64,000 nucleotides of DNA from a virus (Duplodnaviria > Heunggongvirae > Uroviricota > Caudoviricetes): positions 89,598 through 153,597 of the IMG/VR virus record IMGVR_UViG_3300043313_001192; one strand, 5' to 3'. The notes beneath the pieces were generated by a model, which had not been told where the DNA came from, did not search any database, and saw only the letters and a list, made by a program, of their open reading frames with translations. Of this stretch, positions 1-64,000 are shown piece by piece. A program made the translations under genes and the position numbers. Every line of letters starts with the position of its first letter. Within the stretch, counting starts at the first letter, position 1.

Positions 1-2622
1 AGTACCACCCGTGCCACCGGTAGCTCCGTCGGAGATCTTGGCCACGGTCAAGGTGTCGGCCACACCCGCGGCGTTCGCCATCCGCACCGAGATGGTCTTG
101 GCCGTCATCGTGGCACCGGTGACGGTGACGACGTTGCCGGTTCTGGAGACACCTGGAGGGACAGTCGCTGAGTACGCCGCCCCGTCCACGCCGTAGGTCC
201 AGTCGGTGATCGTCGTGTTGACCGCGACACCGGTCAAGGTCGCCGTCGCCGGGGTGGTGATACTCCCGCTGGCGGGCACAGCCAGGACCTGTGAGGTAGC
301 CGTCAGGGTGACCGTGGCCGCATCCGAGCCAGGTGGACCTTGGATCAGAGACCACTCGTAGTCGGTGGTGACGGTGGACTCCACCGTGGTGCTCTTGTTG
401 TACGCGATGCCCATGTAGCTCTTGCCCACGGGAGAGTCGCTCATCCCGGCGCCCAGGACGCTGGTCGCGTACTTGATCCAGGTGTAGGTGGGCTGGCCAT
501 CGGCTCCAGCCGGTCCTGGCACACCAGCAGAACCCGTAGGACCTGTGGTCAGCGTCCAGTCGTAGTCGGTGTAGACGCTCGACTCAGAGGGGCTGGTCTT
601 GTTGTACGCCAGACCCAGGTACGCCTTGCCCGCAGGTAGATCACTCATTCCTGTGCTGGGCGTGTCTGCGTACTTCACCCAGGTGTAGAGCTGCTGGCCG
701 TTAGGCCCCACCGGACCTGCAACACCCTGAGGCCCAGATGGACCCGGAGGGCCTTGCACACCCTGCGGTCCCTGGATCAGCGACCACTCATAGTCGGTAG
801 GCACACTGGACTCAGCAGCAGTGGTCTTGTTGTAGGCGATGCCGATGTAGGTCTTGCCCGCAGGAAGGTCGCTCAGACCGGCACCAGCAGCACTGTCGCC
901 GTACTTGATCCAGGTGTACATCGGTTGGCCGTTGGGGCCAGTAGGGCCTTGGACACCCGTGTTGCCCTGCGGTCCTTGGATCAAGGACCAGTCATAGTCG
1001 GTGTAGATGCTGCTCTCGGTGGAGCTGGTCTTGTTGTACGCCAGACCCATGTAGGTCTTACCGGCCGGGAAGTCGCTCATCCCGGTAGACGGGGTGTCGG
1101 CGTACTTCAGCCAGGTGTACAGCGTCTGGCCGGTGGGACCGGTAGGTCCCAGGATTCCCTGCGATCCGGTGGCGCCGGTCAGGCTCAGCGACCAGGAGAA
1201 CGTCTTGGTGAAGGACTTGCCATCTGCGGTCACGGGCACATTCAGCGTGCCGTTGATGGTCGTCAGCGCAGTCGTGACGTTGACCGTGAACCCCGCAGTG
1301 GTCGTCGCGTTGTTGGTCAGCGCGGTGGTGAGACCTGCGACCTGGCCGGTGATCGCCCCGATCGTGGCAGGGATCTGGGTGCCACCCTTGTAGGCGATCA
1401 CCTGACTGGCAACGCTGGCCGCCACAGCAGCCGTGGTGGTTCCTGCGAAGACCTGGGCCTCGTTGGTGAGCAGGATGGTGTAGGCGTCGGCACCTGCCGG
1501 TCCTTGGTCACCCGTGCCGCCGGTCGCACCATCGGAGATCTTCGCGACGGTCAGCGTGTCGGAGATGCCAGCAGCATTGGCTGCTCTCACCGAGATGGTC
1601 TTGGCCGTCATCACCGAGCCGGTGATGGTGACGACGTTGCCAGTCCTGGAGACACCTGGAGGGACAGTGGTGGTGAAGGCTGCTCCGTCCACACCGTAGG
1701 TCCAGTCGGTGATCGTGGTGCTGATCGCTTCGCCGGTGATCGTCGACGTGACTGGGTTCGTGGTACTGCCGCCAGGAGGCACAGCCAGCACCTGCGAGGT
1801 GGCTGTCAACGTGACGATGGCTGCGTCGGCTCCAGGTGGGCCTTGGAACAAGCTCCACTCATAGTCCGAGGCGTCGTCGCTCTCGGCGTAGGTGCTCTTG
1901 TTGTAGGCGATGCCGATGTAGGTCTTGCCGGTGGGGTCATCGCTCAGACCCGTTCCAGTATCGCTGTCGGCGTACTTGATCCAGGTGTACGTCGGCTGGC
2001 CGTCAGGACCTGTCGGGCCGGGCACACCGGGCTGCCCGGAGGGGCCGGGCGTGCCACGGAGCGGACCGACGTTCGTCCAGCTGGCGCCGGTCCAGACCAC
2101 GCCGTCGCCGGGGACGGGCGGACCCTTCGTAGACGCGGGGACCCAGCCGGGCACCGGCGTGCTGACGATCCACGTCTGACCCGGTGCCGGGTTCGACGGG
2201 GCTGTGTCCGGGGTCGGGCCGACGATGCTGATCCCCACACCCGACGGTCCGGTGGGTCCGAACCCACCTGGGTTGCCCGACGGTCCTGCAGGGCCAGTGG
2301 CACCCGTGGGTCCGGTCGCTCCGCGCTGACCGCTCAAGCCAGGTACACCTGGAGCACCCTGCAAGCCGGTGGGGCCGAGCGGGCCAGGAAGGCCGACCCG
2401 CCCGGTCGGTCCGGTCGGACCGAGAGCACCTGGCGTGCCCTCTGGACCAGTGGGACCACGAACTCCAGGTGGCCCTTCGGTGGTCGGGATGACCAGGTCG
2501 ATCTTGGCGCCGTCCTCGGGGATCAGGTCGATCATGACCCGTGGCTCGTCGGAGACGACATCCAGCTCGATGTCCCCGATGGCACTGGGCACCGTCACCC
2601 TGCTGGCACCGTCGACGGTCAT
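1..2622 (-). CDS. collagen-like tandem-repeat fibre protein (3' end beyond window start)
   Basis: Minus-strand frame is open from the ATG at 2620-2622 (ATGA overlap with the upstream stop) to position 1. It translates to Gly-X-Y runs (GPPGVRGPTGPEGTPGALGPTG...; GPQGVQGPPGPSGPQGVAGPVGPNG) alternating with five ~70-aa repeats (YTWIKYA..GMSD.P.GK.Y.GIAYNK...ES...TDYEWSLIQGP) and a ~170-aa module (TLTATSQVLAVP..TITDWTYGVDGAA..TVPPGVSRTGNVVT..TAKTISVR.ANAAG..DTLTVAKISDGATGGTG) that occurs twice ~1.5 kb apart. It is absent from the ORF track because the stop lies outside the window. Confidence 0.6.
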   Translation of the reverse strand, partial: MTVDGASRVTVPSAIGDIELDVVSDEPRVMIDLIPEDGAKIDLVIPTTEGPPGVRGPTGPEGTPGALGPTGPTGRVGLPGPLGPTGLQGAPGVPGLSGQRGATGPTGATGPAGPSGNPGGFGPTGPSGVGISIVGPTPDTAPSNPAPGQTWIVSTPVPGWVPASTKGPPVPGDGVVWTGASWTNVGPLRGTPGPSGQPGVPGPTGPDGQPTYTWIKYADSDTGTGLSDDPTGKTYIGIAYNKSTYAESDDASDYEWSLFQGPPGADAAIVTLTATSQVLAVPPGGSTTNPVTSTITGEAISTTITDWTYGVDGAAFTTTVPPGVSRTGNVVTITGSVMTAKTISVRAANAAGISDTLTVAKISDGATGGTGDQGPAGADAYTILLTNEAQVFAGTTTAAVAASVASQVIAYKGGTQIPATIGAITGQVAGLTTALTNNATTTAGFTVNVTTALTTINGTLNVPVTADGKSFTKTFSWSLSLTGATGSQGILGPTGPTGQTLYTWLKYADTPSTGMSDFPAGKTYMGLAYNKTSSTESSIYTDYDWSLIQGPQGNTGVQGPTGPNGQPMYTWIKYGDSAAGAGLSDLPAGKTYIGIAYNKTTAAESSVPTDYEWSLIQGPQGVQGPPGPSGPQGVAGPVGPNGQQLYTWVKYADTPSTGMSDLPAGKAYLGLAYNKTSPSESSVYTDYDWTLTTGPTGSAGVPGPAGADGQPTYTWIKYATSVLGAGMSDSPVGKSYMGIAYNKSTTVESTVTTDYEWSLIQGPPGSDAATVTLTATSQVLAVPASGSITTPATATLTGVAVNTTITDWTYGVDGAAYSATVPPGVSRTGNVVTVTGATMTAKTISVRMANAAGVADTLTVAKISDGATGGTGGT

Positions 2623-3011
2623 GGCGAACCAGAGTTGGTCACGTCGAGGACGCAGAGCACGTCACCCTTGGCCACGGTGCGGACGTCACCGTTGGGGAAG
2701 GTCATCTCCAGGTCCCAGATCCCCTTGAACTCCGACCCGGTGCCCAGGTCGGGCAGCTTGGCAGTCTCGGTCGGTGGCAGGGTGAGGATCACCGCGCTGG
2801 TGGCGTAGAGAGGATCAGGATCGGGCGCGGAGATGAAAGTGGCCGCCACCGTGCGGTCGGAGAGCGTGGCGATCTCGGCCTGGAACTCGTAGTCGGTCAG
2901 GGGCAGCGCTCCAGCGTCCTCCGGGTCGACCACCCGGACCCGGATCCGGAAGGTGTCTCCGGCCACGAAGGAGATGTCGACCACATCAGGGAGCTGACTC
3001 AGGGTTGCCAT
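2619..3011 (-). CDS. hypothetical protein (130 aa)
   Basis: ORF MATLSQLPDVVDISFVAGDTF...; normal composition; the stop overlaps the next start (ATGA). Confidence 0.55.
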   Translation of the reverse strand: MATLSQLPDVVDISFVAGDTFRIRVRVVDPEDAGALPLTDYEFQAEIATLSDRTVAATFISAPDPDPLYATSAVILTLPPTETAKLPDLGTGSEFKGIWDLEMTFPNGDVRTVAKGDVLCVLDVTNSGSP

Positions 3012-3026
3012 TTCGTCACGTCCTTC

Positions 3027-4190
3027 TCATCGCCACACGGCGGGTGTTTCGGGGAAGCTGTAGTTCCACCTGACCCACAGCTTCAGTTGCCAGTCAGCGT
3101 CGGGACTGGTGCCCGCCGAGGCTCTGGCGGAACGAAGGACGCAGTAGCCGTTGTGGCCGGTGGTGTTGTTGCCCGAGGCGGTGCCGTTGTAGATCAGCAT
3201 CCCGGTGTGGGCCGGTGCAGGCTTGAGCCATTCGGTGGCCCAGGTCTCCAGCTTGGAGATGTCCACCTCGTCCTTGGCTTTGCCGATGGCCGGTGCCGTG
3301 AACGTGGTTCCCGCTGCTGCCCCACCTACGATGCCGGGGCCTGCAGTCGAGCTGAAGTTGATCTTGCAGGGGTAGACGTGGACGGTCACGGTGGCCGCGC
3401 CACCACCCTTGCGGACGATCTGGTCGATCTTGGCGTCGGTCACCACGACCTTGCTGAGCAGGGTGGTGAGTTCGGCAGGAGTCAGGTCGGGGTTCAGCGC
3501 ATCGAGCCTGTCGGAAAGCTGACGACGAGCAGTCGAGTAGGAGACGACACCGCGGCCGTTCAATCCGGAGGTGCGGTAGTACCCCTGGATGACGTCTGGT
3601 CCGTGGCTCTTGGCTCCCCAGTGGTAGCTGCTGGTCCAGGTGTCGGTCTGGGCGGCGTCGATCAGGTACAGATCGGACTTCCCTGTCGTGCCGTAGCTGG
3701 GATTCTTCTTGGGCAACGGTGGGTGCCCGGTGTACAGCGTGATCGCGTTGGACGGGGTCTGGCTGATGATCTCGGTGTTGTCCACTGCAGTGCGCTTGGC
3801 CTGGACCGTGAAGGTGTACTCGGTGCCTGGATCCAGGCCGGTGACGTCCCAGAAGTTCTGCGCGGTCCACTCATTCTCGTTGGGCTTGTAGAACGTGGTC
3901 CCGAACGCGTCCGCGCCCGCCTTCTTGGGCTTGACCATGACCCGGTAGTGGGTGGCCTGTGCAGGCGGGTCCCAGGCGATCGTGCAGCTGGCGTGGTCCT
4001 GCTTGACACCGCGCAGGTTGGTCGGCGGTCGCTGGTAGCGGTCGTGGGCCACCTTCAAGACCATGTCGGCCTGGCCAGGCACCTTCTGCCACGTCTGGGC
4101 CAGGAGTACTTCTCTCCAGGCCCCTTGCTTGAAGGTGTAGATCTTGTTGACGGGCTTCACCAGTCCGGCCGTGATGACGTAGATCACCAT
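3027..4190 (-). CDS. fibronectin-III-like domain protein, possible fibre/minor tail-associated
   Basis: 387 aa; FN3-like segment (WDPPAQATHYRVMVKPKK...TEYTFTVQAKR); lies directly upstream of the collagen-like gene. Confidence 0.5.
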   Translation of the reverse strand: MVIYVITAGLVKPVNKIYTFKQGAWREVLLAQTWQKVPGQADMVLKVAHDRYQRPPTNLRGVKQDHASCTIAWDPPAQATHYRVMVKPKKAGADAFGTTFYKPNENEWTAQNFWDVTGLDPGTEYTFTVQAKRTAVDNTEIISQTPSNAITLYTGHPPLPKKNPSYGTTGKSDLYLIDAAQTDTWTSSYHWGAKSHGPDVIQGYYRTSGLNGRGVVSYSTARRQLSDRLDALNPDLTPAELTTLLSKVVVTDAKIDQIVRKGGGAATVTVHVYPCKINFSSTAGPGIVGGAAAGTTFTAPAIGKAKDEVDISKLETWATEWLKPAPAHTGMLIYNGTASGNNTTGHNGYCVLRSARASAGTSPDADWQLKLWVRWNYSFPETPAVWR

Positions 4191-4199
4191 CAGCGCGGC

Positions 4200-4472
4200 C
4201 TAGAGGGGAGCGATCATGAAGACGATGTCGTTCTCAACCCTGCCCGCAGCTGACGGCGGCGTGGTGCCCTGCACGATCTGGATGTTGCGCTGGTAGTTGC
4301 CGATGACGTCAGCCGGTGCTGGTGCCGCCTTGTCTGACTTGTCCAACTTCTGGTTGAGCGCGGCGGTGAGCGTGTCGGCCAGCGCGACGAAGTCGCTGGG
4401 CACGTCGGCCACATCGCCAGCGACGGGGACGTGCAGCTTGTAGGCGCCGCGCTCATGAGCAGTGTCAACCAT
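4200..4472 (-). CDS. hypothetical protein (90 aa)
   Basis: ORF MVDTAHERGAYKLHVPVAGDVADVPSDFVALADTLTAALNQ...; compact spacing to the neighbouring genes. Confidence 0.45.
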   Translation of the reverse strand: MVDTAHERGAYKLHVPVAGDVADVPSDFVALADTLTAALNQKLDKSDKAAPAPADVIGNYQRNIQIVQGTTPPSAAGRVENDIVFMIAPL

Positions 4473-4528
4473 GCGGGTGCCTCCGTACGAGTGCAGAGTT
4501 GGGTTTACTCAAACACAGAGTAGCCGCT

Positions 4529-4747
4529 TCAACGGTCGAGCACGCACTCCAAGACGTCTTGGGCCGAGGTGTTCGAGCAGTCACCGAGGGCACCGCACAG
4601 CGCCGTGGTCAATGCGGCTAAATCCAGCACAGTCTGGTTGAGTTCCTGCGTCGAGGACGAGCTGAGCATCTTGGTCATCGCGTCGTTGATCAGCGGGTCG
4701 TCAACCTCGGTGATGCCGGTGAGAATGCCATGGCCGAGGGGTGTCAT
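4529..4747 (-). CDS. hypothetical protein (72 aa)
   Basis: ORF MTPLGHGILTGITEVDDPLINDAMTKML... Confidence 0.35.
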   Translation of the reverse strand: MTPLGHGILTGITEVDDPLINDAMTKMLSSSSTQELNQTVLDLAALTTALCGALGDCSNTSAQDVLECVLDR

Positions 4748-4758
4748 TAGAAACAGTC

Positions 4759-5067
4759 TCAGGCACCGTTGCTCACCCTGGCAAGCGTGACCTGCAGAAC
4801 GTCGACGACGGCGTCACCGGTTCCGGCCGCGATTCCGTCCGAGTCACAAATCACCACAGTGCGGTCCTCGGTGACCCCAATCCAGCCCCACTTCAGGTGG
4901 GCGTCCTCCGCGGCCTGGAAGGGCGCGGCGTTGGTGGCGAACCAGCCGGTCTCACGCAGTGCGAAAGCCAGGGTCTCCCGGTCGTTGATCCAGCCGGGGT
5001 GGGCCAGCATCAGCGCGTCGGGCTCGTCCCCCAGCTCGATCTCGTCCCACTCGCCACGCCGCAGCAT
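4759..5067 (-). CDS. hypothetical protein (102 aa)
   Basis: ORF MLRRGEWDEIELGDEPDALMLAHPGWINDRETLAFALRETGWF... Confidence 0.45.
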   Translation of the reverse strand: MLRRGEWDEIELGDEPDALMLAHPGWINDRETLAFALRETGWFATNAAPFQAAEDAHLKWGWIGVTEDRTVVICDSDGIAAGTGDAVVDVLQVTLARVSNGA

Positions 5068-5074
5068 GGCCCCA

Positions 5075-5350
5075 TCATGTCCGCCGCCAGAAGCTGGGCT
5101 GACCGGGACGCCACGCGTCCCGCTCGACCAGCCCTCGGCGTTCGAGGCTGCGCAACGCCCGCTGGGTGCTCTTGCGCTCCTCGCGGCTGGCGTGCGTCTT
5201 GCGGATCGCGTTGCGCGAGCGGTGGCCGTAGACGACGTCGGCGATCACCGCGGTACTGACGGCAGTTACCTGCCCGTTCTCGCGCCCGGCGGGCTCGCGC
5301 TCCAGGTAGACCAGCACCAGGCGCTGCACCCGGCCCGGCCCACGGCTCAT
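5075..5350 (-). CDS. small basic protein, possible winged-helix DNA binding
   Basis: 91 aa; ...RKSTQRALRSLERRGLVERDAWRPGQ resembles a wHTH recognition region. Confidence 0.4.
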   Translation of the reverse strand: MSRGPGRVQRLVLVYLEREPAGRENGQVTAVSTAVIADVVYGHRSRNAIRKTHASREERKSTQRALRSLERRGLVERDAWRPGQPSFWRRT

Positions 5351-5689
5351 TCTGATGACCTTCCGTTGACGAAACGCCCGGTAAGCGTGGCCAGTTGGCG
5401 ATCACGACGGCCGCAACCCACGGCGCTTATCGGGCCGCTCGGAGCGTTTCGACAGCCGAACATCAGCAGCTCACGCTGTTTCGTCACTCGGGCGGCTCGA
5501 ACGCGCCGGGCCAGCGGGCGACCATCCGGACGTCCTCGAAGTCGCGCGCGGACAGGTGCTGCGGTGTCTCGTGCTGCCACTGGGCCAGCTGGCAGTGCAG
5601 GTCGATCGCGGACATCGGACCCATCTGCACGTGACGTGTCGAGCCGCACCGCCGGTTGGCCGGGTCGTGGGGGTCAGGGGGTCGGGTGG

Positions 5690-5914
5690 TCACTCGGTCA
5701 CCTTCCGCACGCTGATCTCGATCTCGAACTGCTCCTCCACGACGTCCAGGTTGCGGGTGCCCTGCACCTCGACCACCATGCAGTTCTCGCCGTGCTCGGT
5801 CTGGACCACCCGGTACTGACGATTGTCGCTCATCGTCATCGGGCCGCGGAACCACTCCTCCAAGGTCGCCATCGCGTCATAGGCGATGTCCTGCTCACTG
5901 ATCTGGTGATCCAT
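5690..5914 (-). CDS. hypothetical protein (74 aa)
   Basis: ORF MDHQISEQDIAYDAMATLEEWFRGPMTMSDNRQYRVVQTEHGENCMVVEVQG... Confidence 0.45.
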   Translation of the reverse strand: MDHQISEQDIAYDAMATLEEWFRGPMTMSDNRQYRVVQTEHGENCMVVEVQGTRNLDVVEEQFEIEISVRKVTE

Positions 5915-6221
5915 CGACGACCTCCCCCTGCACGGTGTCCGGGCTCTGGGAGTGCGCCAACCGGGACATGTACTCCCGGACGCCGGTCACGTGCTCGATC
6001 GGGACCTGCGCGCGCCACTTCACGGTGACCTCGGGGCGGGTCTTGTGGAAGGAGTAGCGCAGCTCGTCGGTGACGATCTCGATCCCCATGGTGGCGTTCA
6101 GGTCGCTGAGGATGTTGGCGATGAACTCGTCGGCCTTGACACGGGCGACCCGGATCGCCTGTTCGCCCGAGGCGCGCAGCCGGACCTCGATCCGGCCCTC
6201 GTCGGAGACCTGCCAGATCAT
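5895..6221 (-). CDS. hypothetical protein (108 aa)
   Basis: ORF MIWQVSDEGRIEVRLRASGEQAIRVARVKADEFIANILSDLNATMGIEIVTDELRY... Confidence 0.45.
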   Translation of the reverse strand: MIWQVSDEGRIEVRLRASGEQAIRVARVKADEFIANILSDLNATMGIEIVTDELRYSFHKTRPEVTVKWRAQVPIEHVTGVREYMSRLAHSQSPDTVQGEVVDGSPDQ

Positions 6222-6652
6222 GATGCCTGTTGCTGCTTCTTCACCTGGTTGAGCTTGCGGCTGCCCAGCGCCCGACGGAGCTGCTCATGCCGCAGGATCT
6301 CGCGCGGGTGTTCGGCCAGACCCATCTCGCTCATCAGGTAGCCCTCGGGATAGCGGTACTGCGCACCGAGGACTTCGAGCCGGTAGATGCCCCATCGGTC
6401 GGACCGCAACAGGAACCGGTCCTTGCGTTCGGTCTCGCAGTTCTCGCACTCGAAGTGTCGTTCGACCAGATCCCCGGTTTCGAGCTTCTCGGTGAGGTGC
6501 AGGTCAATACTGACCGCCCACCGGTGCTGGATCCCTCGGCATTGCAAGTAGGTGTCGGAGTAGCTCTCCAACGCCGCTACGAGGGAGTGGCTGGGGTCCG
6601 CGTTCCGTGCTGCAGCAGGCATGAATCCGTCGCTCTCGTCTTTAGTGGTCAT
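6218..6652 (-). CDS. hypothetical protein (144 aa)
   Basis: ORF MTTKDESDGFMPAAARNADPSHSLVAALESYSDTYLQCRGIQHRWAVSIDLHLTEK...; ATGA overlap with the downstream gene. Confidence 0.5.
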   Translation of the reverse strand: MTTKDESDGFMPAAARNADPSHSLVAALESYSDTYLQCRGIQHRWAVSIDLHLTEKLETGDLVERHFECENCETERKDRFLLRSDRWGIYRLEVLGAQYRYPEGYLMSEMGLAEHPREILRHEQLRRALGSRKLNQVKKQQQAS

Positions 6653-6685
6653 TGTGACTTTGCCACCTTACACACCAACCTTGGT

Positions 6686-6838
6686 TTAGGTCCGGTCCTT
6701 CAAGGAAAGAATGGCCCAGGTCACAGCGCTTAGTCCAAAGGCCAGCACCAAAGCCTGCTCCCTCAGCAAAGCAGCAGTCATCGCCAGCACCGTCAACACG
6801 CCCGCCAGGACTGCTGCCCAGGACACTCGCCGAAGCAC
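6686..6838 (-). CDS. small two-TM membrane peptide (~50 aa, GTG start; or 31 aa from ATG 6781)
   Basis: Hand translation of the 6653-6847 gap: VLRRVSWAAVLAGVLTVLAMTAALLREQALVLAFGLSAVTWAILSLKDRT*, in frame 12 nt after the upstream stop. Below the ORF-track length cutoff. Confidence 0.3.
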   Translation of the reverse strand: MLRRVSWAAVLAGVLTVLAMTAALLREQALVLAFGLSAVTWAILSLKDRT

Positions 6839-6847
6839 CTGCGCGGC

Positions 6848-7087
6848 CTAGGCCGCGCTCGTCGCGCCGGTCAGCTCGTCGGTGACTTTGCGGTCGAACT
6901 CGATCCGCGCGATGCACATGGTCTGGGACCCGTCGTCGTCGCGCGGCTCCTCGTAGAACTCGATGTGCGTGGACCACGGCAACGTCGCTGTCGGGTCCTC
7001 GACCAGGATCCGCCACCGCTCGGTCGCGGTCATGATCGCCTCATTGATCGTCATCGCTGTGAACTCCAGCTTCACTCCACCGGTCAT
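6848..7087 (-). CDS. hypothetical protein (79 aa)
   Basis: ORF MTGGVKLEFTAMTINEAIMTATERWRILVEDPTATLPWSTHIEFYEEPRDDDGS... Confidence 0.4.
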   Translation of the reverse strand: MTGGVKLEFTAMTINEAIMTATERWRILVEDPTATLPWSTHIEFYEEPRDDDGSQTMCIARIEFDRKVTDELTGATSAA

Positions 7088-7578
7088 TGCGTCACTCCTC
7101 GTTTCGTCGTTCGGATCGGTACTTGTCGCTCCAGCTTGTCTACCGGGTGGCGCACTCCCATGCCCATCCCGCTGCCCCGCACGTTCTCATAGGCGACCAC
7201 CACTCCGCCACGCAGCGCGGCCACTCGGCCGACCAGGCCGTTGTGTGCGGCCATCGACCCCTCGTAGGCGTCGACCCGGACCCGGACCCGATCGCCCTGG
7301 ATCAGTGACCGGGGCAGGATCGGCGCCCAGGTGTGCGTGCGCGCCGCCCGTTTCTCCTCGCTCCAGAACTCTTCGGTCAGCGGCTTGCCCAGCAGCAGCT
7401 GGGCGATGATCGGCATCGCCGCCACGGTGCGCTCGTAGTCGGCCTCGCCGTAGGGGATCAGCGTCTCGTAGACCTTGCGGGTCAGGTGGGCAGCGTTGCT
7501 GTCCTCGTAGCCCGCTTCCTTGAGCTGTGCACGCGCCCAAGCGAGTCCGCCAGGACCGAAGAGAGGGTGTCGCTGTTC
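7084..7578 (-). CDS. hypothetical protein (~165 aa, start uncertain, probably GTG)
   Basis: The C-terminal two thirds of ORF 7084..7923 read as protein (AGYEDSNAAHLTRKVYETLIPYGEADYERTVAAMPIIAQLLLGKPLTEEFWSEEKRAARTHTW...). The N-terminal ~110 codons are Arg/Pro-rich run-on that overlaps the 340-aa gene. Confidence 0.4.
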   Translation of the reverse strand, partial: EQRHPLFGPGGLAWARAQLKEAGYEDSNAAHLTRKVYETLIPYGEADYERTVAAMPIIAQLLLGKPLTEEFWSEEKRAARTHTWAPILPRSLIQGDRVRVRVDAYEGSMAAHNGLVGRVAALRGGVVVAYENVRGSGMGMGVRHPVDKLERQVPIRTTKRGVTQ

Positions 7579-8504
7579 CACATGGTCTCCTTGAGGTGAG
7601 CGGCCTGAGCGGCTGCCAGGTCGTGGTGCACGAGATCGCCGAGCCACTCCACGTCGTCGGGAGTCAGATAGTAGGGGCTGGTGACGCCCATCGCCCGGCC
7701 TTCGTCGGTGCCGCAGAGGTACACCGTGCGGGCGTGAGCGACGTACAGCGGCGTCGGGGTCCACCAGCCCGGCATCCGCTCGATCGCGCCCTGGTGGACG
7801 CCTCTGGCCACGCTGTAGACCTTCGCCGGGTTGGCCATGGTGGTGGAGTCGATCGGGATCACCGGCCAGTTCACCCGGTCGGGGTCCAGCTGCTCGGGTG
7901 AGTAGTGCCGGTCGGTCAGCCACAGCATCGCCGGTTGGGGCGGGTAGACCAGCTCGGGCAGCTCGATCGCCGAGGACACGTCCACCGGCACCACCTCGCT
8001 GACGATGCTGATCCGCTTGGCGGCGATCGCCGGGCTGGCCCAGGGGTGCAGCGGCATCAGCACCGGTGGCCAGACCTCCTCGCTGAGCACGGTGAGCGCG
8101 GCGGTGATGTGGGTGCGCTGCTTCTTGGTGAGGTTGCGCGACTGCTTGACCCGCTTGCTCATCAGGTACGGCGAGTAGAGCCGGTCCAGCTCGCGCAGTG
8201 CGCTCTGCGCCGCGGCGCGGGTCTTGTTCAGGTCCGGGTCGTCGACGAAGAGCAGCAGCGGTGTCTCCTCCAGCAGTGCTCGCCCGATCGTCTCCAGGCC
8301 GACCAGGGCGTAGGTCGCGCCCGGAGACAGGGCGGAGGTCACACCACCGATGATGAGGTCGGCGCTGTCAGGCTCGTCCGGGCCGCGATAGACCTCGTGG
8401 TTCATCGCGACCAGTGCCCGCTCCAGCGTGCGCGCGAACGTGACTAGCTCGCGCGCACGCTGGGACACCATCCGAGGACTCATCCCGGTGATGTGGATCC
8501 TCAC
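7482..8504 (-). CDS. hypothetical protein (340 aa)
   Basis: ORF MRIHITGMSPRMVSQRARELVTFARTLERALVAMNHEVYRGPDEPDSADLIIGG...; normal composition. Confidence 0.5.
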   Translation of the reverse strand: MRIHITGMSPRMVSQRARELVTFARTLERALVAMNHEVYRGPDEPDSADLIIGGVTSALSPGATYALVGLETIGRALLEETPLLLFVDDPDLNKTRAAAQSALRELDRLYSPYLMSKRVKQSRNLTKKQRTHITAALTVLSEEVWPPVLMPLHPWASPAIAAKRISIVSEVVPVDVSSAIELPELVYPPQPAMLWLTDRHYSPEQLDPDRVNWPVIPIDSTTMANPAKVYSVARGVHQGAIERMPGWWTPTPLYVAHARTVYLCGTDEGRAMGVTSPYYLTPDDVEWLGDLVHHDLAAAQAAHLKETMWNSDTLSSVLADSLGRVHSSRKRATRTATLPT

Positions 8505-8516
8505 ATTCCTGCCTTC

Positions 8517-9302
8517 CTAGAAGGGCGGCGGTTCCGTGGAGCCGGTCTTGCGCTCCTCGACCACCCACTGGTCCGCCCCGCCACCGGCCGGGGCCGCAGC
8601 AGGCTGCAGCTCCTGGGCCGGTGGCGGTGCCGCGGCTCCGTTGGTCTCCGGCGCAGACTGCGGGGGTGCTTGCGCGGGAGGTGGAGCCTGAGCAGCCGGT
8701 GCTTCCTGCTGTGCCGGAGGCTGCGGGGGCGCTGCCGGTGCTGCAGGAGGCGGAGGTGCTGAGGAGGACGGCGGTGCAGGCGGTGGCGTCGAAGACGGCG
8801 GAGCCGAGGACTGCGGCGGAGGTGGCGGACCACCCGGCGCCGAGGCACCCATCCCAGGAGGAGGCGGGCCACCAGGGGCACCACCACCGGCCCCGAGCGG
8901 GTTCCACTGCTTGATGTTGTTCCGCGGCACGCCCTGCCACTCGCGGATGGTGACCTTGGCCCGGAACTGCCGACCCATCAGGGCGTCGGCGATCTGCTGG
9001 TTCGTGGGCTTGGTCTTGAAGAACTCACCGGTCAGGCCAGCTGCAGCCATCTGCCGGAAGAACACGTTCAGCGCGTCGGGGTTGTCCATCGTCAGCGTCT
9101 GCTGCGTCCAGACCTTGCGCCCCGCGTGCGGCCCGTTCATGACTTCGGTCGTGATCTTCCACATCGGCTTGTCCGTGCTGGACTTGGTCGCCTCCGTCTC
9201 GATGATCTTGACGTCGTAGTCGCTCTGGGGGATCGGTGCGAAGTCGCTGCCTTCGGCAGCGTCCATCAGATCGTCCCAGGGGATGTCGGCCATGCTTTTC
9301 AC
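8517..9302 (-). CDS. putative ssDNA-binding protein with Pro/Ala-rich linker
   Basis: 261 aa; N-terminal globular region, then a ~110-aa P/A/Q-rich low-complexity linker and a short C-terminal tail (...EPPPF). Sits next to the Sak4-like ATPase, as SSBs do in phage recombination modules. Confidence 0.4.
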   Translation of the reverse strand: MKSMADIPWDDLMDAAEGSDFAPIPQSDYDVKIIETEATKSSTDKPMWKITTEVMNGPHAGRKVWTQQTLTMDNPDALNVFFRQMAAAGLTGEFFKTKPTNQQIADALMGRQFRAKVTIREWQGVPRNNIKQWNPLGAGGGAPGGPPPPGMGASAPGGPPPPPQSSAPPSSTPPPAPPSSSAPPPPAAPAAPPQPPAQQEAPAAQAPPPAQAPPQSAPETNGAAAPPPAQELQPAAAPAGGGADQWVVEERKTGSTEPPPF

Positions 9303-9318
9303 CTTCCTTTCGTGGGGC

Positions 9319-10068
9319 TCAGGTGGCCCCGTAGACCTTCTCGATCATGTGAGTGATGTTCAGGTCGTCGGACTCGACGACCGTGCCCAGACGTCCACCG
9401 ACACGTTCACCGGCGATGAACTTGTTGGACGCCTTGATGTGCATCCGCCGGTAGGACACCGGAGGTGCGGATGGATCCGTGCTCGGCCACTCCTCGATGG
9501 CCAGGTAGCCGGTGATGTCGTACAGGTACGGAGCGGTGACCGCCGACTGGCCCTGCAGGTAGGGACGACGCACGCCGTTCTGCTCGCGCGTCATCGCGGT
9601 CAGCACGACCGCCTGCAACGGGTTGCTCGGGTGCATGGTCAGGTCGCGCAGGTCCCGCATCAGTCCGGTGATCGCCCGCAGCAGCTCGCCCCAGGTCTGG
9701 AGCTGCAACTGCTCACGCCCGGCGATCGACTCGATCGCCTTCACCTGCAGCTCGGAGATCGAATCCACGATCACCGACCTGAACGGGTGCTTGCCTGACT
9801 GCAGCCATGCGTAGGACCTCAGCATCTGGTCGTACGACGTGGTCACCACCACGCAGGTGTCCCAGGAGCCGTCGTACTCCGGCGGCTCCGAGGTCATCGG
9901 GTCCCAGTACTTCACCTTGATCGGCAGGAACTTGTGCCCACCTTCGACGTCGTGCATCAACCGTGGCTCTGGCGCACTCACCGCGAGCGTCGACTTTCCA
10001 GTCTTCGACTCGCCGTGAATCATCAGGGTCAACGACTTGTTGATCCCATCAGCCACCATCAGCCTCAC
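9319..10068 (-). CDS. AAA_24/Sak4-like RecA-fold ATPase
   Basis: Walker A LMIHGESKTGKSTLAV; Walker B-like VIVDSISEL; 249 aa, typical of phage recombination ATPases. Confidence 0.55.
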   Translation of the reverse strand: MRLMVADGINKSLTLMIHGESKTGKSTLAVSAPEPRLMHDVEGGHKFLPIKVKYWDPMTSEPPEYDGSWDTCVVVTTSYDQMLRSYAWLQSGKHPFRSVIVDSISELQVKAIESIAGREQLQLQTWGELLRAITGLMRDLRDLTMHPSNPLQAVVLTAMTREQNGVRRPYLQGQSAVTAPYLYDITGYLAIEEWPSTDPSAPPVSYRRMHIKASNKFIAGERVGGRLGTVVESDDLNITHMIEKVYGAT

Positions 10069-10426
10069 CTCCTCCTTCTTCTCCGTTGTTCATCTGCCAT
10101 GGGTAGGAACCCTTCTTGCTGACGTGGGCGATCATGATCCGCACGTCAGTGCACTCGATTCGGGTCGGGATGATCTCGGTCATCTTCCGGACGTCGACGT
10201 CGCAGGTGATCACCCAGTCCTCGCCGATGTCGAAGTCGCTGTCGCCGATGATCTGGTTGCCCTCGCGGCGGATGTTGACGATCGTGCCGACGATCCCGCC
10301 GTTGGCGTTGTCACCGCCGTGGACCACCGGGACCGCCTTCTTCGACCAGGTGGTGCTGCCTGGTGTGATCTTGCGGCCGTCCTCGGTCCACTCGCCCTCG
10401 CGCAGCAGCTCGTAGGTGAACATCAC
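10049..10426 (-). CDS. hypothetical protein (125 aa)
   Basis: ORF MMFTYELLREGEWTEDGRKITPGSTTWSKKAVPVVHGGDNANGGIVGTIVNIRREG... Confidence 0.4.
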   Translation of the reverse strand: MMFTYELLREGEWTEDGRKITPGSTTWSKKAVPVVHGGDNANGGIVGTIVNIRREGNQIIGDSDFDIGEDWVITCDVDVRKMTEIIPTRIECTDVRIMIAHVSKKGSYPWQMNNGEEGGGEADGG

Positions 10427-10992
10427 AGCTCCTCGACGCCGCGCAGGTGACGCGGGTCGACGTACCAGTGGTAGTCGTCGGGCTCACCACACCGGGTGCC
10501 GGTCTCCATGAACTCGTCCCCGGCCCACCAGCCCATGCCGACCGCCCACCAGGAGAGGTCGGTGTCTCGCAGGATCCAGACGAAGACGCTGCGGCGCTTG
10601 CGGATGTTCTCCCGTTCTTCCTCCCGGAAGATCGCCTTCTTGGCCAGGTGGTCGGTGCACGCGACGTCGATGTCGTCGCCGACGTCAGCGATCTCCATCC
10701 AGACCTCGGTCTTGTACTTCCAGTCCAGGCCCAGGAAGTCGGCCACCATCTTCTGAGCGAGCCAGTTGTTGCGCGTCCGGACCACACGGACACGGGGTGG
10801 CTCGTTGGTGTGCCGAGCGTGGTTCCGCTCGTTCTTCATGCTGTCGATGACCACCTTGGTTGCCTCGGTGGTCGCTTCGTGGAAGAGATCCTCGGTGATC
10901 TGGCCGATCACTCGGTACCAGCGCTCATGGTCCAGATGCCACATCCAGCGCTTCTCGGGGTCGAAGAGCAGCGGCTCCAGCACGGTGCTCAT
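10423..10992 (-). CDS. hypothetical protein (189 aa)
   Basis: [59 protein letters not shown]...; ATGA overlap at 10423. Confidence 0.45.
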   Translation of the reverse strand: MSTVLEPLLFDPEKRWMWHLDHERWYRVIGQITEDLFHEATTEATKVVIDSMKNERNHARHTNEPPRVRVVRTRNNWLAQKMVADFLGLDWKYKTEVWMEIADVGDDIDVACTDHLAKKAIFREEERENIRKRRSVFVWILRDTDLSWWAVGMGWWAGDEFMETGTRCGEPDDYHWYVDPRHLRGVEEL

Positions 10993-11729
10993 TGGTCCCT
11001 CAGCTTGAAGCTACGGTGCCTGCGCTTCGGCTTGGGCGGCTGTACGGGTGGCAGCGTCTTCTTCACCCAGGGCGGGCGCAGCATGGTGGCGCTCTGCCGG
11101 GTCGCAGCGCGGTAGTAGCCCTGCTCGATCAGCTCGACATCGGCCAGTGCCTTGAGCAGCTTGCGGTACTGGTGCCAGCTCATCAGGTGGTCGATGTAGA
11201 GGTGGTGGTGTCCGGTGTGGGTGGACTGCACCAGCGTGACCGGGAAGTCCAGGTCGAGCATCACCGTGTGCTTGCCGTTGTACTTGCCGTTCTCGATCAC
11301 CGCCGAGGAGACCATCTCGGCGTTGGCGCCGTTGGACTCCACCAGCGCCTCGACCTGCCAGGTGCCGTAACCGTCGTCGTGCGTCTGGGTCTCCTTGCGG
11401 AAGAACGGGTGCGCGTACTTCGAGGGGATCGTGCCCTGCAGCAGCGGACCAGGGCCGCAGATCGCGCAGTTGACGTGCTCGAAGGTGGCGTCCGGCCAGA
11501 TCTGGTGCTCTTGGTCCTGGATGAACCGGTCGTTCTCGTCGAGGGTGATCGCTGCCTTGATCGGCTTGCGGTTCTGGGCCTTGTGCCGCAGCGGCGTGGA
11601 CTTCACGTAGGCCAGCCGCAGCAGCGACCACAGTCCGAAGAGCCAGACCGCGGTGACGAAGAAGTCGCGTAGCAGTGTCATGGCCAGACCTCGTCGTAGT
11701 CGACGATCCACCGTCGGGCCAGCTCGCAC
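10989..11729 (-). CDS. membrane protein (start may be 11681)
   Basis: TM segment [24 protein letters not shown]; 246 aa from the first ATG, or 230 aa from MTLLRDFF, which would ATGA-overlap the RyR gene stop. Confidence 0.4.
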
Positions 11730-12097
11730 AGCGCCACGAACACCGCGTCCTTGTCCTGCTCGTGCGGTTCGAGCTGGTCGAAGGGCACCATGTCCGGGTG
11801 CTCCTTGAGGATCACGCTGCGCTTCGGGCCGTACTTCCAGCCCATCTCCTCATAGGACTTGACCCAGTCGTCGTGCAGCTCCTCGGGGCTGGACTTGCGG
11901 TCCTCGCTCATCATCATCTTGATGACGTTGAGGAACTGGGTACGGAACTTCTGGTCGCGTTGGGGCCACGGCTCCGGCACGATCGGTGCGTACACCGCAG
12001 CTGCCTGCAGCCGGGCGCCCTCGTAGACGAAGATCGCCTGACGCTCCAGCAAGGTGCCAGTAGGCCAGTGCACGGGCTCGGTATTGATGTTCGTCAT
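11678..12097 (-). CDS. RyR-domain protein
   Basis: [47 protein letters not shown] matches the ryanodine-receptor (RyR) domain pattern (HE.W......GW.YG..R......HP.L.P(F/Y)..L...E...D) common in phages. Confidence 0.55.
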
Positions 12098-13032
12098 GCG
12101 TCGTCCTTGTCGTCCTTGTAGTAGGCATAGGGGTCGGCTCGCACGTAGAGGTCACCGAGCATCGAGGAGACGTCCGAGCCGTCGTCCATCAGCGGGCACA
12201 CCTGGAAGAACGGGCACCACCACTTGCAGTCCCGTGTCGGGGTCGGATAGGCGACCGAGCGGTGATCCTCCCCGGAGTCGAGGTTGTCGCGCACCCACAG
12301 CAGGTCGGTCAGGATGCCCTGGGTGCGGGTCCAGAACGAGCGCAGCGTGAACACGTTGTGCCGGATCTCGTGCTGGCGGTAGAACGGCGGCTTGGCCCGG
12401 ACGCCGCGCTTGACCTTCTTGATCAGCCGGAACACACCACCGGCGAGGCGCTGGTCCGCGTCCGGTCCCTTGCGGTTGACGAAGTCCAGGGTTTGGTAGG
12501 TCATCAGCTGCGGGTTCATGTGCCCCCAGCTGGGGAAGTCCTCCAGCGAGGCGGTGGTCTTGTGGTCGAGCACCAGGTTGGCGCCGTCGCGCAGGTCCTG
12601 CACGCGCAGGTCGATTTTGCCGATCAGCTCGACCCGGCCACCGAGCATCGGGGTGGCCAGGATCTCCTCGACGCCGATGATCTTGTAGATCGAGTCGATG
12701 CCTTCCTCGGCCACCCAGTCCTGGTAGCCCTCCAGCATCAGTCGGCCGAGTTCACCCTCCTGCTCCAGGGTGGTCAGATCCTGCCCGATCGAGGCGGCCA
12801 GCATCCTGTCCTCGGTCATCAGCAGGTCGTACTGCTCCAGCAACGGGCCGGTGCCCTTGTAGTAGACCTCCAGGGCGGCGTGCACGCGGGAGCCGAGTGC
12901 CAGCGCTCCGGTGACGACGGGCTCGCGGGTGTGCCAGCCCTCGTAGTAGGTGAGCATCCAGCGTCGTCGGCACTTCTGGAACATCTGGATCTCCGAGTTC
13001 GAGACCCGGATCGGCTCGGTTTCGCCCATGGT
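12094..13032 (-). CDS. Cas4/RecB-family PD-(D/E)XK exonuclease with C-terminal Cys cluster
   Basis: Real start judged at [26 protein letters not shown] (ORF 12094..13191 begins with Arg/Pro run-on). Nuclease core ...[23 protein letters not shown]...; C-terminal [11 protein letters not shown] as in Cas4-like 4Fe-4S exonucleases. Confidence 0.55.
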
Positions 13033-13219
13033 GCTCACTGCTCCGTCTCGTGCTGGTTCATCAAGAGGATCGAGTGCCCGGTGCCGCCCATGTGTGCGTC
13101 GGTCCACGACGTGCGGACGTCCTTGTTGTCGAAGGGCATCGGCATGAAGTTCTCCGGGTGGTCGATCAGGTCGCGGAGGTTGCCGTTGCACTGGACGCAG
13201 ATCGCGAGGTACCAGGTCG

Positions 13220-13516
13220 TCACTCGGGGGTCAGCCCCTCCGGGGAGTCTGGGATGCCGATGAACTCCAGGTCCTTGCCGATCGAGTTGAAGACCGCCTT
13301 CATGTGCACGAACAGCTCGGCCATCGCCTCGGCCTCGCTGTCGTAGCCGTGCAGCACGATGCCGCCGCGCTGGCGGTCATTGAGGAACACGATCGCCTTG
13401 ATGTCGGCGTTCTCCGGCCGTTCGCACGGCACCGTCATCTCGGCGCACAGATGGGTCAGCCGGTCCACCGGGTGATCGTTGGTGGTGACCTTGTCGTCGT
13501 TGATCTCGTCGCTCAT
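13220..13516 (-). CDS. hypothetical protein (98 aa)
   Basis: ORF MSDEINDDKVTTNDHPVDRLTHLCAEMTVPCERPENADIKAIVFLNDRQRGGIVLHGYDSE... Confidence 0.45.
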   Translation of the reverse strand: MSDEINDDKVTTNDHPVDRLTHLCAEMTVPCERPENADIKAIVFLNDRQRGGIVLHGYDSEAEAMAELFVHMKAVFNSIGKDLEFIGIPDSPEGLTPE

Positions 13517-13523
13517 GTCTCTC

Positions 13524-14333
13524 CTACTGCCTCGGGAAGTCGGTGACTGCCACCAACGTGCGTTCGACGAAATGGATCTTGTGGTCGCTGTTGGCTGCCA
13601 ACGACCAGCGTCGCTTGATCGTGGCGTCGGAGCCGTGGCTGTGTTGCAGGTGGTCGATGCCCTTGGGTTGCCGATCGGCCACGAACAGCGCGGGCAGCAG
13701 CGAGCCTGGGTAGTACCAACGGCCCTTCTGGGTCAGCTCGGCGTTGTAGTCCCCGCCGATGCTGACCACGTCCCACAGGTTGGCCATGCTCTTCACACCG
13801 GGGTCCTGCACGCTCATCATCCGGGCCGCGAAGGACACCACGTCCAGCCAGTACTGGCCGATCGCCCAGTCCTTCCAGTGGGCCAGTGCGGCGGAGTCGG
13901 TGTTGCGGGGGTTGGCTTCCGGCAAGACACCGTGGGACGCGGTGTGCACATTGATCCGGAGCACCTTGTACCCGCTGGCCTTGTGGATCAGGCCGACCCA
14001 GGTGAAGTCCCGCTCAGGATTGACATTGGAGGGCACGCCCATCGCCTTGGCGCTCGCGTGCGCGTTGACCACACCCTCGCTCACCTTGCCCCCGATGTTG
14101 GCCTGGTCGAAGGTGGCGCGCCTCCAGGAGATCGGATTGCCGCAGCTGGCGGGGTGGTAGAGACCGCGGTGGGCATCCGCGCAGTGCTTCTTCACCGCGG
14201 CGCGCGCAGCGGCATTGGTGGCTTCCTGGTAGCCGGTGATGTCTCCACGTGCGGACTTGGCCAGATCCTGCTGCCACTTCGCCGGGGTGAGCGTGCGCAG
14301 GATGTTGTGTGATGCGTCGATGTAGGTGCTCAT
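13524..14333 (-). CDS. endonuclease/exonuclease/phosphatase (EEP) family protein
   Basis: 269 aa; GGDYN motif (canonical EEP GDxN), INVHTASH and DHLQHSH histidine clusters. Confidence 0.45.
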   Translation of the reverse strand: MSTYIDASHNILRTLTPAKWQQDLAKSARGDITGYQEATNAAARAAVKKHCADAHRGLYHPASCGNPISWRRATFDQANIGGKVSEGVVNAHASAKAMGVPSNVNPERDFTWVGLIHKASGYKVLRINVHTASHGVLPEANPRNTDSAALAHWKDWAIGQYWLDVVSFAARMMSVQDPGVKSMANLWDVVSIGGDYNAELTQKGRWYYPGSLLPALFVADRQPKGIDHLQHSHGSDATIKRRWSLAANSDHKIHFVERTLVAVTDFPRQ

Positions 14334-14554
14334 CAGGTCTCCTCGACCAGTGGTGCGGTCACTGCGCGCACCAGGTCGCGCAGCAGATCGGCTGGGTACT
14401 CCTCGCAGCCGACACAGTCCCCCGCGTCATAGGTGGCGACGTCGCCGTCCCGTGCCACGCACGGGGTCATGTCGGACTTCGCGCGTGGGCAGCCGATGTG
14501 CTCGGGGGCGTCGTTGTAGCGGCCGTAGCCGAGCACGCCCTTCACGACGTCGAC
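14333..14554 (-). CDS. small Cys-containing protein (start uncertain)
   Basis: C-terminal part of ORF 14333..14650 (…MTPCVARDGDVATYDAGDCVGCEEYPADLLRDLVRAVTAPLVEET). The upstream part overlaps gene 14542..14847. Confidence 0.3.
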   Translation of the reverse strand, partial: VDVVKGVLGYGRYNDAPEHIGCPRAKSDMTPCVARDGDVATYDAGDCVGCEEYPADLLRDLVRAVTAPLVEET

Positions 14555-14847
14555 TCCGTGTCGGTCGGGCCGTTCTTGACCATCGTCAACAGGTGGTTGG
14601 TCGCCTCGTTGATCATGTCGTAGGTGGTCTCGGCTGTCGGCACCTGCCACTGATGCACGCTCCAGACCAGCTTCACTGCGGACAGGGCCATCTCGCGCGT
14701 CGTGCCGGTGATGTAGGCCAGGTAGTGCGCCTGCATGCCCTGAGCCAGTGCACCGATCGCGGTGTTCGGGATGAAGATCGCAGGCGGTGTCGGTGGCACC
14801 ACCGGCGCTGGTGGTGTCGGGGACGGGACGCTCTCGGAGAGGTTCAT
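14542..14847 (-). CDS. hypothetical protein (101 aa)
   Basis: ORF MNLSESVPSPTPPAPVVPPTPPAIFIPNTAIGALAQGMQAHYLAYITGTTREMALSAVK... Confidence 0.45.
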   Translation of the reverse strand: MNLSESVPSPTPPAPVVPPTPPAIFIPNTAIGALAQGMQAHYLAYITGTTREMALSAVKLVWSVHQWQVPTAETTYDMINEATNHLLTMVKNGPTDTESTS

Positions 14848-14966
14848 GAGTGCGCCCCCAGCATCGTCAGCAGTCCGGCGCAGAAGAGGATGACGCTGAT
14901 CGCGAGCCCGAGCACGAACATGCGCAGGGCCGGGGAGTGCACGTGCCGTGGGTGGTGCTTGGTCAT
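14844..14966 (-). CDS. small membrane peptide (40 aa)
   Basis: Hand translation MTKHHPRHVHSPALRMFVLGLAISVILFCAGLLTMLGAHS*. ATGA overlaps at both ends (14963-14966 and 14844-14847). Below the ORF-track cutoff. Confidence 0.4.
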   Translation of the reverse strand: MTKHHPRHVHSPALRMFVLGLAISVILFCAGLLTMLGAHS

Positions 14967-15274
14967 CGAATCGCCGTCCCGTTGTAGCCGTACTTGATCA
15001 GGGCACACGTCTGGCTGTGCGGCGCCCGCTTCTGGAACTCAGCTGACTTGTCCCGGTGCTGGCAGGTGCAGCGCTCCCGCTCGCCCTTCGGCATCAGCGG
15101 GTGCAGCCGACGCACCGGGCAGGCGTCGTCGCTCTGCCGGTGCACTGAAGACGGGTTCCCGCAGTTGACACAGAACGGCCCGGCGATGATCTCGCCGTCA
15201 CCGAAGATGAGCATGCTGGGGGACTTGCGCGGCACGAAGATCCGGTCGGGCAGCGGCAACTCGGACTTGGGCAT
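14963..15274 (-). CDS. Cys-rich zinc-finger-like protein (103 aa)
   Basis: FCVNCGNPSSVHRQSDDACPVRR...CTCQH Cys clusters; ATGA overlap with the helicase stop. Confidence 0.45.
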   Translation of the reverse strand: MPKSELPLPDRIFVPRKSPSMLIFGDGEIIAGPFCVNCGNPSSVHRQSDDACPVRRLHPLMPKGERERCTCQHRDKSAEFQKRAPHSQTCALIKYGYNGTAIR

Positions 15275-17244
15275 CAGAGCGGCTCCCCGGTCAGGAACTT
15301 CCGCATCAGGGCCTCGTCGTGCACGATCTCCTCCAACATGTCGCGCTTGCGGTCAAGCGAGACGAGCTGGGCCATCTCCACGGTGCCGGGCGTGACGTAG
15401 TCGATCTTGGTGATCGACTCGTGCTCCTCCGAGCCGATCCGGTGTGCGCGGGCGATCGCCTGGTCCATCTCGACGGGGCTCCAGTTGCGCTGGATGAACA
15501 CCTCGACCGATGCCTTGGTCAGCGTGATCCCGGTGCCGCCCGCCTTGATGGTGGACAGCACGTACTGGAAGTCGCCGCGCTGGAAGTCGTCGATGGCCCG
15601 GTTGCGGGCCTCCTCGTCGATCGCGCCGGTGATCATCCCGTGCCGGATCGGTCCGCCCTTGTTGGCCGGGTTCTTGTGCAGCCGCTCGGAGAGCATCTCG
15701 ATCAGCTGCCGGGACTCGGCGAAGACCAGCACGGACTGGCCGTCGAAGTCGCCTATGTCACCCATGAACGCGTCCAGCTTCGAGGACGGGTTCTGCAGAA
15801 ACAGGTGCTCCTCGTCGCGCATGATCGGCTCGCCGGTGTAGGCGTCGACCAGCTTCTCGCCAGCGCTCACCATCGGCATCCCGGTGTCCGGGTCGGTGCT
15901 GTGCTTGGCGCCCCAGTACTTCCACTTGCCGGTCTCCGGATCGACGGGCACCAGGTGGGTGGACTTGGCCGTCATCTGGACCTTGACGATCCGCAGGTCA
16001 CCGTGGGAGGAGGCCAGCTGCATCAGCCGAGCCACCTGCACCATCGGGTTCGCAGCCAGCAGCACCCCGGCGTCGAGCTTGGCGATCATCAGGTCGCGCA
16101 TCTGCTCGTAGCTCTTCTTCTGGGTCGGGTTCATCTCCACGTCGCGCTGCTCGGGCACGATCGGTGGCAGGAACGGGAGCACCAGCTCCTTGGTCATCCG
16201 GCGCAGGTGCGGGTCGACGCCAGCGTGGAACTCCACGTCGTGGGTGGGCTTGATCCCGTTGACCTCCATCCCGCCCCAGATGTTGTAGGTGAAGCTGATC
16301 AGCCGCTCCACCCAGGCGCTCTTCGCGGGCCACTCCAGGCCGTCGATCCAGTGCAGGACCGGCCACAGCTCGGTGGGGTCGTTGGCGATCGGGGTGCCGG
16401 TCATCGCGAACCGGATCTCGGTGTCCCCCGACGCGGCCCACAGCGCGCGGGTCTGCATCGAGTGCGGGTCCTTGGCCCGGTGCGCCTCGTCGGCGACCAC
16501 CGCGGCGAAGTCGATCTCGTTCAGCTCGCGTTCGTGCACCTCGCACTGGGCCTGCTTGACGGTGCCGGAGCCGCCGCACTCGACGCACTTCTTCAGTGCG
16601 TGCGAGCCGAAGGCCAGCAGCCGGGAGTGGCTGCGCAGCCCCTCCCAGTTGATGATCACGAACGTGGCACCCGAGCGGATCTTCTTGCGGCGCTGCTCGG
16701 CGGATCCGGAGATCACCGCGACCTCCACCTCGGGGTCGCCCCACCAGATCCCCAGCTCGCGCTCCCAGGTCCGCTTCATCGTGTTTGGACAAACGACCAG
16801 AATCTGGCCGTCGAGCTGTCCGGCGTCCTTGAGCTTGCGCAGCGCGAGGATCGCCTGGATCGTCTTGCCGGTGCCCATCTCGTCGGCCAGCAGCGCCCGC
16901 TTGACCAGCGCCAGGAACTCCACACCGGCTCGCTGGTAGGGGTAGAGCCGCTCGTCACCCTCCAGCCCGGCCCCCATCGACTCGCGCAGGTGCATCGCCG
17001 GGTCGATCACGTCGCGCTTGCGCGCCCACGCCCACTTCGAGAGGTCGTCGCCGACCTCCAGGTCGTCGCCGAAGACGTCGCGCATCGCCAGGCACGAGGT
17101 CCAGGCCAGCGGCACCGACCACTTGTTGTCGTCCTTGGACCACCGTGCGCCGGGCAGGGTGCGGACCAGATCCTTGGCGGTGTAGGGGGAGGCGATGATG
17201 ATTCGGTCACCCCGACGGGGGTGGACATCGGCCTCGATCCGCAT
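15274..17244 (-). CDS. SNF2/RAD54-family DEAD-like helicase
   Basis: 656 aa; Walker A LADEMGTGKTIQ; DEAH box VVADEAHRAKD; helicase C-terminal block (LVFAESRQL...TGAIDEE...GGTGITLT). Confidence 0.85.
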   Translation of the reverse strand: MRIEADVHPRRGDRIIIASPYTAKDLVRTLPGARWSKDDNKWSVPLAWTSCLAMRDVFGDDLEVGDDLSKWAWARKRDVIDPAMHLRESMGAGLEGDERLYPYQRAGVEFLALVKRALLADEMGTGKTIQAILALRKLKDAGQLDGQILVVCPNTMKRTWERELGIWWGDPEVEVAVISGSAEQRRKKIRSGATFVIINWEGLRSHSRLLAFGSHALKKCVECGGSGTVKQAQCEVHERELNEIDFAAVVADEAHRAKDPHSMQTRALWAASGDTEIRFAMTGTPIANDPTELWPVLHWIDGLEWPAKSAWVERLISFTYNIWGGMEVNGIKPTHDVEFHAGVDPHLRRMTKELVLPFLPPIVPEQRDVEMNPTQKKSYEQMRDLMIAKLDAGVLLAANPMVQVARLMQLASSHGDLRIVKVQMTAKSTHLVPVDPETGKWKYWGAKHSTDPDTGMPMVSAGEKLVDAYTGEPIMRDEEHLFLQNPSSKLDAFMGDIGDFDGQSVLVFAESRQLIEMLSERLHKNPANKGGPIRHGMITGAIDEEARNRAIDDFQRGDFQYVLSTIKAGGTGITLTKASVEVFIQRNWSPVEMDQAIARAHRIGSEEHESITKIDYVTPGTVEMAQLVSLDRKRDMLEEIVHDEALMRKFLTGEPL

Positions 17245-17283
17245 CGGTCGACCGTACCCTTAGAGGCTTGTCATTGGGACCCC

Positions 17284-17311
17284 TTGACCGGCGTGTCGTG
17301 GCACTTAATAT
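17284..17311 (+). promoter_or_regulatory. near-consensus sigma70-type promoter (TTGACC-N16-TAATAT)
   Basis: -35 TTGACC at 17284-17289; 16-nt spacer; -10 TAATAT at 17306-17311; ~45 nt upstream of the RBS GAAGGA and ATG 17370. Confidence 0.45.
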
Positions 17312-17369
17312 GAGGAGAATCCTCAACCCACGTTGGGGAATCTCCAACCACCAATGAAGGATGAGGCCC

Positions 17370-17858
17370 ATGTTCCGACCCCGCGCACTCGCCATCGCGC
17401 TCGCTGCTGTCCTCAGCGGCGCGTTCCTGTCCGTACCGTCCGCCACCGCGGCTCCCGACGACGCTCGCGTCTCTGGGTTCCAGCGGTTCGTCGGACTCAG
17501 CACCACTGCTGACGAAGGCGCCGAGGCACCGATCGCTGCCAACGGCCCGATCCATGCTCACGGCACCGACGTCGTGATCAATGACTCCACCGACCGCTTC
17601 GAGTTCCGCGGGGGCAATGTCTTCATCCGGCACCAGACGTTCAGGAAGAGCGTCCGCAACCACTTCGACCGGATCACCTGCTACGGCACCCACACCGAGC
17701 GCGGCAGCTGGCGCACCACCGGCGGCACCGGGCGCTACGACGAGGTCCGTGGTCGTGGTCTCTACACCCTCTCGGTGCAGTTCTTCGGCTGTGACCCGCG
17801 CCAGGAGCCGGACGTCATCGCCGTGTCCATCGAAGCAGCCGGGCCGCTCAGCTACTGA
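17370..17858 (+). CDS. secreted beta-rich protein of unknown function (only plus-strand gene)
   Basis: Signal peptide MFRPRALAIALAAVLSGAFLSVPSATA/APDD; RBS GAAGGA 8 nt upstream; mature part GNVFIRHQTFRKS...TGGTGRYDEVRGRGLYT. An alternative ATG lies at 17361. Confidence 0.55.
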   Translation: MFRPRALAIALAAVLSGAFLSVPSATAAPDDARVSGFQRFVGLSTTADEGAEAPIAANGPIHAHGTDVVINDSTDRFEFRGGNVFIRHQTFRKSVRNHFDRITCYGTHTERGSWRTTGGTGRYDEVRGRGLYTLSVQFFGCDPRQEPDVIAVSIEAAGPLSY

Positions 17859-17867
17859 GCAGTACGT

Positions 17868-18380
17868 CTAACCACGCGTGGGCGGTGCGCAGGCGTTGAC
17901 CAGGTCCGAGATGGTCCGGTGCCCCGAGCGCCGGACCAGGGCCTGGATCGCGTTGAGATGGCGCCCCGCCCACGCAACTGCATACCCCGCACGTCGTCGC
18001 CGTCCGTCGAGCAGGAACCCGGTAGCCCGGTCGTAGGCAGCCATCCCACCCATCAGGTGGTCGTTGACGGCGACCAGGTAGCGGCAGTTGCGGCTCTGGC
18101 CCTGCAGGGTCGCGCGCTCCCCCGTGGTCCGGGACAACGCCTGGGTGGTGCTGGCCAGCCGGTCCTGGGTGGTGTGCAGCATGGTCCCGGTCTCACCCAG
18201 GGCGTTCCGGGTCAGCTCCAGACTGAGCCGGGTGCTGGCCAGCTTGTGCTCGGCGCGGTCAGCTCGCGCGGCATCGTGGCGTGCGTGCACGTACATGGTC
18301 CCGCTGAAGACGATCCCGGCAGCGATCAGGACGGCGATGGTGAGCCCGGAGGCGATGCGGCGCAGCGTGGGGTAGTCCAT
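17868..18380 (-). CDS. membrane-anchored coiled-coil protein
   Basis: Start judged at MDYPTLRRIASGLTIAVLIAAGIVFSGTMYV (one N-terminal TM segment), followed by coiled-coil-like sequence; convergent with the plus-strand gene. Confidence 0.45.
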   Translation of the reverse strand: MDYPTLRRIASGLTIAVLIAAGIVFSGTMYVHARHDAARADRAEHKLASTRLSLELTRNALGETGTMLHTTQDRLASTTQALSRTTGERATLQGQSRNCRYLVAVNDHLMGGMAAYDRATGFLLDGRRRRAGYAVAWAGRHLNAIQALVRRSGHRTISDLVNACAPPTRG

Positions 18381-18544
18381 CACTGGCTCCTGTCGTTGTG
18401 TCGTGGCGTCGTTGGTCGTGCGTCTGGTCCCAGAGTAGCGCAGCACACCGAGTCGTCAGGATGTTCTGGTCTAGTCCGTCAGAGAAAGTTGCCGCAGATT
18501 CAGGGGGGTAACCGGCTGCGTGGACCTATAAGGAAGCGAGCGAC

Positions 18545-19504
18545 CTACAACTGCTGCTGGACCAGGAACCGCTCCAGCTCTTCCAGCTGATCTTGCGTCT
18601 CGACCCACACCTCCTGGGCGCGTAGACCCGCCATCGCGGCGTACGCCGCGTAGACGCCTGGGTCTGAGAGCGCGGTGATCGCCTCGGCCCAGTGCGTCGG
18701 GCGCTCGGGGTCGCGGAAGAGACCCGCGTAGCTGAGCGACTCCTGCAGACCTGGGGTGGGGCTGGCGATGACCGGGATGTTCGAGGAGGCAGCCTCCACG
18801 CCCACCCGTCCCCAGGACTCATACTTGCTGGGCACCAGCAAGATCCGGGTGCGGGCATAGATCTCTCCGGCCGGGTCGTCGGTGGGCGCGATCACCTCGA
18901 CGTTGCTCGGAACCACCTTCGGAATGCCCTGGTCCCCGTAGCCACCCTGCACGGCCAGGAAGCGGGTCTCGGGCAGCAGTCGGGCCACCTCCCACAGCAG
19001 CTTCCCGTTCTTGAACAGGTTGATCTGGGTCACCAGCGAGTCCTGTCGATGGACGGCGTAGTGGACGGGGCTCACCGGCGGGTAGACCACCTGGCGGGGC
19101 AGCTCTGGCCTGATGCGGGCACACTCCTCACCCAGCCACTGGGAGTTGAAGATGAGCCCGGTGAGAGTCCTGGCCCGCCGCACCACGATCTTGGTCATCC
19201 GCATGTCGTTGTGCAGCACGGACACGATCGGCAGGTCCAGCTTCCGCGCCGCGATCATCGCCACCGAGGTGACGTCGTGATGGGTCAGCAGCACGTCGGC
19301 ACCCTTCGCCGCGTCCACGATGTCAGTGCTGTAGATGTGCGGGATCGAGCTGAGCGGAGGGTCCCCGTCGGTCTCGTCCGGGTGCGGAATGACCACCGCG
19401 ACGGTGTGCCCGCGCTGATCGAGATGGGTGAGTATCGCCTGGAGCATCTGCTCCGAGCCCGCAGGGTCTGTCGTCGGACGGTGCAGGATGGCCGTGATGT
19501 TCAT
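18545..19504 (-). CDS. GT1 (GT4-like) glycosyltransferase
   Basis: 319 aa; C-terminal ...ILLVPSKYESWGRVGVEAASSNIPVIASPTPGLQE matches the GT-B E-X7-E / PVI motif. Confidence 0.65.
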   Translation of the reverse strand: MNITAILHRPTTDPAGSEQMLQAILTHLDQRGHTVAVVIPHPDETDGDPPLSSIPHIYSTDIVDAAKGADVLLTHHDVTSVAMIAARKLDLPIVSVLHNDMRMTKIVVRRARTLTGLIFNSQWLGEECARIRPELPRQVVYPPVSPVHYAVHRQDSLVTQINLFKNGKLLWEVARLLPETRFLAVQGGYGDQGIPKVVPSNVEVIAPTDDPAGEIYARTRILLVPSKYESWGRVGVEAASSNIPVIASPTPGLQESLSYAGLFRDPERPTHWAEAITALSDPGVYAAYAAMAGLRAQEVWVETQDQLEELERFLVQQQL

Positions 19505-19788
19505 GACGAGGTGTCGCCGACGTCCGAGCCGGGCTCGGCCGTCCCGGTCTCCTCATCGGTGCGCTCGGACTCCTCGGCCGAAACCAGCATGTCGCCCAGG
19601 GTGGTCACGCTCGCGGTGAACGCCCCGAAGAGCACGAAGATCGAGACCCACAGGTTGGAGACGTCGGGGAAGACGAAGACCACCAGGCCGATCGCCAGCG
19701 CGTTGGCGCCCAGCGTGACCACCGCCCAGGCAATCCGGTAGCGCTTGATGAGCGCGACCAGCTTGGAGGGTCTGGGCCGATGCGCCAT
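19501..19788 (-). CDS. small two-TM membrane protein
   Basis: RIAWAVVTLGANALAIGLVVFVF and LWVSIFVLFGAFTASVTTL hydrophobic helices; acidic C-terminus; ATGA overlap with the GT1 gene. Confidence 0.45.
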   Translation of the reverse strand: MAHRPRPSKLVALIKRYRIAWAVVTLGANALAIGLVVFVFPDVSNLWVSIFVLFGAFTASVTTLGDMLVSAEESERTDEETGTAEPGSDVGDTSS

Positions 19789-19796
19789 GCCTCATG

Positions 19797-20276
19797 TTAG
19801 CTAAACACTGCGCCCTTGGGCCGCTCGCGCGGGTTGTCGATGTCGTCCCAGGCCGCGGCGGGCGCCCAGCCATGCCGCTGAGCCGCCTCGATGCTGCGTC
19901 TGCGCATCCCGGTCTCCACCTGGCCACGCAGCTCACCACGCAGCCACCGGCCCCACAGCACCTCGTGAGCCTCCTCGATGCGCTCGGCCGTGCTGCGCAG
20001 CACCAGGTCGCGCCGCATCACCACGCTCACCGCCGCCGGGGTCGCCCAGCCGCACACGTCGGCGATCTCCTCCAGCTTCCAGCCCATCAGCTTCAGCGCC
20101 TGGATCCGCCGCTGAGAGCCGGTCGCGTCGACTCGACGTCGGCCGTCATCGCCGTGGATGGCGATGTCGGACTTCCACTTGCGGTTGTAGGCGTAGATCG
20201 CCTCCCGACAGCAGTCCTCCCGGCAGCCGGTCACCCAGCCCTGTGTCTCCCCATGACGGATCTCGGTCATGTCCAC
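19797..20276 (-). CDS. putative HTH DNA-binding protein with Cys cluster
   Basis: 159 aa; GCREDCCREA Cys cluster; HTH-like ...LEEIADVCGWATPAAVSVVMRR. Confidence 0.35.
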   Translation of the reverse strand: MDMTEIRHGETQGWVTGCREDCCREAIYAYNRKWKSDIAIHGDDGRRRVDATGSQRRIQALKLMGWKLEEIADVCGWATPAAVSVVMRRDLVLRSTAERIEEAHEVLWGRWLRGELRGQVETGMRRRSIEAAQRHGWAPAAAWDDIDNPRERPKGAVFS

Positions 20277-20388
20277 CTCTCGTCATTCGTCGTGTGTCAT
20301 TCGTCGTTGGCGAGATCGTAGACCAATCTGCATCACCTTCTGGCCCGAATCTCGTTAGACAGAACAGGGCAGTGGGGGGAGCCCACGA

Positions 20389-20418
20389 GGGCCGGGCCAC
20401 CTTGCGGTGACCCGGCCC
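20389..20418 (-). terminator. GC-rich hairpin 18 nt downstream of the rsr stop
   Basis: 13-bp stem (one mismatch), 4-nt loop: AGGGCCGGGCCACC-TTGC-GGTGACCCGGCCCT. No U-tract on the minus strand, which is common in high-GC actinobacteria. Confidence 0.35.
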
Positions 20419-20435
20419 TTGTCCTGGACGGTGAC

Positions 20436-22103
20436 TCAGCTCTCCCAGGGCCAGTCCTGCGTGGCCCCCAGCTCGATCTGCGGGATCAGCCCCCAGCTCT
20501 GGTCGGTCAGACCGCCGAAGCTGTGTCGGGTCGGCCCCGACTCACCGTGGGCCGCACGGTAGCCCGCGACGTTCCAGGTGTAGCAGAACACGTCGTCCGG
20601 CAGGAGCGAGTCGATCGACCCACCGAGCCGGTCGTAGGCCGCCTGCTCGTCGGTGACGATGATGACCCGCTTGTGCTCGCCCGCCCGGAAGTGGTCGCGC
20701 ACCGCCTGCATCGTGGCCGTGCCACCCATCGAGACGAACTTGCCCATGTGGTCCAGCACACCCTTCGACCGGTCGACCTTGATCACCGACGAGCCCGTGC
20801 CGTACTGCACCAGCGTCGGGTTCTCGGCCCGCAGCGCCAGCGCCGAGGCGAACAGCGCCGCCTGCTCGTAGGGGAACGTCTTGCCCCGCTCCGAGCCGCC
20901 CCAGGGCCACATCGACCCGGACATGTCGGCCAGGATCAGCGAGCCGCCGTCCAGCACCGGCACGTTCGCCAGCGAGTACTGCAGCCCCGCGCTGAGCGAC
21001 TTCGCCCAGTGGTTGCCCTCGGTGGCCTTGAACGCGGAGTAGAACCGGAACGGGAACTGCCGCGACCGTGCCACCTCGTCGGAGTCGGCCAGCACCGCCT
21101 TGACGTGCTTGACCACGTCGGGAGCGATCTTGGCCTCGTCGAAGTTGCGCAGGTTGCGGAGCAGGGCCATGTAGCCCATCCCGTGCTGGATGAACAGCTT
21201 CCACTGGTCGGCCTCGGACACGCGATCGAACGTGCGGTCCTCGGTGTTCTCACCCAGCCAGGACTTGCCCCACTCCCACTGACCCGCGAGGGCCTGCAGC
21301 CAGCGGAACTCGGCGTCCGGCTCACCGGCGAGCACCTGCCGCACGAACGCGTGCCGCTCAGCGATCGCCAGCTCGTTCAGCGCCAGCCGGTTGGTGATGG
21401 CCTTGAGCATCACCAGGTCCGCCTCGGGGGTCTCCCGACGTGCGTGACGCCGGTCGAGCAGCCAGCCGAACAGCGCCGACTGCTCCGGCCCCTTGGGGGT
21501 CGGGTGGGTCAGCTCGACCACGTCACCCAGACGCATCGCGCCCCGGTTGCCGTCGTAGCGCAGCGCCGCACGCTGGTTGAAGACCTTGCGCGCAGCATCA
21601 GCCACGCCTCGCTTCACCGGCATCGGCAGGTTGCGCCCGTACCGGGTCTGCCAGTAGGCGATGAACTCGCCGGGCTCGTCAGCACGCAGGATCGCTGCCG
21701 AGATCACCTGCCGGTTGAGCCCAGGCGCGAGCGGGGCCGTGAGGCGCTCGCCCTTCTCAGGTGCCTCGGAGACACCGGCGTCCAGGCGGGCCTTGACGAA
21801 CTCGGCCGCGACCAGGATCGAGACCGAGCGCATGTTGGCCTTGGCCCGCAGCCACTCGACGAAGTTGCGCACCCACTGCGGGTCTTCGAGCGTGACCCGC
21901 TTGACCAGCTCGCGAAGTCGATTCTCGCGATCACTGGGGGACTCGTAGAACGTCGGCTCCAGCGTGGTGGACACGGCGCTCAGGTACAGCTCCGCCTGGG
22001 GCTCGCGTGCGAACCCGGTCCCTCCCTCGTGGGTCGCGACCTTCTCGCCCGTGGTGCCGAGCAGTGCTCCCCGGCCCTTCGTGGTGCCTGCGAACTTCGC
22101 CAT
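20436..22103 (-). CDS. rsr: Ro60-like TROVE-domain RNA-binding protein with C-terminal vWA (Rsr-like)
   Basis: 555 aa; N-terminal ...HEGGTGFAREPQAELYLSAVSTTLEPTFYE (Ro60 'GG..F / TFYE' signature); C-terminal vWA with MIDAS LILADMSGSMW (DxSxS); RBS GAGGAG before the ATG at 22103. Confidence 0.75.
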   Translation of the reverse strand: MAKFAGTTKGRGALLGTTGEKVATHEGGTGFAREPQAELYLSAVSTTLEPTFYESPSDRENRLRELVKRVTLEDPQWVRNFVEWLRAKANMRSVSILVAAEFVKARLDAGVSEAPEKGERLTAPLAPGLNRQVISAAILRADEPGEFIAYWQTRYGRNLPMPVKRGVADAARKVFNQRAALRYDGNRGAMRLGDVVELTHPTPKGPEQSALFGWLLDRRHARRETPEADLVMLKAITNRLALNELAIAERHAFVRQVLAGEPDAEFRWLQALAGQWEWGKSWLGENTEDRTFDRVSEADQWKLFIQHGMGYMALLRNLRNFDEAKIAPDVVKHVKAVLADSDEVARSRQFPFRFYSAFKATEGNHWAKSLSAGLQYSLANVPVLDGGSLILADMSGSMWPWGGSERGKTFPYEQAALFASALALRAENPTLVQYGTGSSVIKVDRSKGVLDHMGKFVSMGGTATMQAVRDHFRAGEHKRVIIVTDEQAAYDRLGGSIDSLLPDDVFCYTWNVAGYRAAHGESGPTRHSFGGLTDQSWGLIPQIELGATQDWPWES

Positions 22104-22142
22104 GACTGCTCCTCTCGTTGTCGTGTGTCTTGGCGTGCAAAA

Positions 22143-22218
22143 GGCGGCTGAGTACAGGTATGCAGTGGGGTGGTTTCAGTTTGCAGATGAAGTAACCCAC
22201 CACTTCGCAGCAGCCGCC
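22143..22218 (-). ncRNA. long imperfect hairpin closed by an 8-bp stem and followed by UUUUG (terminator-like or Y-RNA-like stem)
   Basis: Minus strand GGCGGCTG-(60 nt including the inner stem AGTGGTGGGTT.../...AACCACCCCACT)-CAGCCGCC-TTTTG, ending 35 nt upstream of the rsr start codon. Confidence 0.3.
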
Positions 22219-22998
22219 AAAAAGTGAGTGCCGAGAACATGTCGATGCAACTGACGTAGATGCTCTGCCGATTGAGCTACAGCCGCCACGTGGGGCGGCT
22301 GCTGGGACTCGAACCCAGAACCCTCTCCTCCAGATGGAAGTAAGTCGCGTCTTCGCATCGGCACTCAAGATCTTTAGTTGTAGGTGTGCTGAGAACAAAG
22401 CCAGATCACGCAAATCCGCGACCGTCCGGTTATCGAGCCGAGTGTCCACGGGTCATGCGGTGGTTTGGTGCATGAAGGATCGCGATCTTTCGCATCAGCA
22501 CACTGTTCAGTTGTTGTGATAACGAGTGCTGAGAACGTGGTCGAACCAGGACCACGGCGCTCTACCAGCTGAGCTACAGGAACCTTGCGGCCCTGACGGG
22601 ACTCGAACCCGCGACCACCCGATTAACAGTCGAAGGAGCCCGATTCTGCGCAACAGCGCTCGAACTTTGGATGTGCTGAGAACAAGAAGATCCACGAGAT
22701 GTTGCAGCTAACCCCGCTTGCACGGGTGCCACCTCGCCAATGTGGCCTCAGCCGTCCCAGGATGACTAGTCCAGTGACGACCGACAGGAGTCGAACCTGT
22801 GATTTCCGAAGGAACGCGAATCCGCGCATCAGCACATAACACTGTTTAGTTGGTAAGTGCACCGAGAACATGTAGACGCAGGCGTTGGCCCGTTGAAAGG
22901 CCGCGCGAGGGACATTGAACCTCAACGCCTTTTCCGAAGTAACCCGCAGCAATCGCATCGGTGCACACTGTGAAGTTGTCCGAGTAGCGGCCGAGAAC
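22213..22998 (-). repeat. array of 6 non-coding units (130-185 bp), each ending in a conserved GTTCTC(A/G)GCAC box, containing tRNA-like arms
   Basis: Plus-strand gtgc(t/c)gagaac occurs at ~22228, 22386, 22527, 22673, 22857 and 22987, preceded by TTyAGTTG-like sequence. Minus-strand D-arm consensus GTAGCTCAATCGGCAGAGC (22262-22287) and GTAGCTCAGCTGGTAGAGC (22559-22584). T-arm-like GGTTCGAGTCC / GGTTCGACTCC / GGTTCAATGTCC at 22303-22319, 22596-22612, 22786-22802 and 22906-22922. No full cloverleaf could be folded by eye. Confidence 0.5.
22587..22634 (-). ncRNA. tRNA-like 3' portion (GTT anticodon-like stem-loop + T-arm + acceptor-like strand) abutting a 5' acceptor + D-arm segment
   Basis: Minus: TTCGA-CTGTTAA-TCGGG (7-nt loop, U33, GUU, A37), TGGTC, GCGGG-TTCGAGT-CCCGT, CAGGGCC-G, immediately followed by GGTTCCTG-TAGCTCAGCTGGTAGAGC. 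No matching 5' acceptor lies upstream, so either a permuted/split tRNA, a degenerate tRNA or a Y-RNA-like tRNA mimic. Confidence 0.3.
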
Positions 22999-23375
22999 CC
23001 AGAGGCGCCGGTGCAGGAGCTGTTCGCTGAATGAAGGATCCCGCGTGGCTTCGCAACGGCCACCGTTGCTCAGGAGGACGACACTACACAGCCTGCACAG
23101 CCACGTCACCTGGTTTACCGAGAAGTTTCCAGGTTGGGGAGTCTAGACATGCCAGCACGGAGTTGACACGATGGTGGGCAACGCCGCCGTCCCGGTTACC
23201 CCCCGTACCTGGGCGGCGGCGTCTCCACGCTCAGGGGTCGGTGAAGAGCCGGACATTTACCGCGACCACGTCGCGCCAGCTCTGCACGCAGCTGCACTCG
23301 CTGCAGCCGTCATCAGCGTGGTAGGGGCTGGTGTGCCCGCACCACGGGCACCTCATCGAGTGGAACGGCAGGGAG

Positions 23376-24173
23376 TCACGTCCAGGACGAGACCGTCGGG
23401 CTTCCTTCGATGCAGGCATTCTTGATCCGATCGACGTAAGCCAGGACGTTGCGCGGAACCGAGCCTGGCGGTGTGTACATCTCCGGAGCACCTGCGGCCA
23501 GCCACCGTTTGGCTCCGGTGATGCCGAGGTTGTAGCTGACGATCGCATGGTCGAGGTTGCCGTCCAGGCGGTCCATCGCGTTGAGCAGGTAGCTGATGAT
23601 GAAGTTGAAGGAGAACGTCGGGCTCAGTCGCTCCCGCTCGCTCATGTCCGGGTGGGCCTCGCCGTTGATCTGGGCGAGCCCGATGTCCACCGGCTTGATG
23701 TAGCCGACCGCGCCAGGGTCCCACGCCGACTCGTTCTGGACCACTCCACAGACCACTTCCCACTGCTCGATCCCGCGCTTGTGACACAGCGCCTGCAGCT
23801 CGGGCAGCCACAGTGCCTTGGCGGTGTACGGCCCGATCCCGCCCCAGCTGTCCTGGCCGATGGTGCGCCGGAACCGGCTGGCTGCAGCAGCCGTGGGACG
23901 GTCGAAGGTGCCGTTGATGTCCAGCTTGATCTTCAGCCTGCGGTTCAGCGCCCGCTGGATGGCCAGCACGGCGCCGTGCACGGCCCGCTCGTTGCCGTCC
24001 TTGGACTTCCAGCCCCCGGAGCCCACCAGCGGCATCCCAGAGGCTGCCAGGCAGTAGTAGCGCCCCGACGTCTTGCCGTTCCACTCCAGGGTGCCGCCAC
24101 CCCCGGCCTTGGGCCAGGCGGCTCGGCCGCGCGGTCCCGCCGGTGCCCCTGGTGGCGGCGTGCGCTCGCTCAT
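23376..24173 (-). CDS. endolysin: peptidoglycan-binding domain + lytic transglycosylase (SLT) domain
   Basis: Start judged at MSERTPPPGAP (the upstream 132 codons of ORF 23376..24569 are Arg/Pro run-on). PG_binding_1-like AVLAIQRALNRRLKIKLDINGTFDRPTAAAASRFRRTIG; SLT motifs ...NESAWDPGAVGY...DIGLAQIN...SYNLGITG. Confidence 0.6.
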   Translation of the reverse strand: MSERTPPPGAPAGPRGRAAWPKAGGGGTLEWNGKTSGRYYCLAASGMPLVGSGGWKSKDGNERAVHGAVLAIQRALNRRLKIKLDINGTFDRPTAAAASRFRRTIGQDSWGGIGPYTAKALWLPELQALCHKRGIEQWEVVCGVVQNESAWDPGAVGYIKPVDIGLAQINGEAHPDMSERERLSPTFSFNFIISYLLNAMDRLDGNLDHAIVSYNLGITGAKRWLAAGAPEMYTPPGSVPRNVLAYVDRIKNACIEGSPTVSSWT

Positions 24174-24820
24174 CGGAGCTTCTTCATCCGGGAGATCGCG
24201 GTGGTCTTGGTGTAGCCCATCCGGTCGACCTTGCGCCGCGGCGCCCAGGTCTTGTGCTCCAGGTGTGCGCGCAGCGGCAGGTCGTACATCTGCTGGGTGC
24301 CGTTGAGGCAGCGGGCCATGAAGTCGTGGAAGTTCATCTTCTTGCCGGTCTTGGCGTTGGTGTAGACCCGCGTCCAGTCGATGTTGGCCAGCCCGCCCTC
24401 GAACTCCCAGCCGAAGGCGTACCGGCGCGCGGAGTCTCTGGGGATCGTGTAGGTCTTGGGCTTGGCCACCCCGGACGGCACCACGATCGGACCGCCCTTG
24501 CCGGGGTGGTTGGCGTAGCCCAGGGTGATGATCCGGGCGACCAGGTCGAAGCCGCCGTAGCCGTTGCACAGCGGGCCGGGCAGGTTGTCAGCCGGTCGGC
24601 CGCGCTTGACCAGGGACAGGCACGGGGTCTTGTTCTTGGCGTTGTACCGACTCACCGTGTGATGGGCGAACGAGGCGACCACGAACTGGGAGTTCCACAC
24701 CCCGTACGGGCTGGGTCGTCCCGGCATCACCTCGATGGAGACCTGGGGGACACCGCAGTCCAGCAATGCTGCCCGGAGCTGACGAGCCTCGGCGACAGCG
24801 GAGGCACGCGTGTTCGCCAT
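24170..24820 (-). CDS. putative cell-wall amidase/peptidoglycan hydrolase (Amidase_2/PGRP-like, tentative)
   Basis: 216 aa; SFAHHTVS, GYGGFDLV and AFGWEFEGG blocks resemble Amidase_2 H..T / ..IGIE.EG motifs; ATGA overlap with the transglycosylase gene. Confidence 0.4.
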   Translation of the reverse strand: MANTRASAVAEARQLRAALLDCGVPQVSIEVMPGRPSPYGVWNSQFVVASFAHHTVSRYNAKNKTPCLSLVKRGRPADNLPGPLCNGYGGFDLVARIITLGYANHPGKGGPIVVPSGVAKPKTYTIPRDSARRYAFGWEFEGGLANIDWTRVYTNAKTGKKMNFHDFMARCLNGTQQMYDLPLRAHLEHKTWAPRRKVDRMGYTKTTAISRMKKLR

Positions 24821-25035
24821 CAGTCGTCCACACCCGTCGAGTCATCGTCGTCGGGGTCGATGTCCGCGCCGAGCTGCTGCCCGGCGGCCAGCTCGTCGGC
24901 GGTGGGCTCGGCAATGATCTGATCATTGTCGACCCACGTGCCGGTGGTGGGTGGCTCGTCGGGGAAGACGGTGAGGTTGCCGGTGGTGTCCTCGTCCTCG
25001 TCGTCGATGGTGCCGCGCGCGTGGGACTGGGTCAT
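24820..25035 (-). CDS. small highly acidic protein (71 aa)
   Basis: ORF MTQSHARGTIDDEDEDTTGNLTVFPDEPPTTGTWVDNDQIIAEPTADELAAGQQLGADIDPDDDDSTGVDD; ATGA overlap. Confidence 0.35.
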   Translation of the reverse strand: MTQSHARGTIDDEDEDTTGNLTVFPDEPPTTGTWVDNDQIIAEPTADELAAGQQLGADIDPDDDDSTGVDD

Positions 25036-25100
25036 GCCCCGATGCTAGTGACGAACCGATCTGTTTACAACAACACCAACTCAGCGGCGTACGCTCCAGG

Positions 25101-25481
25101 TCAGTACATAGGCCCGTACGAGTAGATGTTGGCGGTGCGCAGGAAGCCCTTCTCGTTCGTCTTGATGGCCAGGATCTGCGCGATGTAGGCGTCGGTGTGC
25201 GGCAGTCGTTCACACGCGTCGCCGTTCATGACGTACATCATCGGGTGGGCGCACAACGCCCACCCGGTTCTGGCCCGCGTGGTGAATGGCCCGCCAACGA
25301 GCACCGGCTGCAGCGTGACCACGTTGCCCACGTAGCCGTGTCTGAGGATCTCGTACCCGCCGCCCTCAGACCCGGTGATCACGATCCGCCCGGTCCTCTC
25401 GAAGTGAGCCCGCTCCCGAGGGTTGAGCACCCTCGGGAGCAGCTCCACAGCTCGCCTCTCGGCGTCCGCGCTGGTGCGCAC
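25101..25481 (-). CDS. hypothetical protein (126 aa)
   Basis: ORF MRTSADAERRAVELLPRVLNPRERAHFERTGRIVITGSEGGGYEILRHGYVGNVVTL... Confidence 0.4.
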   Translation of the reverse strand: MRTSADAERRAVELLPRVLNPRERAHFERTGRIVITGSEGGGYEILRHGYVGNVVTLQPVLVGGPFTTRARTGWALCAHPMMYVMNGDACERLPHTDAYIAQILAIKTNEKGFLRTANIYSYGPMY

Positions 25482-25759
25482 TAGCCCCCCTGGATCTGCG
25501 GGGTGATGAAGGTCTCCTTGGCCGTCGGGTCGAACTCCTTGATGATCTGACCCTGCTCGCCGTCCTGCATGGTGTACGCCAGCGGTCGCTGGCTCTCCAT
25601 GATGGCGTCAAACTGGTCCCGGACCTCTTGCACCGCGACCGGGTCGTTCGGGTCGAACCTGACCTCGGTGTGACCCGACCCGTCGAGGATGTTCAGGACG
25701 TGCAGCTCCTGCCCCTCGACCGTCGACTCGCCCTTCTTGAGCCTGCCGAACACTGTCAT
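25481..25759 (-). CDS. small protein, paralogue A (92 aa)
   Basis: Shares with 27108..27392 the pattern (V/M)(R/M)(F/W)DP.(D/N)P..V......FDA.......LAY......G.....I(K/R)(E/D)FDP....I...Q..GG-end. Confidence 0.45.
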   Translation of the reverse strand: MTVFGRLKKGESTVEGQELHVLNILDGSGHTEVRFDPNDPVAVQEVRDQFDAIMESQRPLAYTMQDGEQGQIIKEFDPTAKETFITPQIQGG

Positions 25760-25794
25760 CTGTCATTCCTTCCTGTTGGTGAATCCCTGGTGCT

Positions 25795-26229
25795 TCATTC
25801 CCCGAACCGGGTCTGGTGCGGTGGCTTGGTCGGGTCGTTGGCTGCTTCGATCTGCCGGTGCACGATGTTGTCGCGCTCGTGCTCGATCTCCACCAGCGAG
25901 CGCTCCATCACCAGCTCGCCGCGCTTGTCGCGCAGCTCGCGGCGCTGCCGTCGGCTCAGCACTTCCTGCTCGATCGGGTTCGCGAAGACCTTCTCGTGCC
26001 CGGTCAGGCGCTCCCCGTAGAGCGAGGCGGCGAACCCGCAGGCAACGGTGAACACCGCCAGCAAGAGCGTCGGAATGATCAGCCACATGCTCTGCACCGC
26101 GGTGAGCACCAGCAGCGTCGCGGTGGCCAGCGCACTGGCGATCGCCACCACGGCTGCGGCGATCATCATGATCCGGTTCAGCATCTGTTCGTCCATCGTC
26201 ATGCGTCCTTCGCTACTCGATCTACTCAA
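25795..26229 (-). CDS. two-TM membrane protein (144 aa)
   Basis: IMMIAAAVVAIASALATATLLVL and LIIPTLLLAVFTVACGFAASLY hydrophobic segments; charged coiled-coil C-terminus. Confidence 0.45.
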   Translation of the reverse strand: MSRSSSEGRMTMDEQMLNRIMMIAAAVVAIASALATATLLVLTAVQSMWLIIPTLLLAVFTVACGFAASLYGERLTGHEKVFANPIEQEVLSRRQRRELRDKRGELVMERSLVEIEHERDNIVHRQIEAANDPTKPPHQTRFGE

Positions 26230-26446
26230 CTTTCCCGATCATCCGGAATCCGCCCTGGCCCTGCAGGTTGCCGATCCGGTACCCGGCCTTGAGCCGGAAG
26301 TCGACCTCATCCGGATCGTCGTCCATCTCGGGCATCGCGTACTCCAGGTAGCCCTCGAAGGAGTCCCCCTCCTCGACGTGCGCCCGGATGTCGTCCAGCA
26401 CCGCCAGCAGCGTCGCCTTGGAGACCGGCTCCGGGACCTGGGCCAT
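26222..26446 (-). CDS. hypothetical protein (74 aa)
   Basis: ORF MAQVPEPVSKATLLAVLDDIRAHVEEGDSFEGYLEYAMPEMDDDPDEVDF... Confidence 0.4.
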   Translation of the reverse strand: MAQVPEPVSKATLLAVLDDIRAHVEEGDSFEGYLEYAMPEMDDDPDEVDFRLKAGYRIGNLQGQGGFRMIGKVE

Positions 26447-27102
26447 CAGGCTGCTGCCTGGGCGGGCTCACAGCGGCGTACGCCGGACCAGTTGGCGTGG
26501 GAGAGGAAGTTCGCGGCATCGAACTTCAGCCCCAGGTACTGGCCCACCCAGCCGTCGGCGGTGGGCAGCACCTCGTAGCCGTCGCGCATCCCCGGCGCTA
26601 CGCAGGCACGGCCCAGCATGCAGCCGTGCTCGTCGGTGCGCACGATGTTGCCGTGCACCGTCTCGCGGTGCATCTCCAGCCAGTACAGGTGCCCGTCCGA
26701 GCCCAGTACCGCGACCCGCTGCTGCTCGTCGCGGACTTCCCGCTCGTCCTCGGTCAGCAGCTCGTCGAGCAGGTCGAGCGCCCGCGAGTGCGCCACCAGC
26801 CGGTTCTCCATCCGCGCCTGCTCGGCAGCCAGCTGCTCGCGGGAACGCTGCTCGCGGCGCGCCTGCAGCTCGTCGGCCTGCTGCTGGGTGAGCGCCCGCC
26901 GCTCCTGGTAGCGCCGGTCGTCCTCCATCCAGGCGTCCCAGACCGGCTGCTGCCAGGTGAGGTTCGAGATCGTGGTCGTCGTGCTGGTGGTGTTCAGCCA
27001 GTAATGCCAGACCTGATCGTTGGTGGGCACCGTCCAGGCCGCGGCCGTACCGGTGGTGAAGTGCGGATGGGTCACCCACGCGTTGGCGGTGTAGGTCGCC
27101 AT
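26446..27102 (-). CDS. hypothetical protein with coiled-coil segment (218 aa)
   Basis: ORF MATYTANAWVTHPHFTTGTAAAWTVPTNDQVWHYW...; central Q/E/R-rich helix. Confidence 0.45.
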   Translation of the reverse strand: MATYTANAWVTHPHFTTGTAAAWTVPTNDQVWHYWLNTTSTTTTISNLTWQQPVWDAWMEDDRRYQERRALTQQQADELQARREQRSREQLAAEQARMENRLVAHSRALDLLDELLTEDEREVRDEQQRVAVLGSDGHLYWLEMHRETVHGNIVRTDEHGCMLGRACVAPGMRDGYEVLPTADGWVGQYLGLKFDAANFLSHANWSGVRRCEPAQAAA

Positions 27103-27107
27103 CGGTC

Positions 27108-27392
27108 CTACCCGCCAGCGGTCTGGCGCACCATGACGATCTTCCCGCGCTGCGGGTCGAAGTCGCGGATGACCTCACCGGTCTTGCCGCCGGTCTCCGG
27201 GTCGACCGCGTAGGCCAGCATCTTCTTCTTCTTCGCGGCGTCGAACGCGGCCTTGGCCGCAGCCACCTCGTCGGGATTGGCCGGGTCCCACATGACCCTG
27301 GTGTCGCCGGTGGCGTCGGTGATGTGCAGTGCGTGTTGGCTGGGGGCGAGGGTGTCGGTTGTCATGCGCACACTCTTCCCTGAGTTCCCCAC
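27108..27392 (-). CDS. small protein, paralogue B (94 aa)
   Basis: See 25481..25759; ...RVMWDPANPDEVAAAKAAFDAAKKKKMLAYAVDPETGGKTGEVIRDFDPQRGKIVMVRQTAGG. Confidence 0.45.
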   Translation of the reverse strand: MGNSGKSVRMTTDTLAPSQHALHITDATGDTRVMWDPANPDEVAAAKAAFDAAKKKKMLAYAVDPETGGKTGEVIRDFDPQRGKIVMVRQTAGG

Positions 27393-27404
27393 CTTGGGAA
27401 GACC

Positions 27405-27740
27405 TCAAGCCCTCCAGGGAGCTTCCTTGCCGTCCACGATCGCCAGCGTCGGGCACAGCGCGTAGCCGGGCAGGTGCTTGTGATCGGTTGCACAATCCTC
27501 GGTCTGGCCGAAGTTCACCTGGGTGCAGCAGTGACGGCAGATCGTCATCAGCAGCCCCTCCTCACACGTCCAACCGACCCCGTCGACGTACATCGCCTCC
27601 GGGTCGTTCTCGGTGTGCAGGTGACTGCAGCTGTCGTAGACCCCGTACTCGGCGTGCAGGGCGTGCAGCGCCTGGATCATCCGTGCCCGTGAAAGGTCAT
27701 GCACGGCGGCTCCGCTGGTCTGCAGCAGTGTCCTGGCCAT
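27405..27740 (-). CDS. Cys-rich protein (111 aa)
   Basis: Many Cys (CSHLH...CEEG...CRHCC...C...C); normal composition. Confidence 0.4.
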   Translation of the reverse strand: MARTLLQTSGAAVHDLSRARMIQALHALHAEYGVYDSCSHLHTENDPEAMYVDGVGWTCEEGLLMTICRHCCTQVNFGQTEDCATDHKHLPGYALCPTLAIVDGKEAPWRA

Positions 27741-27743
27741 CCT

Positions 27744-28004
27744 TCATCCCTTCGTCGTCCCCGTCTTCTTCGGTGGGTACAGCACGTCGGCGTTGGGCTC
27801 CTCGCCGCGCTGCTGCATCAGCAGCGTGTAAGCCACGTTGAAGGCGTCCTTGTCCGAGCGGCGCATCCGCTCCTCGTCCCCCGGCATCACGTAGCGGCAC
27901 TCGGTGCGCGAGCACCAGTAGTTGCCGTTGTACTCCAGCTCGCTCTGGCACCTCGGGCAGCGTGATCCGTGGATCAGCTGCCCGTCGCCTGACCACTCAG
28001 GCAT
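27744..28004 (-). CDS. zinc-ribbon protein (86 aa)
   Basis: CPRC...(N9)...C..TEC Cys4 arrangement. Confidence 0.4.
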   Translation of the reverse strand: MPEWSGDGQLIHGSRCPRCQSELEYNGNYWCSRTECRYVMPGDEERMRRSDKDAFNVAYTLLMQQRGEEPNADVLYPPKKTGTTKG

Positions 28005-28022
28005 CGGTCTCCTTCCGTTGAC

Positions 28023-28373
28023 TCAGCCCTTCTCAGGGACCGACTCCAGTTCGAGCTTCAGCGGTTTCGCGTGCTCGATCGCGGTACGCAGCTCGGTGAT
28101 GCACAGCGACAGCACCGCGTCGGCGACACGCGCCTGCCAGTCGTCGTTGGTGGGGTAGGTATTGCGGTCCTTCTCCCACTGCGCGAGCAGCTTGTCCACC
28201 TCGGCCTGCAACCGCATCGAGGAGGGCAACAGCACCGAGAGCACCCGCGCAGCGGCGTCCTCGCTGGCCTTGTACATCGTCTCGCCCGCATTGCGGGCGT
28301 CGAAGAAGGCGTTCCGGATGACGCCAGCCAGGGTCTCGTGCAGGAAGTCCTCCTGCTCGCTGGCAGCCATCAC
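28023..28373 (-). CDS. hypothetical protein (116 aa)
   Basis: Start judged at MAASEQEDFLHETLAGVIRNAFFDARNAGETMYK (ATGA overlap with the upstream stop at 28370). Confidence 0.4.
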   Translation of the reverse strand: MMAASEQEDFLHETLAGVIRNAFFDARNAGETMYKASEDAAARVLSVLLPSSMRLQAEVDKLLAQWEKDRNTYPTNDDWQARVADAVLSLCITELRTAIEHAKPLKLELESVPEKG

Positions 28374-28720
28374 TCGGCCAGGTAGGACTGGGTGTTGGCT
28401 GCGAACGAGGCCGCCCACTGCCAGCGGTTCTGCACGTAGCGCTGGAAGTCCATGTAGTCGAGCTGGACGGAGGTGCCCTGCTCCCACTCCAGCATCTCGA
28501 TCGCGGTGTTGAACTCCTCGGTGTGATCCTCGGGGACCGGCAGCGCGAACGAGCGGCGGATCTTCTTGCCTTCCCGCGCCTCCTCCAGCGCCCGGTCCAG
28601 CTCGGCGATCATCGCGTCGCGATAGCGCTCCTGGGCCTTGAGGAACATCGAGCGATGCTCGTCCCGATTGGCCCGAATCTTGGCGATCAGATCGGCCTTG
28701 TCAACGGTGATCTCCTGCAT
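28370..28720 (-). CDS. hypothetical protein (~116 aa)
   Basis: Start judged at MQEITVDKADLIAKIRANRDEHRSMFLKAQERYRDAMIAELDRALEEAREGKK. Confidence 0.4.
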   Translation of the reverse strand: MQEITVDKADLIAKIRANRDEHRSMFLKAQERYRDAMIAELDRALEEAREGKKIRRSFALPVPEDHTEEFNTAIEMLEWEQGTSVQLDYMDFQRYVQNRWQWAASFAANTQSYLAE

Positions 28721-28758
28721 GTGTCGCTCCTTCGTTGCGGATGGTCCGAGAGGGAAGT

Positions 28759-29073
28759 TCAGAGGGGCCACTGCATCCAGTCGGCGCGGGCGAACCGACC
28801 ACCGTCGCTGGACCACGGCCGGTGCACGTTGGGTTGCTGCTCACGGTCGTCCAGCTCGTCGCAGAACCGGCGCTCCAGCCGTGCCGGATGGGTGTCGTAG
28901 GACGCCTCCACGGCTGCCCAGGCGTCGTCCTCGGTCTTGGCCGGGACCGAGGCCACGATGACCGAGCGTTGTGCCCCCAGCTCGATGGTGTAGCCGCTGA
29001 TCCACCAGGGCGTGTGCAGCTCGAACTCCCCGTCGTCGGGGTGGTGGTACCAGGAGATCCACCAGCCCTTCAC
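28759..29073 (-). CDS. hypothetical protein (104 aa)
   Basis: ORF MKGWWISWYHHPDDGEFELHTPWWISGYTIELGAQRSVIVASVPAKTEDDAWAAVE... Confidence 0.4.
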   Translation of the reverse strand: MKGWWISWYHHPDDGEFELHTPWWISGYTIELGAQRSVIVASVPAKTEDDAWAAVEASYDTHPARLERRFCDELDDREQQPNVHRPWSSDGGRFARADWMQWPL

Positions 29074-29351
29074 AGATCGACCTGACCAGGGGTGGCGTGG
29101 ATCAGTGCCTGACCCTCACTGTCGTAGGCACACGCAGTGGCTGACCCGCAGACCGGGCAGGTGGTCTGCAGCGTCTGGACCAGGTCGTCCAGCTGGGCCT
29201 GGTCGTACTGGTCGGCGATGTCGACCGGGTCCGGGGCCAAGCCCAGATTCCGGTTCACCTGCGCCCAGAAGTCGTCGTCGTTCAGTCTTCGACGAGTGCC
29301 TGTCTCCGAACACTCGGCGAGCCAGCCTGCGTGTGCGAATGGAGCGGTCAT
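29070..29351 (-). CDS. small Cys-containing protein (93 aa)
   Basis: Start MTAPFAHAGWLAECSETGTRRRLNDDDFW...TTCPVCGSATACAYDSEG (ATGA overlap at 29348-29351). The upstream part of ORF 29070..29837 is run-on. Confidence 0.35.
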   Translation of the reverse strand: MTAPFAHAGWLAECSETGTRRRLNDDDFWAQVNRNLGLAPDPVDIADQYDQAQLDDLVQTLQTTCPVCGSATACAYDSEGQALIHATPGQVDL

Positions 29352-30172
29352 GACGGTCTCCCCAACCCCCAATGCGCCACGTGCGCGTCGACGGAGAACT
29401 CTCCGATCCTGCCCCAGTCCGCATGGTCGGGCAACGGGGTGCCGTTCTCCAGGATCTGCTGGGTGGTCTGGGTCAACCCGAGGATGACTCGGGAGACCTC
29501 CTCGCGCGGGACCTCCCCGCGCTTGACCGCCAGCACGTGCTCGCGCGGTGTCTCCGGCAGCGGCAGGCTCAGTCGTCCCAGCAAGCAGATCTCGTAGCCC
29601 TGGTAGGCCAGGCGGAGAGCGTGCGCGGCGAACTTGACGTCGAAGCCGTACTTCTCGACCAGCTCCGGCCGATTGGGCACATTGCCCCGCTTGCCGCGCC
29701 CCATCATCCGCTCGTGCTGGGCGAACATGTAGCCCAGGAACCGATCGACCGCGGCCTTGGACATGAACGCCTCGCGCATCCCGCGCAGGATCTCCCCGGT
29801 CTCGGTGATCTCCAGCACCGACTCCTCCGGGCACCACAGCGGCAGCTGCGCGGTGGGGTTGCCGACCGCGGCCAGCCGCAGGTACTTGCGCAGCGAGTAG
29901 AGGTTCAGGTCCAGGTCGCCGGGCTGGGAGCGCTCCCCCTCCGGCTGGGTCCGGTAGACCGCGACGTCCATCGGCTCGCCCATCCCGACGACGCTCTCGA
30001 CCGGCTCGATGAAGATGCCCATCTCATCGCGGTCGTCGAAGCCCTCGATCGCGATCCCGTGCACCCCGGAGCCGACCACGGTGCGCAGGATCAAGTTGGC
30101 CTGGGCCGTCTTGACGTTCCCGTAGGAGACGTTGGGGCGCTCTTCCTCGACCTCAGTCACCGAACACCTCAA
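29348..30172 (-). CDS. putative nucleotidyltransferase-fold protein (tentative)
   Basis: 274 aa; GSGVHGIAIEGFDDRDEMGIF resembles the G[SG]-x9-13-D.[DE] Pol-beta-type NTase motif; helical C-terminal half. Confidence 0.4.
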   Translation of the reverse strand: MRCSVTEVEEERPNVSYGNVKTAQANLILRTVVGSGVHGIAIEGFDDRDEMGIFIEPVESVVGMGEPMDVAVYRTQPEGERSQPGDLDLNLYSLRKYLRLAAVGNPTAQLPLWCPEESVLEITETGEILRGMREAFMSKAAVDRFLGYMFAQHERMMGRGKRGNVPNRPELVEKYGFDVKFAAHALRLAYQGYEICLLGRLSLPLPETPREHVLAVKRGEVPREEVSRVILGLTQTTQQILENGTPLPDHADWGRIGEFSVDAHVAHWGLGRPS

Positions 30173-30371
30173 CCGCCGCCGCGAGCAGTGTCTTCAGCGG
30201 CACCGCGGCCTGCTCGAAGACGTCGTCGATGTGAGCGAGGCAGGCGCCGACGTCATCCACCGAGACGACCACCTCGGTGCTGCCGCAGAACGCGCAGGTC
30301 TCGGGCGGTGTGTGGGTGCACTCGTCCATCAGCGGATCACCGCCGGGTCGGCCATGAACTCGTGAGCCCAC
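30153..30371 (-). CDS. small Cys-containing protein (72 aa)
   Basis: ORF MGSRVHGRPGGDPLMDECTHTPPETCAFCGSTEVVVSVDDVGACLAHIDDVFEQ... Confidence 0.3.
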   Translation of the reverse strand: MGSRVHGRPGGDPLMDECTHTPPETCAFCGSTEVVVSVDDVGACLAHIDDVFEQAAVPLKTLLAAAVEVFGD

Positions 30372-30574
30372 GCCTGCTGGTAGTCGCAGTCCCGACAGAT
30401 CCAGCCGTCCTTGGTGGCCACCAGCACGCCGATGTCGCCGTCGCCGTGGTCCTGATGGCCGGGCATGTCCCGGTCGGCACAGGTGAACGGGTGGAACATG
30501 CTGGCGCGCTGGAAGGCGTTCAGAGCGTCGACCTGCTCCTGGGTCCAGGGCGGGGTGATCTGATCGAGTTTCAT
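30329..30574 (-). CDS. small protein (81 aa)
   Basis: Start judged at MKLDQITPPWTQEQVDALNAFQRASMFHPFTCADRDMPGHQDHGDGDIGVLVATKDGWICRDCDYQQAW. Confidence 0.35.
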   Translation of the reverse strand: MKLDQITPPWTQEQVDALNAFQRASMFHPFTCADRDMPGHQDHGDGDIGVLVATKDGWICRDCDYQQAWAHEFMADPAVIR

Positions 30575-30615
30575 GAAGTCACAGCCTTCATCGTCGTAGA
30601 AGTGAAGCGTGATGC

Positions 30616-30984
30616 TCACTCTCGGAAGTCCAGGTGCTCCGCGGCCTCCCACAGCGCCTCGGTGGCGATGTGCGGACCGAAGACCGCCCGGCCGCGCCAC
30701 TTGAAGCCCTCGCGGCACTCGTGCTCCTCGTAGGCCATGAACAGCGCGAACGCGCGCCGCACGATCTCCCCGTCGGTCATGTGCTCGGAGAGGTACGCCT
30801 TGCCGCCGTGGCCCAGGCCGACGATCTGGGTGTAGACGTCCGGCCGCTCGCACTCGACCTGGAGGTAGAGCCGCCCGGCCGGGTCCTTCTTGTCGCGCTC
30901 GCAGAGCAGCCGGTAGCGCGGCCAGTACTCGATCTCGTCGACCAGGGTCTTGACCCGTGTGTCGAAGTCGCTGTCGTTCGTCAT
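30616..30984 (-). CDS. hypothetical protein (122 aa)
   Basis: ORF MTNDSDFDTRVKTLVDEIEYWPRYRLLCERDKKDPAGRLYLQVECERPDVYTQIVGLGHGG... Confidence 0.45.
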   Translation of the reverse strand: MTNDSDFDTRVKTLVDEIEYWPRYRLLCERDKKDPAGRLYLQVECERPDVYTQIVGLGHGGKAYLSEHMTDGEIVRRAFALFMAYEEHECREGFKWRGRAVFGPHIATEALWEAAEHLDFRE

Positions 30985-31418
30985 CAGTCCTCCGCAGGTT
31001 CGAGTGCAAGCCGGTCGCGCCAGTCGTCGCGGAGCGTCCGGTTGGGGCTGGTCACCAGGTAGGGCAGCATCACCTCATCCAGCGTGGCCATCTGGGCCTC
31101 GATCAGCGCGAGCTGCGCGGCCAGCCAGTCCTTGACGATCCGCCAGGCCACCCGCTCGGCCTGCGCCGGGCGGTCATCCACCCGCTTGGATTCGCGCTTC
31201 TGAGCGGTCAGCAGCTTCTGCACGGCCCCGACGTCCACCGGGAGGTTGAACGTCCGTTCACCCCCTGGTGTACGCAGCATGAAGCTCATCCCCACCGGCT
31301 TGCCGTCCTCGTACATCACCGCGACCGCGCTGGCGCCGCTCTTGCCCAGCAGCGCCTGCATCTCGGCCGTGGTCCGGGAGACCGGTACGGCAGTGGTGTA
31401 GTTCAACGCAGGAGCCAC
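30984..31418 (-). CDS. hypothetical protein (144 aa)
   Basis: ORF MAPALNYTTAVPVSRTTAEMQALLGKSGASAVAVMYEDGKPVGMSFMLRTPGGERTFNLPVD... Confidence 0.45.
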   Translation of the reverse strand: MAPALNYTTAVPVSRTTAEMQALLGKSGASAVAVMYEDGKPVGMSFMLRTPGGERTFNLPVDVGAVQKLLTAQKRESKRVDDRPAQAERVAWRIVKDWLAAQLALIEAQMATLDEVMLPYLVTSPNRTLRDDWRDRLALEPAED

Positions 31419-31505
31419 GAACGTCCTTCTGTCTCTTGGGGCCGAGTGCCCTCACCCAAGATTCAGGGCAGCACACCGTGGTGTCAACAGGGTTCCACGG
31501 ACGGT

Positions 31506-32444
31506 CTACTTGCCGCCGCTCGGTGCGCTGAAGCCGGGGATGATCGGGCTCGGGTAGGGGTTGCAGTTTGGTGTCTCGATGCACTGGTTGATGTTGTACG
31601 CCTCCACCGACCCGAAGCCCGCGATCTCGGCACGGCGCTTCCCGGCCTCGGCCTGGGAGACCTTGATCTGGGCCTCCGCCTTGGCCTGGTCCGCCTTGGC
31701 CTGGGCCTCGGCCGACTGCGCCTTGGCCACGTTGGTCTGCTCCTCGGCGACCGCGTTGGACAGCGCCTTGCGGACCGGCTGGGCCTTGCCGACCAGCACC
31801 GAGATGTTGTCGAAGTACGCCTGGTGCGCGGTCTGGACCATCAGCGAGTCCTTCGACTTCAACGCCTCGGTCAGTCTGCGCTCGATCTCGGGCTTGGTGG
31901 TCGGGTCGTTCCACACCGCGCGCCAGTTGTAGTCCTGGATGATCCGGTCCAGCGTGGTGTCGGCCGGGTCGGCCACCAGCTTGCGCAGCACGGTCAGCCA
32001 CGCCTGGTTGTACCCAGCACCGGTGTCATCGAAGGTGCCGTCGCCGTTCTTGAACTGCACGCCGTAGCGCCGCGCGTACTTGGTGTAGAAGTCCTTGAGC
32101 CGCTTGCACTCGGTGATCAGGGTGAACCGGACCGTGACCGGGATGTACATCTCCACGTTGTCCTTGGTCACCGAGGTGAACCGACCGTCGTCCGAGCCCT
32201 TCTGGCCGGTGGCGTCCCACTCCCGCTCGGAGGTGGGGAAGTACTCGTAGTTGTCGTTGGTCAGGTAGCCACGGGTCGATGGCTGGATGCAGTCGCCCTT
32301 GACCTTCTTGGCCTCGAAGGGACCGGCGCCGACCCGGATCGCGACCATGTCCGAGGGCGTGCTGTAGCCGTGGAACGCGAACAGCCCGATGACCACGACC
32401 AGCGCGACCACCACGCCGATGGCGATGGAGACACCCTTGTACAT
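31506..32444 (-). CDS. SPFH/band-7 (prohibitin/flotillin-like) membrane protein
   Basis: N-terminal TM VSIAIGVVVALVVVIGLFAF, band-7-like core, then an Ala/Gln/Lys-rich coiled coil (AQSAEAQAKADQAKAEAQIKVSQAEAGKRRAE). Confidence 0.6.
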   Translation of the reverse strand: MYKGVSIAIGVVVALVVVIGLFAFHGYSTPSDMVAIRVGAGPFEAKKVKGDCIQPSTRGYLTNDNYEYFPTSEREWDATGQKGSDDGRFTSVTKDNVEMYIPVTVRFTLITECKRLKDFYTKYARRYGVQFKNGDGTFDDTGAGYNQAWLTVLRKLVADPADTTLDRIIQDYNWRAVWNDPTTKPEIERRLTEALKSKDSLMVQTAHQAYFDNISVLVGKAQPVRKALSNAVAEEQTNVAKAQSAEAQAKADQAKAEAQIKVSQAEAGKRRAEIAGFGSVEAYNINQCIETPNCNPYPSPIIPGFSAPSGGK

Positions 32445-32704
32445 CAGCAGCCCTTCGCGTTCGGGACGACGGTGATCGAGCCGTACGGCGCGTCAGCGTG
32501 GTAGGTCACGTAGACCCGGTTGCCGTGGTCGCACTTGGTGGCCACGTTGTTGAACCCGTCGGGGAAGGTGATCAGGTCGGCCTTGCCGCTGTTGGTCGCT
32601 CCCCGTCCCGAGTCCTTGTACGGCTCGGTGGCCTTCTCCCCGCAGCCGGTCACGACCAGCAGTCCCAGCACCGTCGCAGCGGTCAGTGTGGTGAAGCGCT
32701 TCAT
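32444..32704 (-). CDS. lipoprotein
   Basis: Start MKRFTTLTAATVLGLLVVTGC (lipobox VTGC); ATGA overlaps at both ends. Confidence 0.5.
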   Translation of the reverse strand: MKRFTTLTAATVLGLLVVTGCGEKATEPYKDSGRGATNSGKADLITFPDGFNNVATKCDHGNRVYVTYHADAPYGSITVVPNAKGC

Positions 32705-32991
32705 GGCTTGTCCTCTTCCTTCAGAGCCTCGGTGGCCAGTCCTTGGACGACCTGCCACATGCTGACGTCGGCGCCCTCGCCGAGGGTGATCTCGGTCTCG
32801 GCCAGGTCGTGGATCTCCTGCAGGGTCGCCGTCTGGTGGGCTTGGCGATCCTCCAGCTCCTCGACCTTCTTCTGCTTCTGCTGCAGGCCCAGCGTGGTCC
32901 GTTGCTTCTGCCGGTCCAGGAACAGTCCCCAGAGCCCCAGCAGGATCACCGTCACCACGATCATGGCAAGGAGGATCAGCAGCTTCCCCAT
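32701..32991 (-). CDS. single-TM coiled-coil membrane protein
   Basis: MGKLLILLAMIVVTVILLGLWGLFL then charged helix (QKQKKVEELEDRQAHQTATLQEI). Confidence 0.45.
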   Translation of the reverse strand: MGKLLILLAMIVVTVILLGLWGLFLDRQKQRTTLGLQQKQKKVEELEDRQAHQTATLQEIHDLAETEITLGEGADVSMWQVVQGLATEALKEEDKP

Positions 32992-33056
32992 GTCGTTCCT
33001 CGTTTCGTCATCCGTCGTTAGGAGGCGGACTTTAGCATGTGGGCAACTCTAAAACG

Positions 33057-33539
33057 TCACTCCAGGTTGGCCCAGGCGTCAGTCACCTTGTGCGCGGTGG
33101 CGTACCGGTAGACGCCGTGCCGGAGCGCGTCTCGCGCGTGCCCGGCACCGCCCTTGTGCCAGATCCCGACCCGGCGTAGCACCGTGTTGGGGACCAGTCG
33201 CTTGGCCTCGCTGGCGCCCTGGTAGACGAGCGTCTGATCACCGGGCAGCCCCCAGTGCTTCCAGATCAGGTACTCCAGCATCCCGTTGACCTTCAGCGAC
33301 CAGTCCGGGTTGGCCAGCTCGCCGGTCCGGGTGGTGATCACGAACCGCTCGGAGACCATCTCGGCGCGCGTGGGGTTGTGCAGTGCCAGGAACGCCTCGG
33401 CCATCTCACCGACCTCGGCCAGCGAGCCCTCGAAGGAGTCGACCTTCTCCACCCCGTTCTCGGCCGTCCAGTGCAGGATGGCGACCCCAGAGACCAGGCC
33501 AGGGTCGCAGCTGAACAACCACCAGGGTGGGTCGGTCAT
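33057..33539 (-). CDS. RuvC-like Holliday junction resolvase
   Basis: N-terminal LFSCDPGLVSGVAIL (RuvC-fold D..G...G.A motif); 160 aa, typical actinophage RuvC-like resolvase size. Confidence 0.6.
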   Translation of the reverse strand: MTDPPWWLFSCDPGLVSGVAILHWTAENGVEKVDSFEGSLAEVGEMAEAFLALHNPTRAEMVSERFVITTRTGELANPDWSLKVNGMLEYLIWKHWGLPGDQTLVYQGASEAKRLVPNTVLRRVGIWHKGGAGHARDALRHGVYRYATAHKVTDAWANLE

Positions 33540-33745
33540 GCGGGACCTGAAGGTGGCAGCAGCGCCGACATCATCTGGTGCGGAGCGAAGATGTGCAGCA
33601 GGCCAGGGATCAGCTGGGACTCCACCACCACGCGCTCGGTGCCGTCGAGCTTCTCGAAGAGCGCCACCACCGTCCCGTCGAAGGCGTAGTCGCCCTTGAT
33701 CTTGTGCACCCGCATCCCGACCTGCAGCTCACTCACTCCAGCCAC
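33536..33745 (-). CDS. hypothetical protein (69 aa)
   Basis: ORF MAGVSELQVGMRVHKIKGDYAFDGTVVALFEKLDGTERVVVESQLIPGLLHIF... Confidence 0.35.
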   Translation of the reverse strand: MAGVSELQVGMRVHKIKGDYAFDGTVVALFEKLDGTERVVVESQLIPGLLHIFAPHQMMSALLPPSGPA

Positions 33746-33975
33746 ACCTTCCCGTCCTCCTGGCCCTCCAGGACCAGCTTGGTAGCCATCAGGTAGACCT
33801 CTCGCTCGTAGCAGTCCGAGCAGCCACAGAACGGCATCCCCGACAGCGTCTCGATCTCGCCCTCGGTACCGTCCTCCAGGGAGACCTCCAGGAGGTCGAC
33901 GTACTCACGCATCGCTCCCATGAACGCCTCGCCCCACTCCTCCTCGAAGATCGGGACACGTCCGTAGCTAGACAT
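33733..33975 (-). CDS. hypothetical protein (80 aa)
   Basis: ORF MSSYGRVPIFEEEWGEAFMGAMREYVDLLEVSLEDGTEGEIETLSGMPFCGCSDCYEREV... Confidence 0.35.
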   Translation of the reverse strand: MSSYGRVPIFEEEWGEAFMGAMREYVDLLEVSLEDGTEGEIETLSGMPFCGCSDCYEREVYLMATKLVLEGQEDGKVWLE

Positions 33976-35779
33976 ACTTCTCGCCCCACGACTGGAACGG
34001 ACCCTCAGCGTCGGCCGTCAGCGGCACCGCGTAGTCGGCCATGTTCGACATCACCTTGGGCACCGCGTTCATCAGCTCCTCGGCCATGTCCTCGGGGGCG
34101 TCGAGCAGGATCTCGTCGTGCACCGGCAGCACCATGTAGTCCCCGAGCCCGGCCATGTCCAGGTCGACCAGCGCCCGCTTGAAGATCTCCGCGGCGTGCC
34201 CCTGGTGCAGGTAGTTGGTCAGCGCGTAGACCTTGTCGTCGTCGCACGGGAGTTTCCGGCCGTAGGGGGTGACCACGTAGCCCTGGCCCTCGTTGCGCAG
34301 CCGCCGCATCCCGATGTCCTCGACCGACTTCATGAACCGCTTGATGCCGGGGTAGCGCGCGTCGACCGCCTTGACCACCGGCTCCATCTGGCCGTAGGGC
34401 ACCCCGGCGCTCTCGGCCATCTTGCCGACACCGGCGCCGTACGCCTTGCCGTACATCGTGTTCTTGACCAGGCCGCGGCGCTTGTCGGACTTCTTGAAGC
34501 CGGGGTCGACGTAGATCTCGCGGCCCATGATGACGAAGAAGTCGCCGCCGGTGGCGTCGGCCTCGATGAACGCCTGGCGCAGGTCGCGATCCCCGGAGAA
34601 GTGCGCGAGCAGCCGCATCTCGATCTGGGAGTAGTCCACCGGGATCAGCACCCGGCCCTCACGGGCGATGAACGCCGCCCGGACCAGGGCGTCCCGCTTG
34701 GGGATCTGCTGCAGCGGAGGCTTGCTGATGCTCATCCGCGAGGTGCGGGCAGCCAGGGTGCGGATGTCGGCGTGCACGGTGAACCCGTCCGGGCCGTAGA
34801 CCGCGGACTCCTCGATCGAGCCGAAGTAGGAGGTGGCGTTCCGGCTGGCCCGACGCATGTCCAGCACCGCCTGCGCGAGCTGGGCCACACCGGGCAGCTC
34901 GGAGTGGGTGAAGACCTCCATCTGGTACTTGTCGACCGACTTGCCCCCGGTCTTCTCGCTGAACACGGTGATCGTCTCGCCCATGTCCTCGAAGAGCTTG
35001 ACCAGCGACCGGTTCTGCCGCATCGAGATCCGGTAGTTGTCCCGGCACCACTGCATGATCGCGGCGGCGTAGTCGGCTTGGGCCTGTCCGGTTCGGGCGA
35101 CATAGTCCATGTCGATCCGGGCGCCGCGCTGCTGCATCGCGGTGACCACGTGCCGCGCGGCCATCTCCAGGTCGAAGATCTCGGCGTACTTGCCGCCGTC
35201 ACCGACCTGGGAGGCGAAGGTGAGGTCGAGGTGGTAGCTCAGCACCGGATCCAGGGCGCCGTACTGCCAGTAGGGCGGGTAGTCGACCGGCACCGTGGCC
35301 CAGGTCCACTTGTTCTTGCTCATCCCGTCGGAGAGCCGGTGCTGCCCGGCCGCAGCACGCGGGTCGACCAGCCGCTGGGAGAGCGTCTTGAGCGCGCCCG
35401 GCCCGAGCGGGTCGATGATGTGCGCGGCGATCATCCCGTCGCGGATCGTGTGCCGCTGGAACCGGAACGGCGAGTGCGCCTCGATCCAGCGGACGTCGAA
35501 GGAGGCGATGTTGTGTCCGGCCCAGTCGCCCTGCCACTCGTTCAGGGCCTCCAGGGCCAGGCCCTTCCACAGGTCCCAGGACATCGCCCAGCCGTGCTCG
35601 CCGTCGCCGAACTGGATCAGCCGGACCTTGGCGTCACGGGCCAGCGGGTCGAGCCCGGAAGTCTCGGTGTCGAGACCGAGCACCGGCCGCGGGCGGCGCT
35701 CGCCGAGCCAGCGCTTGAACTCCATCGCCTGGTCGACCGAGTCGACCAGGTGCAGGTTGACACCTGCTAGTCCGCCCAT
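33968..35779 (-). CDS. family-A DNA polymerase (PolA-like) with 3'-5' exonuclease domain
   Basis: 603 aa; Exo I LGLDTETSGLDP; polymerase motifs ...RRGLVKNTMYGKAYGAG... and ...VLPVHDEILLD (motif C). Confidence 0.85.
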   Translation of the reverse strand: MGGLAGVNLHLVDSVDQAMEFKRWLGERRPRPVLGLDTETSGLDPLARDAKVRLIQFGDGEHGWAMSWDLWKGLALEALNEWQGDWAGHNIASFDVRWIEAHSPFRFQRHTIRDGMIAAHIIDPLGPGALKTLSQRLVDPRAAAGQHRLSDGMSKNKWTWATVPVDYPPYWQYGALDPVLSYHLDLTFASQVGDGGKYAEIFDLEMAARHVVTAMQQRGARIDMDYVARTGQAQADYAAAIMQWCRDNYRISMRQNRSLVKLFEDMGETITVFSEKTGGKSVDKYQMEVFTHSELPGVAQLAQAVLDMRRASRNATSYFGSIEESAVYGPDGFTVHADIRTLAARTSRMSISKPPLQQIPKRDALVRAAFIAREGRVLIPVDYSQIEMRLLAHFSGDRDLRQAFIEADATGGDFFVIMGREIYVDPGFKKSDKRRGLVKNTMYGKAYGAGVGKMAESAGVPYGQMEPVVKAVDARYPGIKRFMKSVEDIGMRRLRNEGQGYVVTPYGRKLPCDDDKVYALTNYLHQGHAAEIFKRALVDLDMAGLGDYMVLPVHDEILLDAPEDMAEELMNAVPKVMSNMADYAVPLTADAEGPFQSWGEKYV

Positions 35780-35827
35780 CAGACGAGGTCCCGAGGCATG
35801 TCGTTGTGTCCCTTCGACACCTCGACT

Positions 35828-36916
35828 CTAGGTGATCCCACCCTCCGCTGTAGAGGGGTGCGTGGTCACCTTGTCACCCTTGATCGTGACCTCGATCGAG
35901 GCGGTGTTGTTGTACTCGTTCGACTCCACGACGGCTCTACGTGCGTCGGCGTGCACGGTCACCTTGTAGTCCCCGTCAGGCAGGTCCGTGACGTCGATGG
36001 CCTGGTCCGGCAGTGTGGACGGGTAGGTGTCTCCCCACCCTCGACTCAGGCCGTGGATGATGGTCAGCGCGTGAGGGAGCCCCTTGCCGCACGACGTCGT
36101 CTCCAGGTACACCGGCGCCTTCGGGACGCCCTCCTGGCCCTGCATCGACATCTCGCCGGTGTTGTCCTGCATGCAGTAGCCGTGCTTCTCGGCCCTGGCC
36201 TTGACGTCGGTGTCCTGCACCCCGGTGATCTCATAGTTGTCGAAATCACGCACGTGCCAGTGGTTGTGGCCATCCCCGGCGAAGTAGAACTCCACGCCCT
36301 TGTCGACCACCGAGCCGAGCCGTTTGCCGGTGGCGTCGAAGAACGTCTGGTACGCCTTCCAGTCCTTGACGTCCGCCGCCGAACGGTCCGCGAGGATCTC
36401 GGCAGGCTGCTTGCCGACGTTCAGGGTGATCACCGGGAACTTCAGCAGCTTGCGTCCCCTGAGCTTGGGGAAGTCCTCCACGTACGGCGCGGGGTTCACG
36501 ATCTTGAAGCAGTCGCCACCGGTGGCCTTCAGGTCGCCGGTACCGCACTGATCGAGCTGCTTGATCACCAGGTCGGGCAGCGCTGCGTTCTGGGGTTGCT
36601 CGGTGAGGATGTTCAGGCAGTCATCGGCATCAGCGGGCCGGGTGGTGACACCCTGACTAGCCCACGTGCTCCAGTGCTTGACCCACTTGTCAGCGCCCTT
36701 GTCCCAGGACCAGGAGGCGGTGCGGACCATGGTGCGGATCGGCACGCTGAGCTGCTGGCAGTACGGCTTGCCGATGTCTTGGGAGGTGTGCTGGACATCG
36801 GCCTTGGGTTTGTCCGGACGGCCTTGTCCGCACGCGCCCGCCACCAGCAGGCTCGCGACCACGACGATGAGTAGGAATCTCACCCGAGTTGGTTGCACAT
36901 CTACACATTCCCACAA
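35828..36916 (-). CDS. lipoprotein with lysyl-oxidase-like (LOX) catalytic domain
   Basis: Signal/lipobox ...FLLIVVVASLLVAGAC. LOX landmarks: LLKFPV..N.G; GDGHNHWHVRDFDNYE (cf. LOX WHSCHQHYHSMDEFSHYD); AEKHGYCMQDNT (cf. AEGHKASFCLEDT); SRGWGDTYP..PDQAIDVTDLPDGDYKVTVH....VVESNEYNN (cf. [23 protein letters not shown]....VPESDYTNN). Confidence 0.6.
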   Translation of the reverse strand: MWECVDVQPTRVRFLLIVVVASLLVAGACGQGRPDKPKADVQHTSQDIGKPYCQQLSVPIRTMVRTASWSWDKGADKWVKHWSTWASQGVTTRPADADDCLNILTEQPQNAALPDLVIKQLDQCGTGDLKATGGDCFKIVNPAPYVEDFPKLRGRKLLKFPVITLNVGKQPAEILADRSAADVKDWKAYQTFFDATGKRLGSVVDKGVEFYFAGDGHNHWHVRDFDNYEITGVQDTDVKARAEKHGYCMQDNTGEMSMQGQEGVPKAPVYLETTSCGKGLPHALTIIHGLSRGWGDTYPSTLPDQAIDVTDLPDGDYKVTVHADARRAVVESNEYNNTASIEVTIKGDKVTTHPSTAEGGIT

Positions 36917-36938
36917 CTAGCTGTGAACAGAACATGAG

Positions 36939-37034
36939 CTGGCCCAGAAGGAGTCGAACCTTCATCTTCCCCCTGAACAAGGAGGTGCTCTACCGTGGGT
37001 GCTCTGGACAGAGCGCCACTTGAGCTACAGGCCA
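36939..37034 (-). tRNA. non-canonical tRNA-like gene (GUU anticodon-like loop; ~22-nt hairpin insertion in the D-loop)
   Basis: Minus: TGGCCTG-TA-GCTC-AAGTGG[CGCTCTGTCCAGAGCACCCACG]TA-GAGC-A-CCTCC-TTGTTCA-GGGGG-AAGAT-GAAGG-TTCGACT-CCTTC-TGGGCCA-G. Acceptor pairs 7/7 (2 G-U); perfect T-arm; no encoded CCA; position 37 is C. Confidence 0.35.
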
Positions 37035-37100
37035 TGGGCACTGACGGGGCCGTACAACGCTGGGGGGCAGTCGTTCGACCCCGTCAGTGGTCTAGAGGAG

Positions 37101-38555
37101 TCAGTCCAGACCTCCGGCTGCAGTACCGGGGTAGGGCGTGACCGTGTTGCCCGTGATGTTGATCTTCATGGAGGCGACGTTGTTGTCCTCGTTGGACTCC
37201 GTCACCGCGCCGACGTCATCAGCGTGGATCTGGGCGGTGTAGTCCCCGTCCGGGAGCCCGGTGATGTCCACTGCCTGGTCCGGCAGCGACGTGGGGTAGG
37301 TGTCGCCCCATCCCCTGCTGAGTCCATGGATGATGGTCAGCGCGTTCGGCAGGCCCTTCCCGCACGAGGTGGTCTCCAGGTAGACCGGCGCTGTCGGAAC
37401 ACCCGCCTGACCCTGCAGCTGGCGGTAGGAGGTGTTGTCCTGCAGGCAGTACCCGTGCTTCTCCGCGCGGGCCACCACCTCGCCGGTGCTGTCCAGCAGC
37501 TGGTAGGAGTCGAAGTCCTGTACGTGCCAGTGGTTGTGACCATCCCTGGCGTAGTAGAACTTCACCTTGGGCTCGTAGACCGACTGGGTGGACCCGTCAG
37601 GACGGTAAAACGTCTGGTACGCCTTCCAGTCGTTTGGTGAGTCCGCGGAGCGGTCAGCGATGATCTCTGAGGGTCCAGCACCCACGTTGAGCCCGATCAC
37701 CGGGAACTTGAGCAGCTTCTTGCCCTCCAGGGCAGGGAAGTCATCGTTGAGTGGAGCCGACGGGTCGATCAGGAAGCACTTCCCGTCGGTCGCGAGCATG
37801 TCACCGGTCCCGCACTTGTCCAGGCTCTTGACCCGGATGTCGGGGAGCAGAGCATCAGCCGGTGGGGTGTCCACGACGTTCATGCAGTCGGCCGCCGCAG
37901 CAGCCCGAGGTTCTCCCTGGCTCACCGTCGTCCAGGCTGAGGGCTCCGCGGGGACCCACTTCTTCGCGGTGGTGCTCCAGACCCAGCCCTGGGTCCGCTG
38001 CTGGTTCGCCGTGGTGACGATCAGCTGGTTGCACTGCGCCTGGTCGTCGACGACCTGGGTCTGGATCAGGTCAGCGGGCTTCGCGCACGTCGTGGGGCTC
38101 GGGTTGCTCGCGCACGTCGCCGACTGCGGTGGCGTCCGGCTGATCACCCGCAGCGCGATCTGCCGCGATCTGCCGCGCAGGTGGCCCTTGGCGTAGACCA
38201 GGGTGCGGAACCGGGCGATGCCGGGCTTGCTGACCCGCTGGCTGGGCATTGTGTACTTGCCGAGCGCTCGCCGGTACCTGGTGCTCCGGTTGATCCAGCG
38301 GTGCCCGTTCCAGCGCTGCAGGACGATCCGCTTCTGGACGTGGCTGTTGTTCCCGCTGAGGTAGCCCACGATCGGGATGGCCGCGTTGACGTACCGGCTG
38401 CCCACCGAGTTCAAGGAGATGGCCAACCGCACCGGCTGGGTGCGGTAGGCCGCTCCTCCACTGCCCGAGCGCGCCTCAGCAGGCGTGAGGCTCAGCCCCA
38501 TGCTTGCGACCAGCGCGACCAGCAGTCCCAGCACTGCTACTGCTCGTGTCTTCAT
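37101..38555 (-). CDS. secreted protein with lysyl-oxidase-like catalytic domain (paralogue of 35828..36916)
   Basis: Signal peptide MKTRAVAVLGLLVALVASMGLSLTPAEA. C-terminal 250 aa ~60% identical to the neighbour, including LLKFPVIGLN, ARDGHNHWHVQDFDSYQ, AEKHGYCLQDNT, SRGWGDTYPTSLPDQAVDITGLPDGDY and VTESNEDNNVAS. Confidence 0.6.
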   Translation of the reverse strand: MKTRAVAVLGLLVALVASMGLSLTPAEARSGSGGAAYRTQPVRLAISLNSVGSRYVNAAIPIVGYLSGNNSHVQKRIVLQRWNGHRWINRSTRYRRALGKYTMPSQRVSKPGIARFRTLVYAKGHLRGRSRQIALRVISRTPPQSATCASNPSPTTCAKPADLIQTQVVDDQAQCNQLIVTTANQQRTQGWVWSTTAKKWVPAEPSAWTTVSQGEPRAAAAADCMNVVDTPPADALLPDIRVKSLDKCGTGDMLATDGKCFLIDPSAPLNDDFPALEGKKLLKFPVIGLNVGAGPSEIIADRSADSPNDWKAYQTFYRPDGSTQSVYEPKVKFYYARDGHNHWHVQDFDSYQLLDSTGEVVARAEKHGYCLQDNTSYRQLQGQAGVPTAPVYLETTSCGKGLPNALTIIHGLSRGWGDTYPTSLPDQAVDITGLPDGDYTAQIHADDVGAVTESNEDNNVASMKINITGNTVTPYPGTAAGGLD

Positions 38556-38571
38556 GTCGTGTCCGTCTCTA

Positions 38572-39300
38572 CTAGTTGATGGTTCGGTTCGCTGATGCGG
38601 CGTAGATGGAGTCCACCTGCTCTGGGGTGAGTTCGCGGTCGAAGAACGCCACGTTGCGCACGGTCCCGATCAGTGACCCAGCGTTGTCGCCGAGTCCCCC
38701 GATGCGGACCGCGCTGGGTGTGTTCTTGGGCTTGATCCGGAAGCTGGACAGCGGGTCGTCATCGCGCTTCACGCCGTTCTTCCAGATGGCGATCTGGCTC
38801 CGGTCCACCTCGCCGACGATGAGCCGCTCGGTCGTGGCCTGGCGGTCCTGGAAGTAGGAGCCAGCGCCCAGCCCACCCTGGGGGTTGAAGTAGTAGAACG
38901 ACGTGCGACCTTGGCGCTCGGCCGCTTCGCCGGGCGCGTCCTGCACGTAGTGCCGAAACACCCACTCGTGCCAGTTGCCCTTGCCCTTGCCCAGCCAGTG
39001 CACGTACTGCGTCGACTCGGGATCTGAGCCGTGCCAGTCCTTGATCGTCAGGAGCGCCACCACCGTCAGCTTCCCGGTCGTGGTCACCGAGAAGTCGTCG
39101 TTGTCGGGGATCCGGATGTAGCTGTGCCCGTCGAAGACCGCACCCTGGTCGGTGAACTCGGCGCCGTGGTTGGTGCCGTCGTCGTTGCCGATGACATCGT
39201 CCGAGCCGGTCACCTGGTTGAGTGGGTAGAAGTGGGTCAGCCCAGGGATCTTGAAGATCACCCTGCCCGCCTGATCCAGCTTCTCAGTGTCTGTCTGCAC
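38572..39300 (-). CDS. LamG/concanavalin-A-like lectin/glucanase-fold protein
   Basis: 242 aa; paralogue of the N-terminal 240 aa of 42549..43712 (shared IPGLTH.Y.L, FSV.T.G.LTV...T...[29 protein letters not shown](F/W)(D/N)R.LT..(Q/E)..SIYAA). Confidence 0.5.
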   Translation of the reverse strand: MQTDTEKLDQAGRVIFKIPGLTHFYPLNQVTGSDDVIGNDDGTNHGAEFTDQGAVFDGHSYIRIPDNDDFSVTTTGKLTVVALLTIKDWHGSDPESTQYVHWLGKGKGNWHEWVFRHYVQDAPGEAAERQGRTSFYYFNPQGGLGAGSYFQDRQATTERLIVGEVDRSQIAIWKNGVKRDDDPLSSFRIKPKNTPSAVRIGGLGDNAGSLIGTVRNVAFFDRELTPEQVDSIYAASANRTIN

Positions 39301-39508
39301 TTTTCCAGGGCGCGTTGATCGCCAGAACCACCATCAGTGCCGCGATGATCCCTCCAACGAGCAGGATCAGGGGCAGGCGTGGCGAGGCTCTCACGCGCTC
39401 GATGAAGTGGTTCTGCGGCATCCGGCTCCCCCAGCGTCGTTTCGGTCTTGTGTCAGGTGTCGTTGTTCTATCAGGTAAACCTGAAGTTGGTGAATCTGGA
39501 CTATACAA
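39284..39508 (-). CDS. small membrane protein (start possibly 39421)
   Basis: ...RVRASPRLPLILLVGGIIAALMVVLAINAPWK TM helix; the N-terminus of the ORF is Pro/Thr/Arg-rich and may be run-on. Confidence 0.3.
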   Translation of the reverse strand: MYSPDSPTSGLPDRTTTPDTRPKRRWGSRMPQNHFIERVRASPRLPLILLVGGIIAALMVVLAINAPWKSADRH

Positions 39509-39512
39509 CGTT

Positions 39513-41501
39513 CTACGTCACCGACGCACCCACCTTGGCGTTGGCGAGCAGCCAGGTGCGCGCCGTGCCGTGTCCGGAGAGCACGTAGCCGCCTGCCGGG
39601 ATCGCGATGTTGCCGACACCGTCCTGGACCTTGGTGATCACACCGTTCACCACGACTGCCTCGAAGCCGTACGCGTTGGTCCCGGTCGTCGCGCCGAAGG
39701 ACGGCGTGTAGACGATCAGCGTGTTGGCAGCGCGGTAGACGTTCGTGCCCGAGACGGCCAGGCTCTTGCCGTTGATGGTGACCTTGCTCGTCGGCGTGCC
39801 GCTCGGCGGGGGAGTCGGCGTAGGCGTAGGCGTGGGAGTAGGCGTAGGTGTCGGAGTCGGCGTCGGCGTCGGGGTCGGCGTGCCGCCACCCGGAATGGTG
39901 AGCACCTGTCCGATGCTGAGGTTGTAGGGAGACACGATGTTGTTGGCACTGGCGATCTGCTGCCAAGGGACACCGACCTTGGTGCCGATCTTGGAGAGGG
40001 TGTCTCCGCTCACCACGGTGTAGGTCCCGGCACCCGGAGTGGGCGTGGGAGTGGGCGTGGGAGTAGGTGTCGGGGTCGGCGTAGGGGTGGGCGTCGGCGT
40101 AGGTGTCGGGGTGGGCGTCGGCGTGCTGCCGCCGATGACAGCACCCATGGTCTTGACCGTGACGTAGGACTGCTGGGACACCCAGTCGACGAACTGGGTG
40201 AACTCGTCGAGGCTGATCGAGGTGTCCGTGCACCCGCTACAGATGCTGTGGATGACCAGCGGCACCCAACCGCCTCGGTCGTCTCCTGCCTGGGTCACGT
40301 AGGTCTTGAGCATGTCCAGCGTCGTGTCGGAGTGCACCGACTGGTTGGTGCCGATCTCGTACGGCTTGGGCGGTGGGATCGACTCGGCAGTGGCGCACGA
40401 GGCACAGCCATACCCAGGCGACCGCAGGTTGCCCACGACGCGCGCGTTGGAGTAGCCGCACGACTGGGTGATGCTGTCCACTGCTGCACTGGTCGAGCCG
40501 AACGGGTAGGCGAAGCTCTTGGCCGAGAAGCCCATGCCGACCAGCGCCGTCCGGTCATCACAGATCTGACGACGGGCCTCGGTGGTGGTCGCAGCCGCGA
40601 GGTCGACGTGGTCCAGCGTGTGCCCACCGATCTCGTCACCGGCCGTCTGCAGGGCGGTGGCCTGGGCCTTGGTCATGTAGGCCGTGTTGCCGCCGGTGAG
40701 TCGGGGGCTGTTGACGTAGTACGTCCCGTTCATCCCGTGCTGGTGCAGGACCTGCGCGGCGGAGAGCTGGCTGGAGAACGTGTCGTCGAAGGTGAAGCTC
40801 AGCGTGACGGGATTGCTCGGGGTCGCAGTGGCAGCAGCCACGGCGGCAACACGCGCGGTCGAGGTGTCGGTCTGTCCCGTGGTGTCGGTCGTGGTCAGCT
40901 TGACCGCGTACGTGCCCGACTTCTCATAGACGTGCTGCACGGTCGAGGCTGGCTGTGGCGCAGTGCTGGTGCCGTCACCGAAGTCGTAGGTGTAGGACTT
41001 GATGCCGTGGTCGTCGGTGGAGGTTCCGCCGTCGATCGTCACCGCGTCGGGCGCGGTCTTGTCCGCCACCACCTTGGCGTCCGGGGGTGCGTCGGCCGTC
41101 GGGGGCTTGGCCGCGACCACGAGCTTGCGGGTGGCCGAGCTGGCCTTGCCGTCCTGGTCGCGCACCGTCAGGCGGACGTCGTAGGTGCCCGCCTTGGTGT
41201 AGGTGTGGCTGAAGGTTCCCTGCGGCTCCTTGCGGTCCTTGGTGCCGTCTCCCCACTGGTAGGTGAAGGAGGTGACCCCCACGTCGTCGGTGGATCCGGA
41301 TCCGTCCGCGACGACAGGTGCACCGACCGCTGCGGTGCCGGGATTGAGGACCAGGTCCGCCGTCGGTGCCTGGTTGGTCGCTGCGGTGGCTGGAGTGCCA
41401 CTCCCGGTCCCCACGACCAGGAAGGCTGGCGCGATCAGCGCCACAGCAGCGATGCCGCTACCAAGAATCTGGGCTCGCTTGCTCGTTCGCCGTTGCGTCA
41501 T
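39513..41501 (-). CDS. secreted multidomain protein: 2x PKD-like + NodB polysaccharide deacetylase + LysM + conserved C-terminal module
   Basis: Signal-like N-terminus; PKD-like FSHTYTKAGTYDVRLTVRDQDGK / YTYDFGDGT; NodB motifs NGTYYVNSPRL...GDEIGGHTLDHVDL; (TP)n linkers; LysM YTVVSGDTLSKIGTKVGVPWQQIASANNIVSPYNLSIGQVLTIP; C-terminal [18 protein letters not shown] module shared with 42549..43712. Confidence 0.65.
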   Translation of the reverse strand: MTQRRTSKRAQILGSGIAAVALIAPAFLVVGTGSGTPATAATNQAPTADLVLNPGTAAVGAPVVADGSGSTDDVGVTSFTYQWGDGTKDRKEPQGTFSHTYTKAGTYDVRLTVRDQDGKASSATRKLVVAAKPPTADAPPDAKVVADKTAPDAVTIDGGTSTDDHGIKSYTYDFGDGTSTAPQPASTVQHVYEKSGTYAVKLTTTDTTGQTDTSTARVAAVAAATATPSNPVTLSFTFDDTFSSQLSAAQVLHQHGMNGTYYVNSPRLTGGNTAYMTKAQATALQTAGDEIGGHTLDHVDLAAATTTEARRQICDDRTALVGMGFSAKSFAYPFGSTSAAVDSITQSCGYSNARVVGNLRSPGYGCASCATAESIPPPKPYEIGTNQSVHSDTTLDMLKTYVTQAGDDRGGWVPLVIHSICSGCTDTSISLDEFTQFVDWVSQQSYVTVKTMGAVIGGSTPTPTPTPTPTPTPTPTPTPTPTPTPTPTPGAGTYTVVSGDTLSKIGTKVGVPWQQIASANNIVSPYNLSIGQVLTIPGGGTPTPTPTPTPTPTPTPTPTPTPTPPPSGTPTSKVTINGKSLAVSGTNVYRAANTLIVYTPSFGATTGTNAYGFEAVVVNGVITKVQDGVGNIAIPAGGYVLSGHGTARTWLLANAKVGASVT

Positions 41502-41568
41502 GTCGTCTCCTGTGTCGCTGTGTCCATCTTGTCGGTGCTGAATCAGTAGTGTTACATCATATTCTGCG

Positions 41569-42552
41569 CTAGAGCAAACCCTTCTTGATCAGCGCGTCGA
41601 CCATCGCGTTGTGCTTCGCCACGATGCTCCTCGTGGTCGCGTGGTAGTCAGCACCCGGCGTGGGCTCGGGCGTGGGCTTCGGAGTGGGTGTGGGAGTGGG
41701 CTCGGGCTTGGGCTCCGGCGTCGGTGTGGGAGTGGGCTCGATCGCGCCAGTCGGGCTGATCTCACGCACGCTGGCCTTCTTGTAGATCAGGCCGTCCGTC
41801 GCCACGTCGTCGGAACGGAAGTAGACGGTGATGTTCGGCTTCCCGGACTCCGAGCCGCTCCGGGTCCCGCTCTTGGTCAGCTTCATCTTCGGGTCGATGC
41901 CGCTCTTGCAGGCGGTCACTCCGAGCTTGGTGCCGTCGTCCTCAAGCTCGGTGATCTTCTCCCAGGTGCCACCGTCCTTGCCGTCGGTCATGTCTCGGTA
42001 GATCTCGATCTTGACGTTGCCGTTCGAGAGGTCGTAGGTCAGCATCTTGAAGCCGATCCAGATGTTCCTCGCCAGACCTCCCGACCACACGGTCTTGCGG
42101 TACTGCCACGGGGCGTCGGAGGCAGGGTGGTTGGTCTCCTTCTCGATGTCCACGTCGCCGTCGTACCTGAAGCGGCCGTTGATGCTGCGGGTGTCGCACT
42201 TGTTGGTGTTCTCCGAGCCGATGGTCCCGTGGTTGGCCCTGGTGCAGCACACCAGACCGCCCCACGGCGTCCCGGCGTCGTTGACCCGCTTGAAGTAGAC
42301 CGTCACCTCGACGTCGGTCCATTGCCGCTGCTTCGCCGGGTCATGCACGTACATCCGCGGCACCGCGCCCGAGATGAACAGCTGCCCGTCGGCCACGCGG
42401 TAGCTCGCGTCGCCGTGGTCGCAGTTGAACCAGGGGTCCTTGGGGTCGGTGCCGGTGAACGTGCGTGGCGTGACCCAGTTCGCCTCCCACTTCATGCCGC
42501 CTGGGAGGTCGGCGTAGAGCTTGGTGGTCCCAAAGGTGTCGACGGCGCTCAC
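41569..42552 (-). CDS. beta-jelly-roll-like protein, possible glycan hydrolase/lyase (tentative)
   Basis: GTG start in a GTGA overlap with the upstream stop ([22 protein letters not shown]...). Beta-rich core; PT-rich linker; C-terminal [27 protein letters not shown] shared with 42549..43712. The first ~90 codons of ORF 41569..42819 are run-on. Confidence 0.4.
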
Positions 42553-43712
42553 AGGACACCGTCCTCGGTGAGTTTGTCCACGACGAGATTGTGCTTCTCG
42601 ACGACGTTGTCGGCGGTGGCGTGATAGTCGGTGTCTGGCGTTGGTTCGACGCCGCCGGTGAGCGTGACGCTCGTGCCCACCTTGGCGTAGTTGATGAGCC
42701 AGGTACGCGCTGCTCCGTGCCCGGAGAGGACGTAGCCACCCGCTGGGATGGTCGCGTTTCCCTTGGCGTCGACCAGTGCGGTGACCTTGCCACCCACCAC
42801 CGTGGCTTCGGCACCCCACTGGTTGGTGCCGGTGGTCGCGCCGGTCTTGGAGGTGTACTCGATCAGCTGGTCGGTCTGGCGCCCGACGTCCACACCGTCG
42901 AGCGTGTGGGCGGTCGAGCCGATGCGCACGTGGTCCTCGGTGGGGGTCGGTTCTGGGGTCGGAGTCGGGGTAGGTGCCGGATCCGGTGTCGTGGTCGGGG
43001 GCGTCGTGGATGCCCCGCCGTCCGCTTCGTTGCGTGCCGCGTAGATCGACTTGATCTCGGTGTCGGTGAGCACCCGGTTCCAGAACGCCACCCGGCGTAG
43101 CTTGCCGACCAGGAATCCGGTGGCCAGGTCCTTGCTGCCCAGCCGGACCGGCTGGGTGGTGTTCTGCGGCTTGATCGAGTAGCCCGAGAGCAGATCGGAG
43201 TCACGCTTGACCCCGTCCTTGAAGATCTGGGTCTGCTTGAGGTCACAGGTCCCGACCACGACACGCTCCTGGCCCGTGGGGTCGTCGTCCTGGAAGTAGG
43301 AGCCAGCGCCCAGACCACCTGAGTAGTTGAAGTGGTAGAACGACGTCCGCTTCGGCCGCGACGGCGCCTCGCCGGTGCCCCCCGGATAGACGTAGTGCCG
43401 GAAGCACCACTCCGCCGGGGTACCGTTCGCGGCCTTGCCCATCCAGTTGACGTACTCGCTGGCGTGCGCGCCCTTCCAGCTGTCCAGGGTCATGAAGACC
43501 AGGACCGTCAGCCCACCCTTGGTGGCCACCGAGAAGTCGTCGTGGTCCGACAGCTCGATGTAGGAGTCTCCGGTGAAGACGGCCCCCTTCGAGCCGAAGG
43601 TGCAGCCGTGATTCTTGCCGTCGATGTTGCCCACCGAGTCGCTGGCGTCCTTGGTCAGGTCGTAGTAGTGGGTGAGACCTGGCATCTTCGAGATCACATC
43701 GAGAAACGTCAT
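42549..43712 (-). CDS. LamG-like domain protein with shared C-terminal module
   Basis: 387 aa; N-terminal 240 aa paralogous to 38572..39300; PT-rich linker; C-terminal ...[30 protein letters not shown]...[28 protein letters not shown]. Confidence 0.5.
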
Positions 43713-43758
43713 CAGCGCACCCTAAACCTACCGTCGGAGGTGCCTTGACGTTACCACT

Positions 43759-45090
43759 TCACTTGCTCACGATGACGGTCTCCACAGCGGGCTCGACGGC
43801 GACATCTGCGTGAACAACAGACCCACGGGTGTGCCACGAGGTGGACTTCAGCTGGGTCAGCGCGTAGTACACGGCGGGGCGCAGGATGATCAGGCCGAGC
43901 AGCGGGTAGAGCGGTGAGAGCGCCCACTGGATCCACCGGTCCTTGGCGGTGAAGCTGGGCCGGTACATGGCGTAGATCGCTGTCATGGTGAGTGCACACA
44001 CCTCCCAGAAGAGCAGCCCGCGCAGCAGCGCGAGACTGCCGTACTTGATCGTGACGGTCGTGAGCACCACGACCACGATCGGCCAGAGCAGCGCGAAGAC
44101 CAGCGGGAAGACGTAGAAGAACACCATCAGCGGGCGCAGGTTCGTGATCACGAATGGCGTGCCGAGCCAGGCAGACTTGCTCCAGCGCATCCGCTGCCAG
44201 AAGCAGCCCTTCCAGGTCTCGGGCAGCTGGGTAGCGACTATCGACTCGGTGACACCGACGACCTGCCCGCGCATCAGCGCGTAGAAGGACAGTCGTCGGT
44301 CGTCCCCGGCAGTGCCGGAGGTCAGGTAGTCGTCCAGGTTGTCGTAGATGACCCTGGCTCGGTACAGCGCGAGTGCGCCGGATGTCGGAGAGACGATGCC
44401 CAGGATCGAGCGTGCCATCCGGAAGAGCAGGCACGAGGTGACCACGTTGATGTCGGTGAGCCGGGTCAGGAAGTTCTTGTTCCAGTTGCGCACCAGGATC
44501 ATCCCGGTGGCTGCCTGGACCCGGTCGTCCTTCATCGAGCGCAGCAGGTGCTCCAGCGCGTCCTCGTCACAGACCGAGTCGGAGTCGACAGTGAGGATGT
44601 AGTCGAACTCGTACGGCGAGTGCATCTTCAGGGCGTGCGCCTGAGCCTCGCGCTTGCCCGCGTTGTCGACCCGGTGCCACTGGACCAGCGGGTCCTCGAA
44701 GGTCGTCAGAGGGACCTCGGAGCCGTCGTCGATCACGTGGATCACGTCGGGCAGGATCGTCTGGCGCAGCAGCGCGCGCACCGCCTCGTGCACCAGGTGC
44801 GCCTCCTCGTTGTAGACCGGCATGATGCACATCACCCGCCCCGCTGCTGGGGGCAGGTGCGTGAAGGAACGCCAGTGCACCGCCGAGAGCATGAAGTAGG
44901 TGATCATCACCGCGATCACGGTGAAGAACACCGTCAGGAAGAGGATGTCCTGGTGCCAGCCCCACGAGATGTGGGTCCAGATCGTGTAGGTCAGGAACAC
45001 GATCAACGGCAGGTAGGCCAACGCCGTCCGGGTCCCGCGAAAGGGCTGGCTCCGTCCAGCCCTACGCTCGGTGTTGACGGCGTTGGACAT
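43759..45090 (-). CDS. processive family-2 glycosyltransferase (polysaccharide synthase, QxxRW type)
   Basis: 443 aa; multiple TM helices; VIDDGS, DSDS, GDDRRL and QRMRW motifs (D,D,D,QxxRW as in cellulose/chitin/hyaluronan/PNAG synthases). Confidence 0.75.
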   Translation of the reverse strand: MSNAVNTERRAGRSQPFRGTRTALAYLPLIVFLTYTIWTHISWGWHQDILFLTVFFTVIAVMITYFMLSAVHWRSFTHLPPAAGRVMCIMPVYNEEAHLVHEAVRALLRQTILPDVIHVIDDGSEVPLTTFEDPLVQWHRVDNAGKREAQAHALKMHSPYEFDYILTVDSDSVCDEDALEHLLRSMKDDRVQAATGMILVRNWNKNFLTRLTDINVVTSCLLFRMARSILGIVSPTSGALALYRARVIYDNLDDYLTSGTAGDDRRLSFYALMRGQVVGVTESIVATQLPETWKGCFWQRMRWSKSAWLGTPFVITNLRPLMVFFYVFPLVFALLWPIVVVVLTTVTIKYGSLALLRGLLFWEVCALTMTAIYAMYRPSFTAKDRWIQWALSPLYPLLGLIILRPAVYYALTQLKSTSWHTRGSVVHADVAVEPAVETVIVSK

Positions 45091-46099
45091 AGCGATCCCC
45101 CCTGGTGGCGATGCGGTAGGTGAACACGAACGTCAGTGCGATGGTGATGCCCAGCAGCATGATCAGGGTCTGGTTCACCCGGATCGCCCCGATGGTGACC
45201 GCGGACTGTGCCGAGTCCGGTGTCTTGACGGATGTGTCGCCTGCCGTGGCTGCACTTCCGTAGTGCTGGACGTTGCCGTCCGAGGGCAGCAGCTTGCCGC
45301 CGACGACGTTGGCAACGGTGGCCACCGTAGTGGACGTCGGGCGCTTGGAGAGCCAGTCCACGAACGCGATGAAGGTGTCCAGCGAGATCGAGTTGTCCGA
45401 GGGCGTGTCGACCTTGGAGCAGTTGGTGTCACAGATCCGGTGGAACACCAACGGGACCCAGCCGCCGTGGTCGTCCTCGGCCTGGGTGACGTACTTCCTC
45501 AGGTCGGCCAGCGTCGTGCTGGGACGTGCTGTGGTCGGCGTCCGGATGGCCCACTGGTCCTTGGCTGGGATCGTCTCAGCAGTGGGGCAGTCCAGATCGC
45601 AGCCGTAGCTGGACGAGCGCAGGCCGGGCAGTGCGCGAGCGCTGTTGTAGCCACAGTCACGGGCGACCTTCTTCACCTCGCTGTTCGTCGAGCCGAGCGG
45701 GTAGGCGAAGTCGCTGACCCGGAATCCCATGCTGAGCAGGGTGGCCCGGTCGTCACAGATCTCGTGACGCATCTTGCTCGGTGACAGGGTGGTCAGGTCG
45801 GGGTGGTCGAGCGTGTGCCCGCCGATCTCGAAGCCCGCGGCCTGGTACTTCTTGAGCTGTGCACGGGTCAGGTAGTCGACGTCCTTGCTGATGCGCGGGC
45901 TGTTGACGTACACGGTGCCGGTCATGTCGTAGTTCTTCAGCACGTCCAGCGCGAGCTTCTGGGTGGCGAGCGTGTCGTCGAAGGTGAAGCTGACGATCGT
46001 GGGCTCCGGCTCCGAGGACGCTGCCGTTGCCGAGAGGGTGAACGGTCCGAGCGTCAACAGCACCATCATGCCGAGTAGCAGGAGAGAGAAGCGCTTCAC
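45062..46099 (-). CDS. membrane-anchored NodB-family polysaccharide deacetylase
   Basis: Signal/TM MKRFSLLLLGMMVLLTLGPF...; NodB motifs FTFDDT, TGTVYVNSPRI, GFEIGGHTLDHPDL; C-terminal TM LIMLLGITIALTFVFTY. Confidence 0.7.
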   Translation of the reverse strand: MKRFSLLLLGMMVLLTLGPFTLSATAASSEPEPTIVSFTFDDTLATQKLALDVLKNYDMTGTVYVNSPRISKDVDYLTRAQLKKYQAAGFEIGGHTLDHPDLTTLSPSKMRHEICDDRATLLSMGFRVSDFAYPLGSTNSEVKKVARDCGYNSARALPGLRSSSYGCDLDCPTAETIPAKDQWAIRTPTTARPSTTLADLRKYVTQAEDDHGGWVPLVFHRICDTNCSKVDTPSDNSISLDTFIAFVDWLSKRPTSTTVATVANVVGGKLLPSDGNVQHYGSAATAGDTSVKTPDSAQSAVTIGAIRVNQTLIMLLGITIALTFVFTYRIATRGDRYVQRRQHRA

Positions 46100-47355
46100 A
46101 GCCGCACCACGTTCCTACGGTCAGGGACCACGTTGCGGCAGTCGAGCACGCGCTGGGCCTCGACGCAGAGCTTGTCGTAGTCGATCTCGTCGTGGTGGGT
46201 GACCACGATCGTCAGCGGGAACTGGCTCAGCTCACCGGCGAGGTCGTGGGAGGAGAGACGCTTGGTCATCGCCCACTCGTCCACGTGCGGGTCCACCACG
46301 GTGACGTCAGCGCCCTGGGCGAGCAGGCCGTCGACGATCGCCAGCGCCGGGGACTCACGCAGGTCGCCCACGTTCGGCTTGTAGGCCAGCCCGACGACCA
46401 GCACCTTGGTGCCCCGGATGTCGATGTCGTCCTTGCGGAGCATGTCCATCGCCCGCTCGACCACGTACGCCGGACGTCGGCCGTTGACCTCGTGGGCCAG
46501 CTCGGCGAACTTGAACGGACGCCCGAGCAGCGCATTGGTCTGCCAGGCCAGGTACATCGGGTCGATCGGCAGGCAGTGCCCACCGACACCCGGACCAGGC
46601 GCCCACCGGGAGACCGAGTGCCCCTTGGTCATCGCCGCGTCGATCATCTCGTGCACGTCGATGTCCATGTCGTGGCAGATCTCGGCCAGCTCGTTGACCA
46701 GCGCGATGTTGACGTATGCCTGGGTGTTCTCGAAGACCTTGGCCAGCTCAGCCACCTTGGGCGAGGACACCGGCACGGTCGTGTCCACGATGTCGTCGTA
46801 GAAGCCCTTGATGATGCCCAGCGCCTTCTCGGTGGTGCCGGAGACCAGCTTCGGGGTGTTCTCCAGCGTGTGCGGGCTGGAGGGGCCAGGGTCGATCCGC
46901 TCGGGTGAGAACCCCAGGTGGAAGTCCACACCCGCGGTGAGCCCGGAGGTGCGCTCCAGCGCGTCGGCGAAGACGCCCTCCGTGGTGCCGGGGTAGGTGG
47001 TGGACTCCAGCACGATGGTGCTGCCCTCCTGCAGGATCCGACCCAGGTCCTCACCGGCCGAGATCACGTAGCTCAGGTCGGGGTTGCCGTCGCGCAGCGG
47101 CGTCGGCACGGTGACCACCGCGATGTCGAAGGTGCCGTGGCTGCTCACCATCTGGTGGCACAGTCCCAGCCGGTTGGCAGCGCGCACCTCCGTCAGTCGC
47201 TCGTCGCTGACGTCCTCGATGTAGGAGGTCCCCGCGACCAGCGAGTTGATCTTGGTGCGGTCCAGGTCGATACCCACCACGTGGTGGCCGACCTCTGCTG
47301 CCCGAACCGCCAGTGGCAGTCCGACGTATCCCAGTCCGATGATGCAGACCCTCAT
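46096..47355 (-). CDS. NDP-sugar 6-dehydrogenase (UDP-glucose/UDP-N-acetylhexosamine dehydrogenase family)
   Basis: 419 aa; N-terminal Rossmann MRVCIIGLGYVGLPLAV; catalytic GGHCLPIDP; YKPNVGDLRESPAL. The GGHC (rather than GGSC) block is more like WbpA/TviB/WecC-type UDP-N-acetylhexosamine dehydrogenases than UgdH. Confidence 0.8.
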   Translation of the reverse strand: MRVCIIGLGYVGLPLAVRAAEVGHHVVGIDLDRTKINSLVAGTSYIEDVSDERLTEVRAANRLGLCHQMVSSHGTFDIAVVTVPTPLRDGNPDLSYVISAGEDLGRILQEGSTIVLESTTYPGTTEGVFADALERTSGLTAGVDFHLGFSPERIDPGPSSPHTLENTPKLVSGTTEKALGIIKGFYDDIVDTTVPVSSPKVAELAKVFENTQAYVNIALVNELAEICHDMDIDVHEMIDAAMTKGHSVSRWAPGPGVGGHCLPIDPMYLAWQTNALLGRPFKFAELAHEVNGRRPAYVVERAMDMLRKDDIDIRGTKVLVVGLAYKPNVGDLRESPALAIVDGLLAQGADVTVVDPHVDEWAMTKRLSSHDLAGELSQFPLTIVVTHHDEIDYDKLCVEAQRVLDCRNVVPDRRNVVRL

Positions 47356-48065
47356 GATGCGCTCTCTTCCTCTTCCTCTTGCTCCTGGTCAGGGGACTTC
47401 TCACGCAGAACCACCGACAGGGGGTCCTCGTAGTCGAACAACACGGTGAGGATCGAGTCCCCGGTCACGTGCTCGTGCTTGCTCCAGATCACCGGGATGT
47501 TCTTGGCGGTGAACTCGGCGCAGTCGCCCATGTAGGCGCGAGCGCCGGTGCCCGAGAGATAGCTCAGCGGGCGCGGAAACGCCTCCATCGCGTAGATCAG
47601 ACCCTCTGAGCCGCGTAGGTCATCAGGGATCGCACGGCTGAGTGTCAGCGGCGTCTCGATGCCGAGCATGTCGCGGATCAGCAGGATCAGCCGGAAGTTG
47701 AACTCCCAGAGCCGATCGGTCGTGATCGAGGTGATCTCGTCCATGACCCGCTCGCCGCGCTGCTCGTGGTCCCAGAACTGGGCCACTCCGTCCCCGGCCT
47801 TGCTGCCGTAGCGGGAGTGCACCATCTTGGCCAGCTCGGCCGCGGCCTCGGGCTTGACCCGCTTGTCGAAGATCGACTCGGTCGAGGATCCGGGCTGCAG
47901 CGGAAGGTTGGCCCAGCGCTCGCGCATCAGCACCCGACGCTGGTAACCCCGGTTGACGAACTGGTCCCAGATCTTGAGGTCGAAGACCTCGGCGTGGGCC
48001 ATCTTGTAGAAGAACCCGCTGTAGGGCAGCAGGTCTGGCTGGTGGGCTGAGTAGAGCATCAGCAC
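47352..48065 (-). CDS. WbqC-like family protein
   Basis: N-terminal ...SAHQPDLLPYSGFFYKMAHAEVFDL fits the WbqC pattern (Q.NY.PW.GYF..I..AD.F); ATGA overlap. Confidence 0.5.
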   Translation of the reverse strand: MLMLYSAHQPDLLPYSGFFYKMAHAEVFDLKIWDQFVNRGYQRRVLMRERWANLPLQPGSSTESIFDKRVKPEAAAELAKMVHSRYGSKAGDGVAQFWDHEQRGERVMDEITSITTDRLWEFNFRLILLIRDMLGIETPLTLSRAIPDDLRGSEGLIYAMEAFPRPLSYLSGTGARAYMGDCAEFTAKNIPVIWSKHEHVTGDSILTVLFDYEDPLSVVLREKSPDQEQEEEEESAS

Positions 48066-48095
48066 CCTTCCTGGTGTCGTTGTGTCATTGCGTCG

Positions 48096-48764
48096 TTAGA
48101 CCCGCACGCTGCGAACCAGGGCGTACTGCTCTGCCCAAGCCACCTGACGTGCGACGCCGACGGCATGTGCCATCTGCTTGATGCTGTTGACCGGGTGTGG
48201 GCCGGTCACGGCCTGGGAGGAGTATGCCTCAAGTGCCTCGACCTTGCGGTCGATCTGGTCCTCGTTCAGGGCCTCGAAGACGTTCCACCTCAGGTCGCTC
48301 GGATAGAGCTGGGCGTCGTAGACGGCGACGTCGTAAACGAAAACCGACGGGGTGAAGTGGTGGCCTTCACTCATCGAGAGCCGGGCGGCACGCATGCCCG
48401 CCTCGTAGGCGGCGATGTGATCCTGATGCAGCGAGGGGAACGGCAGGTACAGCTCTTCTGGCCACCATTCGGACAGCGCCTCGTCGAGCGAGCCGACCAG
48501 ACCGTGCATGTCGTGGTCGAGACTGCCGTCGGGACGCTGCAGATAGGCGACGTGCTGGTAGCCCAGCACCTCGCGTGCCCGGTCGAACTCCTTCTCCCGG
48601 ACCTTGTCCGGTGCAGTGAGCACGATCACGCCGCACTCGTCGCGGTACTTCGCGAGAAGCCCACCACATCCCAGTGTCTCGTCGTCACAGTGCGGTGCGA
48701 CCACCGCGCGAGCAACATGTCGCATGAACCCCCCAAGGCCACTATGCGGCCCGCACCGCAGCAC
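48096..48764 (-). CDS. PIG-L/LmbE-family N-acetylglucosaminyl deacetylase
   Basis: VVAPHCDDETLGCGGLL (PIG-L signature) and LHQDHIAAYE (HxDH zinc site). Confidence 0.7.
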   Translation of the reverse strand: MLRCGPHSGLGGFMRHVARAVVAPHCDDETLGCGGLLAKYRDECGVIVLTAPDKVREKEFDRAREVLGYQHVAYLQRPDGSLDHDMHGLVGSLDEALSEWWPEELYLPFPSLHQDHIAAYEAGMRAARLSMSEGHHFTPSVFVYDVAVYDAQLYPSDLRWNVFEALNEDQIDRKVEALEAYSSQAVTGPHPVNSIKQMAHAVGVARQVAWAEQYALVRSVRV

Positions 48765-48910
48765 GGACGATCGTTCGAGTGGACCCCCAGTGGACCCGCA
48801 AGACGGCCCTTCTGGGCTCTGTCGGTCACACCCTAGAGGCTGGTTGAACCGTCTGTCACGTGGGGAACCTCAAAACGCCAAGGTTAGATAAACCAGGTGT
48901 AGACCATCCG

Positions 48911-49390
48911 CTAGTAGATGGTTTCGACCCTGTAGGCTCCCTCGATCGCGGCGTCGACGACCGACGCTTCCTCCAACAGTCGCTCGGCCACGCTGGTCAA
49001 GTAGCGTGCACCGGCCTCGTCGTACTTGTAGAGACTGTCCACCACCGCCTCGGCGGTGTCGGAGACCTGCGCCCAGTACCGGGGCATCTCCGGAGAGACC
49101 ATCTCGGCGTTGCTCCGGTCCGGACGGCACACCTCGCAGGGCACGCTGCCCTCGCGCAGCGCCGGGCGCGGGATCTGGGTCAGCCCGTTGCGCTGGGCCA
49201 CTGCGCACTCCACATCGTGGAACAGGTGCGTCTCACCGACGCGAGAGATCACGTAGGATCCGCCCACGGTTCGGTACAGTCCGAACTCGATCCAGCGCTT
49301 CACCCCAGGACGGAAGGAGGTCGAGAAGGCGAGCAGCACCCCATCGAACTTGATGGTTCGCTTGTTGTCCTTGACCTCGTACATCGTCAT
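48911..49390 (-). CDS. hypothetical protein (159 aa)
   Basis: ORF MTMYEVKDNKRTIKFDGVLLAFSTSFRPGVKRWIEFGLYRTVGGSYVISRVGETHLF... Confidence 0.4.
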   Translation of the reverse strand: MTMYEVKDNKRTIKFDGVLLAFSTSFRPGVKRWIEFGLYRTVGGSYVISRVGETHLFHDVECAVAQRNGLTQIPRPALREGSVPCEVCRPDRSNAEMVSPEMPRYWAQVSDTAEAVVDSLYKYDEAGARYLTSVAERLLEEASVVDAAIEGAYRVETIY

Positions 49391-49455
49391 CCCATCTTCC
49401 GTCGCTCCAACGCGACCACTCTACCCGGCACCGGCACTCTGCCGACCCGGTTCTC

Positions 49456-49917
49456 TCACGGTCCCTTGTTGAACTGGACGCCATCCATCGTGAACGAGAC
49501 CGGTACCTGAGCGTCGATCACGTGCACGGTGGCCACCCCGGTGGTGGCGATGTCGAGCTTCCCGGCCACCGCGTTGGTGGTGCCGGTGCGGTGCACCGCG
49601 ATCACCACGCTCACCGCGGCGGTCGGGCGCGCCTCGGCGGGCAGGGTGAACACGGTCTCACCGGAGACGATCGCGCTGGACTTGGTCATCCCGCCGCGCA
49701 GGTGGACCTGTCCGTTCTTCAGCAGCCGGTAACCCGGTGTCAGGTACCCCGCGCGGGCAGTGTAGTTCGCCCCCAGGGGCGTGAGCGTCGTCCAGGCGGG
49801 CGCCAGCGCCGCCTCCACCGCCAACGCGAGTGCCGTGATGGCGTCGTCGCCGTCGGTGACCAGCTCGTTGCCGTCCGGGCACGGTAGCCGCAGGGTTGGT
49901 GTCAGGTTGATGGCCAT
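49456..49917 (-). CDS. probable minor tail protein (153 aa)
   Basis: Beta-rich, Thr/Ala/Val-rich sequence directly downstream of the minor tail genes. Confidence 0.4.
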   Translation of the reverse strand: MAINLTPTLRLPCPDGNELVTDGDDAITALALAVEAALAPAWTTLTPLGANYTARAGYLTPGYRLLKNGQVHLRGGMTKSSAIVSGETVFTLPAEARPTAAVSVVIAVHRTGTTNAVAGKLDIATTGVATVHVIDAQVPVSFTMDGVQFNKGP

Positions 49918-49930
49918 GGTTCGTCTCCGC

Positions 49931-50662
49931 TCATAGCGCTGTGACCCCGTTCGGGTACGAACTCCAGGTGACGTCCTCGCCCATGTCGTTCCAGGTCAGA
50001 GTGCTGGGGGAGTCGTCCCAGCCGCCTTCCATGGTGGCGTCGGTGCTGAGCTGGACGCAGGGGAAGATTCCCTGCAGTGAGATCCAGCCGGTGCTGGCGG
50101 TCAGCCCTAGGGTCCCCATCACGAAGTAGACCCAGCCGCTGTTGTGCTGGTTCGGCGGATCTTCTGGACGAATCTCGATCCAGGCCGTGCCGAAGTTGCT
50201 CGCCGGGGGACCAGGCACTGCGTCCGGGTCTGGGTTGGCGTTGCCCATGATGCAGGGCAGGATCACGTTGTGCTGGGGGCGCCAGTCCGACGGGAGGCCG
50301 AACATCGGCTGGTTGTAGCGGATGTTGGCGGTCAGGTTCGGCGCTCCCGCCTTGCGGCGCACCATCCCGGTCAGCACGCACATGCCGCCGATCAGATGTG
50401 CCTCAGGCATGCTGTAGGGAGTGCTGAGCACCCCACCGGGGTAGCCAGGGTCCGCCGGATCGGTGATCACCGGCCCGAAGGTGGTGTAGGACTCCCACAG
50501 GTTGACGGCCGGGGACCAGTCCAGTACCTCCTCCACCACCGTCGCGCCGGTCTCCTCGTCGACGTAGATCTGAGCCTGGGTGGACTGAGACCGCATGGTG
50601 CTCTGCTCCAGCATCTCCAGCCGGAGGTCCATCTGGTTCAGCGAGGTCCCGATCTCAGGCAT
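49931..50662 (-). CDS. probable minor tail protein (243 aa)
   Basis: Position in the tail module; ATGA overlap with the upstream gene. Confidence 0.45.
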   Translation of the reverse strand: MPEIGTSLNQMDLRLEMLEQSTMRSQSTQAQIYVDEETGATVVEEVLDWSPAVNLWESYTTFGPVITDPADPGYPGGVLSTPYSMPEAHLIGGMCVLTGMVRRKAGAPNLTANIRYNQPMFGLPSDWRPQHNVILPCIMGNANPDPDAVPGPPASNFGTAWIEIRPEDPPNQHNSGWVYFVMGTLGLTASTGWISLQGIFPCVQLSTDATMEGGWDDSPSTLTWNDMGEDVTWSSYPNGVTAL

Positions 50663-52398
50663 TACTCACCCTCTGAGATGTGGGTGTCGTCGGTCAGCTC
50701 CAGCGTGATCTCTTCGCTGCTGTAGTCGCTCTCCTGCTCACCCTGGATGGTGACGGTGTAGCCGATGATGCGCCGCTGCAGGTACATCTTGCCGCCGTAG
50801 AACGGGTCCTCGATGGCGAACGTGGCCCAGTCACCAAGACCGAACTCTGGGAACGGGGTGCCGGGGTCGGTGCGCAAGGTGATGGACAGGTCGGTGGCAC
50901 GCTTGGAGGTGTGCAGTCCCACTTGTTGGGTGCCGAGGTCGCTGAGCTGCCCGGCTATGGGTGGGTGCGCTAGCTGCAGCAAGCGATTGCCACGGCTTCG
51001 CAGAGTGGACAGTGACGACGTTTCGTATGACTGCACCCGGTCGTAGAGCCGCCAGCCCTGGGTACCTCGGGTCGCAGCCGCTGCCGTGTTGCCCGGCACC
51101 AGCATCAGGCTGGTGTTCGGCACGTACTCGACATGCTTGAGAGCACCTTCACCCTGGTCCACCACGATGATGCGAGTCGCACAGTCCTCCATCGACTCGT
51201 TCAACGACCAGGCAGAGATGTGGCCGGGGTAGTCGAAAGTCAGGCCGTCGGGATTGTCCACGGACGTGACCGGGTGCTTCCCGATGAACTCGCTCGTGAT
51301 CCCGGTCGGTGTGACACCGTCGGTGCCCATGGACATCTCGCCGAACAGCCAGCGTTGCCGGAAGATCTGCTGAGCGTCGTCGAACCAGGACATCACTCGG
51401 TACTCGAAGCGGCGGAAGGCACCCACAGCCGTGCTGGTGGCCACTGTCTCGGTGTCGGCCCAGGTCTGCAGTGCGTCACCGACCCGATTCATGTCATAGC
51501 CCCGGAAGGTCTCGTTCACCGTGGTCAGCACCTCGACGCCGTTGCGCTTCCACTTGAAGGTCGGACTGCTCTGTGGCATCTCGATCTTCGGGCTGTTCTT
51601 CGGCCACACCTCATAGGCCGAGGCTGCGGTTCCGTCGGTCGAGCGAGGAGCGGCATTGGACGTGGACCACGCCGCGATCCACTTGGTCCCCACCTTCTTC
51701 CTCGGATATGACCTGGTGATCCCGGTCCACGGCACCGGGAGCTTCCTCTTGGCGCTGCCGTCGAGATAGCGATTGGCCTCGTTGGCGACATTGCCGTGAG
51801 CCGCATCGGAGAACTTGAAGTCGTTCATGGTCTGGTCGATCACCGCCCACCAGATCTTGTAGGCGTTGGTCTTGGCCGTGAACACCACCGACTTGCGCAG
51901 TGCCCGGTAGTAGAGGTAGCCCTCCCAGGAGAGAGCAGTGATGGACATCGTGGAATCACCGCTGCTGTAGCCGCGTGACCACAAGATGCCGCCCCAGACC
52001 ACCTTCTCGTTGCGCAGGATGTAGATCGCCCGGTTGCCGCACTCGAACATCGACCCGATCGGGATGCCCGATCGGTCAGGATGCGGAACTCGCTGGAAGA
52101 CGTTGGACGGTGGGTGTGCCATCAGGTCGAGGTAGAAGTCCGGCATGTAGATGTTGCCGCTCATCTCGGTCCCGGAGTACAGCCCGAGTGAGTAGCTGAC
52201 CCCGGTCAGAGGCAGCACGTACATCACCTCACCGGCCTTGTGAGGATGCGTCGGGTCGCTGGGGTTCGGGGTGTCGTGCAGGTAGGCCATCACGTAGCGG
52301 TACCGGACCGGCTTGAAGTTGCCGTACAGCTCGTTGGGGTCAGGTTGGACACCCTGAAGGACGGGGTGCACCTTGGAAACAGTCATCAGCTCACTCAT
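50662..52398 (-). CDS. minor tail protein (~578 aa)
   Basis: Start judged at MSELMTVSKVHPVLQG (ATGA overlap with the upstream stop at 52395); large beta-rich protein after the TMP. Confidence 0.5.
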   Translation of the reverse strand: MSELMTVSKVHPVLQGVQPDPNELYGNFKPVRYRYVMAYLHDTPNPSDPTHPHKAGEVMYVLPLTGVSYSLGLYSGTEMSGNIYMPDFYLDLMAHPPSNVFQRVPHPDRSGIPIGSMFECGNRAIYILRNEKVVWGGILWSRGYSSGDSTMSITALSWEGYLYYRALRKSVVFTAKTNAYKIWWAVIDQTMNDFKFSDAAHGNVANEANRYLDGSAKRKLPVPWTGITRSYPRKKVGTKWIAAWSTSNAAPRSTDGTAASAYEVWPKNSPKIEMPQSSPTFKWKRNGVEVLTTVNETFRGYDMNRVGDALQTWADTETVATSTAVGAFRRFEYRVMSWFDDAQQIFRQRWLFGEMSMGTDGVTPTGITSEFIGKHPVTSVDNPDGLTFDYPGHISAWSLNESMEDCATRIIVVDQGEGALKHVEYVPNTSLMLVPGNTAAAATRGTQGWRLYDRVQSYETSSLSTLRSRGNRLLQLAHPPIAGQLSDLGTQQVGLHTSKRATDLSITLRTDPGTPFPEFGLGDWATFAIEDPFYGGKMYLQRRIIGYTVTIQGEQESDYSSEEITLELTDDTHISEGE

Positions 52399-53702
52399 CC
52401 CATCCAGGTGTCGCGCCAGTACGCCGTGGGCAAGGGGACGGTCTTGACGGTCGAGCTGTTCATGGTCAGCAGCACCGCGTTGGGACCCGGTGCCAGCGTG
52501 ATCCACTGCGAAGCCAAGCTCAGGTAGCTGCGGTCATCGAACTGCCATGAGGTGCTGCTGGCGGTCGGACTGATCTCACCCACCCGACGCATCCCGCAGT
52601 CGATCACCAGCTGGTGTCCCGCAGCGACCGTCTTCTGGATCCGCAACGTCTCACCGGTGGTGAGGTTCTGCACAGTGAGTGGGTAGGTCGCACTTGCACC
52701 GTCGATCCGGTTGAACACGAAGGTCGGGAAGGCGAAGTAGTCACCCTTGTTGTGGAGCACCTGGACCTGGGAGGGGGCTGAGGTGACATAGGAAGTCGGG
52801 TCGAAGGTGGCTGAGGTGTACAGCTCCTCGTCCTCGATCAAGAAGTCGGGGTTCACCGCCTTGACCTCGCCGTAGCTTCGGGTCTTGGCGCTGTCCTTGA
52901 TCCGTGCGAGTTCCTGATACTCGGTGGTGAGACCGCCGCCCTCACCAACCTCCAGCGCGAACGCGTGGTACTTGCGGGTGGTCACCACGCCGGTGTTCTG
53001 GATCTCCAGTACCTCGCTCTTCTCCTTGACCGAGAGCTTGGCCGGATTGACACACCTGAACGACAGCGAGAACCGGGTGTGCCCGTTGGTGTTGTAGGTC
53101 TCGACCAGCGGTGCGTCGGCGGTCTGGATGAGCGACATCTTCGGTGGGTCGTAGAAGGTGTTGGGCGTCATCTTCCCCGTTTCGTCTGTCACCTGCTCCT
53201 GGTTCTCGGGTGTCTCGTTGCCGCACAGGGCCAGTAGCCCGACGCCGCGTACGATCCCGGCTGCACGGAGGATCGCGTCGCGGTTGTACCAGACAAGTGA
53301 GGGGTCCGGTGGGATGAAGAGACCGCTGATGGTGACGGTGCGGTTCGTGTAGCGGCCGGTGGTCACCAGTGAGCCGTCCCAGAACGGCTTGGGTGTGTCG
53401 GGGATCTCTGCGGGTGCCAGGGTCCACCAGCCTTCGATGTCGGTGCACAGCCAGAGGGTTCCGTTGAGGTCGCGATGGTTGAGCAGCAGCCCGTTGACGT
53501 TGATGTCCTCGGACAAGGCGATGCCGCCGACAAGCTTCGGGTTGCGCCCGGCGTAGTGGAGCGTGGTGTCGTTGAACGTGGCATCGGGCTGGTTCATCGT
53601 CGCTTCTGCAGCTGGGTTGTTGCCACAGTGCCAGGTCTCGTTCGGCTCCAGGCCGATCCGACGCTGCAGCCCGTCGTAGTCGAACATCTCGTAGATGCTC
53701 AT
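52395..53702 (-). CDS. minor tail protein (distal-tail-protein position, 435 aa)
   Basis: Immediately downstream of the TMP with an ATGA overlap (53699-53702). Confidence 0.5.
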   Translation of the reverse strand: MSIYEMFDYDGLQRRIGLEPNETWHCGNNPAAEATMNQPDATFNDTTLHYAGRNPKLVGGIALSEDINVNGLLLNHRDLNGTLWLCTDIEGWWTLAPAEIPDTPKPFWDGSLVTTGRYTNRTVTISGLFIPPDPSLVWYNRDAILRAAGIVRGVGLLALCGNETPENQEQVTDETGKMTPNTFYDPPKMSLIQTADAPLVETYNTNGHTRFSLSFRCVNPAKLSVKEKSEVLEIQNTGVVTTRKYHAFALEVGEGGGLTTEYQELARIKDSAKTRSYGEVKAVNPDFLIEDEELYTSATFDPTSYVTSAPSQVQVLHNKGDYFAFPTFVFNRIDGASATYPLTVQNLTTGETLRIQKTVAAGHQLVIDCGMRRVGEISPTASSTSWQFDDRSYLSLASQWITLAPGPNAVLLTMNSSTVKTVPLPTAYWRDTWMG

Positions 53703-56700
53703 GACGTTCCGCCTCCTCGACGACGCTTCCAGGACACGCGACGCGCCACCATGTCGGCCAGATGGGCCTCGTTCATGCCGGGTGCGGGATGCACGTTGTA
53801 AATGTCGCCGCCGCCACCGCTTCCACCGACGCTTGCCTGCAAGGTCTCCAGCATCTGGCGCTCAGCCGGGGTGAACCCCTCACGGTCCAGTGGTGTGACC
53901 CGCTCGGACTTCCCGGCCTCGGCGATCATTGCCATCGTGCCCCCTACAGAGGGAGCGACCACACCACCCTTGGCAAGCCGGACGCCGTGCCTACGCAGCC
54001 AGTCGTCAGTCATCCCGTCGCCGCGCACCTCGAAGTGCAGGTGCACACCGGTCGAGTGTCCGGTGGTGCCCATCATGCCGAGCTTCTGACCAGTGCGGAC
54101 CGATTGCCCCTGCCTCACCGCGAGTGAAGCCAGGTGGGCGTAGAGCGTGCTGATGCCACCAGCGTGGCTGATAATCAGGTGGTTGCCGTAGCGCCCGTGA
54201 CTGTCGCTGTAGCCGTGATAGGTGTGGTTGACCCGACCAGTGCTGGCGGCTCGGATGGCGTCACCCGTGACACCGTCGAAGTCCATCGAGTTCTTCGGCA
54301 GGTGGTGACCGCCCGGCCACTGCGAGATGGGTACGTGCCGACTGACGGGGTAGGTCCAGCCACTTGCCGGGCCGGTGTAGGCAGCGCCACCACCGCCACC
54401 AGCTGCCTCCATGGCGTCACTGCCCTTGTACACGTTGTACCAGTGCTGTGCCTGGGTGATCCGGTTCCCTTGCGGACCACCCGCGTGACGCTCGTAGCCA
54501 AGCTCGAACGCTCGGGTTGCCGCACCGATGGTCTTGGCAGCTCTGAGTCGTGCACCGGCTCCTCCTTCAGGAGACGACCCACGTCCAGCGAGCTGTGCCG
54601 CGAGAGCGGTGACCTCCGCGTTGATGCTCGGCTTCTTCCCCTTCAGGTAGGGGATCAGCTTGCGTCCAGGAGTCCACTGCACCAGGCCGTACCCGCCACC
54701 GCCAGCCGCCGCCGGGTTCATCGAGTGACCGCCACCCTGGACGATGAACGGGTCGAAGCCCGACTCGGACTGCATGTTGCCCATGACACCAGCGGTCTGC
54801 ACCTTGGAGAGCCCGATGGATCGCAGTGCTCGCCAGACCGCGGCAGTGCCGCCTCCTGATGAGGATGCGGCAGCCGCAGCGGCTGCGGCCCTGGCGATGT
54901 CGTCTTGGTGCTTGCCCATCCCAGTGATCCTGCCTGCGATGGAGTTGATCGCACCGTAGGCGATTCGCTTGACGATGCCGCTGTCCTCGCTGACGTTCAT
55001 CGACTTCTTGAACTTCGAGAGCGCCCACTTGAAGGCCGCCTCGTAGCCCTTCTTGAGCACGTCACCGAGACTCTTGAGATTGTCGAGCCGATCTCCGAAC
55101 CAGTTGAGGATCCCGCCGCCGCTGTCCTTCTTCTTCCTCTTCGTCGTCGTCGAGCCGCTGCCACCCGTACCCGTTGGTCCCACACCGCGCAGCGCGTCCT
55201 TGCGCAGCTGAGTCACCCTCTGGTGCCCACCCAGAGCCTTGACCTCGGAGGCGGTCAGCACGTGCTCGCCGCTGGAGAGGCGCGCCAGGATCTTGTCCTC
55301 CTTGGGGCCACCAGGGCCGCGGACCGGACCACCTTCGGCGAACCCCTTGAACTTCCCCAACGGCGACCACTTGAGCTTGATGGGGGACGCACCGAACTTG
55401 CCGAGGATGGTGTTGAGCTTCCCGATCAGCCAGAGGATCTTCTCGCGCACCCAGTTGACGGCGCCGACCAGGCCCGAGCCCATGCCGTCCCAGATCTTCG
55501 ACAGGGAGCCCTTGATGGCCGCGCCCCATCCGGAGATGGTCGTCTTGATCCGGCCCCACTTCTTGACGATCCAGTTCCAGGCGTCCTTGAATGCGCCGGA
55601 GAACTTGGCCCAGACGTTGCCGATGCTCCTGGTGAGCTGCGTGCGCCAGTTGCCCACGTTCCGCTTGATGTTGGCCCACTTGCCGGTGACCCATCCCCAG
55701 GCGCTGACCAGTGCGTTGTAGAACTTGGCCCAGAGGTTGCCGATTTTCTTGGTGAGCTGTGCACGCCAGCCCGAGACTGCGTCCTTGATGCGCTTCCAGG
55801 CGCCCTTGACCGAACTCCACGCACTACTCAGTGCGTTGGTGAACTTGGCCCAGATGTTGCCAATCCTCTTGGTGAGCTGCGCACGCCAGCCCGAGACACT
55901 GGACTTGATGTCCTCCCACTTGCCGGTGATCGACGCCCAGGCAGCAGACAGTCCGCTGGTGATCTTGTCCCACATGTGGCCGAGGAAGCCCTTGATGTTG
56001 TCGATCGCATCAGTGACTGTCTTCGAGATGGCGTCCCAGTGCTTGGTGATCAACAGCACGGCGATCCCGATCGGGCCGGTGAGGATCGCCAGGATGGTGG
56101 GCCAGTTCTTCTTGACCCAGTCGAAGACGTCGACGATCTTGTCCCACACCCACTGGAAGGCATCACCGATCGCGCTCAGGACACCCTTCGAGTCCTCGAA
56201 GGTGCTCACCATGTCGTCCCAGATCTGGACGGCGACGTCCTTGATCCAGCCGAACATGGGTTGCAGGATCGTCTTCCACACCCAGCTGGCCGCGTCGCCC
56301 AGTGCACTCAGGGTCTTGGAGAAGATGTGCGTCTTCTTCTCCAGCTTCACCAGCAACGGCCAGACCAGCGGGATGATGATCATCGCCGCCATCCCCCACG
56401 GCCCCATCGCGAACCGCATGGCCGAGCCGATGCCGCGGATCCCCAGCGACAGCGGCTTCATCATCTTCGACAGCGGCCCGGCTGCCTTGCCGAACTTGCC
56501 CATCACACCGGCGAACTTGCCGACCTTGCCGACCTCGCCCGCTGCTGCTCCACCGAGACCTGCAGCTCCGCCGCCGCCCGCTGCGGCACCGGTGGTGGCA
56601 CCCACCGCCCCAGCCCCGGCGGAACCCTCCTTCAGCGCCGTGACCGAGGAGGCACCCATCTGGGCTGCGGCGGCCTCGGCAGCGACCGTGCTCTCACGCA

Positions 56701-59638
56701 GACCGGTCGCATACGACTCGCCGATGTTCACACCGATCCCGGTGGCGACCGCAGACGGCGACTTGATCTGCCAGATGGCCTTGATGCTTGTGAGCGCGGA
56801 CCGTGCCATCGACTCCGCGGCCAGGACAAGGGCAGGTGTGGCTTCCTCGATACCGATGGTCAGGCCAGTGGCGAACTCACTGCCTGCTGCGACCAGACCA
56901 GTCTTGGGCAGTGCTGCCTTCACCGCTCTGGTTGCTGTTGCGGCCAGAGTCTTGATGCCGGTGCCGAAGCCGGTCTCGAACGCAGCCGCAACCTCCAGGC
57001 CCGCTTCCTCCATCGCGATCCCGGCCGACGTCGCCTTGCCAGCCGCGCCGCGGATGTTGCCCGGCAGACCCTGAAGACCCTTGAGCAGACCAGGTGGCGG
57101 TACGAAGGTGGAGAAGAGCTTCTTACCGATGCCACCAGCGAACCGGATGGCAGCGATGGTCCCCAGTGCGGTGCCGATGCCCTTGAGGACCGGGACCGGG
57201 ACCATGTCGACGAGGTTGCCGATGAAGCCGACGAAGTCGGCGAGAGTGTCGACGAAGACCTTCAACGATCCACTCTCGGAGAGCGAGTTGAAGAGGTCGA
57301 CCAGGTTCACCACCAGGCGGGCCAGCCCTGGTGCAGCTTCACCGGCATGGGTGGCGAGGTCCTTGAACGCGTCGCTCTTGCCAATGATGTCGAAGGCGTC
57401 CCCGATCCGCTTGTCACTGCCCATGATGAGCAAGGGGTCGATGATGGCGCTCTTGAGTGCTCGTCCCTCAGAGTCCAGAGTCTCCAAGGAGGTGGTGAAC
57501 CGGTCGACCATGCCATCGTGGTCAAGGGATGCGGTGAAGTTGTTGAGGCTCTCGGTGAGCTTGGGGATGTAGCCGGTGCGTGCGTTGCCCTTCTTGTCGG
57601 TCCACTTGAAGCTCTCACTGGCTTCGAGAGCAGCCCCGCCGACCTTCTTCAGCCAGCCCCACAACCCGACGAAGAGATCCTTGAACTCGGCGACTCGGTC
57701 GCCTGCTCTGGAGATGGTGCCGTCCAGCTTGCCGGTCTTGTTGTCGAGTGTCGCGGTCGCATTCCACGATCCAGTGACCTTCTCGGTCCACTCGGAGAAC
57801 TTCAGCAACGTCGGTCCGGCAGCGTCAGCGATCTGGATGAACGCACCGGCCAGGTTGCCTGCCGCGTTGCCGAAGTTCTCGATCACGTCGTTGTTGTTGT
57901 CCATCACGCTGACGAGAGCAGTCGAGAACGGCGGCTTGGTCGCAGCGTCGGCGCCCCTGCGGACCAGGTCACCCAGTACGGTCGAGGTGCCCTCCAGCTT
58001 GTCGACCACCTGCTGCCATGTCGGGCTCTTGACGACCGTGTTCAGACCGTCCAGCAACCCACCGAACAACGGGTCGGCGATCTCGTTCCGTGCTTTCCTG
58101 AACTTCGGCCCCAGCTCGATCAGACGCTTGACGAACTCCCGCTGCTTCGGGCTGAGCTTGTCGAGTGCGGTCTTGTAGGCATCGGCAGCGGTGGTCGCCG
58201 CCTTCGTCGCGGCGGTGCCTTCCTTCTGGGCCTCAGTCAGCCTGGACTGAGCATCAGCCAGCGCCTGCTGAGCATCAGCGATCTTCCGGGCGTTGTCCTG
58301 GGCGGTTTGGCCCTGCTCACGACGGGCGTCAGCAAGATCACGCCCGGCGTCGGCCTCGGCCCTCTGGGCATCAGCGACCGCGTTGTGGGCGTCGATCATC
58401 GCGTCGGTGCCCTCGACGCCGGTCTTGGCAGCCTTCCTCTGGTCCTTGTCGGCTCGCTCGCGTCGGTTCTTGGCCTCGCGGTAGTTCAGGTCGGCTTCCT
58501 TGAACGACAGCTCGGCCTCAACCCGTGCCCGGTCGTCCGGTGCCAGCTCGGAGACCGACGCCAGCTTGTCTTGAGCATCACCCAGGGCCAGCGCCGCCCG
58601 GTCTTCAGCCAGGGCAGCGTCCTCGGCCGCGAACCCGATTTCCTTGAGCTGCTGCAGAGCCTCCTCACGGGCGGCGTTCAGCTCCTTCTGCGCGATCGCA
58701 CTGTCTCGCTGGGCACTCGCCAACGCCCGCTCGGCGTCCTGGACCCGACGCGACGCATCAGCAGCAGCGCGCGCAGCGTCCTGGTATGCCTGGGCCAGGT
58801 TCTGCTTGGCGTCGCGCACGGCGCGGCTCGCTGCTGCGGTGGCCTTGCCCATCCCACCTACTGCTCCACCAGCAACGGCTGCACTCTTGTCGACAGACTT
58901 GAACCCTGCGGTGACGGCCTCGCCCACACCGTGCATCGAGATGGCCACCACAGCGCCGACTTGGCCGAGGCTGGTCAGACCCCCGGCCAGGACGCCGAGC
59001 GCCGGTGCGGTAGCCGCTGCTGAAGCACCCAGAGCGAAGATGCCTTGTCCGGCAGCAACAAGACCACCCACAGCAGCACCGGCGGCGGTGCCGGTGAAGG
59101 CCAGCATGTCGTGCAGTCCAGAGAGCCACTGACGCGCCGATACGCCCTGTCTGCTCAGTGAGTTCAGGGCGTTGCTGAAGAACCCTGCGTCGTTGCCCGC
59201 CGAGCGGAACCCACTGCCGCCGCCGATGTTCTTGAGCGAGCTGCTGGCTTGACGTCCGGATCGCGATACGTCCTTGGACGTGTTGCTGATCCGGCGCAGG
59301 TCGTCGTTGGTGGTCTGCAGCGTCGAGGACGTCCTGGCGAACGAGGACTGCATCATGTCCCCGGCATCGGATGCCGTGAGCCCGACGTCGTCCAGGGAGC
59401 GCTCGACCTTCTTGAAGTCGTTGCTCATCTTGGTGCTGGCCTTCTGGCCACGCAGTTCCAAGTCGCGGAAGAACTTCTCGGTGTTGCTGCTGGACAGGCC
59501 CTTGACGAAGTCGTCGCCGAGCTTCTTGCCCCCGGTCTCCATCTGCCTGGAGAGGCGCTTGAGCATCGAGTCCAGGGACTTCTCGAAGCCCTTGGTGTTG
59601 ACCCGGATATTGACGTAGGCAGTGCCGACGCTAGGCAT
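53699..59638 (-). CDS. tail tape measure protein with SLT-like and M23 peptidase motifs
   Basis: 1979 aa; long Ala-rich helical regions; Gly-rich TM stretch; SLT/Rpf-like ...QTAGVMGNMQSESGFDP...GYGLVQWT; M23 ...GTTGHSTGVHLHFEVR. Confidence 0.85.
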   Translation of the reverse strand: MPSVGTAYVNIRVNTKGFEKSLDSMLKRLSRQMETGGKKLGDDFVKGLSSSNTEKFFRDLELRGQKASTKMSNDFKKVERSLDDVGLTASDAGDMMQSSFARTSSTLQTTNDDLRRISNTSKDVSRSGRQASSSLKNIGGGSGFRSAGNDAGFFSNALNSLSRQGVSARQWLSGLHDMLAFTGTAAGAAVGGLVAAGQGIFALGASAAATAPALGVLAGGLTSLGQVGAVVAISMHGVGEAVTAGFKSVDKSAAVAGGAVGGMGKATAAASRAVRDAKQNLAQAYQDAARAAADASRRVQDAERALASAQRDSAIAQKELNAAREEALQQLKEIGFAAEDAALAEDRAALALGDAQDKLASVSELAPDDRARVEAELSFKEADLNYREAKNRRERADKDQRKAAKTGVEGTDAMIDAHNAVADAQRAEADAGRDLADARREQGQTAQDNARKIADAQQALADAQSRLTEAQKEGTAATKAATTAADAYKTALDKLSPKQREFVKRLIELGPKFRKARNEIADPLFGGLLDGLNTVVKSPTWQQVVDKLEGTSTVLGDLVRRGADAATKPPFSTALVSVMDNNNDVIENFGNAAGNLAGAFIQIADAAGPTLLKFSEWTEKVTGSWNATATLDNKTGKLDGTISRAGDRVAEFKDLFVGLWGWLKKVGGAALEASESFKWTDKKGNARTGYIPKLTESLNNFTASLDHDGMVDRFTTSLETLDSEGRALKSAIIDPLLIMGSDKRIGDAFDIIGKSDAFKDLATHAGEAAPGLARLVVNLVDLFNSLSESGSLKVFVDTLADFVGFIGNLVDMVPVPVLKGIGTALGTIAAIRFAGGIGKKLFSTFVPPPGLLKGLQGLPGNIRGAAGKATSAGIAMEEAGLEVAAAFETGFGTGIKTLAATATRAVKAALPKTGLVAAGSEFATGLTIGIEEATPALVLAAESMARSALTSIKAIWQIKSPSAVATGIGVNIGESYATGLRESTVAAEAAAAQMGASSVTALKEGSAGAGAVGATTGAAAGGGGAAGLGGAAAGEVGKVGKFAGVMGKFGKAAGPLSKMMKPLSLGIRGIGSAMRFAMGPWGMAAMIIIPLVWPLLVKLEKKTHIFSKTLSALGDAASWVWKTILQPMFGWIKDVAVQIWDDMVSTFEDSKGVLSAIGDAFQWVWDKIVDVFDWVKKNWPTILAILTGPIGIAVLLITKHWDAISKTVTDAIDNIKGFLGHMWDKITSGLSAAWASITGKWEDIKSSVSGWRAQLTKRIGNIWAKFTNALSSAWSSVKGAWKRIKDAVSGWRAQLTKKIGNLWAKFYNALVSAWGWVTGKWANIKRNVGNWRTQLTRSIGNVWAKFSGAFKDAWNWIVKKWGRIKTTISGWGAAIKGSLSKIWDGMGSGLVGAVNWVREKILWLIGKLNTILGKFGASPIKLKWSPLGKFKGFAEGGPVRGPGGPKEDKILARLSSGEHVLTASEVKALGGHQRVTQLRKDALRGVGPTGTGGSGSTTTKRKKKDSGGGILNWFGDRLDNLKSLGDVLKKGYEAAFKWALSKFKKSMNVSEDSGIVKRIAYGAINSIAGRITGMGKHQDDIARAAAAAAAASSSGGGTAAVWRALRSIGLSKVQTAGVMGNMQSESGFDPFIVQGGGHSMNPAAAGGGGYGLVQWTPGRKLIPYLKGKKPSINAEVTALAAQLAGRGSSPEGGAGARLRAAKTIGAATRAFELGYERHAGGPQGNRITQAQHWYNVYKGSDAMEAAGGGGGAAYTGPASGWTYPVSRHVPISQWPGGHHLPKNSMDFDGVTGDAIRAASTGRVNHTYHGYSDSHGRYGNHLIISHAGGISTLYAHLASLAVRQGQSVRTGQKLGMMGTTGHSTGVHLHFEVRGDGMTDDWLRRHGVRLAKGGVVAPSVGGTMAMIAEAGKSERVTPLDREGFTPAERQMLETLQASVGGSGGGGDIYNVHPAPGMNEAHLADMVARRVSWKRRRGGGTS

Positions 59639-59653
59639 GTCTCATCACCACCA

Positions 59654-60334
59654 TCACCCCAGCGGTGCGTCCAGCACGGAGCCGTACGGCGTGGCCGAGG
59701 TGGGATCGACCGGGGTGGGTGGGATGTAGGGCTTGTGGGTCAGTCTGGGTGCCCCGGACGACGGTGCTGATGCTGCCGACGATGACGGCGCACTGTCGGA
59801 GTAGACGTCCCCGCTGGCCACGTCTTGGGTGCCGAACTCGCCGTCCTCGGCACTGCTGCCCCAGCGGTAGGGACGATCGTAGAGCTGGGTGTAGATGGTG
59901 CCGCGCATCTTGCGCTTGGCGTCCGCGGTCTCCTTCTCGTCGAGACTGTCGGACTCGAAGCAGTAGTGGACGATGTCGAGCATGTCCTGGGCAGGCATCC
60001 GCTCCAGACGAAGGCCAGTTTGTACGAGACACCATCCACGGAGGTACGGCCAGTGTTGATCGGCCCAGCCTAGGAGACCGAGGATGGCCGTGTAGGGCGG
60101 TCGGTGTACTCCTCGATCAGCCAGGACATGATGTCGGAGAGGGTGTCCATCGGGACGATCCGCTTCGGGTCCTCCATCAGCTTCCCGAACCGCTCGTACT
60201 CCTCGGAAGGCATCACCTTCTCGAAGAAATCGAGGACCGAGACCGCCATCATCACGCCGCGGGTGTCCTCGTCGCCCTCGGCGGCGACCCTCATGATGTC
60301 GAGGATGGTCTTGCCCTGCACCTCGGGGTAGCAC
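59654..60334 (-). CDS. tail assembly chaperone G-T extension (-1 frame; expressed by programmed frameshift from 60070..60447)
   Basis: Open -1 frame overlaps the 3' half of the G gene and continues to 59654. Distal part reads as protein (RMPAQDMLDIVHYCFESDSLDEKETADAKRKMRGTIYTQLYDRPYRWG...); the proximal part is read-through. Confidence 0.45.
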   Translation of the reverse strand: MLPRGAGQDHPRHHEGRRRGRRGHPRRDDGGLGPRFLREGDAFRGVRAVREADGGPEADRPDGHPLRHHVLADRGVHRPPYTAILGLLGWADQHWPYLRGWCLVQTGLRLERMPAQDMLDIVHYCFESDSLDEKETADAKRKMRGTIYTQLYDRPYRWGSSAEDGEFGTQDVASGDVYSDSAPSSSAASAPSSGAPRLTHKPYIPPTPVDPTSATPYGSVLDAPLG

Positions 60335-60447
60335 ATGAATGTCTCACCCCCGAGGTCGAAGTCCAGGGGTTCCGAGTCGTCGATGTTGACGACCTCGAAC
60401 GACTTGTGCCGCTTCTTCCCGTTCTTACCGGTGGCCTTGGCAGGCAT
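60070..60447 (-). CDS. tail assembly chaperone (G-like)
   Basis: 125 aa acidic protein immediately upstream of the TMP; overlapped by a -1 frame ORF. Confidence 0.55.
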   Translation of the reverse strand: MPAKATGKNGKKRHKSFEVVNIDDSEPLDFDLGGETFMCYPEVQGKTILDIMRVAAEGDEDTRGVMMAVSVLDFFEKVMPSEEYERFGKLMEDPKRIVPMDTLSDIMSWLIEEYTDRPTRPSSVS

Positions 60448-60614
60448 GTCTTCGGTCCCTTCGTGGTCCGTCGTCTGTCGCTGTCTTGGTAAACACTAGC
60501 GACGAGAAGCCAGGACGTCAGTGGCGAAGGGCGGTTCTGATTACGTTGGTTTATTTAGGTTTAGCAAGACAGAACCCGCACCGGGTGGCCGATGCGGGTT
60601 CTGTGGTACTCAGA

Positions 60615-61115
60615 TCACTCGTCGGGTTGCTCGTCCTCCCCCTTCTCGACGTTGGTCTTGCCCTCGATCGAGCCGTCGAGATCCTTGGAGTCGCTGTTGC
60701 CACCCGAGAGCGCGTTCTCCACGCCCTTGCCGACACCGCCGGTCAGGTTGGTCAGGATCTCCGGGTTCTCGTCGATCGTGGTCATCACCCGGTCGACGAT
60801 CTTGTAGACCTCGTCGAGGCGGACCTTGAGCATCGCCTGCACCCGGACGTTCTCGATGTCGACCTCGACCTTCTCGATCGAGACCTGGGCTCCGACGCTC
60901 AGCTCCAGCAGGTCGAGCACCTTGGCGTGCAGCTGGACGTCGGCCCGCAGGTTGTCCACCGTGATCCCGATGTGGTCGATGCCCAGGTTCGGGATCGCCA
61001 GCAGCACGTCGGGGTCCTGGTTGCTGCCCAACCAGTCCTGCGCCGAGGCGTCAGCCAGCGGCTCCAGCGTGGCCGTGGTGTCGGTGCGGGTGTTGTCGTC
61101 CTTGGACGTCTGCAT
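60615..61115 (-). CDS. hypothetical protein (~166 aa), acidic C-terminus
   Basis: Start judged at MQTSKDDNTRTD; the upstream RS/RSR-rich 78 codons overlap gene 61186..62226. Core ...VDNLRADVQLHAKVLDLLELSVGAQVSIEKVEVDIENVRVQAMLKVRLDEVYKIVDRV. Confidence 0.4.
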   Translation of the reverse strand: MQTSKDDNTRTDTTATLEPLADASAQDWLGSNQDPDVLLAIPNLGIDHIGITVDNLRADVQLHAKVLDLLELSVGAQVSIEKVEVDIENVRVQAMLKVRLDEVYKIVDRVMTTIDENPEILTNLTGGVGKGVENALSGGNSDSKDLDGSIEGKTNVEKGEDEQPDE

Positions 61116-61185
61116 CGAGACTTCCTTGGACTCCGACTCCTGCTGATCCGACTCCTCCTTGGGGCGCCGCTGCGGACGCCCCTTG

Positions 61186-62225
61186 TCAGGCACGCGCCCG
61201 CCTGGCGGGTCGCGCCCTCCGGGTAGGTGCGGGCTCCGGCTCCGGCTCCGGCTCCGGCTCTTCCTCCGGCTCCTCGACCTCGTCCTCGGGCTCGGTCTCG
61301 TCGACGTCCTCCGGCTCCGGCTCTTCCTCGTCCGTCGGCTCCTCGGCACCTTCCTCGTCCGTGGGTTCCTCGGTCTCCTCGCCCTCGGGTTGCCCCTCCG
61401 GCTCCTCGGTCTCCAGGTCGTCGTTCTCCTCGACCATCTCGTCCAGCTCTTCGGGCTCGGTGCGCATCACGTACCGACGGAAGTGCTTCATGTCGAGCCG
61501 CACCCGCTTGCCCACCGTGTGCCAACGCTGGCCCATCCACTCGACCGGACCCTTGCTCCAGTACTCGATCTCGATCGCCATCAGGGTGGCGTTGTCGCCG
61601 ATCTCCGTGAGCGTGATGGTCCCGTCGACCTTGCCCTTGGCGCCCTCGGACTTCCACGACACCCGCTGGGGCGGGTCGAAGTCGACCGTGGTCGCCTTCC
61701 AGGAGCGCTTGGACATGAAGATCTTGGCCGACCAGTTGGTCTCCTCGCCCTCCAGCGGGTGATCACCCTCCTCCAGCTCGTCCTCGTTCTTCTCCTCACC
61801 GCGAGCAACGTTCTCGGGTCCCTTCATGAACGAGGGGAACTCCTCCCACTGCACGAACGCGGCCCAGCAGACGTCACGGGGCACACCGACGATGATGTCC
61901 TCGACGATGTTGTGCGGACGCTTGGAGCCGCTCTTGCGCTTGAACAGGCCGCCGACACCCTCCTTGATCGTCGAGCCCAGCCCCTTGACGGCAGCTCCGA
62001 CCGGAGAGGCGCCCTCGCCGAGCTTCTCCGCGGCGTTGCCGAGAAAGCCCTTCTTCTCCTCGCCGTCGTCACCGTCACCGTCGTCCTGACTGCCGTTGCC
62101 GTTGCTGCCGTTGGACTTCCCGGACGCACGGTCACCGAGGTTGCTGATGACCTGCCCAGCCTTGGCGGTGGCGAACTCGGTTGCTGCCTTGGTGAGCAGC
62201 TCGGTGGTCTTGGATCCTTCAGCCA

Positions 62226-62226
<1 letters not shown>
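61186..62226 (-). CDS. SRPBCC-like (START/Bet v1-fold-like) protein with long acidic E/P-rich C-terminal tail
   Basis: 346 aa; N-terminal Gly/Ser/Asp-rich low complexity; core IVEDIIVGVPRDVCWAAFVQWEEFPSFM...VDGTITLTEIGDNATLMAIEIEY; C-terminal (E/P/T)n tail ending PEPEPEPEPAPTRRARPARRARA. Confidence 0.4.
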
Positions 62227-63281
<1,055 letters not shown>

Positions 63282-63336
63282 AAACAGTTAACTACAGCCG
63301 TGCGTCACCACCGGAGACTAGCGGACTCTGGCGGAT

Positions 63337-63756
63337 TCAGGGACGTAGGGAGGAGGCGTCTCTCAGCTTCATGAACGCAGGGAGCGCGTTGCGCAGGAAC
63401 GGGTTCCCAGGAGTACCTGGGTGGTGTACCACCCGAGGATGCACCAACCGGCCATGGCTGCGGAACGACAAGCTGCCCTCGATGATGTGCGGCTTGGTGC
63501 CCTGGTGGTGCCAGTAGGCGTAGCGAGTGTTGCCCTCGATCTGGAACCACCAGTACGGCGGTGCCATTCGAGAGGTCAGCGTGATCCGTGAGGCAAGCCG
63601 TCCCGAGTCCTTGCCGACCAGCACCTTGGCCCTGCGCTGGACCGCCTTCGCACGACGTTCGAGGTCGTAGAAGATCGGTGTCATGTCGGGTGTGATGGTC
63701 TTGCCGAACAGCAGCTTGGCGACACCCGGCCGATTGATCTCGTGCGTCTGGGCCAT
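63337..63756 (-). CDS. head-tail connector/tail-completion-like protein (HK97 gp10-like, tentative)
   Basis: 139 aa basic protein at the head-tail junction position. Confidence 0.4.
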   Translation of the reverse strand: MAQTHEINRPGVAKLLFGKTITPDMTPIFYDLERRAKAVQRRAKVLVGKDSGRLASRITLTSRMAPPYWWFQIEGNTRYAYWHHQGTKPHIIEGSLSFRSHGRLVHPRVVHHPGTPGNPFLRNALPAFMKLRDASSLRP

Positions 63757-63992
63757 CAGAGCGTCACGGTGTAGGTGCAGATCGCTCCGTGGAAGCCGCC
63801 CGAGGCGGGGATCGGGTCGACGTTGACGATCACGCCGGTCAGGAACGGGTCGAAGTAGGCAGCCAGATCGAGCATGATCTCCATGTCGATCACCGGGTGG
63901 ATCGAAGCCAGCTCGATCGCCTCACCGGAGGGGGGCTTGCCGCGGTTGTCCAGGGTCGGCACGCAGCGCACCACCTCGACGGTGAAGGTCAA
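63756..63992 (-). CDS. small head-tail adaptor-like protein (78 aa)
   Basis: ATGA overlap with the downstream gene; position upstream of the tail genes. Confidence 0.3.
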   Translation of the reverse strand: MTFTVEVVRCVPTLDNRGKPPSGEAIELASIHPVIDMEIMLDLAAYFDPFLTGVIVNVDPIPASGGFHGAICTYTVTL

Positions 63993-64000
63993 CCCGCGCG

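What the first reader, a model, noticed from the sequence alone, without database searches (positions are those of the whole stretch)
37101..48764. ~12 kb polysaccharide synthesis/modification island inside a phage late region
One contiguous minus-strand operon (ATGA/GTGA-coupled) encodes, in order: a PIG-L/LmbE de-N-acetylase; a WbqC-like protein; an NDP-sugar 6-dehydrogenase with a GGHC catalytic block (WbpA/TviB/WecC-like, making an N-acetyl-hexosaminuronic acid donor); a membrane-anchored NodB deacetylase; and a multi-TM processive GT2 synthase with D,D,D,QxxRW. These are followed by a LamG-like protein, a beta-jelly-roll protein, a PKD-NodB-LysM protein, a second LamG-like protein and the two LOX-like proteins. 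The synthase + sugar dehydrogenase + deacetylase combination is the logic of hyaluronan (chlorovirus hasA/ugdh) or PNAG/chitosan-type (icaA/icaB, pgaC/pgaB) exopolysaccharide systems. A complete synthase-based polymer pathway in a siphovirus-like genome suggests phage-directed remodelling of the host surface, for example receptor masking, superinfection exclusion or biofilm matrix. The proteins lacking signal peptides but carrying LysM/LamG/PKD could instead be virion-associated depolymerases.
Basis: partly seen in the sequence, partly recalled or inferred. Interest (0 to 1): 0.75.

Follow-up and report, generated by a model that had tools for sequence, protein, structure and literature searches.

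The report
Phage-borne exopolysaccharide synthase gene cluster
A large phage of high-GC Gram-positive bacteria carries, between its tail genes and its DNA polymerase, a complete 11-gene kit for making and modifying a hyaluronan/chitin-like surface sugar polymer. The kit was copied from its hosts, and three of its polymer-binding-type proteins have been re-tooled in the phage.

Summary
Window 35828-48764 (minus strand) encodes, in order:
- a PIG-L deacetylase
- WbqC
- an NDP-sugar 6-dehydrogenase
- a membrane-anchored NodB deacetylase
- a five-TM GT2 synthase (DDGS, DSD, GDDR, QRMRW)
- a LamG protein
- a ConA-like jelly-roll protein
- a PKD-NodB-LysM protein
- a second LamG protein
- two lysyl-oxidase homologues, with a tRNA-Asn between them

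The island is phage-borne. It lies between tape measure/Dit/tail genes and PolA/helicase. A diverged relative on a 175-kb contig has it at the same junction, and its genes evolve no faster there than the tail genes.

New findings:
1. The island copies a conserved, apparently uncharacterised chromosomal cluster of Nocardioidaceae and Kineococcus (52-71% identity; NodB about 40%). Its first seven genes are in Kineococcus order.
2. The synthase is nearer HasA (29%) and NodC (27%) than PgaC (23%), but belongs to none of them.
3. The dehydrogenase is TviB-like, not HasB-like, so classical hyaluronan is unlikely.
4. The WbqC model folds like BshC. With a BshB/MshB-like PIG-L, this suggests an N-acyl swap on the sugar.
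5. Phage LamG copies have lost the signal peptides of their bacterial orthologues. Most have gained a C-terminal helix.

The product and its benefit to the phage remain inferred.

The parts
48096..48764 (-). PIG-L/LmbE-family de-N-acetylase. It is cytoplasmic and probably starts at 48725.
   Evidence: Pfam PIG-L E 1e-14. Best NCBIfam hits are BshB2, BshB1 and MshB, all far below cut-off. Zinc motifs HCDD25 and HQDH113 are present. It is 59-68% identical to orthologues in Nocardioidaceae and Kineococcus, and 71% to phage L086.
47352..48065 (-). WbqC-family protein. The predicted fold is BshC / class-I aminoacyl-tRNA-synthetase-like, which suggests a putative ATP-dependent ligase.
46096..47355 (-). 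NDP-sugar 6-dehydrogenase of the UDP-N-acetylhexosamine type.
   Evidence: TIGR03026 388 bits, above its cut-off. Nearest PDB entries are UDP-ManNAcA dehydrogenase 4r16 and Cap5O. TviB 39-40% > UDP-ManNAc DH 32.5% > UDP-Glc DH/HasB 26-28%. GGHC258 present.
45062..46099 (-). NodB-type polysaccharide deacetylase with an N-terminal signal segment and a C-terminal TM anchor. Its gene overlaps the synthase gene by 29 nt.
   Evidence: Pfam Polysacc_deac_1 E 4e-22. Hydrophobic segments at 4-22 and 312-330. TFDD39, HTLDH95 and LVFH217 present. Overlap shown.
43759..45090 (-). Membrane-embedded GT2 polysaccharide synthase, related to HasA, NodC and chitin synthases.
   Evidence: Pfam GT2 families and Chitin_synth_2. 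NodC HMM 114 bits > PgaC/IcaA 71 bits, both below cut-off. Xenopus HAS1 8smm E 4e-9. pXO1 HasA 28.9% > NodC 26-28% > PgaC 23%. TM segments at 23-41, 49-67, 325-343, 354-372 and 389-412; motifs DDGS, DSD, SGALALYR, GDDR, QRMRW. Sits in an actinobacterial clade with 60/60 NJ bootstrap support.
42549..43712 (-). LamG (ConA-like) protein, followed by a ~90-aa 'GYVLSGHG' domain, a P/T linker and a C-terminal helix. It has no signal peptide.
   Evidence: Pfam Laminin_G_3. 51-55% identical over 90% of its length to the Kineococcus cluster gene in the same position, which does have a Tat/Sec signal. Only 12 codons lie between the upstream stop and the IPGLTHYYPL-type motif. The C-terminal KHN helix is found only in phage copies.
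41569..42552 (-). ConA-like beta-jelly-roll protein (327 aa) of a widespread, highly conserved family without a Pfam model. It carries a phage-specific P/T linker and C-terminal helix and has no signal peptide.
39513..41501 (-). Exported PKD-PKD-NodB deacetylase-LysM protein ending in a second 'GYVLSGHG' domain.
   Evidence: Pfam PKD_4 x2, Polysacc_deac_1 and LysM. N-terminal hydrophobic segment at 12-30 after an RR-containing n-region. TFDD237, HTLDH294 and LVIH415 present. A bacterial PKD-NodB orthologue lies next to the GT2 in a Jatrophihabitantaceae genome, 45% identity over residues 49-475.
38572..39300 (-). Second LamG protein. It has no signal peptide and no C-terminal helix.
   Evidence: Pfam Laminin_G_3 E 5e-4, 20.7 bits, below Pfam's 27.6-bit cut-off. 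47-58% identical to LamG proteins of Kineococcus and of phage/viral contigs L086, L004 and L005. 28 non-hydrophobic codons lie upstream of the motif.
37101..38555 (-). Secreted lysyl-oxidase homologue 1.
   Evidence: Pfam Lysyl_oxidase E 5e-12. The alignment to human LOXL2 5ze3 matches the HxHxH block, the Lys of EKHGYC and the Tyr of GDTY; I identify these from memory as the copper site and LTQ-cofactor residues. Signal peptide at 5-23.
36938..37011 (-). tRNA-Asn (GTT) between the two LOX genes.
   Evidence: ARAGORN. It is not a duplicate of the other tRNA-Asn at 22587-22660.
35828..36916 (-). Lysyl-oxidase homologue 2, a probable lipoprotein (LVAGAC lipobox).
   Evidence: Pfam Lysyl_oxidase E 6e-11. 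HNHWH217, EKHGYC243 and GDTY295 present. 62% identical to L086. No tblastn hit in 50,697 cultured-phage records.
48765..48910 (-). Non-coding leader upstream of the island, containing a block conserved with phage L086 (TTCCCCACGTGACAG at 48853-48867). It may be a promoter or operator.
   Evidence: Alignment with the L086 leader. The motif does not recur elsewhere in the window. The sigma-70 consensus scan found nothing.
48911..59638 (-). Upstream phage tail module: tape measure (1979 aa, with a C-terminal peptidase-like region), Dit, a 614-aa minor tail protein, and small proteins.
   Evidence: PHROG tape-measure, Dit and minor-tail hits. Pfam SPP1_Dit. Syntenic with L086 at 40-86% identity.
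33968..35779 (-). Downstream phage DNA polymerase I, the start of the replication module.
   Evidence: Pfam DNA_pol_A E 1e-50. 43-47% identical to Actinomycetia phage DSL-LC01 and to Microbacterium and Arthrobacter phages of 129-194 kb.

Best explanation
The island is a phage-resident, host-derived and functionally maintained copy of a conserved actinobacterial synthase-dependent exopolysaccharide cluster.

Proposed working (inferred from the families):
1. In the cytoplasm, the dehydrogenase oxidises a UDP-N-acetylhexosamine, most likely UDP-GlcNAc, to the uronic acid.
2. The PIG-L deacetylase and the BshC-like WbqC ligase act as a pair, like BshB/BshC or MshB/MshC. They remove an N-acetyl group from a sugar precursor and replace it with another acyl or aminoacyl group by an ATP-dependent step.
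3. The five-TM GT2, a HasA/NodC/chitin-synthase relative, polymerises the donors and extrudes the chain through the membrane.
4. Outside the membrane, the anchored NodB and the exported PKD-NodB-LysM enzyme partly de-N-acetylate the polymer and/or the wall.
5. The two exported copper lysyl-oxidase homologues oxidise primary amines in the product or the envelope.

During infection this coats or rebuilds the surface of the infected cell, as chlorovirus HAS/CHS do on Chlorella.

The three ConA-like proteins are exported in bacteria. In the phage they have lost their signal peptides, and two of them have gained a linker and C-terminal helix. They therefore probably reach the polymer on the virion or at lysis.

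Shown: gene content, phage residence, host origin, conservation, intact catalytic motifs, and loss of signal peptides. Inferred: substrates, polymer structure, timing of expression, and the benefit to the phage.
For: Domains and motifs.

Phage residence: tail genes and PolA/helicase/exonuclease/Sak4 flank the island on the same strand. There is no GC discontinuity.

Second phage: L086, a 175-kb metagenome contig, has TMP-Dit-Tal-g243-g159-PIG-L-WbqC-DH-GT2-NodB-LamG-LOX x3-PolA. Island proteins are 53-81% identical to the window's, tail proteins 40-57%. dN/dS is 0.22-0.57 for island genes and 0.60-0.70 for Dit and Tal.

Accessory nature: the cultured relative DSL-LC01 has nucleotide-metabolism genes at this junction instead.

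Host origin: the same gene order occurs in chromosomes of Kineococcus (7 genes), Nocardioides, Marmoricola, Aeromicrobium and several MAGs, flanked by housekeeping genes at different loci. Identity is 52-71% (NodB about 40%).

GT2 placement. Dehydrogenase placement.

WbqC fold. PIG-L nearest BshB/MshB.

Export signals on NodB, PKD-NodB-LysM, LOX1 and LOX2.

Signal-peptide loss and the phage-only C-terminal helix.

Viral precedent: chlorovirus HAS plus UDP-GlcDH make surface fibres early in infection (PMC5408694).
Against: - No product, expression or phenotype data exist.
- Every named-family HMM is far below its curated cut-off (NodC 114/550, PgaC 71/422, TviB 214/592, BshB 35/195), so substrate assignments are analogies.
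- The WbqC-BshC relation is fold-only. Sequence profiles find nothing, and to my knowledge BshC's own chemistry has not been reconstituted in vitro.
- WbqC homologues in two cultured phages sit among DNA-metabolism genes, not polysaccharide genes.
- Only 64 kb of a probably ~175-kb genome is visible, so lifestyle and expression class are unknown.
- A lytic phage gains little from classical superinfection exclusion. Even for chloroviruses the benefit of the fibres is unresolved.
- The phage GT2 sequences are not resolved as monophyletic (21/60 bootstraps). Repeated exchange with hosts cannot be told apart from a single capture.
Confidence: 0.6

Rival explanations
1. Receptor/virion reading. The polymer made by the host's own cluster is the phage's receptor or matrix. 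The signal-less ConA-like proteins (LamG1, LamG2, jelly-roll) are virion-associated binding or cleaving modules, docked through the C-terminal helix where present. The island's enzymes serve to edit that receptor on infected cells: deacetylation or oxidation would destroy or mask it so that progeny are not trapped. This is compatible with, and may complement, the best explanation.
For: - Phage copies lack the export signals that the bacterial orthologues have.
- A P/T linker plus KHN helix occurs in the window (twice) and in the phage-type contigs L086 and L004. L005's LamG has a different C-terminal helical tail. The motif is absent from about 60 bacterial loci.
- The genes follow the tail module directly.
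- Invariant D135/E137/E139 in the jelly-roll family suggest catalysis.
Against: - The ConA-like fold is generic: lectins and GH16 enzymes score equally.
- There is no tblastn similarity to any tail protein of 50,697 cultured phage records.
- The genes are separated from the tail genes by the five cytoplasmic and membrane enzymes, and LamG1 is coupled to the cluster in the bacterial order.
- No virion proteome is available.
Confidence: 0.25
2. Lysogenic conversion. The phage is temperate, and the island is a moron expressed from the prophage. It would give the lysogen a capsule or biofilm matrix, receptor masking or stress protection.
For: - The cluster is patchily distributed and sits at different chromosomal loci in different genera, as expected for mobile DNA.
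- It has its own conserved upstream leader.
- DH+GT2 pairs on IMG/VR contigs are nearly identical to stretches of Streptomyces genomes (L006~L049, L009~L066). This suggests that other lineages carrying the pair are prophages.
Against: - No integrase, repressor or partition gene appeared among the roughly 50 window ORFs scanned.
- The nearest cultured relatives by PolA are 129-194 kb phages of Actinomycetia, Microbacterium and Arthrobacter. Their lifestyle was not checked here.
- The bacterial copies have no phage genes within 10 kb.
- The island lies inside the structural-to-replication gene string on the same strand.
Confidence: 0.12
3. The product is not a long extracellular polymer. It would be a short, modified chito-oligosaccharide or a lipid- or wall-linked glycan, following Nod-factor logic: NodC-like synthase, then deacetylase, then re-N-acylation.
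For: - NodC is the best-scoring curated family model for the GT2.
- A deacetylase and a putative re-acylating ligase are present.
- It has been proposed that bacterial CHS-like enzymes might secrete oligomers rather than chitin fibres (PMC5122149).
Against: - The NodC HMM score is 114 against a cut-off of 550.
- HasA is the closer annotated relative.
- NodB here is extracytoplasmic and membrane-anchored, unlike (from memory) rhizobial NodB, which is cytoplasmic.
- There is no NodA.
- The cluster carries lectin-like, LysM and other exported modules typical of matrix systems.
Confidence: 0.1
4. The cytoplasmic enzymes (DH, PIG-L, WbqC) serve modification of phage DNA or virion proteins rather than a surface polymer.
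For: - WbqC homologues in Arthrobacter phage DanielleIgnace and Ralstonia phage RP13 lie among helicase, nuclease, ParB-like, methyltransferase and glycosyltransferase genes.
- The window also has a soluble GT4 near the helicase gene.
Against: - Here the three genes are translationally coupled to NodB and the membrane synthase.
- They keep that linkage in bacterial chromosomes that have no phage genes nearby.
Confidence: 0.04
5. Assembly artefact or decaying passenger: host DNA mis-joined into a phage contig, or a recent non-functional acquisition.
For: The source is probably a metagenome assembly. Only short contigs (up to 9.6 kb) carry an identical gene product.
Against: - The island has the same position and order in the independent contig L086.
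- All ORFs are intact and catalytic motifs are retained.
- dN/dS is below that of the tail genes.
- Composition is uniform across the window.
- There are phage-specific remodellings, namely signal-peptide loss and the C-terminal helix.
Confidence: 0.02

Closest known systems
Chlorovirus polysaccharide genes (PBCV-1 has A98R + UDP-GlcDH A609L + GFAT; CVK2 chs + ugdh2)
   Same: A virus encodes a HAS/chitin-synthase-class GT2 together with an NDP-sugar 6-dehydrogenase. The infected cell becomes covered with the polymer. Genes are swapped between viruses at one locus (PMC5408694).
   Different: - The host here is a bacterium and the virus is a tailed phage.
- The genes form one contiguous, partly translationally coupled block copied from the host.
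- The dehydrogenase is of the HexNAc type.
- The block adds PIG-L, WbqC, two NodB deacetylases, two LOX homologues and three ConA-like proteins.
- No product has been shown.
Bacterial class I hyaluronan synthase operon hasABC (Streptococcus; Bacillus pXO1)
   Same: HasA is the nearest annotated relative of the GT2: 28.9% identity over 81% of the query. It shares SG.L..YR, GDDR and Q..RW.KS-type motifs, and the synthase is linked to a dehydrogenase.
   Different: - The dehydrogenase is only 26% identical to pXO1 HasB and 39-40% to TviB.
- There is no hasC/galU.
- The GT2 lies in a separate actinobacterial clade with 60/60 bootstrap support.
Rhizobial NodC/NodB(/NodA)
   Same: NodC is the best-scoring curated HMM for the GT2. 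The synthase is adjacent to a NodB-fold deacetylase. The deacetylate-then-re-acylate logic is possible.
   Different: - The score is 114 against a cut-off of 550, with 26-28% identity.
- NodB here is exported and membrane-anchored.
- There is no NodA; the candidate re-acylating enzyme is a BshC-like fold.
PNAG systems icaADBC / pgaABCD
   Same: A membrane GT2 synthase combined with an extracytoplasmic CE4 deacetylase acting on the nascent HexNAc polymer.
   Different: - PgaC is the most distant of the three references: 23% identity over 57-59% of the query, 19% in the trimmed alignment, HMM 71/422.
- The GDDR and SG.L..YR motifs found here were not found in the E. coli PgaC reference.
- No PgaD/IcaD or PgaA was identified.
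Bacillithiol BshB/BshC and mycothiol MshB/MshC
   Same: A PIG-L de-N-acetylase paired with a BshC / class-I-aaRS-fold enzyme that would acylate the freed amine.
   Different: - The PIG-L scores are far below the BshB/MshB cut-offs.
- The gene context is polysaccharide synthesis, not thiol synthesis.
Streptomyces cslA-glxA (from my own knowledge, not tested here)
   Same: An actinobacterial GT2 synthase genetically linked to a secreted copper oxidase that acts on or with the glycan.
   Different: GlxA is a galactose-oxidase-like radical copper enzyme, not a LOX/LTQ enzyme. CslA is cellulose-synthase-like. No phage copies are known to me.
Prokaryotic lysyl oxidases (Grau-Bove et al. 2015, PMC4448552)
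   Same: The LOX catalytic domain is present in Actinobacteria with simple architectures and signal peptides. Its function in bacteria is unknown.
   Different: Here LOX is linked to a polysaccharide cluster, fused in bacteria to the ~90-aa 'GYVLSGHG' domain, and present in two or three copies in phage genomes. It is absent from 50,697 cultured-phage records.

Membership tests
Processive membrane-embedded GT2 synthases (HAS / NodC / chitin-synthase group) | GT-A domain with D, DxD, G(E/D)DR and QxxRW motifs, flanked by N- and C-terminal TM helices | tested here: met
   DDGS121, DSD169, GDDR262 and QRMRW299 are invariant in 32 homologues. TM segments lie at 23-41, 49-67, 325-343, 354-372 and 389-412. 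The sequence groups with HasA and NodC, separated from PgaC by a long branch.
Class I hyaluronan synthase (HasA) | Sequence membership in the HasA/HAS clade | tested here: not met
   Only 28.9-31% identical to pXO1 HasA. Xenopus HAS1 matches at E 4e-9. The sequence falls in a separate actinobacterial clade with 60/60 bootstrap support.
Class I hyaluronan synthase (HasA) | Partner UDP-glucose 6-dehydrogenase supplying UDP-GlcA | tested here: not met
   The dehydrogenase is nearest to UDP-HexNAc dehydrogenases (4r16, Cap5O, TviB 39-40%). It is only 26-28% identical to UDP-Glc DH/HasB.
Class I hyaluronan synthase (HasA) | Product is alternating GlcA-GlcNAc | not testable with these tools
   Needs polymer chemistry.
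NodC chitooligosaccharide synthase (TIGR04242) | Score at or above the curated cut-off of 550 bits | tested here: not met
   114.5 bits; 26-28% identity.
PgaC/IcaA PNAG synthase (TIGR03937) | Score at or above the curated cut-off of 422 bits | tested here: not met
   71.2 bits; 23% identity over 57-59% of the query.
UDP-glucose/GDP-mannose dehydrogenase superfamily (TIGR03026) | Three-domain architecture, catalytic Cys, and score above cut-off | tested here: met
   388 bits against a cut-off of 189.8. All three Pfam domains are present, as is GGHC258.
TviB/WbpA-type UDP-GlcNAc 6-dehydrogenase | Equivalog-level score; activity on UDP-GlcNAc | tested here: inconclusive
   214 bits against a cut-off of 592. 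TviB is nevertheless the nearest named family in plasmid annotations, at 39-40% identity. Activity was not tested.
CE4 / NodB polysaccharide deacetylases | Metal triad Asp-His-His (TFDD, H[ST]xxH) and the catalytic His motif | tested here: met
   Both NodB proteins have TFDD, HTLDH and L(V/I)xH. Pfam scores are above cut-off.
PIG-L/LmbE deacetylases | Pfam score above cut-off and HxDD / HxxH zinc motifs | tested here: met
   55.4 bits against 28.2. HCDD25 and HQDH113 are present. Not a member of BshB1, BshB2 or MshB, with scores of 20-35 against cut-offs of 182-224.
BshC (bacillithiol synthase) | Sequence homology and a full-length ~540-aa architecture | tested here: not met
   [not shown]
Lysyl oxidase (LOX, PF01186) | Catalytic domain with the copper His triad and the LTQ-forming Lys and Tyr | tested here: met
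   Pfam 46.4 and 42.7 bits against a cut-off of 20.4. HNHWH, EKHGYC and GDTY align with the corresponding LOXL2 residues in 5ze3. Assignment of these residues as copper and LTQ sites is from memory. Enzyme activity was not tested.
Phage-encoded auxiliary gene island (moron/AMG) | Located within a phage genome, absent from related phages at the same site, and with host homologues | tested here: met
   Flanked by tail genes and PolA. DSL-LC01 has other genes at the junction. Host orthologues share 52-71% identity and the same gene order.

The most novel reading that the evidence does not exclude
The cluster builds a covalently cross-linked extracellular matrix by animal-like chemistry.

The BshC/LysRS-fold WbqC would attach an amino acid with a free primary amine, for example lysine, to the de-N-acetylated sugar. 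The secreted lysyl oxidases would then oxidise those side-chain amines, or wall amines, to aldehydes. The aldehydes would condense with the free glucosamine amines exposed by NodB, giving a Schiff-base cross-linked glycan shell.

The phage would deploy this shell on infected cells. It would also carry signal-less, helix-tagged ConA-like proteins on its virions that recognise or cut the same material.

This would be the first functional context for bacterial lysyl oxidases and the first phage-encoded matrix-cross-linking system.
Probability: 0.1. Interest if true: 0.9.

Novelty: new variant of a known kind. Interest (0 to 1): 0.72.

Why it matters
Virus-directed synthesis of a surface polysaccharide is a textbook oddity of chloroviruses. 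Here the same idea appears in tailed phages of Actinomycetes in a far more complete form: precursor enzymes, synthase, extracellular modifiers and lectin-like proteins. At least two diverged large phages keep it under purifying selection, and other viral contigs carry reduced forms (the full core, or only the DH+GT2 pair).

It also exposes a conserved bacterial cluster for which my literature searches found no description. That cluster links three poorly understood families to one pathway: WbqC (now with a BshC-like fold), bacterial lysyl oxidases, and a jelly-roll family about 60% identical across several phyla. This makes their functions testable.

The consistent loss of signal peptides and gain of a C-terminal helix in the phage copies is a clear example of a phage re-engineering host secreted proteins. 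It may point to a new class of virion-displayed glycan-binding modules. In practice, the polymer could govern phage adsorption, aggregation and survival in soil and freshwater actinobacteria.

Tried and rejected
- Megablast of the island against cultured phages: no match.
- Single-protein scan of IMG/VR with the GT2: nothing. The alignment-based scan was needed.
- Exact look-ups of the closest GT2 homologues P0001 (89%) and P0015: not on record.
- Sequence searches of PDB with WbqC, alone or as a profile, and with the jelly-roll profile: no meaningful hits; the influenza HA matches are noise.
- The PDB profile search with the GT2 alignment gave only generic GT-A hits (K4CP, chitin synthase, BcsA) and did not discriminate between families.
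- The sigma-70 promoter and terminator scan of the island gave counts at or below shuffle expectation.
- The conserved leader motif does not recur in the window, so it gives no clue to expression class.
- Pfam at E<=10 for the ~90-aa 'GYVLSGHG' domain and for the LOX1 N-terminal region: nothing.
- tblastn of LOX2, LamG1 and the jelly-roll protein against cultured phages: nothing.
- Rfam at gathering thresholds on the whole window: nothing.
- Literature searches (WbqC; hyaluronan synthase + phage; HAS + Kineococcus/Nocardioides/Streptomyces; phage-encoded EPS synthase) found no description of this cluster in bacteria or phages.
- Considered and rejected: host DNA beside a prophage, because both flanks are phage and L086 is syntenic.
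- Considered and rejected: a PNAG system, because PgaC is the most distant reference.
- Considered and rejected: true hyaluronan, because of the dehydrogenase type.
- Considered and rejected: L072 (a MAG contig with GT2 segments up to 88% identical) as the same phage. It has the bacterial gene order, no phage backbone genes within 10 kb, and many frameshifts.

Full report
**Observation**

The window has 65% G+C, and almost all of its genes are on the minus strand.
- PIG-L (48096-48764)
- WbqC (47352-48065)
- a three-domain NDP-sugar dehydrogenase (46096-47355)
- Polysacc_deac_1 (45062-46099)
- GT2 with Glyco_trans_2_3 and Chitin_synth_2 matches (43759-45090)
- Laminin_G_3 (42549-43712)
- an ORF with no real Pfam match (41569-42819)
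- PKD x2 + Polysacc_deac_1 + LysM (39513-41501)
- Laminin_G_3 (38572-39300; this match, at 20.7 bits, is below Pfam's 27.6-bit cut-off and is supported instead by homology to LamG proteins of related loci)
- Lysyl_oxidase (37101-38555 and 35828-36916)

The quoted motifs are there: GGHC in the dehydrogenase, and DDGS, DSD, GDDR and QRMRW in the GT2, all invariant among 32 homologues. The GT2 has two N-terminal and three C-terminal hydrophobic helices. Overlapping stop/start junctions (ATGA, GTGA, -29 nt) link WbqC-DH-NodB-GT2 and LamG1-jelly-roll.

- The island runs to 35828, because the second LOX gene lies outside the given coordinates.
- It contains a tRNA-Asn at 36938-37011.
- It has three non-coding gaps of about 185-212 nt, so it need not be a single transcript.
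- The 416-aa ORF really starts at about 42552, giving 327 aa.

**Is it phage-borne?**

Yes. Upstream lie a 1979-aa tape measure, Dit and a minor tail protein. Downstream lie DNA polymerase I, a helicase, an exonuclease, a Sak4-like protein and a nucleotidyltransferase. PolA is 43-47% identical to those of Actinomycetia phage DSL-LC01 and of Microbacterium and Arthrobacter phages of 129-194 kb. Composition is uniform across the island.

The decisive evidence is a 175,446-bp metagenome contig, L086. It has the order TMP-Dit-Tal-g243-g159-PIG-L-WbqC-DH-GT2-NodB-LamG-LOX x3-PolA. Island proteins are 53-81% identical to the window's, while tail proteins are 40-57% identical. Between the two phages, dN/dS is 0.22-0.57 for island genes and 0.60-0.70 for Dit and Tal. 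dS is probably compressed by the GC3 bias, so only the comparison between gene sets is meaningful. The cultured relative DSL-LC01 has the same backbone order, but carries thymidylate kinase, thymidylate synthase and dCMP deaminase at this junction. The island is therefore an accessory module at a variable site that a phage lineage has retained.

**Where it came from**

The GT2 has hundreds of close homologues, up to 89% identical. Contexts were retrieved by exact look-up and by a scan of 185,579 species genomes. They show the same gene string in these chromosomes:
- Kineococcus (four species)
- Nocardioides rubriscoriae
- Marmoricola sp. RAF53
- Aeromicrobium sp. Root472D3
- several MAGs

Identity to the best of these bacterial orthologues:

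| Protein | Identity to the phage protein |
|---|---|
| GT2 | 67-71% |
| PIG-L | 59-68% |
| DH | 56-66% |
| WbqC | 52-64% |
| jelly-roll | 45-53% |
| LOX | 38-53% |
| NodB | about 40% |

In Kineococcus sp. TRM81007 the cluster is exactly PIG-L, WbqC, DH, NodB, GT2, LamG (381 aa) and jelly-roll (289 aa). This is the order of the first seven phage genes, and ordinary chromosomal genes flank it. In a MAG it lies between miaA and dapF-hflX. In Marmoricola it lies elsewhere. The cluster is therefore itself mobile among actinomycetes. LOX genes follow the GT2 in the Nocardioidaceae-type clusters. There they are usually fused to a ~90-aa domain ('...GYVLSGHG...') that has no Pfam match. In the phage this domain ends LamG1 and the PKD-NodB-LysM protein.

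A trimmed NJ tree places the window's GT2 with L004 (59/60 bootstraps). Both sit inside a clade of full-cassette actinobacterial and viral sequences (60/60). Phage monophyly is unresolved (21/60).

Other viral contigs carry related modules. L005 (IMG/VR, 206 kb) has PIG-L, WbqC, DH, GT2, LamG and jelly-roll at 40-51% identity. L006-L009 carry only DH+GT2 (41-45%). Two of these, L007 and L008, have a PolA and helicase about 40% identical a few kb downstream, as in the window. Synthase-plus-dehydrogenase modules are therefore recurrent in actinophage-like contigs. No cultured phage in the 50,697-record set has a close GT2 homologue; the best is Streptomyces phage Kromp gp79 at 32%.

**What the enzymes are**

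*GT2.* The evidence from several sources agrees:
- Curated HMMs rank NodC (114 bits) above PgaC/IcaA (71 bits), both far below cut-off.
- The only significant solved relative is Xenopus HAS1, at E 4e-9.
- In annotated plasmids the ranking is pXO1 HasA (28.9% over 81% of the query, 131 bits) > NodC (26-28%) > PgaC/HmsR (23% over 57-59%).
- The window GT2 has SGALALYR, GDDR and QRMRWSKS. HasA and NodC carry closely similar motifs (SGPLSCYRR / CGPCAMYRR, GDDR / GEDR, QQLRW). The first two were not found in the PgaC reference.

With PgaC as outgroup, the actinobacterial DH-linked GT2s form their own clade (60/60), separate from HasA and NodC. The GT2 thus works like a HAS/NodC/chitin-synthase-type enzyme but is a member of none of these families.

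*Dehydrogenase.* It is a bona fide NDP-sugar dehydrogenase (TIGR03026, 388 bits). It is nearest to UDP-ManNAcA dehydrogenase 4r16 and Cap5O in PDB. In annotations it is 39-40% identical to TviB, against 26-28% to UDP-glucose dehydrogenases including pXO1 HasB. No 2-epimerase was found in the cluster, so UDP-GlcNAc going to UDP-GlcNAcA is the simplest reading. This is an inference.

*NodB enzymes and LOX.* Both NodB enzymes keep the CE4 metal and catalytic motifs and are extracytoplasmic. Both LOX homologues keep an HxHxH block, a Lys and a Tyr that align with the corresponding residues of human LOXL2. From memory, these are the copper histidines and the residues that form the LTQ cofactor. One LOX has a signal peptide and the other a lipobox. 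Grau-Bove et al. leave the function of bacterial LOX open (PMC4448552).

**A phage-specific twist**

The bacterial LamG and jelly-roll orthologues start with Sec/Tat signal peptides. Examples are Kineococcus 'SRRGFLTFLGLGAAATASLTCTPSANA|A...' and Marmoricola and MAG LamG 'M..L..A.A..A.A'. The phage copies do not:
- In LamG1 only 12 codons separate the upstream in-frame stop from the conserved (I/M)PGLTHYY motif.
- In LamG2 there are 28 non-hydrophobic codons.
- The LamG genes of L086, L004 and L005 likewise start directly at the mature domain.

Instead, LamG1, the window's jelly-roll protein and the LamG of L086 and L004 end in a P/T-rich linker plus a helix with the motif V-x-K-H-N-x-x-V-x-x-L-x-x-x-G-x-L. 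This motif is absent from all of the roughly 60 bacterial loci. L005 has a different C-terminal helical tail. LamG2 lacks the helix. It does not hold for the PKD-NodB-LysM protein, which is exported. None of the three has a detectable relative in cultured phages.

**Most likely mechanism**

See the best explanation: cytoplasmic donor synthesis and N-acyl editing, membrane polymerisation and export, extracellular de-N-acetylation and amine oxidation, and phage-adapted binding or cleaving modules. The closest functional precedent is the chlorovirus has/chs + ugdh system. It covers infected algae with fibres within minutes, and its benefit is still debated (PMC5408694).

The steps shown here are gene content, residence, origin, constraint, motif integrity, export signals and their loss. 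The substrates, the polymer, expression timing and the selective advantage are inferred.

Rivals considered: a receptor/virion-centred reading (which may be complementary), lysogenic conversion, an oligosaccharide product, and DNA or virion modification. The last is suggested by WbqC homologues lying among DNA-metabolism genes in phages DanielleIgnace and RP13. An assembly artefact is effectively excluded.

**Novelty and score**

Virus-encoded polysaccharide synthases and host-derived auxiliary islands are known kinds. The following appear to be new, as far as the searched literature and databases show:
- an 11-gene synthase-dependent cluster inside a tailed phage
- its retention across diverged phages
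- the inclusion of lysyl oxidases
- the BshC-like assignment for WbqC
- the systematic re-tooling of secreted host proteins

I rate it a new variant of a known kind, with interest 0.72.

Noticed in passing
window 20436-22103 (-) and 22104-24169: A 555-aa protein with a TROVE domain (Ro60-like; PHROG 'RNA-binding protein') lies next to about 2 kb without a convincing ORF. That stretch has lower G+C (0.62) and contains a tRNA-Asn (22587-22660). It may be a phage Ro60/Y-RNA-like module. Rfam at gathering thresholds found nothing.
   Followed up: partly
window 36938-37011 (-) and 22587-22660 (-): There are two different tRNA-Asn(GTT) genes. One is embedded between the two LOX genes of the island. 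They are not duplicates of each other.
   Followed up: partly
window 41569-41650 and 42549-42630 (-); L086 about 16056; L004 about 7400: A C-terminal helix motif (Y-H/I/Q-A-T/N ... V-x-K-H-N-x-x-V-x-x-L-x-x-x-G-x-L) follows a P/T linker. It is found only on phage copies of the ConA-like proteins and never in about 60 bacterial loci. It may be a docking or oligomerisation tag.
   Followed up: partly
window about 42640-42960 (LamG1 residues 252-350) and about 39516-39780 (PKD-NodB-LysM residues 574-662): A ~90-aa domain ('...TGTN.YG.EA.V..G.V......[17 protein letters not shown]...AKVG..V') has no Pfam match. In bacteria it is fused to the N-terminus of the cluster's LOX proteins and to LamG or NodB proteins. 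It is probably a cluster-specific carbohydrate-binding module.
   Followed up: partly
window 48853-48867 (-), in the leader upstream of PIG-L: The block TTCCCCACGTGACAG, which contains a CACGTG palindrome, is conserved with the leader of the related phage L086. It does not recur elsewhere in the window. It may be an island-specific promoter or operator.
   Followed up: partly
window 18545-19504 (-): A soluble GT4-family glycosyltransferase lies in the replication region near the helicase gene. DSL-LC01 has a glycosyltransferase plus UDP-galactopyranose mutase at a comparable position. This may relate to DNA or virion glycosylation and is separate from the island.
   Followed up: no
Cultured phages: L091 (Arthrobacter phage DanielleIgnace gp95), L092 (Ralstonia phage RP13 ORF108), Vibrio phage V-YDF132: WbqC homologues occur in cultured phages among helicase, nuclease, ParB-like, methyltransferase and glycosyltransferase genes. 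In the Vibrio phage the match lies at or beside a gene annotated as a BshB1-type deacetylase. The PIG-L/WbqC pair may be a general sugar-editing module used by phages for other purposes.
   Followed up: partly
L040-L064 (Streptomyces and other genomes); L006-L009 (IMG/VR contigs): A minimal DH+GT2 pair, 41-49% identical to the window's, is widespread in Streptomyces, Streptosporangiales and Pseudonocardiales genomes. Some viral contigs have nearly identical GT2 sequences to genome stretches in the tree (L006~L049 S. cylindrosporus, L009~L066 S. doudnae), which suggests prophages carrying the pair.
   Followed up: partly
L028 (Aeromicrobium sp. Root472D3) 6182-13362 and 17118-20666: This genome has two copies of the PIG-L/WbqC/DH/NodB set within 15 kb, the second more diverged.
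   Followed up: no
L027 (CALRVO020000019.1): A contig labelled 'MAG: Sphingomonas paucimobilis' carries the full actinobacterial-type cluster at 57-67% identity for the core enzymes. It is probably a mis-binned actinobacterial contig.
   Followed up: no
window 53699-59638 (-): The 1979-aa tape measure protein has a C-terminal region (about residues 1590-1885) that matches phage metallo-endopeptidase and endolysin families. The L086 orthologue has Pfam Peptidase_M23.
   Followed up: no
window 31506-32444 (-), 61186-62226 (-), 3027-4190 (-): Three other ORFs of unknown role: an SPFH/Band-7 protein; a protein with an SRPBCC (Polyketide_cyc) domain among the structural genes; and an FN3-domain protein.
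   Followed up: no
L072 (CAWERI010000002.1, 209,734 bp) and L070: MAG contigs carry the cluster with many apparent frameshifts. GT2 segments are up to 88% identical to the window, but the genes are broken into pieces. These are probably long-read indel errors rather than pseudogenes.
   Followed up: no
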